Part shown: positions 1-38,000 of the stretch, piece after piece | Layout: every line of letters starts with the position of its first letter | How positions within the stretch are numbered: the first letter of the stretch is position 1 | IMG/VR virus record: IMGVR_UViG_3300020043_003657 | Span: 1 to 38,000 of that record | Length of the DNA stretch: 38,000 nucleotides | Direction: 5' to 3' (one strand) | From: a virus | Lineage: Duplodnaviria; Caudoviricetes | Translations under genes and position numbers: made by a program | The notes under the pieces: model-generated | Told to the model about the DNA's origin: nothing | What the model saw: the letters and a program-made list of their open reading frames with translations, nothing else | Databases searched by the model: none

Positions 1-111
1 TGAGTGATCTTCAACGCGGAGGCGCTGGGTGAATGCTGGGTAGGATGAGGTAGTGACGGAGCCTGGAGGTGCGTCGGGGAGGTGGTTGATTGAGGGAACG
101 ATGCGCTGAGC

Positions 112-375
112 GTGGGCGATACACCGAGAACAGACGAAGCAGCATTTGTGGCCCAAACGGGCATCAGAAAACATGACGTTGTAACTATTGCATTCTCGGA
201 AACTTTAGAACGCGAACTCAACGCCGCCAACGCCGAACTCGCAAAACTGAAAAAAGTCATCCGCAAAATCTATTACAAGACAGAAACCTACGCTGACGGA
301 GCGCCAGACGCCACCGCGCACGACAAACTCTGCAACGATATATCATGTGAACTCGAACGCTACATCAAAGCGTGA
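112..375 (+). CDS. small early phage protein (DTPRTD...LERELN type)
   Basis: 87-aa ORF with GTG start; the N-terminal DTPRTD and LERELNAAN resemble a common small phage protein. Confidence 0.65.
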   Translation: MGDTPRTDEAAFVAQTGIRKHDVVTIAFSETLERELNAANAELAKLKKVIRKIYYKTETYADGAPDATAHDKLCNDISCELERYIKA

Positions 376-437
376 AACTCTCGAAGGGACGATTATAGAA
401 ATTATAGTTTTTGCTAAAACAAATAATAAAATTTCTT

Positions 438-465
438 TTGCATTTTTCCCAATATCGCTTAACCT
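438..465 (+). promoter_or_regulatory. sigma70-like promoter
   Basis: TTGCAT-16 nt-TAACCT with an AT-rich UP-like tract upstream, ahead of the + strand operon. Confidence 0.55.
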
Positions 466-552
466 TTACCCTAGCCAAACGGCTAGATCAATTTGCCTTC
501 CGGCACTTTGCCACAGGCACTAACCAAAACAAACAAAACAAAACAAACGATA

Positions 553-1182
553 ATGAAATCCATCATCAACTCCACCTGCGAACTCGAACTCAACGTCACC
601 GTGCCAGCCTCCATCGCTGAAGCTGTCCAGCTTTTCGGTGAAGACGCTGTGCTCATGGCCGCCATTCGCCAAACCTTTTACGGCCCCTGGAACTCCCAGT
701 TCCGCCGTGAGTTTGCGAAGAAGCTCGAAGAAGTCACAGGCGTTGCCCGTCCTCAGCTCGTCCAAAACGGCGTGCCAGTCACTCGCTCAACCAAAGGCGG
801 TGAAGTTCCAGTGCTTGTCACTGAAGCCACCTACTTCAAGAAGCTCTTGCAGGATTCTGCGATCAGCTTTGAAGACTACGCCGTCACTGGTCAGCAAGTA
901 GCTGACTCCTTCAAGTTCGAGATCCCTGCCGCTGAACGTGAAGCTGCTCCCCACAAGGACTTCATCACACTGGCCAAGCAGATTCTCGCCAAGATCGAAG
1001 CTGGTGCTATCGGCACCGACGGTCAGCCTGTCACAGAAGACAGCATCACTGGCAAGCTTGAAGCCGCCAATCCTGGCCTTACCCTGGAGTCCATCGGTGG
1101 CTTCACTGTGGAAGGTCTGGCTCGCGCTCTTCAGATCGACGCCAAACGTCGCCAGCTGGAAGCCGCAAACAACCTGATCTAA
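553..1182 (+). CDS. hypothetical protein, probably highly expressed
   Basis: ATG at 553 follows a (CAAA)n leader and is preferred over the TTG at 493; strongly biased codon use. Confidence 0.85.
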   Translation: MKSIINSTCELELNVTVPASIAEAVQLFGEDAVLMAAIRQTFYGPWNSQFRREFAKKLEEVTGVARPQLVQNGVPVTRSTKGGEVPVLVTEATYFKKLLQDSAISFEDYAVTGQQVADSFKFEIPAAEREAAPHKDFITLAKQILAKIEAGAIGTDGQPVTEDSITGKLEAANPGLTLESIGGFTVEGLARALQIDAKRRQLEAANNLI

Positions 1183-1186
1183 TTCA

Positions 1187-1616
1187 GGCTGAGCTGAGCA
1201 TCTCGTTAAACTGCTCACCTTCAAATCAGCACACTGCAGTGAGGGCACATGTAGAGGATGTCGATGTAACCAAATGATCTACAAGCGTGAGCGACCTGAC
1301 CAGTGTGTTGATTTGAAGGTAAGAACGGCCCTAACAAAGGAGGCTTACCATCACCAGAGATTTGCTGATCCCACTGGCTAAAGGGACTGTCGGATGAAGG
1401 CTTCGAGCCTACCTTACACACGCAAGAGAGTCGTTATTAAATCAGACGTGTGGGGTTGCAGACACCCAAAGTGACATACTAGTTAAAGTCAACACTGCCG
1501 ACCGTGAGGGAACAATAGGTCGTTAAAGTCTTTCCCCTCTGGCTAACATTAAGCGTTTGGTATGTTAGTTATTACAAACAACCGCCAGCCTCGGCTCCGT
1601 CACTGTAACGACGGGC
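1187..1616 (+). ncRNA. putative structured non-coding RNA (long hairpin plus several H-type pseudoknots)
   Basis: 20-bp stem 1217-1236/1301-1320 with one G-U; four possible pseudoknots; no convincing ORF. Confidence 0.55.
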
Positions 1617-1625
1617 ACAAACACA

Positions 1626-1799
1626 ATGAACCCTACTACAATAGTTTATAAAAAAAAAGCTTATAAATCTTATTTTCATCCAGATTTCACACAGTGTAAA
1701 ACATGCTTCAAAATTCTAACGCTTAAAGCCATTACTTGTTGCAGTCAGCCTTTACTTCATAAACGAGTTCTTATTCTCAGAGACCGAGCAACCTGCTGA
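1626..1799 (+). CDS. small Cys-rich hypothetical protein (57 aa)
   Basis: Translated by hand: MNPTTIVYKKKAYKSYFHPDFTQCKTCFKILTLKAITCCSQ...; A/C-rich leader. Confidence 0.5.
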   Translation: MNPTTIVYKKKAYKSYFHPDFTQCKTCFKILTLKAITCCSQPLLHKRVLILRDRATC

Positions 1800-1816
1800 C
1801 AATGTGGTGGCTCAAC

Positions 1817-1890
1817 GAGTGGTGAACAGCAACTCTTGATCAGGGCGCTGCTAACTGGATTAGGTGGTTCGATTCCACCCCCACTCACCA
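1817..1890 (+). tRNA. non-canonical tRNA-like RNA or tRNA pseudogene (possible Ser-GCU loop)
   Basis: GAGTGG/CCACTC acceptor plus A-CCA; perfect T arm GGTGG-TTCGATT-CCACC; CTGCTAA loop; D and anticodon stems do not fold canonically. Confidence 0.6.
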
Positions 1891-1893
1891 AAA

Positions 1894-1972
1894 GAGTAGG
1901 AGGCTAGTAACCTCGGGGATAAAACGCACACAGGCTTTGGACTTACTATCCACACCGTGTGACTACTCACCA
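1894..1972 (+). ncRNA. CCA-ending tRNA-mimic-like RNA
   Basis: GAGTAG/CTACTC stem plus A-CCA; internal hairpins GAGG-CTAGTAA-CCTC and CACAC...TGGA-CTTACTA-TCCA...GTGTG. Confidence 0.45.
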
Positions 1973-2059
1973 TTCTCCACAGGCAAGCCTCGACCTTGAA
2001 CAGGCCAACGACCGAACCGGCGGGTGCGAAAATACCGGACTTAACTCACAAACACTACT

Positions 2060-2347
2060 ATGCCACGAGACATCTCAACCCTACTCAAACGCCTCGGTCT
2101 CTCCGGCGTTAACAAGCCCAAAGCCACACCCTCCCACCCTACGAAATCACACGTTGTCGTCGCCAAGGAAGGTTCCCAAGTCAAAACCATTCGCTTCGGC
2201 CAGCAAGGAGTCTCCGGCTCACCTGCTCGCGAAGGAGAATCTTCCTCCGACGCAGCACGACGCAAGTCCTTCAAAGCTCGTCACGCTTCCAACATCTCCA
2301 AAGGCAAAATGTCCGCAGCTTACTGGGCAGACAAAGTTAAATGGTAA
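2060..2347 (+). CDS. conserved small basic phage protein
   Basis: Motif KSHVV...IRFGQQG...RRKSFKARH...SAAYWADKVKW, recalled from aquatic phages. Confidence 0.85.
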   Translation: MPRDISTLLKRLGLSGVNKPKATPSHPTKSHVVVAKEGSQVKTIRFGQQGVSGSPAREGESSSDAARRKSFKARHASNISKGKMSAAYWADKVKW

Positions 2348-2354
2348 CACCACT

Positions 2355-2576
2355 ATGTCCTTCTTCTCTTCCCGCTCCACCCTTCGATCCCCATCCTATT
2401 CCTCTCCGCTAACTGACTTAACCGACAGGAAAATCAGGAACTACATTCTCGCCGGGAAGTATGGCGAAGAGAAGAAGGAAGCTTTGCTCAAGGCGATTGC
2501 TGCAAAGAAAGGTAAGAAGTCAAAATCAAAAGTCAAACTGCAAGTAAAGCTGAGCGACTTCAAACATGTGCTATGA
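2355..2576 (+). CDS. small Lys-rich hypothetical protein
   Basis: ATG at 2355 within ORF 1959..2576; ATGA overlap with the next gene. Confidence 0.7.
   Translation: MSFFSSRSTLRSPSYSSPLTDLTDRKIRNYILAGKYGEEKKEALLKAIAAKKGKKSKSKVKLQVKLSDFKHVL
2407..2423. repeat. palindromic site 1 (CGCTAA-CTGAC-TTAACC)
   Basis: Copy of the dispersed GGTTAA-N5-TTAACC motif at a C-rich to G-rich switch. Confidence 0.75.
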
Positions 2577-3136
2577 CAAATCCTTTATTAACTTTCCGAC
2601 TGTTCGAGCAAATGCTGTATCAAGCTTTGCTTTATTATAAAGAGGGCAAGTCAATTAGCTGGGCACCCAGGAAAGCAGGCTTCTCTCCTGAGTATGTTCG
2701 CAGAGTGATGCGGCAAATCGGTAAGGCTGTTCTCGAACACGAAGAGTGGATTACTGAAATCGACCGTGACACTTTGCGTAAAGCGTATGAAGATTATGAG
2801 TGGGGTGTGAGTGAAGATGAAATCAGCTTTCGTCCAAGATACTTCTCTCAAAGGCTTCGTGCTGCGATGTCGCTTGGCAATGTTCCTGTCAGTCTTGTCA
2901 GTGGAGACAACTCCAACGTGCCGCCTGCTCGTGCGCTGATTAAGATTGATGGAACTAATCGAGAGTTTGTCGAGCGCATCTGCTACCTAAAAAACTTCGA
3001 CCAGATGGGTGAAGATGTTCTACTTCTCAACCTTCGTCCTGAACTGCTCGACGAAATGCTTAACCTATTTCCTAACATCGAGTTAATTCAAGATGAACAA
3101 CAAGGCATACCAACATCACACTACATCCTCCTATGA
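2573..3136 (+). CDS. hypothetical protein
   Basis: 187-aa ORF with ATGA coupling at both ends. Confidence 0.8.
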   Translation: MTNPLLTFRLFEQMLYQALLYYKEGKSISWAPRKAGFSPEYVRRVMRQIGKAVLEHEEWITEIDRDTLRKAYEDYEWGVSEDEISFRPRYFSQRLRAAMSLGNVPVSLVSGDNSNVPPARALIKIDGTNREFVERICYLKNFDQMGEDVLLLNLRPELLDEMLNLFPNIELIQDEQQGIPTSHYILL

Positions 3137-3417
3137 GCACAATATCAAACCCATACAAAAGCAAACGACTACCGGTTAAACGGCTCGCTTGCGATGTGGG
3201 AGAAGCAGATTGGAAGTGGCTACGTCAGATGATACCTGACGGGCCGCTGCAAGACATCATGCTATCACACCTTTTCCTGAACTTCATTCAGGACTTTAAG
3301 ACAGAGCTAAACAACGAACAACTCACAACTCCACCTACAGACGAACATGGATTTACTACAGTCAAACACATTCTCTCACGAACTCTACGCAGACGTTCCA
3401 GTCCACCAGCTGCTTGA
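3133..3417 (+). CDS. hypothetical protein
   Basis: 94-aa ORF coupled to the upstream gene. Confidence 0.7.
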   Translation: MSTISNPYKSKRLPVKRLACDVGEADWKWLRQMIPDGPLQDIMLSHLFLNFIQDFKTELNNEQLTTPPTDEHGFTTVKHILSRTLRRRSSPPAA

Positions 3418-3589
3418 TATGGACATCACAAAGCTTGGACCTAAAGAACTCAACGCTTATATCGAGAAGCTGGATTCTGTCAAGCACGCACCTGCAACGC
3501 GCAAAGCTGTTGCTCGCAAAGAAGCCAGAGCAATATCAAAAGGAACTACACATGAAACGATTGATCAGACCTTGGCGCACTTGTTTTGA
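3347..3589 (+). CDS. hypothetical protein
   Basis: 80-aa ORF with protein-like composition. Confidence 0.65.
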   Translation: MDLLQSNTFSHELYADVPVHQLLDMDITKLGPKELNAYIEKLDSVKHAPATRKAVARKEARAISKGTTHETIDQTLAHLF

Positions 3590-3851
3590 GTTCTTCTTCT
3601 GCACAAGCGTAGTCATTATCAACAGTCAAGGAAAAGTAACTATCCAGATTCGTTATCCTTTTGGCTTACCGCCAAGGGACTATGAACCTAAGTGGAGTTA
3701 CTACTCCGGTGACGACATCTATCGTTCAGTAAAATTCTCTACCCTCCCCACCATCAACACCATCATCTATGCAACAAATAATACTTCAGACAGATTACAA
3801 GCGCCCCGCGCCGGACTTAGCCAAACTTCGCAAGCTGTTCAAGTGGCGTGA
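3552..3851 (+). CDS. hypothetical protein
   Basis: ATG at 3552 with AGGAA upstream, within ORF 3414..3851; fills the gap before the nuclease gene. Confidence 0.45.
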   Translation: MKRLIRPWRTCFEFFFCTSVVIINSQGKVTIQIRYPFGLPPRDYEPKWSYYSGDDIYRSVKFSTLPTINTIIYATNNTSDRLQAPRAGLSQTSQAVQVA

Positions 3852-4827
3852 CGACGGCGATCTCGACCTGCACTTTGACTGGTCATCGCTTGAATGCTTC
3901 CTAAGCTGCAATCGCTCTGCGTTATACAAGCTCGTCCACTCCAAGACTTCCAAGGGTAAAGCTGCACTAACCTTCGGAGCAGCAATCCACGCAGCGCTGG
4001 AAGTTTATTACAAGCTCCACACCGATCCTGACAAAGCCAAAGTCTTACAGCTGTGCCGTCAAGCTATTGACAACGCTTTCGCTGAAGTGACCATCAGTTA
4101 CTTTGACGAATACCGCACACCTGACTACGCTTACTCTTGCTTCCTGCAATACATCCAGCACTACGCACAAGAGTCTCTTACTCCCATCGTTACCGCTGAC
4201 CGCCCGTTGATTGAGTTCTCATTCGCGTTCGACCTTGCAGAGATGAACATTCCAGCAAGTGTGTTCCACACCTACGGCTTGGGCATGCTTACCAACGAGC
4301 CAGAGAAAGAAGCTCAAGCTGTTGGTGACCTTCGCGTTCACGTCAAATGGACAGGCATCTGTGACCTTGTTGCTAACATCAACGGAGAGAACTGGCTCAT
4401 CGACCATAAGACTACGTCAATCCTTTCCTCTGATTTCTTTGATGGCTTCAACCTCGCAATGCAACCAATCGGTTATGTCTACGCTGCAAACTTAGCATTC
4501 CCCGAACTGGACATCGCTGGCTTCATGGTGAACACCCTCGCCTGCCGCAAGCCAACAAAGACTGGCAAGGGCTTTGAAGCTCATCGTTCATTCCATCGCT
4601 ACGAAGCATGGCAGTTCGATGAGTGGAAGTCAGACGCAACTAACCTAATCAGCGAGTTCGTCTACAACCTCACGTTAAACTCTTGGCCAAAGAAAACCAC
4701 GTGGTGCATTGGCAAGTACGGCAAGTGTCCTTTCCTGGATGTCTGCTCTCTACCACCAGCTCACCGCATTCACCTCCTCGACTCCGATCAATACGTCAAC
4801 AACACCTGGAAACCTGTATCTGCTTAA
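3769..4827 (+). CDS. PD-(D/E)XK exonuclease, Cas4/RecB-like
   Basis: FGAAIHAALE, GICDLV, LIDHKT, QPIGY motifs; N-terminal Cys plus C-terminal C-x6-C-x5-C, typical of Fe-S staple nucleases. Confidence 0.88.
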   Translation: MQQIILQTDYKRPAPDLAKLRKLFKWRDDGDLDLHFDWSSLECFLSCNRSALYKLVHSKTSKGKAALTFGAAIHAALEVYYKLHTDPDKAKVLQLCRQAIDNAFAEVTISYFDEYRTPDYAYSCFLQYIQHYAQESLTPIVTADRPLIEFSFAFDLAEMNIPASVFHTYGLGMLTNEPEKEAQAVGDLRVHVKWTGICDLVANINGENWLIDHKTTSILSSDFFDGFNLAMQPIGYVYAANLAFPELDIAGFMVNTLACRKPTKTGKGFEAHRSFHRYEAWQFDEWKSDATNLISEFVYNLTLNSWPKKTTWCIGKYGKCPFLDVCSLPPAHRIHLLDSDQYVNNTWKPVSA

Positions 4828-4830
4828 CCT

Positions 4831-5595
4831 ATGAAATCCTCCACTAACTTCACACCACGCCTCCCTCAATCCTTCCTGTTCATCGGCTCGCCCGGCTCAG
4901 GAAAAACAACCTTCGCACTCCAACTTCCAAAGGTCGGCATCATCGACTGCGATGACAATCTCGGTGGCTCAGTCCGCTACCTGCGCTCCATCAACAAGAT
5001 CAAACCATTTCACTACGACACACCCCTCCGTGATGCGAATGACAAACCTGTCCCTCGTGAGCAGCAGTTCACACAGGTCTGCAAGATCCTCGACGAGATG
5101 GTTGCTTCACCAGAAGTCGAGACTATCATCATCGACTCACTCTCCTCCCTCGTCGAGATGCTCTTCGCCCACGTTCTCTCCCAGATGAAACGTCCGATCT
5201 CTCCCGACCTGCGCATCGCCGATAAGAAATTCGAGTATGAAGACTGGGCAGCTTTCGGCAATCTCCTCCGCAAGTTCATCTTCAACCTCAAAGCCTGTGG
5301 CAAACGCTTTGGTCTTACCGCTCACACCAACGTCGATCAGGACGAACTAACCAAGATCCTCTACCGCTTCATCAACTGCCCTGGCGCTGTTCGCAACCAT
5401 CTCTCCGGCTGGTTCGAAGAAGCCTGGGAATTCTACATCTTTACTCAAGGCGTCCCACCTAACGAGAAAGCAATCCGCAAAATCCGCACAGTGCCAGACG
5501 CACGCTCAGTGAATCTCGGTCTCAAAACCTCCGCTGGCCTTGCTTCCACCCTCGACGCAGACGTAGATACAATCCTCTCCAAACTCAGCGCATGA
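4831..5595 (+). CDS. AAA_24/Sak4-like ATPase (recombination)
   Basis: Walker A GSPGSGKTT, Walker B IIIDSLS, TAH motif; lies between the exonuclease and SSB-like genes. Confidence 0.85.
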   Translation: MKSSTNFTPRLPQSFLFIGSPGSGKTTFALQLPKVGIIDCDDNLGGSVRYLRSINKIKPFHYDTPLRDANDKPVPREQQFTQVCKILDEMVASPEVETIIIDSLSSLVEMLFAHVLSQMKRPISPDLRIADKKFEYEDWAAFGNLLRKFIFNLKACGKRFGLTAHTNVDQDELTKILYRFINCPGAVRNHLSGWFEEAWEFYIFTQGVPPNEKAIRKIRTVPDARSVNLGLKTSAGLASTLDADVDTILSKLSA

Positions 5596-5786
5596 CCCGC
5601 ACCTTCCTCGTAGCTATCGACCTCGACGACGATGCAGACCTAACCGCTGTATCTGAAGATATTCAATTCCTTCTATCAGACGAGGAATACAAAGTATCCT
5701 CAGTCCGTCCTTGGTCATCTCCAAACATACCGACCACCACTCTAGAACCATTCACCCTTCCAACCCTTCAAGTTCCACAATTATGA
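5592..5786 (+). CDS. small acidic hypothetical protein
   Basis: 64-aa ORF with ATGA overlaps at both ends. Confidence 0.7.
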   Translation: MTRTFLVAIDLDDDADLTAVSEDIQFLLSDEEYKVSSVRPWSSPNIPTTTLEPFTLPTLQVPQL

Positions 5787-6226
5787 ATCTCGATCAACAT
5801 CCCTTGCCGCCAGGTTATTCTCTCATCACATCCAAACCAAACTGGAAGCCACTTCCTGAAGACACCATTATGCTCACTCCAATGGGCTGGGTATTACCTC
5901 TTGACGAATCTGTCTGCCACACCCATGACGGCCCATTCGCCACAAGAGACAGTGACTCCATCGACATCCTCGAAGAAGCATACGACCTCACCACAGTCTC
6001 CCGCCAAGGCGACTACGGTTGTCCCTCCGAATCTTTCTCTCGCATCGCTGCCTTCTGGACGACCTACCTCGACCACGAAATTTCCCCACAACAAGTCGCT
6101 CAGATGATGGCGCTACTCAAAATCTCTCGCTCCATCACTTCCCCCAAGCGTGACACTTTCGCAGACCAAGCAGGCTATACTCGCCTCGCCTATCTGCTAA
6201 CCCCTGTGCCTCCTAGCGAGGCCTAA
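5783..6226 (+). CDS. DUF6378-like protein
   Basis: ILEEA...RQGDYG.P..SF.RIAAFW...VAQMMALLKISR...D..GY; start at ATG 5783. Confidence 0.8.
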   Translation: MNLDQHPLPPGYSLITSKPNWKPLPEDTIMLTPMGWVLPLDESVCHTHDGPFATRDSDSIDILEEAYDLTTVSRQGDYGCPSESFSRIAAFWTTYLDHEISPQQVAQMMALLKISRSITSPKRDTFADQAGYTRLAYLLTPVPPSEA

Positions 6227-6266
6227 ACCAAAACACAAACAAAAACAAACAAACACAAAAAACAAT

Positions 6267-6743
6267 ATGTCATTCCTCTCCCTCTCCCTCAACGACGTTG
6301 ATACCTCCATGCCACTTCTCACCGAAGGCAAACATGAAGTCACCATCACCGAAGCTTCAGTCGTCGAAGCGAAGAACGCTCCAGGTTGCTACAACCTCAA
6401 GTTGTCTTTCTCCACGACTCAGCCTTCCACCGACAACAAAGGCAAACCGCTGAACGCAGGCTACAAGCTCACACGCTTCTATCCAGCTCCATCCGAACTG
6501 CGCGATCCAGAAAAGAACGACATGTTCAAGAAGTCTCTCTGCCTTCTTCAACTTGCCGTCTGCGGTCTCCCTAACACCGAAGAAGGTAAGTCCCAGCTTC
6601 CCCAATTCGACGAGAGCTTCATCGCTTCCATGATCGGTCGCTCGGTCATCGCTAACGTGAAGACCTCCAAAACCAAAGACGGAGACGACGACACCTACGG
6701 ACCAAAATCCGAAGTTGCTTCCGTCTACTCCATCAACGGCTAA
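6267..6743 (+). CDS. ssDNA-binding protein-like (DUF669/OB fold)
   Basis: LLTEGKHEVTITEASV N-terminus, acidic patch near the C-terminus, position in the Sak4 module, (CAAA)n leader. Confidence 0.7.
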   Translation: MSFLSLSLNDVDTSMPLLTEGKHEVTITEASVVEAKNAPGCYNLKLSFSTTQPSTDNKGKPLNAGYKLTRFYPAPSELRDPEKNDMFKKSLCLLQLAVCGLPNTEEGKSQLPQFDESFIASMIGRSVIANVKTSKTKDGDDDTYGPKSEVASVYSING

Positions 6744-6752
6744 ACCCCACAC

Positions 6753-6782
6753 AGCGCTGGCAGACCGCTTTATAGTCTGCCA
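6753..6782 (+). promoter_or_regulatory. H-type RNA pseudoknot
   Basis: AGCG/CGCT stem 1, 1-nt loop, TGGCAGAC/GTCTGCCA stem 2. Confidence 0.7.
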
Positions 6783-6789
6783 CTTTCTT

Positions 6790-6969
6790 ATGCCAACCGT
6801 CATTCACTCATTTGATGATTTTGTTCAAGAAGCTGCAAAGCTCCCTGATTTATCTAGAGCTCCTATATTTCATCTCGACCCTCTTGAAGCACACTTCTTT
6901 TCTGTCGCAGATAAACACGGTGTCATAGACGAAATACTCGATCCAGAAACAGAAATCTACTTTGACTAA
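6790..6969 (+). CDS. small hypothetical protein
   Basis: ATG at 6790 (MPTVIHSF...) within ORF 6715..6969. Confidence 0.65.
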   Translation: MPTVIHSFDDFVQEAAKLPDLSRAPIFHLDPLEAHFFSVADKHGVIDEILDPETEIYFD

Positions 6970-6970
6970 C

Positions 6971-7186
6971 ATGAAATACCTCGACCTCGCCCAGCGTCTC
7001 GAAGACCTCGATTCCCGCATCGCTCGTAACGACAAAGAATCCTCCACCAACTCTGCCCGCATCAACAGCCTCGAAAATCAAATCGAGACTGCCAAGAAAA
7101 AACAACGCGCCCTCCGCACAGCTCGCCTTACTCTCCTCGACGAGAAAGAAACCACAACGCGTGAGTTCAAAGCACGCCTCGGTTAA
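6971..7186 (+). CDS. coiled-coil hypothetical protein
   Basis: ATG at 6971; heptad-like pattern. Confidence 0.75.
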   Translation: MKYLDLAQRLEDLDSRIARNDKESSTNSARINSLENQIETAKKKQRALRTARLTLLDEKETTTREFKARLG

Positions 7187-7197
7187 GCTACTTAACC
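7181..7197. repeat. palindromic site 2 (GGTTAA-GCTAC-TTAACC, perfect arms)
   Basis: Consensus copy at a skew switch. Confidence 0.85.
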
Positions 7198-7205
7198 AAC
7201 ACTCT

Positions 7206-7239
7206 TGTCCCGTAGTGTCATCAACGGGGCACAATTTTT
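7206..7239 (+). terminator. possible intrinsic terminator
   Basis: TGTCCCGT/ACGGGGCA stem followed by CAATTTTT. Confidence 0.45.
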
Positions 7240-7264
7240 AACCAGTTAGTCAATTTAATCCTAT

Positions 7265-8770
7265 ATGTCAAAACTCAAAAAGCTCAAAGATGTAACTTAC
7301 CTGCCAATCACTGATGTAGTTGTAGGCGCACGGTTAAGAAAAGATTCACCGAATGTCAAAGCTATGGTGGAGGAGATTGCTAGGTCAATCAAAGACATTG
7401 GCCCATTGCAGCCTTTGATCTTGGACGAGAAGAACAACTTAATCGACGGTGGCTGCCGCTTTGCTGCTTATAGTTTGCTTGGAGCAGATGAAGTTCCAAT
7501 TGTTCGCCGGACTCGTGTATCAGCTGGTGCGAAGTTGGCTATGGAAGTTGAGGCTAACCTTCGCCGCAGTGACTTGACGTGGCAAGAGAAAGTCGAAGCT
7601 ATTGCACGCTATCATGAGCTGAAAACACAAGGTGCAGAGGAAGAAGGTAGCGAGTGGTCTCAGCGTGCTACAGGTTCTTTGCTCAAGGTGTCCAACGCGC
7701 ATGTGAGTAACTGCGTGCAGATGTGGCCTTTCCTCAAGAAGGGAGATCCAGAGATTTTGAAGTGTAGTTCTTTGCAAGAGGCGCAAGATGTATTGCTGGA
7801 ACGCAAGAAAAAGATGGCTGTGCAACATGCGCTGGCTGTTACTGCTATGGCACAACCAGAAGTGTTGCAGCAAATCACAGAGAAGAAGACAAGTGCTGCT
7901 CCTGTAGTGTTTGCTTTGGGTAAGGGTGAAAGCCTTGTGCCAGTGCAAGTCAAAGCTGCTGCGGCTGAGGTTAGTATGAGTGTTGGTATGACTCCACCTA
8001 AAGTTGTCGATCTCTCCAAGCTTTTGTTTAACGATGATTGCACTGAGTGGATGCTGCGTGCTCCACGTGATTCTGTCGATGTCATTGTCACTGATATTCC
8101 ATACGGCGTTGACATGGCTAACATGGAAGATATGAAAGGCATTGACATGATGAAAGCGACACATGAAGTCGAGGGCAATCTTGATCTGATGCCTAAGTTT
8201 ATCAAAGGTGCATTCCATATCCTGCGCCCTAACTCTTACCTTATCTTCTTCTATGCTCTCCAGCATCATGAGAAGCTGCGTAACTGGGGTGAAGATGCAG
8301 GATTCAAGGTGCAAGACTGGCCGTTGCTGTGGCTCAAACCACACAGCTGTAAGAACAATGCGCCACAGTGCAACTGGACTAAGTCCTTTGAGCCTGTGAT
8401 GATTATGAAGAAAGGTTCTCCAACGCTCAAGACGCCAATGACCAAATGCCACATGGAAGTTGACGGGATGCCAGACAAGAAGATGCAGTCAAATCCTTTT
8501 GCCAAGCCTCTGCATTTCCTCTCCGAAATGATCTTCAAGCCGCTAGGATTAGCTCCAGGTGCTATCTGTCTTGACCCTTTCTCCGGCGAAGGTTCAATCC
8601 TTAATGCAGCTATCCTTCATGGTCTGCAACCGATCGGTATCGAGCTAGACAAAGATCGTTTCCCTTCTCTTGTCGCTCGTGTCCAGCGCACCTACGCCAA
8701 AGCCTTCAACGCTAACTGCAAATTTATCCTACCAGAATATGAGAAGCAAGAACAAGTTTCCCTCCATTGA
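7265..8770 (+). CDS. ParB-N domain, HTH and N6/N4 DNA methyltransferase fusion
   Basis: IGPLQPL...LIDGGCR (ParB), WSQRATGSLLKVSNAHVS (HTH-like), TDIPYG (motif IV) before LDPFSGEGS (motif I), the beta-class order. Confidence 0.88.
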   Translation: MSKLKKLKDVTYLPITDVVVGARLRKDSPNVKAMVEEIARSIKDIGPLQPLILDEKNNLIDGGCRFAAYSLLGADEVPIVRRTRVSAGAKLAMEVEANLRRSDLTWQEKVEAIARYHELKTQGAEEEGSEWSQRATGSLLKVSNAHVSNCVQMWPFLKKGDPEILKCSSLQEAQDVLLERKKKMAVQHALAVTAMAQPEVLQQITEKKTSAAPVVFALGKGESLVPVQVKAAAAEVSMSVGMTPPKVVDLSKLLFNDDCTEWMLRAPRDSVDVIVTDIPYGVDMANMEDMKGIDMMKATHEVEGNLDLMPKFIKGAFHILRPNSYLIFFYALQHHEKLRNWGEDAGFKVQDWPLLWLKPHSCKNNAPQCNWTKSFEPVMIMKKGSPTLKTPMTKCHMEVDGMPDKKMQSNPFAKPLHFLSEMIFKPLGLAPGAICLDPFSGEGSILNAAILHGLQPIGIELDKDRFPSLVARVQRTYAKAFNANCKFILPEYEKQEQVSLH

Positions 8771-11132
8771 TACTCCTCGGCGCTTAGCCATCGTAGCTAC
8801 ACAGCCTTCTTCCCTCGAAGGCGCAAGCTGGAATCTTCTCCAGTCTGCTTTGCAAATGCAGAATGCTACGCTGGCTAGTTGCTTTGTGGGGTATGTTAAC
8901 TTGTTCAACACTACCGAAGAACAGATTGACTTCTCATCATTTGAGATTAAAGAAAGCCTAGAGGTTCTCAATGCAGACCTCAAGACTTTTAATCCTCATT
9001 GCATATTGTATCTTGGCGAACCAGCTTTGCAGTCACAACGCATCTATCATCCGATTCATTCGTATCGAGGCAGTCTTTACTCCAACGCCCAAGGCTTCAA
9101 AAGCCTCAGCACGTTTGATCCAAAGAAAGTGTTTCGTAACTGGGACTGGTCACCACTATTCATGTTTGATGTCAAACGTGCTGTAGAGCAGTCAGAGTTT
9201 CCTGAACTCAAACTTCCTAAGCGTCGTCTCCGCGCTATGATGACAGCTCAAGATTGCATCAACTCCCTGCGTGCAATTCCCAAAGGTCAGCTCATTGCAA
9301 TCGACATCGAAGGTGGTATTCCTAACCCACAAGAAACTAAACCTGAATACCGTTTTCCTAACGGTGTGACTTGTATCTCCATTGCAACCACACCAGAAGA
9401 CGCATTCATTGTTCCGCTCAAAGACTTCTCATCCTCTACCAAAGCCGAGGTTCTTCTCGCGCTGGCTGAAGTCTTATGCAGCAGAGACTATCCTAAAGTT
9501 CTACAAAACGGACTCTATGACTGGTTCTGCTTAGCCTGGCACTTCAAGCTCCCTGTCCGTAACATTGCATGGGACACAATGTTCTCTGGCTGGGAGATGT
9601 ATCCTGAGCTTCCAAAAGGTCTAGGCACTCAGACATCGCTTTACACCCTCGAACCATTCTACAAGTTCGAGCGTAAGGTCGATGACGATATGACTCATTA
9701 CACCTACTGCTGCAAGGACTCTGCTGTGACGCTTGAAATCCAACAAGCTCACGAAAAGCATTTCACCACTAGCCAGCGTGAGCACTTCGAGTTCAACATG
9801 TCAATCATGCCAGCTTTGCAGTTTATGATGCTTAAAGGTATCATCTACGATAAGCCAGCTTCCGATCAGCGCAAGGCAGAAATCCTATCTGAGATGCACG
9901 AGTTTCAAATCTCTTGCAATACTCTTGCAGGCCGAGAGATCAATCTCAACTCTCCTAAACAAATGTGTGATCTGCTTTACAAACAGTTTCGCTTTGAACC
10001 TGTTTACAAGAAAGAAGCAGGGCGCAAGACCAACAAGCTCACAGCTAACTCTGACGCTCTTCTCAAAACAATCGTCAAGCAAGGAGCTGACGCTCATCCG
10101 TTTCTGCTTAACGCTTTGTTGTGGAAGAAACTAGAAGGTGCGCGCAAGCAGCTTGAGATCACACTGGACTATGACAAACGTGTTCGTTGCTCTTACAACA
10201 TTGTAGGCACAGACACCGGGCGTCTTTCCTGTCAAGGTTCCTCCACTGGTTCAGGTGACAACCTTCAAACTATTATGGAGGCTAACCGCAAGTTCTACAA
10301 ACCAGACCCCGGCTACCTCTTCTTTCAGTGTGACTTATCTGGTGCTGACGGTTGGACAGTTGCAGTTCACTGTGCAGAGCTTGGCGACCCTACAATGCTA
10401 GATGACTACTACGCTGGACTCAAGCCAGCTAAGATCATTGCAGCAATGCAGTCTCATGGTGCCGCTATCAACAAGCTCTCCCGTCCCGAACTCAAAGCAT
10501 TCTTCAAGTCTGCTGAGCTTGCTCCTGAAGTCTACGCCGCAGCCAAAGCCGTTCAGCACGGTTCTAACTACGGCATGAAACCACAGCGCATGTCAGAAAA
10601 CATTCTCGAAAAATCTTTCAAGAAGTCCGATGACCATCGCATTGTCTGGATTCCTCCAACCCTTTGCGCCCAGCTCCAAGCCTACTATTTCATCCGCTAC
10701 CCCGGTGTGAAGCGTTGGCAAAACTGGGTGGAAGCTGAGGTCAATCGCACCTCATCTCTTCCTTCAGCTTCTGGTCATACTCGTATCTTCTTTGGTCGTC
10801 CTCGTGACGAAGCAACCTACCGCCTAGCCTACGCACACGAACCACAGCAGAACACCACCTATGCCACTAACCTCGCAATGCGTGCTCTCTGGCGTGACCC
10901 AGAAAACCGCACATCTGACGGGTCGCTCATTATTCAACCACTTCACTCAGTCCACGATGCTTTGTGCGGTCAGTTCCCTATCGACAAAACTGAGTGGGCC
11001 GTAGAAAAAATCCGCTCTTACTTCCGCAATCCAATCCGCATCCGCAACACCGAGGTCACCATCCCATTCGAGGGCGGCGCTGGTGACTCCTGGTATCACA
11101 CCAAAGAAGACAACGCACTCGTCCGTATATGA
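8739..11132 (+). CDS. polA: DNA polymerase family A with N-terminal UDG-like and 3'-5' exonuclease domains
   Basis: Exo motifs DIE, QNGLYD, YCCKD; TGRLS; motif A CDLSGAD, motif B K-x3-HG-x2-YG, motif C VHD; probable start ATG 8739. Confidence 0.95.
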   Translation: MRSKNKFPSIDTPRRLAIVATQPSSLEGASWNLLQSALQMQNATLASCFVGYVNLFNTTEEQIDFSSFEIKESLEVLNADLKTFNPHCILYLGEPALQSQRIYHPIHSYRGSLYSNAQGFKSLSTFDPKKVFRNWDWSPLFMFDVKRAVEQSEFPELKLPKRRLRAMMTAQDCINSLRAIPKGQLIAIDIEGGIPNPQETKPEYRFPNGVTCISIATTPEDAFIVPLKDFSSSTKAEVLLALAEVLCSRDYPKVLQNGLYDWFCLAWHFKLPVRNIAWDTMFSGWEMYPELPKGLGTQTSLYTLEPFYKFERKVDDDMTHYTYCCKDSAVTLEIQQAHEKHFTTSQREHFEFNMSIMPALQFMMLKGIIYDKPASDQRKAEILSEMHEFQISCNTLAGREINLNSPKQMCDLLYKQFRFEPVYKKEAGRKTNKLTANSDALLKTIVKQGADAHPFLLNALLWKKLEGARKQLEITLDYDKRVRCSYNIVGTDTGRLSCQGSSTGSGDNLQTIMEANRKFYKPDPGYLFFQCDLSGADGWTVAVHCAELGDPTMLDDYYAGLKPAKIIAAMQSHGAAINKLSRPELKAFFKSAELAPEVYAAAKAVQHGSNYGMKPQRMSENILEKSFKKSDDHRIVWIPPTLCAQLQAYYFIRYPGVKRWQNWVEAEVNRTSSLPSASGHTRIFFGRPRDEATYRLAYAHEPQQNTTYATNLAMRALWRDPENRTSDGSLIIQPLHSVHDALCGQFPIDKTEWAVEKIRSYFRNPIRIRNTEVTIPFEGGAGDSWYHTKEDNALVRI

Positions 11133-11332
11133 TACATTACATAAACTACACTCCAGGTTCTCCAGCCTTTATCTCAGCGCATCCATGCCTGACACTAAAG
11201 ACTCAAATCTCATCAACAGATCAAAACGTACTATCTCAAATCGTCTGTAAATTCAACGACTGGCGCAGCAAAAATACCCGCAACGACCAATACGCTTCTG
11301 TCCTCAACTCCATCGCATCCACACTCTTATGA
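11129..11332 (+). CDS. hypothetical protein
   Basis: 67-aa ORF with ATGA coupling. Confidence 0.65.
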   Translation: MIHYINYTPGSPAFISAHPCLTLKTQISSTDQNVLSQIVCKFNDWRSKNTRNDQYASVLNSIASTLL

Positions 11333-11550
11333 TCTCTTCCCAAGAAGCTACACTCATGAGGCTTCACCTCCTCACACAACTTCAAAACGATCCCTTCGTT
11401 GACATCAGACAAGAAAACGTAGACAAGATGTTCACCGACTCCGAGCACCTTGAACGCTGGGCTAAAGGTAATGACACTAAGTTTGAAAAATTCAACCGCC
11501 CAGACTTTCCAACCAAATACTCACACTGGATGCGCTTTCGCAAACTATGA
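11329..11550 (+). CDS. hypothetical protein
   Basis: 73-aa ORF with ATGA coupling. Confidence 0.7.
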   Translation: MISSQEATLMRLHLLTQLQNDPFVDIRQENVDKMFTDSEHLERWAKGNDTKFEKFNRPDFPTKYSHWMRFRKL

Positions 11551-12383
11551 AACCAATGCTCGCCCACAGGTTTAACGACCACAAATCAAAGCTACCTCCA
11601 ACCTTCTTTGTCCAGCCAAAGCTCAATGGCATTCGCGCACTCTACAACAACTCTACCTTCCAATCTCGCGACGAAGTTATCTGGCATCCATCAGTCCTCG
11701 CACACCTCACTGCCCAACTCCAACTCCTCGCCCCACCCCACATTATCCTAGACGGCGAACTCTACCACCACGGTTGGTCTCTTCAAAAGATCAACAGTGC
11801 TGTCTCGGTTAACCGACTTACCCCACACAAAAACACACCAGACATTCAATACCATGTCTTTGATTTAGTTGATACGTCACAACCAAACTTACCATTCAGC
11901 TCCCGCGCTTGGATGTTAAACTCGTTGCTTGAGCGGACGATCTTGCACAACACTCCACACGTCAAGGTTGTTCCCACTATGGAGTGCACTATCCCTCTTG
12001 CTGAAGTTCAGTATGCTTTATACAAAGCTGCTGACTACGAGGGTCTTATGTATCGCCATCCCGACGCGCCTTATGGTTTGCTTCAGAATTGTGGTAACAA
12101 ACAAAATCGTTGGGCCTGTCTTCTCAAGCGCAAAGACTGGATGGACGATGACTTTGAGATTACTGACTTTGAAACTACCACAGGCGACAAAGGATTCCGA
12201 GGCTTCAAGCTCACCTGCCGCGCGCAGAATGGTAACTACTTCCGCGTTGGCAGTGGCCTTGCCTCTGAAGAAGTAGATGAGTTTGAACACACACCTCCAA
12301 TCGGCCGCAAAGCTAAAGTAAAGTATGAAATGCTATCTGACGATGGCACACCGTTAAAGCCAACTCTCGAAGCGATTATATGA
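11547..12383 (+). CDS. lig: ATP-dependent DNA ligase
   Basis: QPKLNGIR (motif I), LDGELY, YHVFD, EGLMYR, LLKRK, OB-fold VGSG. Confidence 0.95.
   Translation: MKPMLAHRFNDHKSKLPPTFFVQPKLNGIRALYNNSTFQSRDEVIWHPSVLAHLTAQLQLLAPPHIILDGELYHHGWSLQKINSAVSVNRLTPHKNTPDIQYHVFDLVDTSQPNLPFSSRAWMLNSLLERTILHNTPHVKVVPTMECTIPLAEVQYALYKAADYEGLMYRHPDAPYGLLQNCGNKQNRWACLLKRKDWMDDDFEITDFETTTGDKGFRGFKLTCRAQNGNYFRVGSGLASEEVDEFEHTPPIGRKAKVKYEMLSDDGTPLKPTLEAII
11807..11823. repeat. palindromic site 3 (GGTTAA-CCGAC-TTACCC)
   Basis: Inside the ligase gene at a moderate skew switch. Confidence 0.75.
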
Positions 12384-13654
12384 ACTTCCTTGACGACTAC
12401 GCAATCTTCTCCTCCGGCGATGAAGCCCCACCAGACTTTCACTTCTGGGCTGGACTCTCCGCCTTATCCGCCTGCTGTGGACCAAACCTTTGGTTAGACA
12501 TGGGTAAATACAACCTCCAACCTAACCTTTACATTATGCTTGTCGGACCTCCTGGCATTCGTAAATCCACAGCAAAAAACGTTGCGCAGTCAATCATTGC
12601 AGGGATTAAAAACATTCCGATGGTGCCATCTTCCATCACCAAGGAAGCATTTGTCAAAGAGCTCAGCCAAGAAAAGTCCCGTCACAAGATGGTCTATCAA
12701 TGGCTAGGCAAGCCTCGCTCTTACACCAAGGCCGCCATCATGTCAGACGAGTTTGTCAATCTTGTCTCTCATGGTGGCGATCCTCTCGGTTACATCCAGC
12801 TTCTCACAGAAATCTATAACCCCACTCCAACCTTTGAAACCACAACAATCTCACGCGGCAAAACCGAAATGCCGTATCCATACATCTCGCTCCTCGGCTG
12901 CATCACACCAGAGCTAACCTCCAATCTCATCAACCAAGGCGCGCTCTCCGGCGGATTCTCTCGACGCACTCTTTACATCTATTGCAACCGCAATGGCAAA
13001 CCTGTTCCGCGCCCTGTCCTCACCGACGATCAAGTTCACGCCAAAGATCGACTAATCCAGCGCGGTCGAATGATTCAATGTCTCAACGGTCCATTTAAGT
13101 TCTCCGACGCTGGTGATCGCTACTACACCAACTGGTATAACGAAAACTTCTATGGCCTCCAAGAAGCATCCACAACCGCTATTGCCAACTTCCTACAATC
13201 CAAAGCTGACCAAGTTCTCAAAGTTGCAATGCTGCGTCGTATAGCAGAGCACGATGATCTTATCCTTGACGTGCCAGAATTAGAGTTCGCTCGTCGCCAT
13301 GTTGACCAAGCACAAACCCACATCAACACTGTCTTTGCCGCAGCAGGACGCAATCCACACGCTGCTACCATTGCAGGCATCCTCTCCTTTGTCAATCAGC
13401 GCACTACAGTCTCCCCACACTACGTCACCGAGAAACGCATCATCGGCAACTTCATCAAAGACGCTCCATCCCAGGTTATCACCGACATCCTCAAGTCGCT
13501 AGTAAACAGCGAACCCCCACAGCTACACCTCAAAGGTCTAACTGTAGGGGTCAACCACTTGCAAGTCTATACATCACCTGCAAACCTTCCATCCTTCCTC
13601 CGCACTACCGGAGCATCCAAGGGTCAGACTCCGCCCGGTAATCTTCTAGCATAG
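12380..13654 (+). CDS. DUF3987-like P-loop NTPase (putative replicative helicase)
   Basis: PNLYIMLVGPPGIRKSTA Walker A, MSDEF Walker B, GGFSRR arginine-finger-like motif. Confidence 0.8.
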   Translation: MNFLDDYAIFSSGDEAPPDFHFWAGLSALSACCGPNLWLDMGKYNLQPNLYIMLVGPPGIRKSTAKNVAQSIIAGIKNIPMVPSSITKEAFVKELSQEKSRHKMVYQWLGKPRSYTKAAIMSDEFVNLVSHGGDPLGYIQLLTEIYNPTPTFETTTISRGKTEMPYPYISLLGCITPELTSNLINQGALSGGFSRRTLYIYCNRNGKPVPRPVLTDDQVHAKDRLIQRGRMIQCLNGPFKFSDAGDRYYTNWYNENFYGLQEASTTAIANFLQSKADQVLKVAMLRRIAEHDDLILDVPELEFARRHVDQAQTHINTVFAAAGRNPHAATIAGILSFVNQRTTVSPHYVTEKRIIGNFIKDAPSQVITDILKSLVNSEPPQLHLKGLTVGVNHLQVYTSPANLPSFLRTTGASKGQTPPGNLLA

Positions 13655-16600
13655 CTTGTCTCATCTGGCTTGCTGGACTCATTCCCATCTTTCTCATCAC
13701 CGCTTGCTTCATTGCTTCCCTTTCAGCTTCCTGCGAAGCTGGCAACCTCACTCCCATTGACTTGGCTAATTGACTTAACCCAGCAGTCGTTTGTGGTGTT
13801 GCCACTTCTCGAATGTCTTTAGGGAATGTTTTTTGTTCCTCAAAGAGTTTAACCTTATTACCAATCGAACGAATTAAATCTTCTAATTGATCTGGTGTCT
13901 CAGCTAACTTCATTGCTTCTGTGCGAAGCTTTTGTTGAGCGGCTGAGCTACCTAAAGCTAGTGCATCTTGCACACGTCGAGCCGCGTGGGATATTTCCTG
14001 TGCGGCTTTTTCGTTTCTCTTTTGAGCGATGCGAGTGAATTCACGTTCCTTGCGGACTTGAGGAGAGTTAAACCCAAGCGCAGTGCCTAACGCATTTTCG
14101 TTGCGTAGTGGAAGTTCCTCATCAAGCGCCTTAGCAATAGACCGTAAACCTGTTGGACCTCCAGCTGAGAAGGCTTTTTGTAGATCACGCTCCTGGTAGA
14201 GAGACTTGCCAAGGTTCCACATGGAGTTCATTACACCTGCGGTTGGGCCGAACAGTGAGCTAGCACTGAAGCCGTCGTAGGCATTAAAGCCAAGCAGACC
14301 GCCGATTGCAAACCTACCGTGAAGGTCAGCTGGAATACCCATGCGTTCAGCCAGCGCTGTGCTGAGTCCATGGCTAGCTGCTTGCGATAACAATGGATCA
14401 TTAGTCACACTGTCCAAGGCTTCATACATCTCACCACGAATATCATCACCTGTGAGTTCCTCTAGCAACGTTGTCAAAGCGCCAACCATAGGCATACCCA
14501 TTACACCAGCTGCTGCAAACTGAGCTCCAAGCATTGTCTTGAACGCAGAACGTGCACGCTTGATTGCCTCCGGATTATCTTTAAAACCTGCATAGCTATC
14601 TGATTTATACCCATGACGGTAGTATGTTGCTAGCTGGCTAACCCATCCAGTCGTGTAACCTTGCAGCCCGTAGAATAGATGTCCAAGCACAGCGTTGTTC
14701 TTAAACGGAAACGCTTGACGGTCTGCTTTGCCACCGCTTTTATTCACAATAGTTTCAAACAGTCCGACTTTCTGCATAGCTTCCTCGTGGCTAAGCCCGA
14801 TCTTACGATAAGAGCGATAGCCATTAAGCAAGCCCATGATGGCATTGTGACGAGTAAACAACCCGTAGAACTTCAAGCCTGTATTTGCATAAGCTGTAGC
14901 AGGTGAAGACACAGCCTGCAGCAATGACTGCTTTTGTCCAGACTCAGTGGCTTCAATCAACTTCTGTTGTTCAAACCCGACATCCGAATAAGCATAGTTC
15001 AACGGACTAGCATTGATTGCATGCTTCATCCTAAAGAGCATATCCTTTTCGTCTTTGTTCTGCCAGTCATCCCAGAGATGAACCTCTTCACCTTTGGCAA
15101 ACTTCTTCATATTGCGTTTGTAGAAACTAACAAGGTCTTTGCTAGCTCCAAGCATAATGCCCAAAGCATCCTGAGTCTTCACACCGATGTATCTCATTTC
15201 AGCAAAGTGAGTCATCACTGGCTGCATAAGTTCTGCAATGTGACCTGGAATGTTGAACCCAATAAAGTAAGCTGCATTTGCTTTACTCAACTTGCTCAAC
15301 CATTCATGGTTCTGCGTTTTAAAGTTTTCAAAACCTTGTGCAAATGTTTGCTTAGCGTCAAGATAATTATCCAGCTTAGGATTCTTCAATGCCACTCGAA
15401 CATTCGAGTCCAGCGCCGCTCTGTTCGCAGCGTAGATCGCCTTGCTCATCCACAGCATGTCTTGCTCCAACACCATCAAATCTTCAACACCTTCAGCAAA
15501 CCGTCTTTGCGCTTTAGTCGAAAACACACTTTGCGCATTCTCAGTTCGCTCAATCATTCCAACAAAGTCAATCTCTTTTTCAAGCTCAGCTTTGAACTCT
15601 TCTGGCACAGCCATTTCTTTCAATGCTAGCTTAACACGCTCCTCCATATCCTTAACCCGCACTTTCGTAGTCGAGTCAAAGACATCAGAACCTTTAGACT
15701 TAAAGTCTGTAATCCTAACACTTTGCGGTGTCCAGCCTTTAGCTCTCAGCTCAGCATCCATTCGTTCAGCTTCCTCAGCTGAGTTTGCCTGCATGTTCTT
15801 TGCAGTTTCCCCAGCTTTGATCCACTTAACTTTAATCGGTTGAAACCTACGCAAGCTACCAAAATTCGGATTCTTCTTATACTCAGCGTCTAAGAAACGA
15901 ATCTTTTCACTCTGCGCCGCAATGTAATCACCAATCTGCTTTTGCACAATCGGATCGCCCAATGCTGCAATCTCAGCTGTCACTCCAGCGTCATCACCGT
16001 TCTGCGCCATCTTCATCACTCTCTCAGACCAAAGCTTGGACTTCTCAAACTGCCCACCAAAGTCTGCATAGCTACTTTCAAACAATAGCTCATGCAACTT
16101 ATTAGCCTGCGTTTCCCACTCCTTGCTCACAATCACACCTTGCACAATTGGATTCGCTTTCTCAGCTCTTCTTACAAAGTACTCCGCGACAGCTTGCTGA
16201 GCTTCAGGCTTGAACATCCCAAACTTACCACGAAGTTCTGGTGTCATTCCTTGAACATTAAACTGCAAGCTCCCGTCAGCTCCCCTTGTAACCAAACTCT
16301 GATTCAGCATCTGCATCTCAAGGTTAATTTGACTTGCCAACTTATGCAGTTCAGGGCTATTCCTAATCCTCATCCAGCTTCCGTCTTTAGTCACACTCAA
16401 TCCTGTATGTCCATACTTACCCATACCAAGTGAAGAGAAAACCTGCGCTGTCAAATCTGCATTCAACGGACTAAAGTCTTTCATCTTCATAAACGGATCT
16501 TGCAATCCATCATACGTCGCCGCAAGACTTCCCATCCTCATCACAGTATTGTCAAACAGATAACTCAGCTTCTCTTTCCACTTTCCTGCACCACTGCTGC

Positions 16601-19600
16601 CATACTTACCTTTAGCATACATCACATCCACTTTATCAACCACATCGCTTTGCCGAAGATTCGCCAGTTCAGCAAGATCAGAAAGATTCCTCTCCGCATT
16701 TCTCGCTCCTCTCCTCACAGCGTCAAACACTTCCTTAACCTTCTGTGCCTGCCTCACCTGCTTCACATCTCCACCAAACTTACCATACATCCGAGCGGCA
16801 CCGACAACACCCTGTGTCATCCTTGCTACCCAGTCAAACATATCACGAACAACCCTAGGTAGCATCGTGTAAAACTTCGTAGGATTACTAGGCTTGTTGA
16901 GTCCAGCAGCATAAGCGCCAAACACATTTGCCATCACCTCCTCCACATCCACCTCACCCTTTTCATTGCGAATGTTCTTCAACACGTCGCCAACTCCAGG
17001 TAAAGCTTTCCACTCCTTCCCTAACCACACATCACTCAACACATCCACAAAAGTCTCAGCCTCATGTGGGTTAAGCGCCTTAGCCCAGGACTCGAAGTCT
17101 GAGGTTAAACGCTGTGCTTCTGGACCAAAGGAGCCGGAGCGAGCTTTGGAGAAGAGCACGTGAGAGTTTTCGTGAGTGAGTAGAGAGGTTTGTTGAAGAA
17201 TTAGATTGCGGCCTTTGAGGGCGGAAGGTGAGAAGAAGATGTCGCGAGTGCGTGTTGCGGCGGCTGCGTAGGTTTGGGAAACGTTGGCACGAGCGAAGAG
17301 AGAAGACAAGCGCTCGGATGGAGCGGTGATGTCGTAGACTCGTGCGGTGGCGTTAGTTTTGGGAGTGCCGGAAAGAGTGCGGAAGACTGGGGAGCCTTCC
17401 GGATCACTAAAAGGGTCTTCTCCTTCCTGATAGGCGTTCTTATGCACTCCAAAATCTTCCACCGTTCCTTCCCCAACTAGCTTCTTCATGATTGAAGGCA
17501 TGGTGGTGTCGTAGGCTAGGCGCATACCGCCTTCTTGTTGAGGACGACTAGTGACAATGGGCTCTGGCAGATCAATAAACTCTGGGGTTAAAGGTTGGTC
17601 TTTACTGACAACAACAGGACCTTCACCAAGGTCGACCTCCCAATCACCATCAGCATCTACTCGGTTAAATTTAATCCTGTCTGGATACTTCTTAACTCCT
17701 TGTTCTACCGTAAGATTATAAACTTGTTGAGTAGCCTGATCATGCCTCTCCGTCATCATCGCGGTTTCCCCATCACTCACTGCAACCTTGGAAATCCCTT
17801 GTTTCTGGGCTTCTTTGATGACAGATTTGAGGATGAGGTTTTGGTGGATGGGGAGTAATATATGCGGCTCTATGGTTCCAGCCTTTTGTAATCTATTAAA
17901 AAGAACGTCGCGCTGAGCGTAAAGCTCCATCAATCTACTTTGAATAGGCTTAAGTTTTGGATCAAATGCACTAAGCTCACTAGACTGCGCATTAAGTGTA
18001 TCAATTTCTTTACCTAACTGCTCATACTCCACACGCGCTTTAGGGTCTTTCACTCCATATTTTTGAGCTTGTTGCCCCCACCGACTCTGCGCTTCTCCCA
18101 CAAACATTACCTTCTCTCCCGTCACTGGGTGTGGAACGATTTGAACCATTGCCCAGCCAAGGGTGTTGGGAAGGTTTTCGTGGAGGTTGTCGGGGCGCCA
18201 AAGCGGCTTACGTGCATCTCCGGCAGCATTTAACTGAGCGCTTGTTTCGTTCCCTGTAAGTTTACCTATAGGTAACACCACATCCACCCGCAACACTGGA
18301 TACTTTTTCGTGTCGAATGGGGAGATTTGGTTGTAGTAGGAGGTTGCTTTGGGGCCATCGCTCGCCATTTTAGGCATATCGCCTAGCTCCAAAAAACGAT
18401 CCAATTTTGTAGCAAACTCCACGTTACTACCGCCAGAAAGCTCAGCTTTAACTTCTTGCGAAGTCATTCTACCTTCAAGGTAACTAGTCAAGATCTTTTT
18501 AACTGGAGCAGAAAGATTATCTACCCAGTCGTGGGTCATTTTATCGAGCTCCAGTTTAGCTTCAGTTGGTTGCCCATCCTGCCCATACGTCACCACCTTT
18601 ACTTGCTCACCAGCTTTCTGCAAACTATCCCACAGCTGCACCACATTTACACGATCACCCGCGAAAGCTTCTGGTGCAATCTGTTTGTAAAACTCAATCT
18701 CGCCATCTTGCAAAACGCCAAACTGTCCGCCAGCTACCTTGAACTCTTGTAGACTCAACGTGCCATCTTTGCGCGGTGTTACAGCTCCTTTGCCTGGGCG
18801 AAGAAGTTTTCCATCTTTAACTTCAGCCATGCCAAAGTCAAAGCCACCGCCAGCAGCAGCACGAGCAAATAACAAGTTATCTTGCTTCTCACCCAACTTC
18901 CCATAACGCACTTCAGGAGAGTAAAACATCTCCACCGCATTGGCAAAATGCTCCCTCAGCTGCTGCGATTCTTCTGGACTGAAACCTTCACTGCGCAGAA
19001 GCGTGTCGCTCCAATCATTCAGCGACATCATAGATTGAGCCGCAGAGTAAGCTAAAGGATTTTCATTTACACCGGAGCGTGCAAATTTCATTCCAACAAT
19101 ATTTTCAACGGGTGGTTTACCGTCTTTCTTCCATTGTTGGTAAATTAACCAAGCTTTATTTTGAAGCAAAGCATCCATATTCTTTAACTCTTCAACGACT
19201 CCAGCTTTTTGTAAGTTTGGAGTTTCTTTCTTCATCATCGAATGAACAAAGTTAAAAAACTCAGTATATTCAACCTTTAGTTGACCTTTAGAGTTGAAGA
19301 TGGAAGGTGTTTCAAATTTCTTTAACTCTTCAATTAATTCCTGAATAATTGGAAGTTTCTGATTCTTCTCATCAAGAAGAATTCGTAAAGTATCTTTTCC
19401 AAGCCCTCGATCCAAGATGCGCAAAGCCCACTCAGAAATAGTATTATTCTTTAATTCAGGCAGACTCAATTGATTCCGTAATTCATCAAGCTGACTAAAG
19501 TCAACTGTTGTAATTTGTTCACTTGGCACAGAAGCCATAGCTTCAACAGCCTCATCATTTTGATCAGCAGCTTTGCCTTTTCCAATCTGATCTTTCACAT

Positions 19601-21587
19601 AAGCTACCTTCACTTGATTTAGCTTTGTCCGAATCGTTTCAACTGCTCTGTCTCCAGGAAGCCCTTTGTCAAAAGTCAGACGAACTTGATTGTCTACTTC
19701 AGCCATGAGCTTAGAATAAACATTCTGATCAGCCTCGTCAACTTCACTAATCATCGCCTGCAGCTTTGTATAAAAGTCTACAGTAGTAGGGTTTTCAGAC
19801 GCTAATCCATCTGCAATCCTTTTCTCACTTTTCTCAATTCTTTCCAGCGTAGCTTTAGCCAAGCCTGGAGGTCTTCCACGTGGCTTTCCTGGAGTTTTAG
19901 CAAGTATCGCATCCTGAGCTTTCTGCCCTTCTACTGCATCCAAAGCTCCATCTACCTTTGTCAGCTGTTCCTGATTAACTTCAGTAGTAGCTTCCTTTAC
20001 AGTCTTTCCTTCCTTCACCTTCTTCTCCACCTTAGCCTTCACTTCCACATCACTTAGCGGCCTCCTCCCAGTCGCCCACAAAGCCATACTTACAAAAGCA
20101 CGATCGTCCGCAAACTTAGTTCCTTTACCTTGCAGCACCTTTTCCACTTCCTCGGCAACCTCCTTAAAAGGACCAGCCATAAGCGAGTCTCTCTTCCCGG
20201 CAGCTAACTGATGCATTGAGTAAATCACTTGCTGCCCGCGCTCACTCACTTTGCCATCCAGAGCACTTTTGTAATCTTTAAACAATCTTTCCCCTGCACT
20301 CTTCTGCATCAGACTTTCTGGCAACGTCAACTCATCAATCGCCACACCAAGTAAATCTTCCACTCCACCAACCACTTTCATTTGATCCATCCGAGACTTC
20401 TTAATAGCATCAAGCTCTTTCAGCTTTAACTGAAATCTCTCAATCCTCTCTTTTGCCTCAGGAGCAAGCACATTCAGATTACTTGAGTCTTTCAACACAT
20501 CATCAAGCTCCATTCCTGCCACTAGCGGCTCCCTTTCCTGCAATCCCTTCCAGTCATTCTCCAACAACACTCTCTCTTGACTCATCCCATCGTCAAAGTC
20601 CTTGTTTATCTTAGTTAGCCGACGCTCACCGAGAAGTTGTGCTGCAATGTCAAAACCAGCTGCGCGCTCTGTGCGAGTCTTTTCAGCTGGGCTAAGAGAA
20701 GAAATAAGTGACTCAAACTCAAAAGCACGTTGTTCGCTAGGTGTGCGGACAGGACCTGCGTCTGGTGGCAGAATTGTGCGGCCAGTGTTGATAATTTTTG
20801 TACCAACAAAGTCATCAATGTTTAACGGAGCAAAGGCTAAGTTGCCAAGGAGGTTAGAGAAAAGATACTCTTTATTAAAGACTGCATCAGTGCCTTGAGC
20901 TGCAACATCAAGACCAAGACCAGTGGCTTGCCCAGCTAGCTCAGCTCCAGCAAAGCGAACAATCTTATCAGGAAGTTGATCAATAACAAGGTCAGCTGTT
21001 TTTGTGCCGATTGGTAAAAAGCTAGCTGCGTCATCGGTAAGGTCACGGATTACTTCACGACCACCTGTGACGCCGAGTTTTTGAAACGCAGGTGACTTAG
21101 CTGCTGCTTGAAGTGCAGCATTGCCACCAAGGTTCATAGCTTTGCCAACAACCATCGGAGCAGCTCCAGCAATAGCAGTCTGCCACATCGAGCCTGTCTG
21201 GTCAAATGTGTCTGCGGCGCTGAGACCAAAAGAAAGCGCAGGGCCAACGACTGGAATGGCCATTGCCCCTACGTTAGCAATTTGCCGTGGAAGTGAACGT
21301 CCAACTTGCTCACCCACAGTGCGGTCAACTCCAACTAACTCTGCTAAGTTCCCAGACCATTCCCCGAGAGTCTCATCTGGAGTAATAGCAGCAATGCCTT
21401 CATTGAGACTTTGATTCGCTGTGCGAATTAAGTTTTCCCAAGGGCTAGCGTTACCAATGCGAGCCATTTCTGGATCGCCGGTAGAACGAGCACCAAGCCG
21501 AGCAAACTCTTCAAGAGAAAGGTTTGCAGCGGCTGGATTGTTTGCTTTAGTTTGCTCAAAAAGAGACTTGATTTCGGGGAAGGTCAT
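13605..21587 (-). CDS. giant internal virion/ejection protein, large polyvalent type with zincin-like HExxH
   Basis: 2660 aa; last gene of the virion operon; THENSH...EEVMAN metallopeptidase-like motif; modular architecture. Confidence 0.8.
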   Translation of the reverse strand: MTFPEIKSLFEQTKANNPAAANLSLEEFARLGARSTGDPEMARIGNASPWENLIRTANQSLNEGIAAITPDETLGEWSGNLAELVGVDRTVGEQVGRSLPRQIANVGAMAIPVVGPALSFGLSAADTFDQTGSMWQTAIAGAAPMVVGKAMNLGGNAALQAAAKSPAFQKLGVTGGREVIRDLTDDAASFLPIGTKTADLVIDQLPDKIVRFAGAELAGQATGLGLDVAAQGTDAVFNKEYLFSNLLGNLAFAPLNIDDFVGTKIINTGRTILPPDAGPVRTPSEQRAFEFESLISSLSPAEKTRTERAAGFDIAAQLLGERRLTKINKDFDDGMSQERVLLENDWKGLQEREPLVAGMELDDVLKDSSNLNVLAPEAKERIERFQLKLKELDAIKKSRMDQMKVVGGVEDLLGVAIDELTLPESLMQKSAGERLFKDYKSALDGKVSERGQQVIYSMHQLAAGKRDSLMAGPFKEVAEEVEKVLQGKGTKFADDRAFVSMALWATGRRPLSDVEVKAKVEKKVKEGKTVKEATTEVNQEQLTKVDGALDAVEGQKAQDAILAKTPGKPRGRPPGLAKATLERIEKSEKRIADGLASENPTTVDFYTKLQAMISEVDEADQNVYSKLMAEVDNQVRLTFDKGLPGDRAVETIRTKLNQVKVAYVKDQIGKGKAADQNDEAVEAMASVPSEQITTVDFSQLDELRNQLSLPELKNNTISEWALRILDRGLGKDTLRILLDEKNQKLPIIQELIEELKKFETPSIFNSKGQLKVEYTEFFNFVHSMMKKETPNLQKAGVVEELKNMDALLQNKAWLIYQQWKKDGKPPVENIVGMKFARSGVNENPLAYSAAQSMMSLNDWSDTLLRSEGFSPEESQQLREHFANAVEMFYSPEVRYGKLGEKQDNLLFARAAAGGGFDFGMAEVKDGKLLRPGKGAVTPRKDGTLSLQEFKVAGGQFGVLQDGEIEFYKQIAPEAFAGDRVNVVQLWDSLQKAGEQVKVVTYGQDGQPTEAKLELDKMTHDWVDNLSAPVKKILTSYLEGRMTSQEVKAELSGGSNVEFATKLDRFLELGDMPKMASDGPKATSYYNQISPFDTKKYPVLRVDVVLPIGKLTGNETSAQLNAAGDARKPLWRPDNLHENLPNTLGWAMVQIVPHPVTGEKVMFVGEAQSRWGQQAQKYGVKDPKARVEYEQLGKEIDTLNAQSSELSAFDPKLKPIQSRLMELYAQRDVLFNRLQKAGTIEPHILLPIHQNLILKSVIKEAQKQGISKVAVSDGETAMMTERHDQATQQVYNLTVEQGVKKYPDRIKFNRVDADGDWEVDLGEGPVVVSKDQPLTPEFIDLPEPIVTSRPQQEGGMRLAYDTTMPSIMKKLVGEGTVEDFGVHKNAYQEGEDPFSDPEGSPVFRTLSGTPKTNATARVYDITAPSERLSSLFARANVSQTYAAAATRTRDIFFSPSALKGRNLILQQTSLLTHENSHVLFSKARSGSFGPEAQRLTSDFESWAKALNPHEAETFVDVLSDVWLGKEWKALPGVGDVLKNIRNEKGEVDVEEVMANVFGAYAAGLNKPSNPTKFYTMLPRVVRDMFDWVARMTQGVVGAARMYGKFGGDVKQVRQAQKVKEVFDAVRRGARNAERNLSDLAELANLRQSDVVDKVDVMYAKGKYGSSGAGKWKEKLSYLFDNTVMRMGSLAATYDGLQDPFMKMKDFSPLNADLTAQVFSSLGMGKYGHTGLSVTKDGSWMRIRNSPELHKLASQINLEMQMLNQSLVTRGADGSLQFNVQGMTPELRGKFGMFKPEAQQAVAEYFVRRAEKANPIVQGVIVSKEWETQANKLHELLFESSYADFGGQFEKSKLWSERVMKMAQNGDDAGVTAEIAALGDPIVQKQIGDYIAAQSEKIRFLDAEYKKNPNFGSLRRFQPIKVKWIKAGETAKNMQANSAEEAERMDAELRAKGWTPQSVRITDFKSKGSDVFDSTTKVRVKDMEERVKLALKEMAVPEEFKAELEKEIDFVGMIERTENAQSVFSTKAQRRFAEGVEDLMVLEQDMLWMSKAIYAANRAALDSNVRVALKNPKLDNYLDAKQTFAQGFENFKTQNHEWLSKLSKANAAYFIGFNIPGHIAELMQPVMTHFAEMRYIGVKTQDALGIMLGASKDLVSFYKRNMKKFAKGEEVHLWDDWQNKDEKDMLFRMKHAINASPLNYAYSDVGFEQQKLIEATESGQKQSLLQAVSSPATAYANTGLKFYGLFTRHNAIMGLLNGYRSYRKIGLSHEEAMQKVGLFETIVNKSGGKADRQAFPFKNNAVLGHLFYGLQGYTTGWVSQLATYYRHGYKSDSYAGFKDNPEAIKRARSAFKTMLGAQFAAAGVMGMPMVGALTTLLEELTGDDIRGEMYEALDSVTNDPLLSQAASHGLSTALAERMGIPADLHGRFAIGGLLGFNAYDGFSASSLFGPTAGVMNSMWNLGKSLYQERDLQKAFSAGGPTGLRSIAKALDEELPLRNENALGTALGFNSPQVRKEREFTRIAQKRNEKAAQEISHAARRVQDALALGSSAAQQKLRTEAMKLAETPDQLEDLIRSIGNKVKLFEEQKTFPKDIREVATPQTTAGLSQLAKSMGVRLPASQEAEREAMKQAVMRKMGMSPASQMRQAMLEDYRAESDPWMLR
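13764..13780. repeat. palindromic site 4 (GGCTAA-TTGAC-TTAACC)
   Basis: Inside the giant gene at a skew switch. Confidence 0.8.
17069..17085. repeat. palindromic site 5 (GGTTAA-GCGCC-TTAGCC)
   Basis: Inside the giant gene at a very sharp skew switch. Confidence 0.8.
20604..20620. repeat. palindromic site 6 (GTTTAT-CTTAG-TTAGCC)
   Basis: Degenerate copy inside the giant gene at a skew switch. Confidence 0.6.
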
Positions 21588-21605
21588 AGGAAGTTAGTAA
21601 CAAGA

Positions 21606-22805
21606 TTAAAATGGAATTGGGAATCCGTTGTATGAAGGACGCATAACTTGCATTATGTCTTCACCGTATTTGTCTTTTGCTCGGTTGGTTTTTAAAAGTC
21701 CACGATCACGAAGACTTTTAATCGTAGCTGCGTCACCTGCAAGGCGAGTGTTAGCATCAGGATAAGTTGGCTGATTGCCAAACATAGCAGGAAGTGCAGA
21801 TTGCCCATTTTGAGCTAGCGTTGGTATTATTGTGAAAGGATTAAAAACCTGCATTAACCTTGCAGCCATATCATCGCCACGACCAGCAATACGACGTATA
21901 TTGGTTGCTTCTTCCTGCGGCAGAGGAGTGTAATCCCAAGCAGATTGATTCATCCAGTCAGGTGGTCCAGCTTGTTCAGGAAACGGTCCAAGCACTTCAT
22001 CATAGTTTAATGGACCTGCGATTGGCTCAGGAGGCCCAGCTAAAGGAGCAGGCGGACCCATCATCATGTCAAATGATTGATTAAAACCAGAATCCATGCT
22101 TGGCTGGGTAGGCGGAGTAGCCCGAGCAGCACTTGGCGCATTGTTAAAAAGAATTGGTTCAGCTAACTTTTTACCATCAATCTCTGTCTGCGCAGTAATC
22201 ATTGGTCGAGGTCTCACAGTAGAAGAACCAGTGCCATAACGACCATCAAGACTTGCAGTAAAACCACCACCAGGAAGAGCTGTCTTCACCATGTCACTCC
22301 GAGTCGCCATAGGATCACCAGCAGGCTGCTTTGGAAAGATCATATTCATTGCTTCCTGATTCTTTTTCGCCACATCAACAGCGTTACGCGAAATTGCAGG
22401 ATTCACATTTGCCATGCTTCCAGCATCTAACTCCTGCTTACGACGAGCATATGCTGCATCTTTCTCAGGCGTCTTTTTAAAGAACTCCTGAAACTCTCTT
22501 GACGCACCGCCGTTTAGCCAGCCGCTAGGATCGTTGGTCACAACGCTTGATCGAGGCTGCATGATCTCACGAATCAAGGCAAGATCATTCACCTCATTAC
22601 TACCACCAATAGGCTGACCAGGATTACTCGTAGGCGCACCTGTCTGAGCGTCATAAAACACATTCCTACGACGACCAGTAGGCTGAGCGCCACGACCAGA
22701 AATAGTGTTTCCAGCTGCCCACCAAGGAGTCTGCTGTGGTTGCTGTGGTTGATTGGTTGCCTCAGGGAAAATCATCCTGAAAGCTTTTTCTTGCGGAGTT
22801 GCCAT
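21606..22805 (-). CDS. probable internal virion/ejection protein (Pro/Gly/Gln-rich)
   Basis: 399 aa, low complexity, directly upstream of the giant protein gene. Confidence 0.7.
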   Translation of the reverse strand: MATPQEKAFRMIFPEATNQPQQPQQTPWWAAGNTISGRGAQPTGRRRNVFYDAQTGAPTSNPGQPIGGSNEVNDLALIREIMQPRSSVVTNDPSGWLNGGASREFQEFFKKTPEKDAAYARRKQELDAGSMANVNPAISRNAVDVAKKNQEAMNMIFPKQPAGDPMATRSDMVKTALPGGGFTASLDGRYGTGSSTVRPRPMITAQTEIDGKKLAEPILFNNAPSAARATPPTQPSMDSGFNQSFDMMMGPPAPLAGPPEPIAGPLNYDEVLGPFPEQAGPPDWMNQSAWDYTPLPQEEATNIRRIAGRGDDMAARLMQVFNPFTIIPTLAQNGQSALPAMFGNQPTYPDANTRLAGDAATIKSLRDRGLLKTNRAKDKYGEDIMQVMRPSYNGFPIPF

Positions 22806-22811
22806 AGTTAG

Positions 22812-23360
22812 TTATTTGTTTGGATTGACGTATTGTTGGAATTCATCTACTGGACGCTGATAAGTTTTTCCTGTCATTGTTTCAAGGTTAAGCATCAAAG
22901 CATCACGCTCTGGGCCTGGAGGCATCGTCATTGTTTTTTGCAGATAGTCAAGAATCTGTGGATCCATCATAGCTTGATTCTTTGCAGTCTGTTGACCCAT
23001 CAAAGCCTCACGCTGTATCTTTGCTAGCTCCACAGCCTGCGCCATTTCAGCCTCAGCAAGTCCACGAGCTTGAGATAGTTTCTCTTGCTCTCTAGTATCT
23101 TGCATCTTTGACTGCTCAAGATCAAAATTGTATTTTCTTTCAGCTTGTTCTTGTGCAGCCATAAACTGCTTCTCTTGCTGACTTAACTCTTGTTCCTTAA
23201 ACCGCTGTCCCATCCTTGCTTGCCGCCTGCTCATCAGCATTTCATTATTCATCTGATCTCGAGCTAGCTGAAGTCTTTCACTCTGATTTCTGCCTTCTCG
23301 TAGCATCTGCAAAAGTTGCATTGCCATCTGTGCTTGCGCTTGTTGTTGTTCTCGTTTCAT
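22812..23360 (-). CDS. probable internal virion/ejection protein (Gln/Met-rich coiled coil)
   Basis: 182 aa; composition and position. Confidence 0.7.
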   Translation of the reverse strand: MKREQQQAQAQMAMQLLQMLREGRNQSERLQLARDQMNNEMLMSRRQARMGQRFKEQELSQQEKQFMAAQEQAERKYNFDLEQSKMQDTREQEKLSQARGLAEAEMAQAVELAKIQREALMGQQTAKNQAMMDPQILDYLQKTMTMPPGPERDALMLNLETMTGKTYQRPVDEFQQYVNPNK

Positions 23361-23362
23361 TA

Positions 23363-23533
23363 TTATGTAGTCTTCACACTGATTGTTTCCTTAGACCGTT
23401 GCACCAGTATCTTAACCGTACTCAAAGAGTCTTTAGCTCCTCGATATATTCTTGGAGCTTTTTTAAAGATCTCCTCAAACTTACCCGTTTTCGATACCTG
23501 AATAAAGTTTTGATTTTCCTGTGTTGCTTCCAT
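23363..23533 (-). CDS. small hypothetical protein (56 aa)
   Basis: Translated by hand: MEATQENQNFIQVSKTGKFEE...VKTT; its stop abuts the next ATG. Confidence 0.55.
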   Translation of the reverse strand: MEATQENQNFIQVSKTGKFEEIFKKAPRIYRGAKDSLSTVKILVQRSKETISVKTT

Positions 23534-24260
23534 TAACTGGAGGATAAATTGTTACCTTCTCTCTAACCCACATTCCATTCACCTGCTTTTGCGAATCCCG
23601 CAAAACAAACGGTGCCCAGTCAGTAAAGTTAGTTGCTGGATAGTGAATGTCAACTCGCATACCTATTTGATTATTAAAGTAAAACACTGCACGTGTAGAG
23701 CTTGACCTATAAGGCGCAGTGATCTTTATATCTGGATGCAAGCAATCTTTTACAAAATCACCCAAATCATCAGTAATTGGCTTCCGATGTCTCATTGCCT
23801 TAGCTTCCCAAGGCACTGCATTCTGAAACCTCTCAACTTTAATCAACGACTCAACCTCTGCCGACGGCTTAGTAAAAAACTTATTTTCATTATTGTCTAC
23901 CAAAGTCGAACTTGAAACAACTTCAACAATCGACAACACTTCCCGCTTTCTCACCACTGTCGGCCAACGGTAAAACTCATTGTCCATGTAACTTTCAAAA
24001 GGCACATCAGCTTGTGCCGCACTCTTCAGCTTACCAAACACAAAAGCACGTCTACCAGGAGAAGCCGACATCGTGTCAACAAACACATAATCCTTCCACT
24101 CTTGGTCAATTTCCCTATCACGCTGACCCAACTCCCAATCACTCCACTTAGTTCCAGCCACCGGCAGATTAGACGGCAGCACCAAATTGTCATCCAGCGT
24201 AAACACAAAAGCGCTCTCGCTGGGGTCCATTGTTGGAATAGTCTGAAAGGTAGCAGCCAT
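23481..24260 (-). CDS. hypothetical virion protein
   Basis: 259-aa ORF in the structural operon. Confidence 0.75.
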   Translation of the reverse strand: MAATFQTIPTMDPSESAFVFTLDDNLVLPSNLPVAGTKWSDWELGQRDREIDQEWKDYVFVDTMSASPGRRAFVFGKLKSAAQADVPFESYMDNEFYRWPTVVRKREVLSIVEVVSSSTLVDNNENKFFTKPSAEVESLIKVERFQNAVPWEAKAMRHRKPITDDLGDFVKDCLHPDIKITAPYRSSSTRAVFYFNNQIGMRVDIHYPATNFTDWAPFVLRDSQKQVNGMWVREKVTIYPPVNGSNTGKSKLYSGIENG

Positions 24261-24262
24261 AG

Positions 24263-24688
24263 TTAATAAGTCGGTGCATTGTTAGCCATCCCAGTCACAA
24301 TCTCACGAGGGAAAAAGAAAGGTCCATCAGCAGTTGTAAACTTCCAATAAGAAACTTTAATCTCCAAAAATCTCGGAGCCGTCTCCTGCAAAATGTCATC
24401 CTTAAATATATCTGGCTGTGTCGTATCCGTCGCATCTTTAGGGCGCATAATCAACGCGTCACCTGACGTATTACGATAAAACGGAGCAGTCGCATCTGGA
24501 CTCATCGACCAGCCTGGACCAAACTTAGGTTCAGCTGAGCTAGTCGTCGAAGGATACTGCAACGTATTCCTCCACACACCATCATACACCACCGTCGCCA
24601 CGCCATCATTCACCACCAACTCCACATCTGTTACACCATCCAACTGGTGCACACGTCCATCACTTGTCGAAACATAATAAGTAGCCAT
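24263..24688 (-). CDS. hypothetical virion protein
   Basis: 141-aa beta-rich ORF in the structural operon. Confidence 0.75.
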   Translation of the reverse strand: MATYYVSTSDGRVHQLDGVTDVELVVNDGVATVVYDGVWRNTLQYPSTTSSAEPKFGPGWSMSPDATAPFYRNTSGDALIMRPKDATDTTQPDIFKDDILQETAPRFLEIKVSYWKFTTADGPFFFPREIVTGMANNAPTY

Positions 24689-24693
24689 AAGTT

Positions 24694-25860
24694 TTAGTAA
24701 AATTCAATTGCTCCACCTGCCATTTTCATATCTTCATCCTGACGAATCAGCAGCTCTAAAGCCGCCTCAGCTTCTTTAACCGGAGGTGGCAGATTTCCCT
24801 CCTTATTCCCAACAAAAGCCTGGCTAAGTCTATTCGCCTCAACCATGCTTCTCAAAATCAAAAATTCCTCTGCATTCTCCGTCCACCAGTCACTATAAGA
24901 GCTAGTGTCAATCGCGCCAACCTCTGTCTGCACACTGCTAACAAGATTAGAACTAATAGGAAAACTGCTAGGATGTGAATACAAAGTCACAATCACGTTA
25001 ATAGGTTCAAACCCAAATGTGACCTTAACACTATCACTTGTCAGCTCGCAGTCCCAATTAAACTGATCAAAACCAGTCTTAACATTTTCTTTTGTAAACG
25101 AGCTAGCAACAAGTGGAAGCGATGGTCCAGTCACAAAATAAGGCGATCCTACAGTCGTCATGGACGATCCATTATTCGCAGCATCCAAAATTAACGTAGC
25201 TTTCTGAAACCTACTAGCATTGCTAATATCCAATTTCAGCCAACTTTCATCCGCCCTTGCGCCATAGATACTAGTCGGCAACGTAATACTCCACCGTCCA
25301 CTAGCTCCACTATTCCAATTCGGCCACCACTTATACCCATCCACCACCACAATCTTTGTATCAGTCGGCGCAGGATACAGCTCAAACCACTTACCTCTCG
25401 ACACAGCGTAAGGTTGCATCAGCAAAGGATGATGCACAGTATTCGTCCGATCCTGCCTCTCATTCCTTTCATCCCACCACACCCCATCATACTCCTTACT
25501 AGACTCAAGCCGATACTTCACACCCTGATCAATGATTTTCATCACTCGATCTTCCACCACCGTCTCATCAGCCACATTAGCACTACCACGCAGCCACCAA
25601 TGCTTCCCTTCTTTCATCTTCTCTGTCCCACCATCAAACCACGTCGGGCTATCCAGCAAAACTTTATTAGATGAATTGACCGAGAAGTAACCTTTCTGCC
25701 TGCACACATTCCAGTTATGCCTCTTCTCCGCATACTTCCTCGCATTATTCATAGCCAGCAACACCAGATTTACATCCGTGCCCTGAATATCAAACTTTGC
25801 AACGGTCTTTTGCAGATACGAAGCTACAACACTTTGAATTTCTGATACAGTCATACTCAA
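24694..25860 (-). CDS. head-tail adaptor (tail tubular protein A-like) with inserted domain
   Basis: N-terminal MTVSEIQ...MNNA...HNW, LYPAP, C-terminal W...AEEFLI pattern; follows the capsid genes. Confidence 0.65.
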   Translation of the reverse strand: MSMTVSEIQSVVASYLQKTVAKFDIQGTDVNLVLLAMNNARKYAEKRHNWNVCRQKGYFSVNSSNKVLLDSPTWFDGGTEKMKEGKHWWLRGSANVADETVVEDRVMKIIDQGVKYRLESSKEYDGVWWDERNERQDRTNTVHHPLLMQPYAVSRGKWFELYPAPTDTKIVVVDGYKWWPNWNSGASGRWSITLPTSIYGARADESWLKLDISNASRFQKATLILDAANNGSSMTTVGSPYFVTGPSLPLVASSFTKENVKTGFDQFNWDCELTSDSVKVTFGFEPINVIVTLYSHPSSFPISSNLVSSVQTEVGAIDTSSYSDWWTENAEEFLILRSMVEANRLSQAFVGNKEGNLPPPVKEAEAALELLIRQDEDMKMAGGAIEFY

Positions 25861-25869
25861 TTACTTCTC

Positions 25870-25886
25870 GGTTAAGTTACTTATTC
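25870..25886. repeat. palindromic site 7 (GGTTAA-GTTAC-TTATTC)
   Basis: Intergenic copy at a skew switch. Confidence 0.7.
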
Positions 25887-25890
25887 CACA

Positions 25891-26070
25891 TTATGCGTGG
25901 CCCTTCATCCCGAGCTTGCCGACAGCGGGTGATTTACCAGAGAAACGGACAAGAGTATTCTTGCCTGTTTGATTGGTTTCACGAGCTGTGCCGGTAAGCA
26001 TTGCGGTTTGGTCGACGTGCTTGCCTTTTGGTGGCATAGAGTCGTAGGAGGTCATTAGGTTTTTAGGCAT
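25891..26070 (-). CDS. small basic hypothetical protein (59 aa)
   Basis: Translated by hand: MPKNLMTSYDSMPPKGK...GMKGHA; A-rich leader. Confidence 0.7.
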   Translation of the reverse strand: MPKNLMTSYDSMPPKGKHVDQTAMLTGTARETNQTGKNTLVRFSGKSPAVGKLGMKGHA

Positions 26071-26083
26071 ATTTTTGTTTGGT

Positions 26084-26422
26084 TTACGCTGCGGTTGAGC
26101 CTGTGATTGTCAGGCGGAAGGTTCCGGAGATGGTAGCAGGTTCATGTCGCTTAGTGTCATCACTTTGATTAAGGTTAGCGAATAGGATCTTGCTTCCGTC
26201 GTAGGAAGGAACTGCGACAACAATCACGGAGTCGTCAGCTTTAATTGCATTGGTGCACGAGACAATCTTTTGAAAGCCAAGTGTTGATGCGTCGATTGTT
26301 TCAGCGGTGTTACCCTGTCCGGTAAGCACAAGAGTCAACTGCTTTGTGGCAAGTTGAACTCCTGTACCTGGCTGTTTCCAGCCTCGGAGCACGGTGACAG
26401 CACTACTAAGTAGGTCTGCCAT
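26084..26422 (-). CDS. probable capsid decoration/cement protein
   Basis: 112-aa beta-rich ORF directly after the major capsid gene. Confidence 0.6.
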   Translation of the reverse strand: MADLLSSAVTVLRGWKQPGTGVQLATKQLTLVLTGQGNTAETIDASTLGFQKIVSCTNAIKADDSVIVVAVPSYDGSKILFANLNQSDDTKRHEPATISGTFRLTITGSTAA

Positions 26423-26427
26423 ATAGG

Positions 26428-27828
26428 TTAGATGGTGATTCCGGTGAGGTTTTTGATATACATGTGGTTCTCAGGGAAGTTAATTTCGTAACCACCTTCT
26501 GTGAGCCAGCTGTCTTTACGACCGTCAAAGTCGTTATCTTGACGTCCGGTAAGGAACTCTGTGTCAGAGTCCAGAAGAGGACGCCATTTGAAGCAAGGCA
26601 GGTCAACGATGTAGGCATCATTGCGGAACGTTGCGTCCTGAGTAAGCAGCGGATGGGATTTAAACACCAGCGTGCCGTAGATCGTCTCAAGGCGATACAT
26701 CTGAGTTTGGCCAAATGTGTCGGTCTTGGGGTTGAGATCGCGCAGGATGAGAGACTGGTTACGAGCGTACTGCTGAACAGCGCGCAGGAAACCACTGCCG
26801 CACACGCAAAGCTTCTCAAAGGAAGTTTCGGAGGTGTAGCGGAAGGCGTTCTCAAGGATAGACTCAAACTGATCCATCGTCACGGTGCCTTGGATGTCCA
26901 AGATGCGCTTGTCATCAGAGGCGTTCCAGGCAGAAGCCGAGATGTCAGCACCACCTGGGCGATAGTCAGCAATACCGGAGTTAGCGGTGTTGCCAACTTC
27001 CCATTGACGAAGGAAGTATTCGAGACCGCCAGTGAAGCGCTCAGGAACAGTGTCACCATCTTCATTGGTCGTGTTGCGGGTCAGGCGAGTTCCACGAAGA
27101 GTAGTCATTTCCATTGCCTTCATGTGGCGCAGGCCAACTTTCTTCATCTTGTCCTGCCACACGCCAGCGGAGTCATAACGAACACCTTGTTTCAGAGCTG
27201 AGCGGGTAATGTGAATACCATGCTTCAGGATCTGAGTGTAGTTGCTGATCTCAATTGGGAACGTGTAGTTGCTGGACTTAGACTTGGTGCCTTCAGCAGC
27301 GGCCTTCGAGGTGAAGTAAACCGTAATGCTGTTAGCGTCGGTGTCGTTAGACACAGATGTTACAGCTTCCAGTGCGCGGAACTTCAGCGTGTTGGCGTTA
27401 GCATCGACAGCGGTCACAACACCGCGGACGTTGAGCGAAGCAGAAGCTGCTCCGTTAGGAACATTGCGAATCCAGATCACGTCCTGGACAGCAAAGACAG
27501 AAGCGTCAGCAACAAACAGACCGTACTCGGTGTTTGCAGCAACGTTAAAGCCAGCGGCTGCCTGAGAAGTGGTCAAGGCTGCGTTTGTGAATGGACCAGC
27601 ACCACCAGAGCCAAGGCTGCCGGAAGTAACTGTGGTTGACTTGATCACAGTGTCGCGCTCTTCCCACCAACCGAATTCGGTTTTGTCAGTCTCTTCGTCA
27701 GGGAGGAGACTCAGGAAGTAGGTCAGCGGAGCTGGACCCTGTGGATATTGATAAAGAACACGACGACGTGTCTTTTCACTGATATAGCTCGCGTGGGAGC
27801 TGCTTGTATGAAGGCCGAAGACTGGCAT
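26428..27828 (-). CDS. major capsid protein (HK97 fold, SU10/DUF5309-like)
   Basis: FGWWEE, SNYTQI, RFTGGL, ETIYGTL, WLTEGG motifs; follows the scaffold gene; long A/C leader. Confidence 0.9.
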   Translation of the reverse strand: MPVFGLHTSSSHASYISEKTRRRVLYQYPQGPAPLTYFLSLLPDEETDKTEFGWWEERDTVIKSTTVTSGSLGSGGAGPFTNAALTTSQAAAGFNVAANTEYGLFVADASVFAVQDVIWIRNVPNGAASASLNVRGVVTAVDANANTLKFRALEAVTSVSNDTDANSITVYFTSKAAAEGTKSKSSNYTFPIEISNYTQILKHGIHITRSALKQGVRYDSAGVWQDKMKKVGLRHMKAMEMTTLRGTRLTRNTTNEDGDTVPERFTGGLEYFLRQWEVGNTANSGIADYRPGGADISASAWNASDDKRILDIQGTVTMDQFESILENAFRYTSETSFEKLCVCGSGFLRAVQQYARNQSLILRDLNPKTDTFGQTQMYRLETIYGTLVFKSHPLLTQDATFRNDAYIVDLPCFKWRPLLDSDTEFLTGRQDNDFDGRKDSWLTEGGYEINFPENHMYIKNLTGITI

Positions 27829-27863
27829 ATTTTATTGTTTTCTGTTTGTTTGTTTTTTGTTTC

Positions 27864-28691
27864 TTAACCAACTGGATAAACTGAATCCATCAGACCACGA
27901 GCGCCACTACGACCCTGTTGTCTTCCGGAGCTACGACCACCACCTCCAGAGCGTGGTGCCGCAAAACTCATTCCTTGCTTGCCTTTAAGGCTAAAATTTG
28001 GATCAATCTGGCGAATGATGTCCCTCGCCGTCCGACCAACTGTTCTTAACGCGTCGCTTGGACTAGCAGGATTGTAACCTTGCTGTTGCAGCACACGCAG
28101 TGCTTGTTTAACCACATGACCCTTCCCGCGCAACGCAGGAAATTTACGAGTCACACCGCCAACAAAGCTTTCTTCTCTTTGGCTCTGAATTGCCTCCTGC
28201 ACCGCAGCAAGCTTTGGATTGAGTTCCCCAACCCGACCGTCGATCGCAAGACCTGCAGCACGCAGCAAATAGTCCGCCTGCTGATTCATCAGAGCTTGCA
28301 TTGTTTCCAGCGCTTTCTCTGGCGCTATATCAGGATCACGCAAAGACTTAATCAAATCGACAGTGAACTGAGGTTTACCCAGTTGCTTTTCGATATCTTC
28401 CCGTGAAAGTTGTGGTTTCTGCTGTTCAAAAGCAGGTTTCAGACCGCGAGTAATCGCATCGGCTAACTGATTGTGATCGAAGACAGGAGTAGTAGACTTG
28501 CGAGAACCAGCAGCTTTACCACTCGGCTCATCATCATCGTCATCAAAATCGTCATCGTCGTCATCATCATCATCACCTTCAAGGTCTTTGATGTCAATGA
28601 TTTCGTCTCCGTCATCATCATAACCACCGCCATCGCCGTAATCACCAGCGGGTGCGCGTAGTCCAAAGTTAGCCCATTGTAGTCTTTTCAT
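27864..28691 (-). CDS. capsid scaffolding protein
   Basis: Poly-Asp N-terminus, helical core, basic Gly-rich C-terminus; directly upstream of the capsid gene. Confidence 0.75.
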   Translation of the reverse strand: MKRLQWANFGLRAPAGDYGDGGGYDDDGDEIIDIKDLEGDDDDDDDDDFDDDDDEPSGKAAGSRKSTTPVFDHNQLADAITRGLKPAFEQQKPQLSREDIEKQLGKPQFTVDLIKSLRDPDIAPEKALETMQALMNQQADYLLRAAGLAIDGRVGELNPKLAAVQEAIQSQREESFVGGVTRKFPALRGKGHVVKQALRVLQQQGYNPASPSDALRTVGRTARDIIRQIDPNFSLKGKQGMSFAAPRSGGGGRSSGRQQGRSGARGLMDSVYPVG

Positions 28692-29004
28692 CGTTTTGTC
28701 TTTCTTGTTTTGTTTGTATTTTAGCCTGGATCAACTCCTTTAGAACACCAAAAGAGTCCAGATTTTTCATGCGCTGAGCTATCATACCCAGCATTTGCTC
28801 TCGAGCAAAAAAGCTTTTCACATCCTCAGGAAGCATCGTCGTCGCCACATTGGTCAGGCTCAAAACTTCTTCCTCTTCATTCTCTGACCACACCCTATAC
28901 AGGGAGCTGCGGCGGAATTGATCCACCTCCAGGGATAGGTTGTGGAGGGCCTCCAAGCTCAGCTTGTCCAGGCAGTCCTCCGATATTGTTAATAGGTTGT
29001 TCAT
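28669..29004 (-). CDS. small portal-adjacent head protein
   Basis: 111-aa helical ORF between portal and scaffold genes; overlaps the portal 3' end. Confidence 0.7.
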   Translation of the reverse strand: MNNLLTISEDCLDKLSLEALHNLSLEVDQFRRSSLYRVWSENEEEEVLSLTNVATTMLPEDVKSFFAREQMLGMIAQRMKNLDSFGVLKELIQAKIQTKQERQNDEKTTMG

Positions 29005-30790
29005 CGCGTTTAAATTGATCTAAGTTTTTAACTCCCCTAAGCTCCTGAATCCTCATAATCATCTTCACCACATCCAAGTTCGTAGCCGCCAGCATCTCAG
29101 GATTACCCATCAAAGCAATCACCAGCTCCTGAAGACTCTGAGCAAGGAACCCTTTCTCGCTCTGACTCGTAGCGTCAAACACAAAAAAGTCTTCATTACC
29201 CACAAGCTCCCACCAGTTATCCTTATGGAACTTCTCCCAAGCCTCCAACGTCTCATCACTCTCCTCGCCCACAATCTTATGGAACGTCTCTTCACTCATC
29301 CACTGCCTTGCATTGTTAAGAATCACTCGACCCATAGGCCCAAGCGCCATCTCCCAAATATTAGACCCGATCAGCTTCAACCGACTCCCACCACCAGCTG
29401 CCACGTTCCTAGCCTCCGTAGCGCTTCTCCTTCCACTAGCAAAATTCCCCATTGCATTCTCCGTCACCCCACTCACCGTCTGCATCACTCGCATCAACTC
29501 CTGTGCATCCTGCACATGCGTCACAGTCGGATCAGTCGTCCTTAACTGCTGAATGAAGTTCTGCACACCACCCATAGCCGGAGCACTCTTCTTCAACCGA
29601 ATGAACGGACTCCGCGTCATCAAATCTTCCACCTCAATGAACTGAGGATGAACCACCAGCTGCTTCTCAATGTTGTTCTTAACAGCCTCAATCCTCGAGT
29701 TCATCAACCACGTCACAGTATCCTGCAACTTGTCAATCACACCACTTAAGCTATCGCAAGGTCGCGCATGCAAATCAGAACTGAGCATCCCAGCAAAATA
29801 TGTAAAACGCATATTCGCATCTTCCATCTTCTCCGCCCTCACAATCCTCTTATCATTCGCTAGCTCAAGCACCCACAGCTCCTCCTCATCACTCTCGCTC
29901 AGCTTATACTCACTTGGCACCAGCTTCCGCTGCACAGTGGTCACAGCCACCATAAAGTTATCCTCACTCTTACCAGTATCCTTCGACGGATCAAAGCCTT
30001 CCAGCCTTGTCTCACCTCGCTCCTCATACTCCCGAGTTGACATCCGCTCCACATGCTCAGCACCAAACACACCATTCCGGCGCTTCAGCTCCCTCACATG
30101 CATCACAGTCTCATCTGCCACAAACTCTCCCTCTTCCCACCGCATCAACGGCAGCCTCGTATCAGGATACCAGTTATACGGACTAACATTATACACCTTC
30201 GTCCCCTCACACACCGTCACTTCAATCTCTTGGTTAACTGGGTTAACCGACAGCTCATCAGCCATGGAGGTTGGTGAGAAGAACGAGATGATGGAAGCAG
30301 ACTCGGGAGAGGCTTCGACTTTGATCGTGCGGTATTCCCAGGAGGTTTTGAAGACTCCAAGGGAGAAGCGTGCAACGTCTAGGTTGAAAGCGTAGATTTT
30401 GGAGTAAAGGCGGTTAGTGCGAACCTCGCGCTCAAGGATTGCTTCGTTGGTTTCTTTCAGGTCGTAGTCTTCAGAGCCAGAGGCTTCGACTTCAAAGAGC
30501 GTTGGATTCTGGGCGAAGAGAGAAGTGATGAAGGTTGCAAAGGTGTTGACCTGAGCGTAGGAAAGTGGGATGATCTGCTTGGCTGGCTCGCGCTTTTTCT
30601 TTGCACGAACGTCCTTGGCATCTTCGTCAGATTGCTGTTGGTAGATTTCAAGAGCATGATCCCAGTCGGCGTAGAATCTACCCATGTATGTGCGACTGCG
30701 TTTGAGATCGCGCACGCATTCTTGAAGGAGAGATTGGAGATCCTCGTCTTGTTCCTCTTGGGAGAGACGATCGGTTAGGTCTTTAGTCAT
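28895..30790 (-). CDS. portal protein
   Basis: 631 aa after TerL; VSPYNWYPD, VSGVTENAMG...RRSATE podoviral portal motifs. Confidence 0.9.
   Translation of the reverse strand: MTKDLTDRLSQEEQDEDLQSLLQECVRDLKRSRTYMGRFYADWDHALEIYQQQSDEDAKDVRAKKKREPAKQIIPLSYAQVNTFATFITSLFAQNPTLFEVEASGSEDYDLKETNEAILEREVRTNRLYSKIYAFNLDVARFSLGVFKTSWEYRTIKVEASPESASIISFFSPTSMADELSVNPVNQEIEVTVCEGTKVYNVSPYNWYPDTRLPLMRWEEGEFVADETVMHVRELKRRNGVFGAEHVERMSTREYEERGETRLEGFDPSKDTGKSEDNFMVAVTTVQRKLVPSEYKLSESDEEELWVLELANDKRIVRAEKMEDANMRFTYFAGMLSSDLHARPCDSLSGVIDKLQDTVTWLMNSRIEAVKNNIEKQLVVHPQFIEVEDLMTRSPFIRLKKSAPAMGGVQNFIQQLRTTDPTVTHVQDAQELMRVMQTVSGVTENAMGNFASGRRSATEARNVAAGGGSRLKLIGSNIWEMALGPMGRVILNNARQWMSEETFHKIVGEESDETLEAWEKFHKDNWWELVGNEDFFVFDATSQSEKGFLAQSLQELVIALMGNPEMLAATNLDVVKMIMRIQELRGVKNLDQFKRDEQPINNIGGLPGQAELGGPPQPIPGGGSIPPQLPV
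30232..30248. repeat. palindromic site 8 (GGTTAA-CTGGG-TTAACC, perfect arms)
   Basis: Inside the portal gene at a very sharp skew switch. Confidence 0.85.
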
Positions 30791-30791
30791 G

Positions 30792-31169
30792 TTAAAGGAT
30801 GCCTAGTTTGTTCAGAAGTGCTTGAACTAAAGCCATTTGTTCTTCTTGGGATTTAGCTTTTTTGGCTCCTGATTGATCGTAAATAAAGCTTGCTTCTTTT
30901 GCAGCCTGCTCTGATGGGATGATTGGAGCAATGGGTGTTTCTCCAGATCCACGCCGCATATTGTTAACAAAGTTATCATCTTCGCCAAATACATATGCTG
31001 AACGAGCAGGAGCTAATCCCATCATGCGGTTAATGGCAAGTAAAATGTCTGCTTGAGATGCTTGTCCTTCTCTAGCTTCCTTTCGGACAGGCATAGGGGA
31101 CATAACATTTTTTCCAAGATCTACGCCTTCGTATCTAGGGCTGTTAAGTTGATAAAATTGAGGTTCCAT
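30792..31169 (-). CDS. hypothetical protein
   Basis: Probable start MEPQFY at 31169, just after the TerL stop. Confidence 0.7.
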   Translation of the reverse strand: MEPQFYQLNSPRYEGVDLGKNVMSPMPVRKEAREGQASQADILLAINRMMGLAPARSAYVFGEDDNFVNNMRRGSGETPIAPIIPSEQAAKEASFIYDQSGAKKAKSQEEQMALVQALLNKLGIL

Positions 31170-31173
31170 ATTG

Positions 31174-32712
31174 TTATGCTGCTTCTTTTTCAAACCAAGC
31201 CTTGCCTTGCTTCGGCACATCCAGCTTGCCAGTGTATTCGTATTCGGAGAAACTCCACGAGTCGGACTTCTCAGGGCTGACGTAAGTCAAGCCAGAAAGG
31301 ACAAGGCGGTAGAGGTTTTCCATCATGTGGTCGTTTTTGTCTCGTGGTTTGTTCTCTTTTGCTGGATCCCAGATGTAAGAGTCAAACTCGTAAAGGGTCT
31401 CTTGAAGATTAGTGCAGAAGTGTAAAGAGGAGGTTGGATCAGTCTTTGCCAGCGCATTCTGAACAGCTTGAATACCATGTGTCAGCTCTTTGGATGCGGG
31501 CACCACAGGGACCCCCCTTTGGTAGAACGAGTCAGCCCAACACGCCCCAGTGATTGGGTCTTGGTTGAACGCAGATCGATCTATCATAATCACCTGTGGC
31601 ACCCGCCCTTTCAGCATGGAGATCACGACATCAACAAGATCGTCCATCATCACATGCTGAAAATATTCCCGATAAAAGAAAGTTTGTCCAGTAGGCGCAG
31701 TCGCAGCAAACAAAACAGCATGAGGTGTTTTTGGATGCGGATCAATCGCGACGCGAATTGTATAATCTTCTGGCGGTTCATCGAAGTCTTTCCACCCTTT
31801 TGGCAGCTCATGATAAACATGTCTGAGTGTGTCAAACTGAGGATACACAACACCCTGCATTGTCTTCGGCCTACCGTTGATACGAGCCTCACGTTCTTCA
31901 GGTGTCAACTGATCTGCAAAGCGCTGAATAGCTTCCTTGCTCAACGTAGAGTTATCATGGCTAGTGCCAGTGAGGATCCACTTCTTGCCTGGAAACTCAT
32001 AGCCATCAGGAAACTCTTCGCGAAGTCTCGTGCGGGGAACAAAGAGTTCATTGATCCACTGCTCTGCAATAGGAGTGCAAGTGAACCAAGCTGAGCCATC
32101 ATTGTCAATCAATCCACGAGAGTTAGCAATCCACATCGCTTTTGGACAAGGCTCATCAATATGAATCCAATCCCAGTGACCAGACTCCTGACCCATCGGG
32201 TTAGCCTTAAACGACTTCACCGTATCAATGTAAATGTAAGAAATCCCACCCCAGATACTCTTGACTTGCACACAATCAATTTCACCAGCCTGATTCTTGT
32301 GAATGCCATGAAAGCTAGACTTAGGCAAGAATTTAAATATCTTCCCCATGGCCTCACCAGGTTCCTGGCTCGTGTAAATTTCCCTCGCCTTGTCCCAGTC
32401 AGCCACAATAATCAAACCTTTTGTACTCCGCTTGGGCAAACCTTCATACCGCAACGGATCATCCTTCGATACCCACGGACGCTCGCCAATCGCCCACGAG
32501 CAATCTTCAGCTGTGCCACACGTTGACTTACCAAACCGATTTCCTGTGCGAAGGTAACGAAGCTTTGCCCAGTGAGCCGCGTGAAAGCTCTCCTGTTTGG
32601 AGTGTGGAACATAAAACGCCAGTCCATTCTCACGCTTGAGCGCAGCCGCCTTCCGCAGCTTCACTAGCTCTTGCATTTTTGGATCTCTCGCTGGCGTCAT
32701 AGAAAGGGTCAA
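31174..32712 (-). CDS. terL: terminase large subunit
   Basis: GNRFGKST Walker A, WIHIDE Walker B, TCTP, RNase H-like AIDPH and NDH motifs. Confidence 0.95.
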   Translation of the reverse strand: MTLSMTPARDPKMQELVKLRKAAALKRENGLAFYVPHSKQESFHAAHWAKLRYLRTGNRFGKSTCGTAEDCSWAIGERPWVSKDDPLRYEGLPKRSTKGLIIVADWDKAREIYTSQEPGEAMGKIFKFLPKSSFHGIHKNQAGEIDCVQVKSIWGGISYIYIDTVKSFKANPMGQESGHWDWIHIDEPCPKAMWIANSRGLIDNDGSAWFTCTPIAEQWINELFVPRTRLREEFPDGYEFPGKKWILTGTSHDNSTLSKEAIQRFADQLTPEEREARINGRPKTMQGVVYPQFDTLRHVYHELPKGWKDFDEPPEDYTIRVAIDPHPKTPHAVLFAATAPTGQTFFYREYFQHVMMDDLVDVVISMLKGRVPQVIMIDRSAFNQDPITGACWADSFYQRGVPVVPASKELTHGIQAVQNALAKTDPTSSLHFCTNLQETLYEFDSYIWDPAKENKPRDKNDHMMENLYRLVLSGLTYVSPEKSDSWSFSEYEYTGKLDVPKQGKAWFEKEAA

Positions 32713-33191
32713 ATCAACTTGTTCACATCATAATTAACAGTAGGCATCTTAGCGCGAAGTTCTGCAAGCGTCTTGCCAAACGTCACCTGGAAGTGTGGGG
32801 TCTCTTGAAAGCTCTTCCAATTACCTGCCCACTCAATCCCATGCTTAGCTGCAACCTTGCCGATTTGCCGATAAAAGACGTCAGCCACAGCTGGCTTAGC
32901 TTCGTCTAGATAAGAACCATTTCCAGCTTGAAACAATCCAAGGTCAATAGCCAAGCCGTAGTTGTGCCAGCTAGACCCAGGCCTTGCTTTAGTAACAATC
33001 TTTCCAGGCTTAGTGCGACCACTTGCATACAGTGCAGCCTGAGCTGCCCACGACCGCAAGCCAGAAATCACCTCAACCTTAACACCCTGCTTTACCATAA
33101 GCGCCTCAACCTCAGTAAGGAAAGGCTCAAACTTTGCCAGTGCCTTCTTATTAAGTGACCCTAAGTTTTCAACAGTGCGTTTAGTTCTCAT
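32709..33191 (-). CDS. endolysin, M15 L-Ala-D-Glu peptidase
   Basis: SGLRS...Q..LY..GRT, SWHNYGLAID, WAGNW...ETPHFQ. Confidence 0.93.
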   Translation of the reverse strand: MRTKRTVENLGSLNKKALAKFEPFLTEVEALMVKQGVKVEVISGLRSWAAQAALYASGRTKPGKIVTKARPGSSWHNYGLAIDLGLFQAGNGSYLDEAKPAVADVFYRQIGKVAAKHGIEWAGNWKSFQETPHFQVTFGKTLAELRAKMPTVNYDVNKLI

Positions 33192-33313
33192 AGCATCTTT
33201 CTTTTCTCTTGTTCTGCTGCACGATCACAAGCTATAAACAATGCGATTAAGCTAAAAGCTCCCACCGATATTAAAGCAAAGATAACGCCTAAAATAATAG
33301 CAAGAATACTCAT
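33188..33313 (-). CDS. small single-pass membrane protein (41 aa)
   Basis: MSILAIILGVIFALISVGAFSLIALFIACDRAAEQEKRKML; ATGA overlap with the endolysin gene. Confidence 0.7.
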   Translation of the reverse strand: MSILAIILGVIFALISVGAFSLIALFIACDRAAEQEKRKML

Positions 33314-33320
33314 AGGAGAT

Positions 33321-33385
33321 TGGAGCTAGGGCAGGACTTGCACCCGACTGTAGGCTACGATTTAGAAGGTCGCTCCTTTCCTAGC
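33321..33385 (-). tRNA. D-armless tRNA-Arg(UCU)-like RNA, 65 nt
   Basis: GCTAGG/CCTAGC-T-CCA acceptor; GCGAC-CTTCTAA-ATCGT anticodon arm; CGGG-TGCAAGT-CCTG T arm; D arm replaced by AAAGGA. Confidence 0.6.
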
Positions 33386-33392
33386 GTTGAAA

Positions 33393-33569
33393 TTACAGAC
33401 CAGTTTTATCGCCATCCTTAGCTGCAATAAGGCCAAGGCTAACAGCAAGTGCTGTCACCTGATGTGCAATCGGTGCGTATTGTGGGAACATTACAGGCAC
33501 CACAACGGATGCAACGCCAAAGAATCCAGCCAGACTTGTTTTCCAGTTTTTGAAGATGTTTTTTTTCAT
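33393..33569 (-). CDS. holin-like protein (58 aa)
   Basis: MKKNIFKNWKTSLAG...GLIAAKD; two hydrophobic segments; close to the endolysin gene. Confidence 0.75.
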   Translation of the reverse strand: MKKNIFKNWKTSLAGFFGVASVVVPVMFPQYAPIAHQVTALAVSLGLIAAKDGDKTGL

Positions 33570-33570
33570 A

Positions 33571-33738
33571 TTACTTGCGTAGGTTTTTGATTGCTGAAAT
33601 GCAGCCTAATACACCAGCCAAAGTTCCGACTGCCAAAGAACTCAGCTTTAACCATACCTCAATCTCAGCCAGACTCGCTACTGTGCTCATAAAAGCAAGC
33701 AGTGATCCGACAAAAGGCGTGATGTGGCTATCGTTCAT
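33571..33738 (-). CDS. holin-like membrane protein (55 aa)
   Basis: MNDSHITPFVGSLLAF...GCISAIKNLRK; two hydrophobic segments and a basic tail. Confidence 0.65.
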   Translation of the reverse strand: MNDSHITPFVGSLLAFMSTVASLAEIEVWLKLSSLAVGTLAGVLGCISAIKNLRK

Positions 33739-33739
33739 A

Positions 33740-34147
33740 CTAATTAGAGTCTAGATGTTGAGCCAGTGCAAAAACTTCATCAATCTCAGATTCAGTCTTG
33801 CCAATAGCAGCAGCCACCAAGGCAACCTTCGGATGATTTCTTGCCACAGTGAGCGCATACTCTAAATCGTTTTGCACGCTGAACCGTTCGTTAAGATCTT
33901 CAATGCTGGCAACAAAGGCATTGATTTGAAGCACTAATTCACGTCCACAAGCCTCGCGAAAGCTTCGCATGGAAACGATTATAGATTTTGTTTTTTCGGC
34001 ACTCCAAAGCTCTTGCGCTTCTTCTCTAGAAGCATCTAGTTCCTCTTGTGTAGGCATTGGCAGGCCATCATCAAACGTCACAATGTCGTCCACCATGACG
34101 AAGGGACGATTGGGCCAGATAAGTCTCAGGTGATCGGAAAGCGTCAT
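33740..34147 (-). CDS. probable tail fibre assembly chaperone (XkdW-like)
   Basis: PMPTQEEL motif; directly follows the fibre gene. Confidence 0.6.
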   Translation of the reverse strand: MTLSDHLRLIWPNRPFVMVDDIVTFDDGLPMPTQEELDASREEAQELWSAEKTKSIIVSMRSFREACGRELVLQINAFVASIEDLNERFSVQNDLEYALTVARNHPKVALVAAAIGKTESEIDEVFALAQHLDSN

Positions 34148-34150
34148 GGT

Positions 34151-35464
34151 TTAAATTCGGAATAGTTGAAGGGTTGCGCCAGCGGAAACCGTGACGGAGT
34201 TTGCTCCTCCAGTTTCAGCCGCAAAACGAATGGCAAACGTTCCTGTGGCAGTAGCCACAAATCGGCCTGAAATCGTCCACCTTGAAATGAGAGGCAAGGT
34301 TGGGCTAATTGTTGCAGTGACTTTTGTATCGTAAGCTGTAACTGCGCCGTTTGTTAAACTGCCTGCTGCGTTTGTAGCAATACTTATTTGTCCGTTAATT
34401 GACGATGCCGTTGGCCCATTGATAGCCATTGACATTCCCTCACCTGAAACACTTCCGCCATATAAACCTGTCGCGAAGAATCCGTAAGTGCCAGTTGCCC
34501 CTACTGTTGCCGTCAACAAATCGGCCAACGTAGTCGATGAGCTTGTGGAGTCTGAAGATGTGGCATTATAAACAGCGGAAGATCCGCCAGCAGCCCACTT
34601 CACGCCGCTGGCTTCTGCGCTGTCCACCGTCAAGACATGACCGTTAGTGCCTCCCACAGCCACGCGGATGTTGTCAGCGCCGTTGTGGACGATGAGGTCG
34701 CCTTTGGTCGTCGTTGGTGCCAGCGCATCAAAGGCTGCGGTTTTAGCCGTTTGGCCTGTGCCGCCGTTGGCGATGGCGGTGGTGGGTAGCGCCGAGTAAA
34801 TCAAGTCGCCTGATGTTGCAACCCCTGTGACGAATTGCCCCGGACTACCTGAACTGGAGTAAACTCCGCCCAAGTTTGTCGTTAAGGGGCCGGGGATGGT
34901 AGCGGCGTTAATGTTTGTTAACTGACTTCCATCTGCTTCAGCCAACCTCGATATAGCATCAGCACCAGCGGTAGAAATTGAAAAACTAAAATCAGTCGGG
35001 AGTGAGCTACCGTTACCTGGAGCCGCTCCAGCCGTAAGATTAGTTACCGTAAAACTCCCACTATACGAAGGAATCGCAGAAAACGCCGCCGACTGAGAAG
35101 AGAGCGCTATAATGAAAGCCGCTTCCACGTCAGTTGGGCTAGATCCATCACTAACAGCTACGACCTGCAACCTCCCGGGAGATGGTGCTGATGGAGCAGA
35201 CCCACCTCCATCCACTGTGAACCAAAAGCGACAAACTTCAGTGCCGTCGTCAATATCGACATACTCACCAGCCCAGCTATTTGTTGCTGAATTCTGCACC
35301 GACACCACAACAACCTGCGCTACAGCGGCTATGATTTCACTAACCCCAAGAGCGACTCTGGCTGCTGGTGCTGTCGTGCTACCAGTCCCACCATTCGCCA
35401 CACTAACTGGCAAATCAACTCCACTACCGCCACCACCACTTCCAGGAGTATCAAGAATAATCAT
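34151..35464 (-). CDS. tail fibre / receptor-binding protein
   Basis: Two ANGGTG repeats, TTKGDLI...GTNGHVLT...GVKW module, Gly/Ser/Thr/Ala-rich, beta-sandwich-like C-terminus. Confidence 0.85.
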   Translation of the reverse strand: MIILDTPGSGGGGSGVDLPVSVANGGTGSTTAPAARVALGVSEIIAAVAQVVVVSVQNSATNSWAGEYVDIDDGTEVCRFWFTVDGGGSAPSAPSPGRLQVVAVSDGSSPTDVEAAFIIALSSQSAAFSAIPSYSGSFTVTNLTAGAAPGNGSSLPTDFSFSISTAGADAISRLAEADGSQLTNINAATIPGPLTTNLGGVYSSSGSPGQFVTGVATSGDLIYSALPTTAIANGGTGQTAKTAAFDALAPTTTKGDLIVHNGADNIRVAVGGTNGHVLTVDSAEASGVKWAAGGSSAVYNATSSDSTSSSTTLADLLTATVGATGTYGFFATGLYGGSVSGEGMSMAINGPTASSINGQISIATNAAGSLTNGAVTAYDTKVTATISPTLPLISRWTISGRFVATATGTFAIRFAAETGGANSVTVSAGATLQLFRI

Positions 35465-35467
35465 AAG

Positions 35468-35758
35468 TTACCACCTCCCACAGTTGATGTTTACAGCTCC
35501 ACCTGAGTTCTGCCAAACAAACCATTCAGCATTCACCAGAAAGCTATCACCACCTGAGTTCTGCACCACCAAACTCGCAGGAGCCGTCGCACCACCGGCC
35601 GGAGGCAGGTAAAACTCAGCCGCATCAGCAGCCGCGCCACACCTCATCCTCAATCCAGTCGTCGTATTAAAGTTTTGAAACCACACAGCGTGGCAGAACA
35701 CAGCCTCAACCTTCTCCAGCACCTTTGTGCTTGCATTATTTGGAACAGCTACAGTCAT
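35468..35758 (-). CDS. small hypothetical virion protein
   Basis: 96-aa ORF directly upstream of the fibre gene. Confidence 0.75.
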   Translation of the reverse strand: MTVAVPNNASTKVLEKVEAVFCHAVWFQNFNTTTGLRMRCGAAADAAEFYLPPAGGATAPASLVVQNSGGDSFLVNAEWFVWQNSGGAVNINCGRW

Positions 35759-35771
35759 AAATTTCTTTGTG

Positions 35772-35788
35772 GTTTAAGTTAATTAGCC
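35772..35788. repeat. palindromic site 9 (GTTTAA-GTTAA-TTAGCC)
   Basis: Overlaps the TerS stop codon at a sharp skew switch. Confidence 0.7.
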
Positions 35789-36295
35789 CACCTGCGGAGC
35801 GGATTGTGTCATGCCCAGTTCTTTTCGGAGAGATTCGATTTCCTCGTCTTCGCGTTGTTTAGGGCGGGAGGAGTTGGAGTGGACTACGTTTTGTGAAGGG
35901 CGTCCGAGGGTGCGGTCTAGGATTTCTTTTGCTGCCTGGAGACGGACTGTCTCGGAAGAAGCGGAGTGAAGGAGAGTTTGAAGGACGAGGATTGCGTCAG
36001 CGCTCGCAGAGTGGAGCTGGGAGAGTTCGTAGGAACCTGCAACACGGTCAATGGAGGCGGAGGAAAGTTGCTCGCGGGCCTCAGGGGTGGTCAGGTAGGA
36101 TTGGATTTCTCTAACTGGGCGGTTGAGCGAGCGGGAGATCTCGTAGAGAGACTGGCCGGAGGCAGAAAGTAGGACAGCACTGCGGTGCCAAGGGAGGGCG
36201 ATGGAGGTGAGGACGGTGGGAGCGGGTGAGGCTTCATCGTCTAGGAGGGCGACCGCAGGCTGTCGGGAAGGAGTGAGGATAAGGGGTTCACTCAT
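35783..36295 (-). CDS. terS: terminase small subunit-like protein
   Basis: HTH SLYEISRSLN plus SETVRLQAAKEILDRTLGRP; first large gene of the late arm. Confidence 0.65.
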   Translation of the reverse strand: MSEPLILTPSRQPAVALLDDEASPAPTVLTSIALPWHRSAVLLSASGQSLYEISRSLNRPVREIQSYLTTPEAREQLSSASIDRVAGSYELSQLHSASADAILVLQTLLHSASSETVRLQAAKEILDRTLGRPSQNVVHSNSSRPKQREDEEIESLRKELGMTQSAPQVG

Positions 36296-36378
36296 GGCTT
36301 GGTTAAGAGCACTGTGAGGTTATCGCGGGAAGTCACGATGACAATTTTGGGCTGTTTAGGTGTGATCGTGGGGCGCAT
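36292..36378 (-). CDS. 28-aa leader ORF, possibly leaderless
   Basis: MRPTITPKQPKIVIVTSRDNLTVLLTKP; ATG 5 nt after a -10 box; ATGA coupling to terS. Confidence 0.5.
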   Translation of the reverse strand: MRPTITPKQPKIVIVTSRDNLTVLLTKP

Positions 36379-36383
36379 GGGGT

Positions 36384-36411
36384 AAGGTAGCAAGGGGAAG
36401 GGAAAAGGAAA
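36384..36411 (-). promoter_or_regulatory. putative late-arm promoter
   Basis: TTTCCT-16 nt-TACCTT with extended TG and an AT-rich upstream tract; resembles the promoter at 438-465. Confidence 0.5.
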
Positions 36412-36634
36412 GCGGGATTTATTATTTTTTCTTAGGGCAGTGGACACCATGACGGATAAGCTACCCGCCCAAGCGCCCGCCCGCCCCTAGCAAGCCCGCC
36501 TTGCCCCTTTCCTTCGCGTTTTAGCCCCCTTTACCGCCCGCCCGCTATCATCACCCTAACCCAAAACAGCCCCTTTATTTCGCCTTATTGCGACCCCGTC
36601 TCAACACCCTCCTCAACTCCTCCTTCCTCCTCTC

Positions 36635-36651
36635 GTTTAACCTACTTATCC
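36635..36651. repeat. palindromic site 10 (GTTTAA-CCTAC-TTATCC)
   Basis: Intergenic copy at the end of a strongly C-rich tract. Confidence 0.7.
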
Positions 36652-36806
36652 CACAGCCTTCGGTTTGAGTTAGCTTTTTTTTTGGTTAGGGTTACTCCGC
36701 GCGTGGTAGAGGGATATATTAACACCCCCACACCCCGGCTGGGTAGGGAACCCCTTTTAGCTTATAGGTGAGGGGGGGCGGGAAGCACTCCGGGGGCTCG
36801 GGGCCA

Positions 36807-36834
36807 AGCGCAAGGTGCGCTATGATCTTTGACA
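36807..36834 (+). promoter_or_regulatory. hairpin plus boxA-like antitermination element
   Basis: AGCGCA-AGG-TGCGCT hairpin followed by TGATCTTTGACA. Confidence 0.45.
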
Positions 36835-36852
36835 CGATAGAAAGCAGGTTAT

Positions 36853-36868
36853 TGTTCTACGTAGAACA
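36853..36868. promoter_or_regulatory. parS-like perfect palindrome TGTTCTACGTAGAACA
   Basis: 16-bp perfect inverted repeat resembling chromosomal parS TGTT(T/C)CACGTG(A/G)AACA. Confidence 0.6.
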
Positions 36869-36935
36869 TTAGCGTGCAATCAGGTACTTTACGGCAATTC
36901 GTGGAGTATCTGATACACACGTTAAAGGAAACACT

Positions 36936-37346
36936 ATGATCAAAATCAAAGCAAACAATGGCGGTAATACTTATGGCTATCTTATCTCAGAAGTTCAATG
37001 GATGGAAGTCGCAAAGACTGTCTTTCTTGAGACTCAAAAAGAGCAGTCCGAAAAAGTAAAAGAGCCGTTAAAGATGGGCGGCGCGATTAGCCAGTTTTTG
37101 CACGCCTATGGCGTGACAGGAGAGCAAGATGAAAAGAGTGTCCTAGCAGGGAACGCTAGCGCCTTTCCAGCCAACGGAGGAGAGTTTGAATCCGCTGATT
37201 GGCTAACGGCTTGGAATCACTCTGAAGGCCGTTCGGCAGGACTTGCGACAAGACAAGCCACTTGGGATAGAAAGGCCGCCGACCTTAGAGGGGGCGGACT
37301 TAAGCCGGAAGACTTTATCGGCAAGCGCCCAGAGGCCAAAGCATAA
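36936..37346 (+). CDS. early hypothetical protein
   Basis: 136 aa; AAGGA Shine-Dalgarno; followed by a terminator. Confidence 0.85.
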   Translation: MIKIKANNGGNTYGYLISEVQWMEVAKTVFLETQKEQSEKVKEPLKMGGAISQFLHAYGVTGEQDEKSVLAGNASAFPANGGEFESADWLTAWNHSEGRSAGLATRQATWDRKAADLRGGGLKPEDFIGKRPEAKA

Positions 37347-37361
37347 AGCCGCCTAGTGAAA

Positions 37362-37402
37362 GAGGTTGTGGGGTAAGCTAATTATCCCACAGCCTCATTT
37401 TT
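37362..37402 (+). terminator. intrinsic terminator-like hairpin whose apex is palindromic site 11 (37371-37387, GGGTAA-GCTAA-TTATCC)
   Basis: GAGGTTGTGGGGTAA/TTATCCCACAGCCTC stem followed by ATTTTT. Confidence 0.7.
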
Positions 37403-37436
37403 GCGTTCCTGAAAAAGGTATCCGCTTGGTAGTAGT

Positions 37437-38000
37437 GGGTCCAGCCCAACTGATGTGGAAGCGGCTTTCATTATAGCTCTTTCTTCTCAGTCGGCGGCGT
37501 TTTCTGTGACTCCTTCGTATAGTGGGAGTTTTACGGTAACTAATCTTACGCCGGGAGCGGCTCCAGGTAACGGTAGCTCACTCCCGACTGATTTTAATTT
37601 TTCAATTTCTACTGCTGGTGCTGATGCTATATCGAGATTGGCTGAAGCAGATGGAAGTCAGTTAACAAACATTAATGCCGCCAGCATCCCTGGCCCCTCA
37701 ACGACAAACTTGGGCGGAGTTTACTCCAGTTCAGGTAGTCCTGGGCAATTCGTCACCGGGGTCGGAACATCAGGCGATTTGGTTTACTCGGCGCTACCCA
37801 CCACCGCCATCGCCAACGGCGGCACAGGCCAAACGGCTAAAACCGCTGCCTTCGACGCCTTGGCACCAACGACGACCAAAGGCGACCTTATTGTTCACAA
37901 TGGCACTGATAATATCAGAGTGGCTGTGGGAGGCACTAACGGTCATGTCTTGACGGTGGACAGCGCAGAAGCCAGCGGCGTGAAGTGGGCTGCTGGCGGA
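37437..38000 (+). repeat. inverted, 5'-truncated second copy of the tail fibre gene (matches 34583-35146)
   Basis: Colinear with no indels; 37 substitutions in 564 nt by hand count; frame open to the window end; in-frame TGA at 37410 upstream. Confidence 0.95.

What the first reader, a model, noticed from the sequence alone, without database searches (positions are those of the whole stretch)
1..36800. Sawtooth GC/keto skew that jumps at the palindromic sites, like many bidirectional origins in one small genome
Seen: the + strand is C/A-rich just left of sites 1-10 and G/T-rich to the right, then decays until the next site, regardless of gene direction and even mid-gene. Hand counts per 60-nt line: 16981 has 5G:25C versus 17161 with 22G:4C; 29941 has 7G:20C versus 30361 with 23G:7C; 7081 has 10G:23C versus 7321 with 19G:9C. 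The jump is weaker at site 3 and unclear at site 11. The G-rich first 115 nt predicts another site just upstream of the window. Established: an upward G>C jump is the polarity at bacterial replication origins and is commonly attributed to deamination of exposed ssDNA. Inference: each site starts a polar, two-directional process such as priming with strand displacement, helicase loading, or nicking and resection. I know of no described phage with about 10 such skew domains.
Basis: partly seen in the sequence, partly recalled or inferred. Interest (0 to 1): 0.9.

Follow-up and report, generated by a model that had tools for sequence, protein, structure and literature searches.

The report
Phage docking sites imprint strand asymmetry
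In this freshwater phage and many relatives, evenly spaced 23-base palindromes, likely bound by the phage's own ParB-methyltransferase, each flip which DNA strand is poor in cytosine for about a kilobase on both sides, a footprint that would result if DNA copying started at a dozen points instead of one.

Summary
The sawtooth is real. In this 38-kb podovirus record, G/C skew jumps upward at 10 of 11 copies of a 23-bp palindrome, most strongly at four-fold degenerate sites (0 of 20,000 random site sets match). It is mainly G/C skew; T/A moves little. 24 of 55 records of this phage group show it, each at its own lineage-specific palindrome. The jump follows the site: 88 of 91 in-gene sites are positive against 56 of 169 orthologous places without a site. 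The sites are not hairpins. They are likely docking sites of a ParB-HTH-methyltransferase fusion encoded directly upstream of PolA. The switch is sharp and decays over about 1-1.3 kb; both C>T and A>G are raised on the outward strand, as on single-stranded DNA. The phage has an MCM-fold helicase and a ligase; no primase was found. Best reading (45%): each site starts outward DNA synthesis on both strands. Main rival (25%): a polar sliding-clamp modification. Many relatives keep the sites but lack the skew, so the sites alone do not prove origins. Not found in the ten literature searches made.

The parts
2404..2426 (.). Palindromic site 1 (intergenic)
   Evidence: jump +0.45
7178..7200 (.). Site 2, 65 bp upstream of the ParB-methyltransferase gene
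   Evidence: jump +0.41
11804..11826 (.). Site 3, inside the ligase gene (weak jump)
   Evidence: jump +0.32
13761..13783 (.). Site 4, inside the 2660-aa gene
   Evidence: jump +0.40
17066..17088 (.). Site 5, inside the 2660-aa gene; same place in 7 of the relatives where it could be mapped
   Evidence: jump +0.76
20601..20623 (.). Site 6, inside the 2660-aa gene
   Evidence: jump +0.55
25867..25889 (.). Site 7 (intergenic)
   Evidence: jump +0.60
30229..30251 (.). Site 8, inside the portal gene
   Evidence: jump +0.74
35769..35791 (.). Site 9, at the end of the small terminase gene
   Evidence: jump +0.71
36632..36654 (.). Site 10 (intergenic); jump seen only at short range
37368..37390 (.). 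Site 11; no jump; 37 bp from the start of an inverted duplication
7265..8770 (+). ParB-CTPase fold + HTH + beta-class DNA methyltransferase fusion (501 aa), likely binder of the sites
8739..11132 (+). Family A DNA polymerase with N-terminal UDG-like and 3'-5' exonuclease domains; overlaps the end of the ParB-methyltransferase gene
   Evidence: domains from a relative's copy and the alignment
11547..12383 (+). ATP-dependent DNA ligase
12380..13654 (+). DUF3987 helicase, MCM-like AAA+ fold with C-terminal winged helix
6267..6743 (+). Likely single-strand binding protein (weak hit for a relative's copy)
   Evidence: E 0.006
3769..5595 (+). PD-(D/E)XK exonuclease and Sak4-like annealing protein

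Best explanation
The genome carries evenly spaced 23-bp palindromes at which strand asymmetry flips sharply; they are likely docking sites of the phage's ParB-HTH-methyltransferase, and the docked protein likely starts DNA synthesis outward on both strands, which would leave the outward-pointing strand single-stranded for about a kilobase. Steps: (1) sites exist and set the skew: shown. (2) The ParB fusion binds them as a dimer: inferred from domains and from co-variation of its recognition helix with the motif. (3) It brings PolA and/or the MCM-fold helicase to the site in both orientations: inferred from gene adjacency, absence of a detected primase and precedent. (4) The inward strand is copied at once, the outward strand waits and suffers C and A deamination: inferred from the spectrum. 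(5) The phage ligase joins the stretches made from neighbouring sites: inferred from co-occurrence.
For: Polarity is that of replication origins (PMC3320577 passages). The switch is complete within 12-24 bp of the centre, so the process starts at the site with a fixed orientation. It is equal on both sides and for C on coding or template strands. Outward/inward rate ratios are 1.33 (1.15-1.55) for C>T and 1.62 (1.43-1.82) for A>G, assuming stationarity: the pair of transitions that PMC8565317 (abstract) ties to single-strand exposure. All sequence contexts are affected, unlike a narrow methylase target. The helicase model matches MCM best (Z 19.1, rmsd 3.1, 249 aligned). No primase was found, although PMC4889955 reports one in 98% of polymerase-encoding viruses. 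The fusion gene lies within 1 kb upstream of PolA in 104 of 114 loci. 22 of 23 genomes with both ligase and the H-x-C methylase loop are skewed, 0 of 22 others (post hoc). Precedents: a PolA that primes at a site with a partner (PMC7581432); methylases that work with PolI on one strand (PMC7736820).
Against: 23 relatives keep the lattice, PolA and helicase type without a jump. Amplitude saturates for gaps above 3.2 kb and decays over 1-1.5 kb, close to the 1.5-kb reach of the KorB clamp (PMC11790492 abstract) and not the straight line of efficient origins. Flanks are not AT-rich. G/C contrast at four-fold sites (1.42) is seven times T/A (0.20), which transitions alone do not give. Parsimony-polarised changes show no C>T asymmetry (226/1804 vs 354/2952, ratio 1.04) and a modest A>G one (1.24). 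Site strength does not predict jump size (rho 0.08, n 151). The window lacks roughly 6-8 kb of early genes, and a divergent or host primase is not excluded. No nascent-strand or coverage data exist here.
Confidence: 0.45

Rival explanations
1. Polar clamp footprint: the ParB-methyltransferase loads at each site, slides 1-1.5 kb each way and marks or protects one strand per direction; the skew is a by-product of that mark (or of repair it directs), not of initiation.
For: Range matches KorB sliding. Relatives with altered or lost methylase (G021, G023, G025, G030) keep sites but lose the skew; 0 of 18 new genomes without the loop cysteine are skewed. Of 4,216 alignment columns, the two best that classify the five off-tree genomes correctly are both in the methylase domain. 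The effect is about halved for C preceded by G. Synonymous G+C is higher near sites than far away. The lattice is general in the group, which fits a self-methylation purpose.
Against: A two-fold symmetric clamp on a palindrome has no memory of direction (reasoning). Both C>T and A>G are biased, not one base. The prediction written failed in part: only 5 of 12 new cysteine-bearing genomes are skewed (5 of 10 with a clear motif). Many capsid, portal and terminase columns track the skew as well overall, so the link may be kinship.
Confidence: 0.25
2. Phased lagging strands: forks start elsewhere and run both ways; the site-bound protein fixes where lagging-strand fragments are primed or where forks pause, and the phasing fades over one fragment length.
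For: Distance to the next site 3' on a strand explains more than distance from the 5' site (log-likelihood gain 945 vs 684). A saturating exposure model is the second-best fit (AIC 123,720 vs 123,662). Ligase co-occurs. Exonuclease and Sak4 allow recombination-started forks in both directions (inference).
Against: Needs forks of equal frequency both ways all along the genome. A pure exposure model, with amplitude growing with gap length, is rejected. No primase found.
Confidence: 0.15
3. Divergent transcription or R-loops from each site expose the non-template strand both ways.
For: It predicts the same polarity (reasoning); ParB-family KorB acts on transcription.
Against: Amplitude is alike on sense and antisense sides; coding strands are C-rich, not G-rich, away from sites; none of 20 sigma-70-like matches in 13-31.5 kb lies at a site, and 20 is the chance number; five sites are mid-gene.
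Confidence: 0.05
4. Artefact of codon or amino-acid usage, mosaic boundaries or assembly.
For: Codon preference shifts the baseline between the two gene arms; the last 600 bp of the record may be chimeric.
Against: Strongest at four-fold sites; orthologous places without a site show no jump (log odds -0.14, 56 of 169 positive); seen without gene models (237 of 261 sites); independent contigs cover the region.
Confidence: 0.02

Closest known systems
Replication-origin skew jumps: bacterial oriC and human N-domains (PMC3320577, passages)
   Same: Upward skew jump at fixed points with decline between them; G excess on the strand pointing away from the point.
   Different: Spacing 2-5 kb in a 45-kb phage instead of megabases; decay of fixed range about 1-1.3 kb, not linear to the next jump; initiation not shown here. 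Large phages are described with bidirectional or unidirectional skew only (PMC7162821, passages).
ParB/parS, Noc/NBS and KorB/OB CTP clamps (PMC11790492 abstract; PMC12704722 passages)
   Same: ParB-CTPase fold plus HTH, dispersed palindromic sites, reach of about 1.5 kb.
   Different: C-terminus is a methyltransferase; no ParA found; 23-bp lineage-specific sites; a strand-polar footprint was not found described for these clamps in my searches.
Mitochondrial strand-displacement gradient (PMC8565317, abstract)
   Same: Both transitions biased on one strand, with a gradient bounded by fixed sites.
   Different: Two origins and one exposed strand there; here a dozen symmetric sites that are not hairpins.
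SCCmec Cch2 + CCPol-MP module (PMC7581432, abstract and Discussion part 1)
   Same: A-family polymerase plus ring helicase with no DnaG or AEP primase; priming at a protein-bound site.
   Different: One origin read by the helicase itself; CCPol lacks exonuclease domains, this PolA has them; no MP homolog tested.
M.EcoGIX / M.BceJIII single-strand methyltransferases (PMC7736820, abstract and Discussion part 1)
   Same: A methylase acting with an A-family polymerase and marking one strand only.
   Different: No ParB/HTH loader or site lattice there; homology to this enzyme was not tested.

Membership tests
ParB-family CTP clamp (ParB/Noc/KorB) | ParB-CTPase fold with GxxR and ENxxR motifs | tested here: met
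   Motifs in alignments; profile hits Noc E 5.6e-16 and Spo0J E 2.1e-15; model matches Noc
ParB-family CTP clamp (ParB/Noc/KorB) | HTH domain reading a palindromic site | tested here: inconclusive
   HTH present; its recognition-helix window ranks 14 of 4,832 for co-variation with the motif and is the best window of this protein; binding not shown
ParB-family CTP clamp (ParB/Noc/KorB) | CTP-gated loading and sliding | not testable with these tools
   Needs biochemistry
Canonical ParABS partition system | ParA partner and C-terminal dimerisation domain | tested here: not met
   No ParA among 39 window ORFs; the C-terminal part is a methylase; the record is incomplete
Beta-class N6-adenine/N4-cytosine methyltransferase | DPPY-type catalytic motif before the FxGxG-type SAM motif | tested here: met
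   D277, P279 and G441 invariant in 89 of 89 homologs; fold matches CcrM, HpyAVI, PvuII, N4CMT
Beta-class N6-adenine/N4-cytosine methyltransferase | Target base and sequence | not testable with these tools
   Only an indirect context effect
MCM / SF6 helicase | MCM-type AAA+ domain with C-terminal winged helix | tested here: met
   Top 11 structural matches are MCMs, Z 16.2-19.1; winged-helix matches for residues about 320-405; Foldseek E 1.8e-7
MCM / SF6 helicase | N-terminal domain used for head-to-head double hexamers | tested here: not met
   The AAA+ match starts at residue 1 of 424; no N-terminal domain
Bidirectional replication origin | Upward G>C jump, symmetric on both sides | tested here: met
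Bidirectional replication origin | AT-rich unwinding element beside the initiator site | tested here: not met
   Pooled flanks 12-120 bp from the centre hold about 48-51% A+T, like the genomes
Bidirectional replication origin | Nascent-strand starts, bubbles or autonomous replication | not testable with these tools
   Only contigs are held for the runs found; they give no local depth or ends
Hairpin priming signal or hairpin promoter (G4 ori, ssi, N4 promoter; recalled) | Selected intra-strand stem | tested here: not met
   74 of 110 arm pairs vs 75.5 +/- 2.6 when arms are shuffled among sites; 3 of 11 sites predicted unfolded
Fork barrier (Ter-like) or break-and-resect hotspot (recalled) | Downward skew jump at the site | tested here: not met
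   Jumps are upward; no shared palindrome at downward jumps

The most novel reading that the evidence does not exclude
A large group of small tailed phages replicates from a lattice of a dozen origins, specified by a ParB-type clamp fused to a methyltransferase that acts as initiator, with an MCM-fold helicase, a PolA that primes without a primase, and a ligase to join the pieces: eukaryote-style multi-origin replication in a 45-kb phage.
Probability: 0.3. Interest if true: 0.93.

Novelty: new variant of a known kind. Interest (0 to 1): 0.8.

Why it matters
ParB-methyltransferase fusions are common in phages and have no established function (PMC12704722 passages only suggest anti-defence or host interaction). 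Here their likely sites carry a measurable, directional, kilobase-range footprint that moves with the site and is present or absent by lineage. Either reading would be new: many initiation points in a small primase-less phage genome, or a clamp enzyme that treats the two strands differently on each side of a symmetric site. The pairs of skewed and flat relatives (for example G032 or G022 against G021) make the cause directly testable. The footprint also lets such sites be found from composition alone: a de novo search at upward jumps recovered the motif at 34 of 35 jumps.

Tried and rejected
Hairpin function of the sites: no excess pairing. Motif alone as cause: 25 unrelated viral loci with an exact consensus match show no consistent jump. 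Other binders: the conserved 94-aa gene at 3133-3417 (best co-variation 0.24) and the helicase (0.41, not in its winged helix) rank below the ParB helix (0.53); the 94-aa gene first seemed confined to skewed genomes, but a profile search found it in flat ones too. State of the UDG-like domain of PolA does not track the skew. UvrD helicase occurs in only part of the skewed group. The cysteine-loop prediction held as necessary, not as sufficient. Linear and gap-scaled decay models fit worse than a fixed-range one. G003 shows jumps with motif-like sites, but the held-out motif found only 2 sites (p 0.12); it was left out of the genome tallies. Eight of the 55 records had neither a clear motif nor a skew and were dropped before the counts; G006 was left out of pooled fits as a probable double record. 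Host: two scans of bacterial and archaeal genomes gave nothing usable; no cultured close relative (best PolA identity about 25%). No RNA holder listed. No tRNA or Rfam match. Atlas look-ups of two conserved unknown proteins gave leads under 0.9 only. A search for the left-end gene found no related viral locus. A complex prediction of the methylase domain with PolA was not available, so that contact is untested. Spacing is more even than random in 29 of 35 genomes, but the motif search kept seed sites apart, which favours evenness a little.
Full report
WHAT THE WINDOW IS. The window is a whole 38,000-base virus record. It encodes an SU10-type capsid and portal, terminases and a 2660-aa protein on the minus strand, and on the plus strand an exonuclease, Sak4, a ParB-methyltransferase fusion, PolA, ATP ligase and a DUF3987 helicase. 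Complete relatives are 43-48 kb, so about 6-8 kb of early genes are missing. Runs that hold it are labelled freshwater, lake, aquatic, wastewater or sludge. The host was not found.

THE OBSERVATION. An iterated profile finds 11 sites of 23 bp, consensus gTnGGtTAAg-n3-cTTAaCCnAc. With 500-bp flanks G/C skew jumps +0.32 to +0.76 at sites 1-9; site 10 jumps only at short range and site 11 not at all. At four-fold sites the mean jump is 1.04 against 0.02 +/- 0.15; 0 of 20,000 random sets and 0 of 1,898 shifts reach it. T-A moves far less (0.09-0.11 over all bases). Five sites are mid-gene. Contigs of 4 of 4 independent runs cover 13.5-33.4 kb.

RELATIVES. I scored 55 records, the window included: 25 and 30 more. 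24 show the jump (log odds 0.6-2.0, z 3-9). A de novo palindrome search at upward jumps recovered a 23-bp motif at 18 of 18 jumps in the nearest group and 34 of 35 in the next, and nothing at downward jumps. Motifs trained on other genomes found sites with positive jumps in 13 of 14 held-out genomes (0 of 10,000 random sets; G003 the exception). Searches blind to skew found a separate palindrome lattice in most records. Sites turn over between lineages and the jump follows: own in-gene sites 88 of 91 positive (log odds 1.24), shared sites 49 of 51, orthologous places without a site 56 of 169 (-0.14). Without gene models, 237 of 261 sites in 23 skewed records are positive, against 90 of 210 in 23 flat ones; intergenic bases show it too (G/C 0.13, T/A 0.01). 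Exact motif matches in 25 unrelated viral loci show no consistent jump. The skewed records form one clade (support 0.99) plus G020 and G039, and the trait is lost in G021 inside that clade; relatives are therefore not independent replicates.

WHAT BINDS THE SITES. The arms pair no more than shuffled arms (74 of 110 vs 75.5), so the sites look like operators for a dimer on double-stranded DNA. The 501-aa fusion has a ParB-CTPase fold, an HTH and a beta-class methylase with intact motifs. Its recognition-helix window ranks 14 of 4,832 protein windows for co-variation with the motif after removing kinship, and is the best window of that protein; chance windows in portal, capsid and terminase score as high or higher, so this counts only because the helix was the prior candidate. 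Eight earlier AI notes on other genomes reach the same idea; I read them after my own test, they are not independent proof, and none mentions skew.

SHAPE AND SPECTRUM. The switch is in place 12-24 bp from the centre. In the window an exponential decay of about 1.2 kb fits best (AIC 8,951 vs 8,971 gap-scaled, 8,989 linear, 9,452 null). Pooled over 14 records the lengths are about 0.9 and 1.3 kb, with a saturating exposure model next. Near-site amplitude rises from 0.11 to 0.17 with gap length and is flat above 3.2 kb. All contexts are affected; the effect is about halved where C follows G (repeated clearly for C/T, weakly for G/A). Unpolarised strain pairs give outward/inward ratios of 1.33 for C>T and 1.62 for A>G if composition is stationary (9,790 codons, 1,841 differences, 69 blocks). 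Parsimony polarisation with distant outgroups gives 1.04 and 1.24, a weaker result. At four-fold sites G/C contrast is 1.42 and T/A 0.20, so transversions must be biased too; this is unexplained.

MECHANISM. The process starts at the site, keeps its orientation, is symmetric and has a fixed range. Shown: that much. Inferred: that the outward strand is left single-stranded. The helicase folds like MCM with a winged helix but no N-terminal domain; PMC4889955 (passages) classes DUF3987 as MCM-related and usually tied to a primase, and PMC11724360 (passages) shows one to be a 5'-3' helicase. No primase appeared among 39 window ORFs, 26 conserved-family representatives or 71 ORFs of six relatives. 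The fusion gene overlaps PolA here and lies within 1 kb of it in 104 of 114 loci. I commit to outward DNA synthesis starting at each site (45%). The clamp-footprint rival (25%) is favoured by the range and by the methylase link: I predicted before looking that a loop cysteine would mark skewed genomes; 0 of 18 without it were skewed but only 5 of 12 with it. After the fact, ligase plus an H-x-C loop separates 22 of 23 from 0 of 22; many kinship markers do about as well overall, though the two best columns for the five off-tree genomes are in the methylase. Phasing of lagging-strand priming on passing forks (15%) cannot be told from true initiation by sequence.

COMPARISON WITH WHAT IS KNOWN. 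It works like origin-bounded skew domains (PMC3320577, passages) and the mitochondrial gradient (PMC8565317, abstract). PMC6263442 (abstract) supports deamination as a source of replication skew. It uses parts like KorB, whose clamp reaches 1.5 kb (PMC11790492, abstract), CCPol-MP/Cch2 (PMC7581432, abstract and Discussion part 1) and PolI-coupled single-strand methylases (PMC7736820, abstract and Discussion part 1). PMC12704722 (passages) lists ParB-methylase fusions as phage-enriched with a function only suggested; PMC13229309 (abstract) shows a phage ParB without DNA-binding domain activating a base-modifying enzyme. PMC7162821 (passages) describes bidirectional and unidirectional skew in large phages. 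It is not a ParABS system, not a hairpin signal, and not shown to be an origin. Ten full-text searches (listings read) returned no report of a site-locked skew lattice in a phage or of a target for these fusions; the library lacks most subscription papers, and no supplements were read. The T4, N4, G4 and Ter comparisons are recalled, not from calls.

VERDICT. A real, strong and conserved feature with a likely binder and an open mechanism. Novelty: new variant of a known kind, categorically new if the initiator reading holds (30%). Interest 0.8.

Noticed in passing
window 34583-35156 and 37427-38000: 574-bp inverted duplication (93%) of part of a tail-fibre-like gene, starting 37 bp after site 11. 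G002 has a different inverted duplication of the small-terminase region at 68%. No contig bridged the window's junction; it may be real or chimeric.
   Followed up: partly
window 1-115: G-rich start (54 G, 16 C) with no match among fetched loci. In five relatives a site lies about 90-190 bp upstream of the homolog of the 553-1182 gene; the window has none there.
   Followed up: partly
G017-G062: Most ParB-methyltransferase phages examined carry 4-20 copies of their own odd-length palindrome, found without using skew; each lineage has a different core.
   Followed up: yes
G052, G025, G021, G049: Slightly inverted polarity at the sites (log odds -0.38, -0.28, -0.17, -0.22; z -4.4 to -2.3), which hints that a polar process exists in 'flat' genomes too.
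   Followed up: partly
G023 (L140:6901-7587): The fusion has lost its methylase domain, the ligase is missing and a separate Dam-like D12 methylase sits beside the helicase; the sites remain.
   Followed up: partly
window 3133-3417: Conserved 94-aa protein that resembles a ribbon-helix-helix DNA binder (resemblance recalled, no database hit).
   Followed up: partly
window 518-546, 6219-6267, 27830-27862, 28694-28722: A-rich tracts directly upstream of gene starts on both arms, possibly translation enhancers of the host type.
   Followed up: no
G001 6691-9098: PolA is split into two overlapping ORFs of 590 and 246 codons.
   Followed up: no
G006: 63.6-kb record with two diverged copies of the structural module; probably two related genomes joined.
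   Followed up: no
G018 (L117, L118): Carries an ECF-like sigma factor, a response regulator, a GH114 hydrolase and an LPD37 domain in the giant protein.
   Followed up: no

What the first reader, a model, noticed from the sequence alone, without database searches (positions are those of the whole stretch)
2407..37387. Genome-wide array of a palindromic site, GGTTAA-N5-TTAACC, mostly every 2-5.5 kb and often inside genes
Seen: eleven copies, at 2407 (CGCTAA-CTGAC-TTAACC), 7181 (GGTTAA-GCTAC-TTAACC), 11807 (GGTTAA-CCGAC-TTACCC), 13764 (GGCTAA-TTGAC-TTAACC), 17069 (GGTTAA-GCGCC-TTAGCC), 20604 (GTTTAT-CTTAG-TTAGCC), 25870 (GGTTAA-GTTAC-TTATTC), 30232 (GGTTAA-CTGGG-TTAACC), 35772 (GTTTAA-GTTAA-TTAGCC), 36635 (GTTTAA-CCTAC-TTATCC) and 37371 (GGGTAA-GCTAA-TTATCC). 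The flanks are also biased: 3' usually (C/G/A)AC, 5' often TGTG or TCTC. The spacer usually has Y(T/G)A at its centre. Six copies lie inside coding sequence (ligase, portal, giant protein three times, ORF 2355) on both transcription arms, so most are not placed like promoters or operators. Inference: a dimeric protein's binding or loading site, or a hairpin signal, tiled along the whole chromosome.
Basis: partly seen in the sequence, partly recalled or inferred. Interest (0 to 1): 0.92.

Follow-up and report, generated by a model that had tools for sequence, protein, structure and literature searches.

The report
Phage docking sites for ParB-methylase clamp
Eleven evenly spread copies of a 25-base palindrome in this phage genome are real, and they are likely the private docking sites of the phage's own ParB-type DNA-binding protein fused to a DNA methyltransferase, which is predicted to load there and slide out to methylate phage DNA only.

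Summary
The 11 sites are real: a 25-bp dyad (10-5-10) scoring 21-31 bits against 9.5 for the next hit, not reproduced by codon shuffles, and more evenly spaced than random. The window is a partial podovirus genome with no ParA or integrase found. ORF 7265-8770 is a ParB/KorB-like NTP-binding domain and helix-turn-helix fused to a beta-class N6/N4 methyltransferase. Of 53 relatives with this gene, 48 carry their own version of the array. The two long records without the gene (one only 46% complete by CheckV) show none. The recognition helix (S143-N149) was the best predictor of the inner half-site among 3,491 protein windows in one test; two cruder tests did not rank it first. Arg goes with G and Gln with A at the position matching ParB R173/Noc Q158. 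The arms show no compensatory pairing, so they are not hairpins. Best reading: parS-like loading sites for a sliding, self-confined methyltransferase (binding about 0.85, full mechanism about 0.6). The main rival is KorB-like gene control. The scan found this system before on other phage DNA (unchecked AI notes); my five paper searches found no description of it.

The parts
2403..2427 (.). 25-bp dyad site 1, inside small ORF 2355-2576
   Evidence: 28.7 bits
7177..7201 (.). site 2, over the stop of ORF 6962-7186, centre 76 bp before the ParB-methyltransferase start
   Evidence: 30.7 bits; same place in relative G001
11803..11827 (.). site 3, inside the DNA ligase gene
   Evidence: 30.6 bits; absent at this place in G001, L172 and L259
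13760..13784 (.). site 4, inside the giant-protein gene (codon 2602)
   Evidence: 24.5 bits
17065..17089 (.). site 5, inside the giant-protein gene (codon 1500)
   Evidence: 27.8 bits; same place in G001
20600..20624 (.). site 6, inside the giant-protein gene (codon 322), weakest copy
   Evidence: 21.3 bits
25866..25890 (.). site 7, intergenic in the structural arm
   Evidence: 29.3 bits; site-like sequence at the same place in 7 related records
30228..30252 (.). site 8, inside the portal gene
   Evidence: 30.7 bits; same place in G001, L003, L008, L012, L001, L002
35768..35792 (.). site 9, over the stop of the small terminase gene
   Evidence: 27.3 bits
36631..36655 (.). site 10, in the non-coding region between the divergent arms
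   Evidence: 28.6 bits
37367..37391 (.). site 11, after ORF 36936-37346, also inside a terminator-like stem with T tail
   Evidence: 28.2 bits
7265..8770 (+). ParB-HTH-methyltransferase fusion gene (501 aa), the likely reader of the sites
   Evidence: Pfam ParB_N and N6_N4_Mtase; PHROG; models and fold searches
7286..7567 (+). ParB NTP-binding domain (about aa 8-101): R23-x-R25, G62-G-C-R65, A97-N98-L-R-R101
   Evidence: Z 13.7, rmsd 1.6 over 89 residues to M. xanthus ParB; conservation in 101 homologues
7655..7738 (+). helix-turn-helix (aa 131-158); recognition helix S143-N149 at 7691-7711
   Evidence: helices 133-140 and 144-158 in the model; covariation with the motif
7850..7984 (+). low-confidence linker (aa 196-240), likely flexible
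   Evidence: pLDDT below 50
8000..8728 (+). beta-class amino-methyltransferase domain: D277-I-P-Y280 (motif IV) before D437-P-F-S-G-E-G443 (motif I)
   Evidence: Foldseek E about 1e-14 to TTHA0409 and CcrM, 1e-12 to M1.HpyAVI; D277, P279 and G441 invariant in 101 sequences

Best explanation
The 11 palindromes are likely parS-like loading sites for the phage's own ParB-helix-turn-helix-methyltransferase (ORF 7265-8770): a dimer is predicted to read the two half-sites with its recognition helices, close as a nucleotide-bound clamp and slide a few kilobases, and so would carry its methyltransferase along phage DNA only. Shown: the sites, their even spacing, the protein's domain make-up, lineage-specific versions of the site in relatives, and covariation of helix and site. 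Inferred: binding (about 0.85), clamp closure and sliding (by analogy with ParB, Noc and KorB), active methylation, and its purpose, most likely protecting progeny genomes from host restriction while leaving host DNA unmarked. The array would tile the genome so that no stretch lies more than about 2-3 kb from a loading point. The gene sits just before the DNA polymerase gene, so it would act on replicating DNA.
For: (1) Fold: residues 1-197 match Noc, ParB and KorB (Foldseek E 4e-8 to 2e-6; Z 13.7 over 173 residues to KorB 8qa9), and the C-terminal part matches beta-class methyltransferases. (2) Co-occurrence: among 59 records searched de novo (window included), 54 hold the fusion; 47 of these have an odd-spacer 25-bp array and 2 a weak even-spacer one. 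G014 and Caulobacter phage Kuura lack the gene and give only codon-type noise. (3) Each lineage has its own word (GGTAA, TTCAA, TTAAG, ATCAAT, GTCATT, GTCCCAA and others), which points to a phage-encoded reader. (4) Covariation: in a leave-clade-out prediction over 43 non-redundant genomes, the two overlapping windows on helix 143-150 rank first and second of 3,491; S143-N149 stays in the top 24 for the inner bases at clade cut-offs up to 1.2. At the position matching C. crescentus R173, Arg goes with G at site base 7 in 4 of 5 genomes, Gln with A in 4 of 5, and other residues with T in 31 of 33. [quoted passage not shown] G028 (SNAHVSH) and G038 (SNASVSH) share the window's GTTAA core at about 37-38% capsid identity. 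(5) Spacing is more even than random in 38 of 40 genomes, p < 0.05 in 25. (6) Methyltransferase motifs IV and I are near-invariant in 101 homologues. (7) No ParA and no tyrosine integrase in 43 records, 32 of them at least 90% complete. (8) The window is depleted of restriction-type words (GTAC 20 against 146 expected, CTGCAG 8 against 39).
Against: No binding, nucleotide or methylation data exist. Two earlier scans did not single out the helix: a partial Mantel test gave r = 0.21 (6 of 5,000 naive permutations) while ligase windows reached 0.49, and on distant pairs the helix ranked 45-344 of about 4,500-4,900; a mutual-information scan placed it 28th at best. The successful test was my third design, and I chose the inner-base range. 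With the widest clade cut-off the rank falls to 14-63, with all 12 half-site bases to 48-389, and 11 of 1,324 giant-protein windows beat it on their 27-genome subset. The R and Q rules rest on 4 and 3 independent contrasts, none opposite but neither significant, and I noticed them after seeing the table. Five records with the gene show no array (G046, G051, G055, G057, G062). Thirty of the records, and MW202489.1, were picked because they hold the gene, so only two long records test absence, and G014 is 46% complete by CheckV. The window's protein has G63 and A97 where B. subtilis ParB has the catalytic E78 and E111 (PMC8494293, passages), so CTP turnover is doubtful. In PMC12704722 (section 8) no N6N4-methyltransferase fusion is named among the nucleotide binders. 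The preference for intergenic places also fits a regulator.
Confidence: 0.6

Rival explanations
1. Same reader, different job: the protein is a KorB-like sliding regulator that represses or times phage promoters from near and distant operators, and the methyltransferase works on its own targets without needing the sites.
For: KorB gives the longest top structural match (173 residues, Z 13.7) and silences from 4 bp to over 1 kb away (PMC11790492, introduction and passages). Sites prefer intergenic places (254 of 415 in ORFs against 383 expected). Two lie in or near the divergent control region and one 76 bp before the gene itself.
Against: Six of 11 are in coding sequence, three inside one 8-kb gene. 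Spacing is over-dispersed rather than clustered at operon starts. A site within 100 bp upstream of the gene occurs in only 2 of 14 genomes. The fusion to an intact methyltransferase is kept across the family.
Confidence: 0.2
2. Same reader used to coat or organise the phage genome (Noc-like shielding, marking of own DNA for replication or packaging), with methylation secondary.
For: Noc-NBS is the top Foldseek hit. Even tiling suits coating. ParB-like proteins were proposed to direct modification enzymes to viral DNA during packaging (PMC6536676, passage citing Iyer 2013). G023 keeps an array although its C-terminal domain is diverged.
Against: The gene lies in the replication module, not beside terminase. 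No membrane-binding N-terminal helix is seen in the model. The methyltransferase catalytic motifs are near-invariant.
Confidence: 0.1
3. The sites are read by another protein: a host factor, or another phage protein such as the giant ejection protein, the primase/helicase or TerS.
For: Five records with the fusion show no array. Windows of ligase, TerL, primase, TerS and the giant protein beat the helix in cruder scans, and 11 giant-protein windows did so on their subset.
Against: The word changes from lineage to lineage and recurs where the helix recurs. In the leave-clade-out test no TerS, TerL or primase window beat the helix. Kuura and G014 have a related capsid but lack both fusion and array.
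Confidence: 0.07
4. The palindromes act as single-strand hairpins or oriented translocation or recombination signals.
For: All 11 fit the + orientation better in leave-one-out, more than genome-average skew explains (p at most 0.013). Site 11 lies in a terminator-like stem.
Against: No compensatory pairing in 42 genomes. No shared orientation in most relatives, and site skew follows genome skew (r = 0.67). C/G at four-fold positions is 3.6 in early and 1.3 in late genes, and a bias near the upper value explains the asymmetry (p 0.1-0.27). Spacers differ between copies, and no tyrosine recombinase was found.
Confidence: 0.03

Closest known systems
ParB-parS and Noc-NBS (PMC7383237, PMC12704722, PMC8494293; passages read)
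   Same: ParB NTP-binding fold plus helix-turn-helix; palindromic cognate site; the same helix position pairs Arg with G and Gln with A.
   Different: 25-bp site with a 5-bp spacer rather than 16 bp; sites tile the whole genome; no ParA; C-terminal methyltransferase in place of the dimerisation domain; both catalytic glutamates replaced in the window's protein.
KorB and its OB operators on plasmid RK2 (PMC11790492; introduction and passages read)
   Same: ParB-family sliding clamp loading at operators near to and far from promoters; longest structural match (173 residues).
   Different: KorB is a repressor with partner KorA and carries no enzyme; here the clamp domain is fused to a methyltransferase in a phage with no integrase or ParA found.
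Phage ParB-N6/N4-methyltransferase fusions (PMC12704722, PMC6536676; passages read)
   Same: Same domain pair, common in phages, function open; suggested to direct modification to sites in the viral genome.
   Different: The passages read name no sites. The Paracoccus examples lie beside terminase; this one lies before DNA polymerase and has a helix-turn-helix with matching genome-wide sites.
Cluster O mycobacteriophage 17-bp repeat (PMC4351075; passages and Discussion read)
   Same: A dyad repeated 34 times across an apparently non-temperate phage genome, about a third within genes, predicted to bind a dimer; the phage also encodes a ParB-like protein.
   Different: Different word and width; the paper did not link repeat and ParB-like protein; its methylase genes are separate cytosine methyltransferase genes.
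Cluster A mycobacteriophage stoperators (as described in PMC4351075, Discussion)
   Same: Many sites of one phage protein spread along a genome.
   Different: Stoperators are asymmetric, oriented with transcription and serve lysogeny; these are symmetric, with no integrase found.

Membership tests
ParB-CTPase family (ParB, Noc, KorB) | N-terminal ParB/Srx nucleotide-binding fold | tested here: met
   Z 13.7, rmsd 1.6, 89 residues to 7o0n; Foldseek E 4e-8; Pfam ParB_N E 2.5e-4, below its curated cut-off
ParB-CTPase family (ParB, Noc, KorB) | Nucleotide-binding residues (GxxR arginine, ENxxR asparagine and arginine) | tested here: met
   G62 and R65 in 100 of 101, N98 in 101 of 101, R101 in 100 of 101
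ParB-CTPase family (ParB, Noc, KorB) | Catalytic glutamates for CTP hydrolysis (B. subtilis E78, E111) | tested here: not met
   Window has G63 and A97; the family has E in 35 and 68 of 101 (PMC8494293). Register assigned from the motifs; the conserved E94 might stand in.
ParB-CTPase family (ParB, Noc, KorB) | Central helix-turn-helix that reads a palindromic site | tested here: inconclusive
   Fold present; covariation strong in one test, moderate in two; no binding data
ParB-CTPase family (ParB, Noc, KorB) | CTP-dependent clamp closure and sliding | not testable with these tools
   Needs biochemistry
ParABS partition system | Cognate ParA ATPase | tested here: not met
   None in the window; 0 of 43 related records, control 14 of 14
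ParABS partition system | parS sites clustered at one centromere-like locus | tested here: not met
   Sites are over-dispersed along the genome
Beta-class DNA amino-methyltransferase | Motif IV (DPPY-like) before motif I (FxGxG), Rossmann fold | tested here: met
   DIPY 277-280, DPFSGEG 437-443; Foldseek to CcrM, M.BceJIV, M1.HpyAVI
Beta-class DNA amino-methyltransferase | Methyl transfer to adenine N6 or cytosine N4 at a target sequence | not testable with these tools
   No methylome; target and base unknown
KorB-OB repression system | Sites tied to promoters and a KorA-like clamp-locking partner | tested here: inconclusive
   Intergenic preference; no sigma-70-like promoter found in 35500-38000; no partner sought
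Tyrosine-recombinase sites (dif-like) | Matching spacers and a cognate recombinase | tested here: not met
   Eleven different spacers; 0 of 43 records with PF00589
Hairpin signals | Compensatory changes between arms | tested here: not met
   0 of 42 genomes with z above 2, mean z -0.8

The most novel reading that the evidence does not exclude
A self-addressed epigenetic system: a hydrolysis-poor ParB clamp loads at lineage-private sites and drags a broad-specificity methyltransferase along the phage chromosome, so that one enzyme shields phage DNA from many restriction systems while host and competitor DNA stay unmarked. The helix-to-base code would make it a re-addressable, cis-confined DNA-modifying tool.
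Probability: 0.35. Interest if true: 0.92.

Novelty: new variant of a known kind. Interest (0 to 1): 0.75.

Why it matters
ParB-methyltransferase fusions are frequent in phages and their function is open (PMC12704722). This supplies candidate target sites, a residue-to-base rule, dozens of natural protein-site pairs and named phage records for testing: Desulfofustis phage LS06-2018-MD01 with 9 near-perfect sites, and Microcystis phage Mel-JY34 with a weaker array. If the sites load a sliding enzyme, ParB clamps would have a use beyond segregation and gene control: delivering a DNA modification to one replicon.

Tried and rejected
Exact-pattern scan of viral contigs: 2 hits, both in unrelated RNA-virus-like polymerase genes, taken as chance. 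The DNA polymerase query in viral contigs and the fusion query in bacterial genomes found no relatives, so no host was identified. Atlas search of the first 2,000 aa of the giant protein gave only leads under 0.9 (large polyvalent protein clusters). Partial Mantel and mutual-information scans did not rank the helix first. Orientation of sites as a family trait: rejected. Link between the catalytic glutamate at position 63 and site density: none (p = 0.15; independent pairs 0 for, 1.7 against). Autoregulatory site just upstream of the gene: only 2 of 14 genomes. Homodimer prediction of aa 1-197: no verdict. No RNA holder listed among public runs. Contigs of four runs did not resolve the inverted right end. 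Earlier scan notes by place: nothing. Rows dropped before the covariation tests: 12 of 59 records (5 without the gene in the record, 5 without a motif, 2 with even spacers) and 4 near-duplicates. The G038, G048 and G053 motifs appeared only in a second pass and were re-seeded with patterns written from those hits; G053 has only 4 sites. For the 30 later records at most 40 kb each was fetched. Iyer et al. 2013 was not available and is cited only through PMC6536676. No supplements were read; Dataset S4 of PMC12704722 may show whether such a fusion was assayed.
Full report
Setting. The window is a 38-kb virus record of a podovirus with SU10-like capsid and portal. On the + strand lie an exonuclease, a Sak4-like protein, a ParB-methyltransferase (7265-8770), DNA polymerase A, ligase and a primase/helicase-like gene. 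On the - strand lie small and large terminase, portal, capsid and a 2,660-aa protein. Complete relatives are mostly 43-50 kb, and in G006 and G033 about 7 kb of early genes lie where the window ends, so the record is partial. The host is unknown.

The observation. All 11 copies are present as written. The element is 25 bp, two 10-bp arms around a 5-bp spacer. A symmetric matrix gives 21.3-30.7 bits for the 11 and 9.5 for the next position. Because that score is circular, I also ran an unseeded palindrome search. It returns the same sites at 26.0 against 17.2 in Markov shuffles and 28.2 against 18.3-20.1 in codon shuffles. In 500 synonymous-codon shuffles the mean number of hits of 20 bits or more was 0.10, and no shuffle reached the real score at any of the six coding sites. 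Spacing is more even than random (CV 0.48 against 0.87, p = 0.014).

Relatives. In G001 (65-72% identical DNA) four of the five alignable sites sit at the same place, rewritten towards that phage's own consensus, and the ligase site is absent. I searched 59 records de novo, the window included. Nearly every lineage has an array with the same 10-5-10 build but its own word: GGTAA or GGTCA, TTCAA, TTAAG, ATCAAT, GTCATT, TTCG, GTCCCAA and others, at about one site per 2-7 kb. The fusion gene was found in 54 records. Of these, 47 have an odd-spacer array (weak in about six), 2 have a weak even-spacer array (MW202489.1 and Vibrio phage VS-ABTNL-3) and 5 gave nothing. Three fragments have arrays but do not hold the gene in the part on record; one of them, G009, has the same sites as G037, which holds it. 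G014 and Caulobacter phage Kuura lack the gene and show only codon-type repeats. Thirty records were chosen through the fusion itself, so the absence test rests on two records. Spacing is more even than random in 38 of 40 genomes. Sites fall inside ORFs less often than chance, 254 of 415 against 383, but still mostly inside.

ORF 7265-8770 folds (mean pLDDT 86; aa 1-197 alone 94) into a ParB nucleotide-binding domain and helix-turn-helix that match Noc, ParB and KorB, a low-confidence linker, and a beta-class methyltransferase like CcrM and M1.HpyAVI. The nucleotide-binding arginines and asparagine and the methyltransferase motifs are nearly invariant in 101 homologues. The two glutamates needed for CTP hydrolysis in B. 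subtilis ParB are replaced by G63 and A97; B. subtilis mutants at those positions bind CTP but do not hydrolyse it, and spread further from parS (PMC8494293, passages).

Helix and site. S143-N144-A145-H146-V147-S148-N149 lines up by motif with S172-R173 to N178 of C. crescentus ParB (residues named in PMC7383237; the alignment is by eye). In 43 non-redundant genomes, Arg at 144 goes with G at site base 7 in 4 of 5, Gln with A in 4 of 5, and other residues with T in 31 of 33. That is the rule reported for ParB-parS and Noc-NBS. Distant phages with SNAHVSH or SNASVSH share the window's GTTAA core, and Gly at 145 goes with C at base 9 in 9 of 10. Three unbiased scans over the shared proteins gave mixed results. 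Partial Mantel placed the helix in the top 1-7% on distant pairs but not first. Mutual information did not pick it out. Leave-clade-out prediction ranked the two windows on this helix first and second of 3,491. That result held at clade cut-offs of 0.5-1.2 for the inner bases and weakened at 1.6 and for the outer bases. Independent contrasts all point the expected way for R and Q but are too few for significance. I take binding by this protein as likely, about 0.85, and not shown.

What the sites are not. They are not hairpins: arms pair no better than swapped arms in 42 genomes. They are not a partition locus or recombination sites: no ParA and no tyrosine integrase in 43 records, and the spacers differ. 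The + strand bias of the window's copies follows the genome's C/G skew and is not shared by most relatives; a small residue is unexplained.

Mechanism. Shown: sites, even spacing, domain make-up, co-occurrence and covariation. Inferred: a dimer binds a site, closes on a nucleotide, slides, and methylates nearby DNA. Sites every few kb would cover the genome; KorB reaches promoters up to 1.5 kb away (PMC11790492, abstract). The gene's place before DNA polymerase and the strong depletion of GTAC, CTGCAG, CATG and GATC fit protection of progeny DNA from restriction. The target base and sequence are unknown. A KorB-like regulatory role is the main rival and may coexist.

What is known. ParB-methyltransferase fusions are described as frequent in phages with an unknown role (PMC12704722, passages and section 8). 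A role in directing modification to viral sites was suggested without naming sites (PMC6536676, passage citing Iyer 2013, which I could not read). Cluster O mycobacteriophages carry a genome-wide dyad and a ParB-like gene that the authors did not link (PMC4351075, passages and Discussion). A phage ParB without an obvious DNA-binding domain activates a thymine dioxygenase (PMC13229309, abstract). A plasmid ParB-like protein, HerB, binds host chromosomal sites (PMC13370423, abstract). Searches found no paper describing cognate sites for such a fusion; the library lacks most subscription papers and I read no supplements. The scan's own notes (looked up after I had formed this reading) report the same system in several other phage genomes. 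They are unchecked and not independent support; one gave me the KorB paper.

Verdict. Observation confirmed. It works like a ParB/Noc/KorB load-and-slide system but is not a ParABS member. New variant of a known kind; interest 0.75.

Noticed in passing
window 37399-38000 and 34583-35156: An inverted, 93% identical copy of the middle of the fibre-like gene 34151-35464, with no start codon at the homology boundary, ends the record and breaks the gene order seen in G006 and G033. It is either an alternative fibre cassette or a mis-join of strain variants.
   Followed up: partly
window, whole: Strong depletion of restriction-type words: GTAC 20 against 146 expected, CTGCAG 8 against 39, GAGCTC, GTCGAC, CATG, GATC (both strands counted).
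   Followed up: no
window, whole: The + strand is C-rich almost throughout, on both transcription arms, which suggests one-directional replication; most relatives show a similar overall skew.
   Followed up: partly
window 37362-37406 and 36638-36671: Site 11 is embedded in a 15-bp stem with a T tail, terminator-like; sites 10 and 11 share downstream sequence.
   Followed up: no
window 13605-21587: The 2,660-aa protein has no Pfam or PHROG hit; Atlas leads under 0.9 point to large polyvalent proteins.
   Followed up: partly
window 1195-1330 and 1800-1890: A 23-bp inverted repeat at 1214-1236/1301-1323 and a tRNA-like-looking stretch near 1800-1890 lie in the long non-coding region; no RNA search was run.
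   Followed up: no
window 515-546, 6219-6267, 27830-27862, 28694-28722: A/C-rich runs (such as AAACAAAACAAA) directly before start codons on both arms, possibly translation signals in place of a Shine-Dalgarno sequence.
   Followed up: no
G023:C1:15425-16714: ParB-helix-turn-helix fused to a strongly diverged C-terminal domain, still with an array (TAACCTTT-type).
   Followed up: no
L215 (MW202489.1) and L237 (MF497422.1): Even-spacer versions of the array (GTTTAC-N6-GTAAAC and CAATCG-N6-CGATTG) go with fusions whose helix-turn-helix region has insertions; MW202489.1 has a different structural gene set.
   Followed up: partly
G048 (L377-L378): A tandem array of 10-bp AACAGTTTGA-like units.
   Followed up: no
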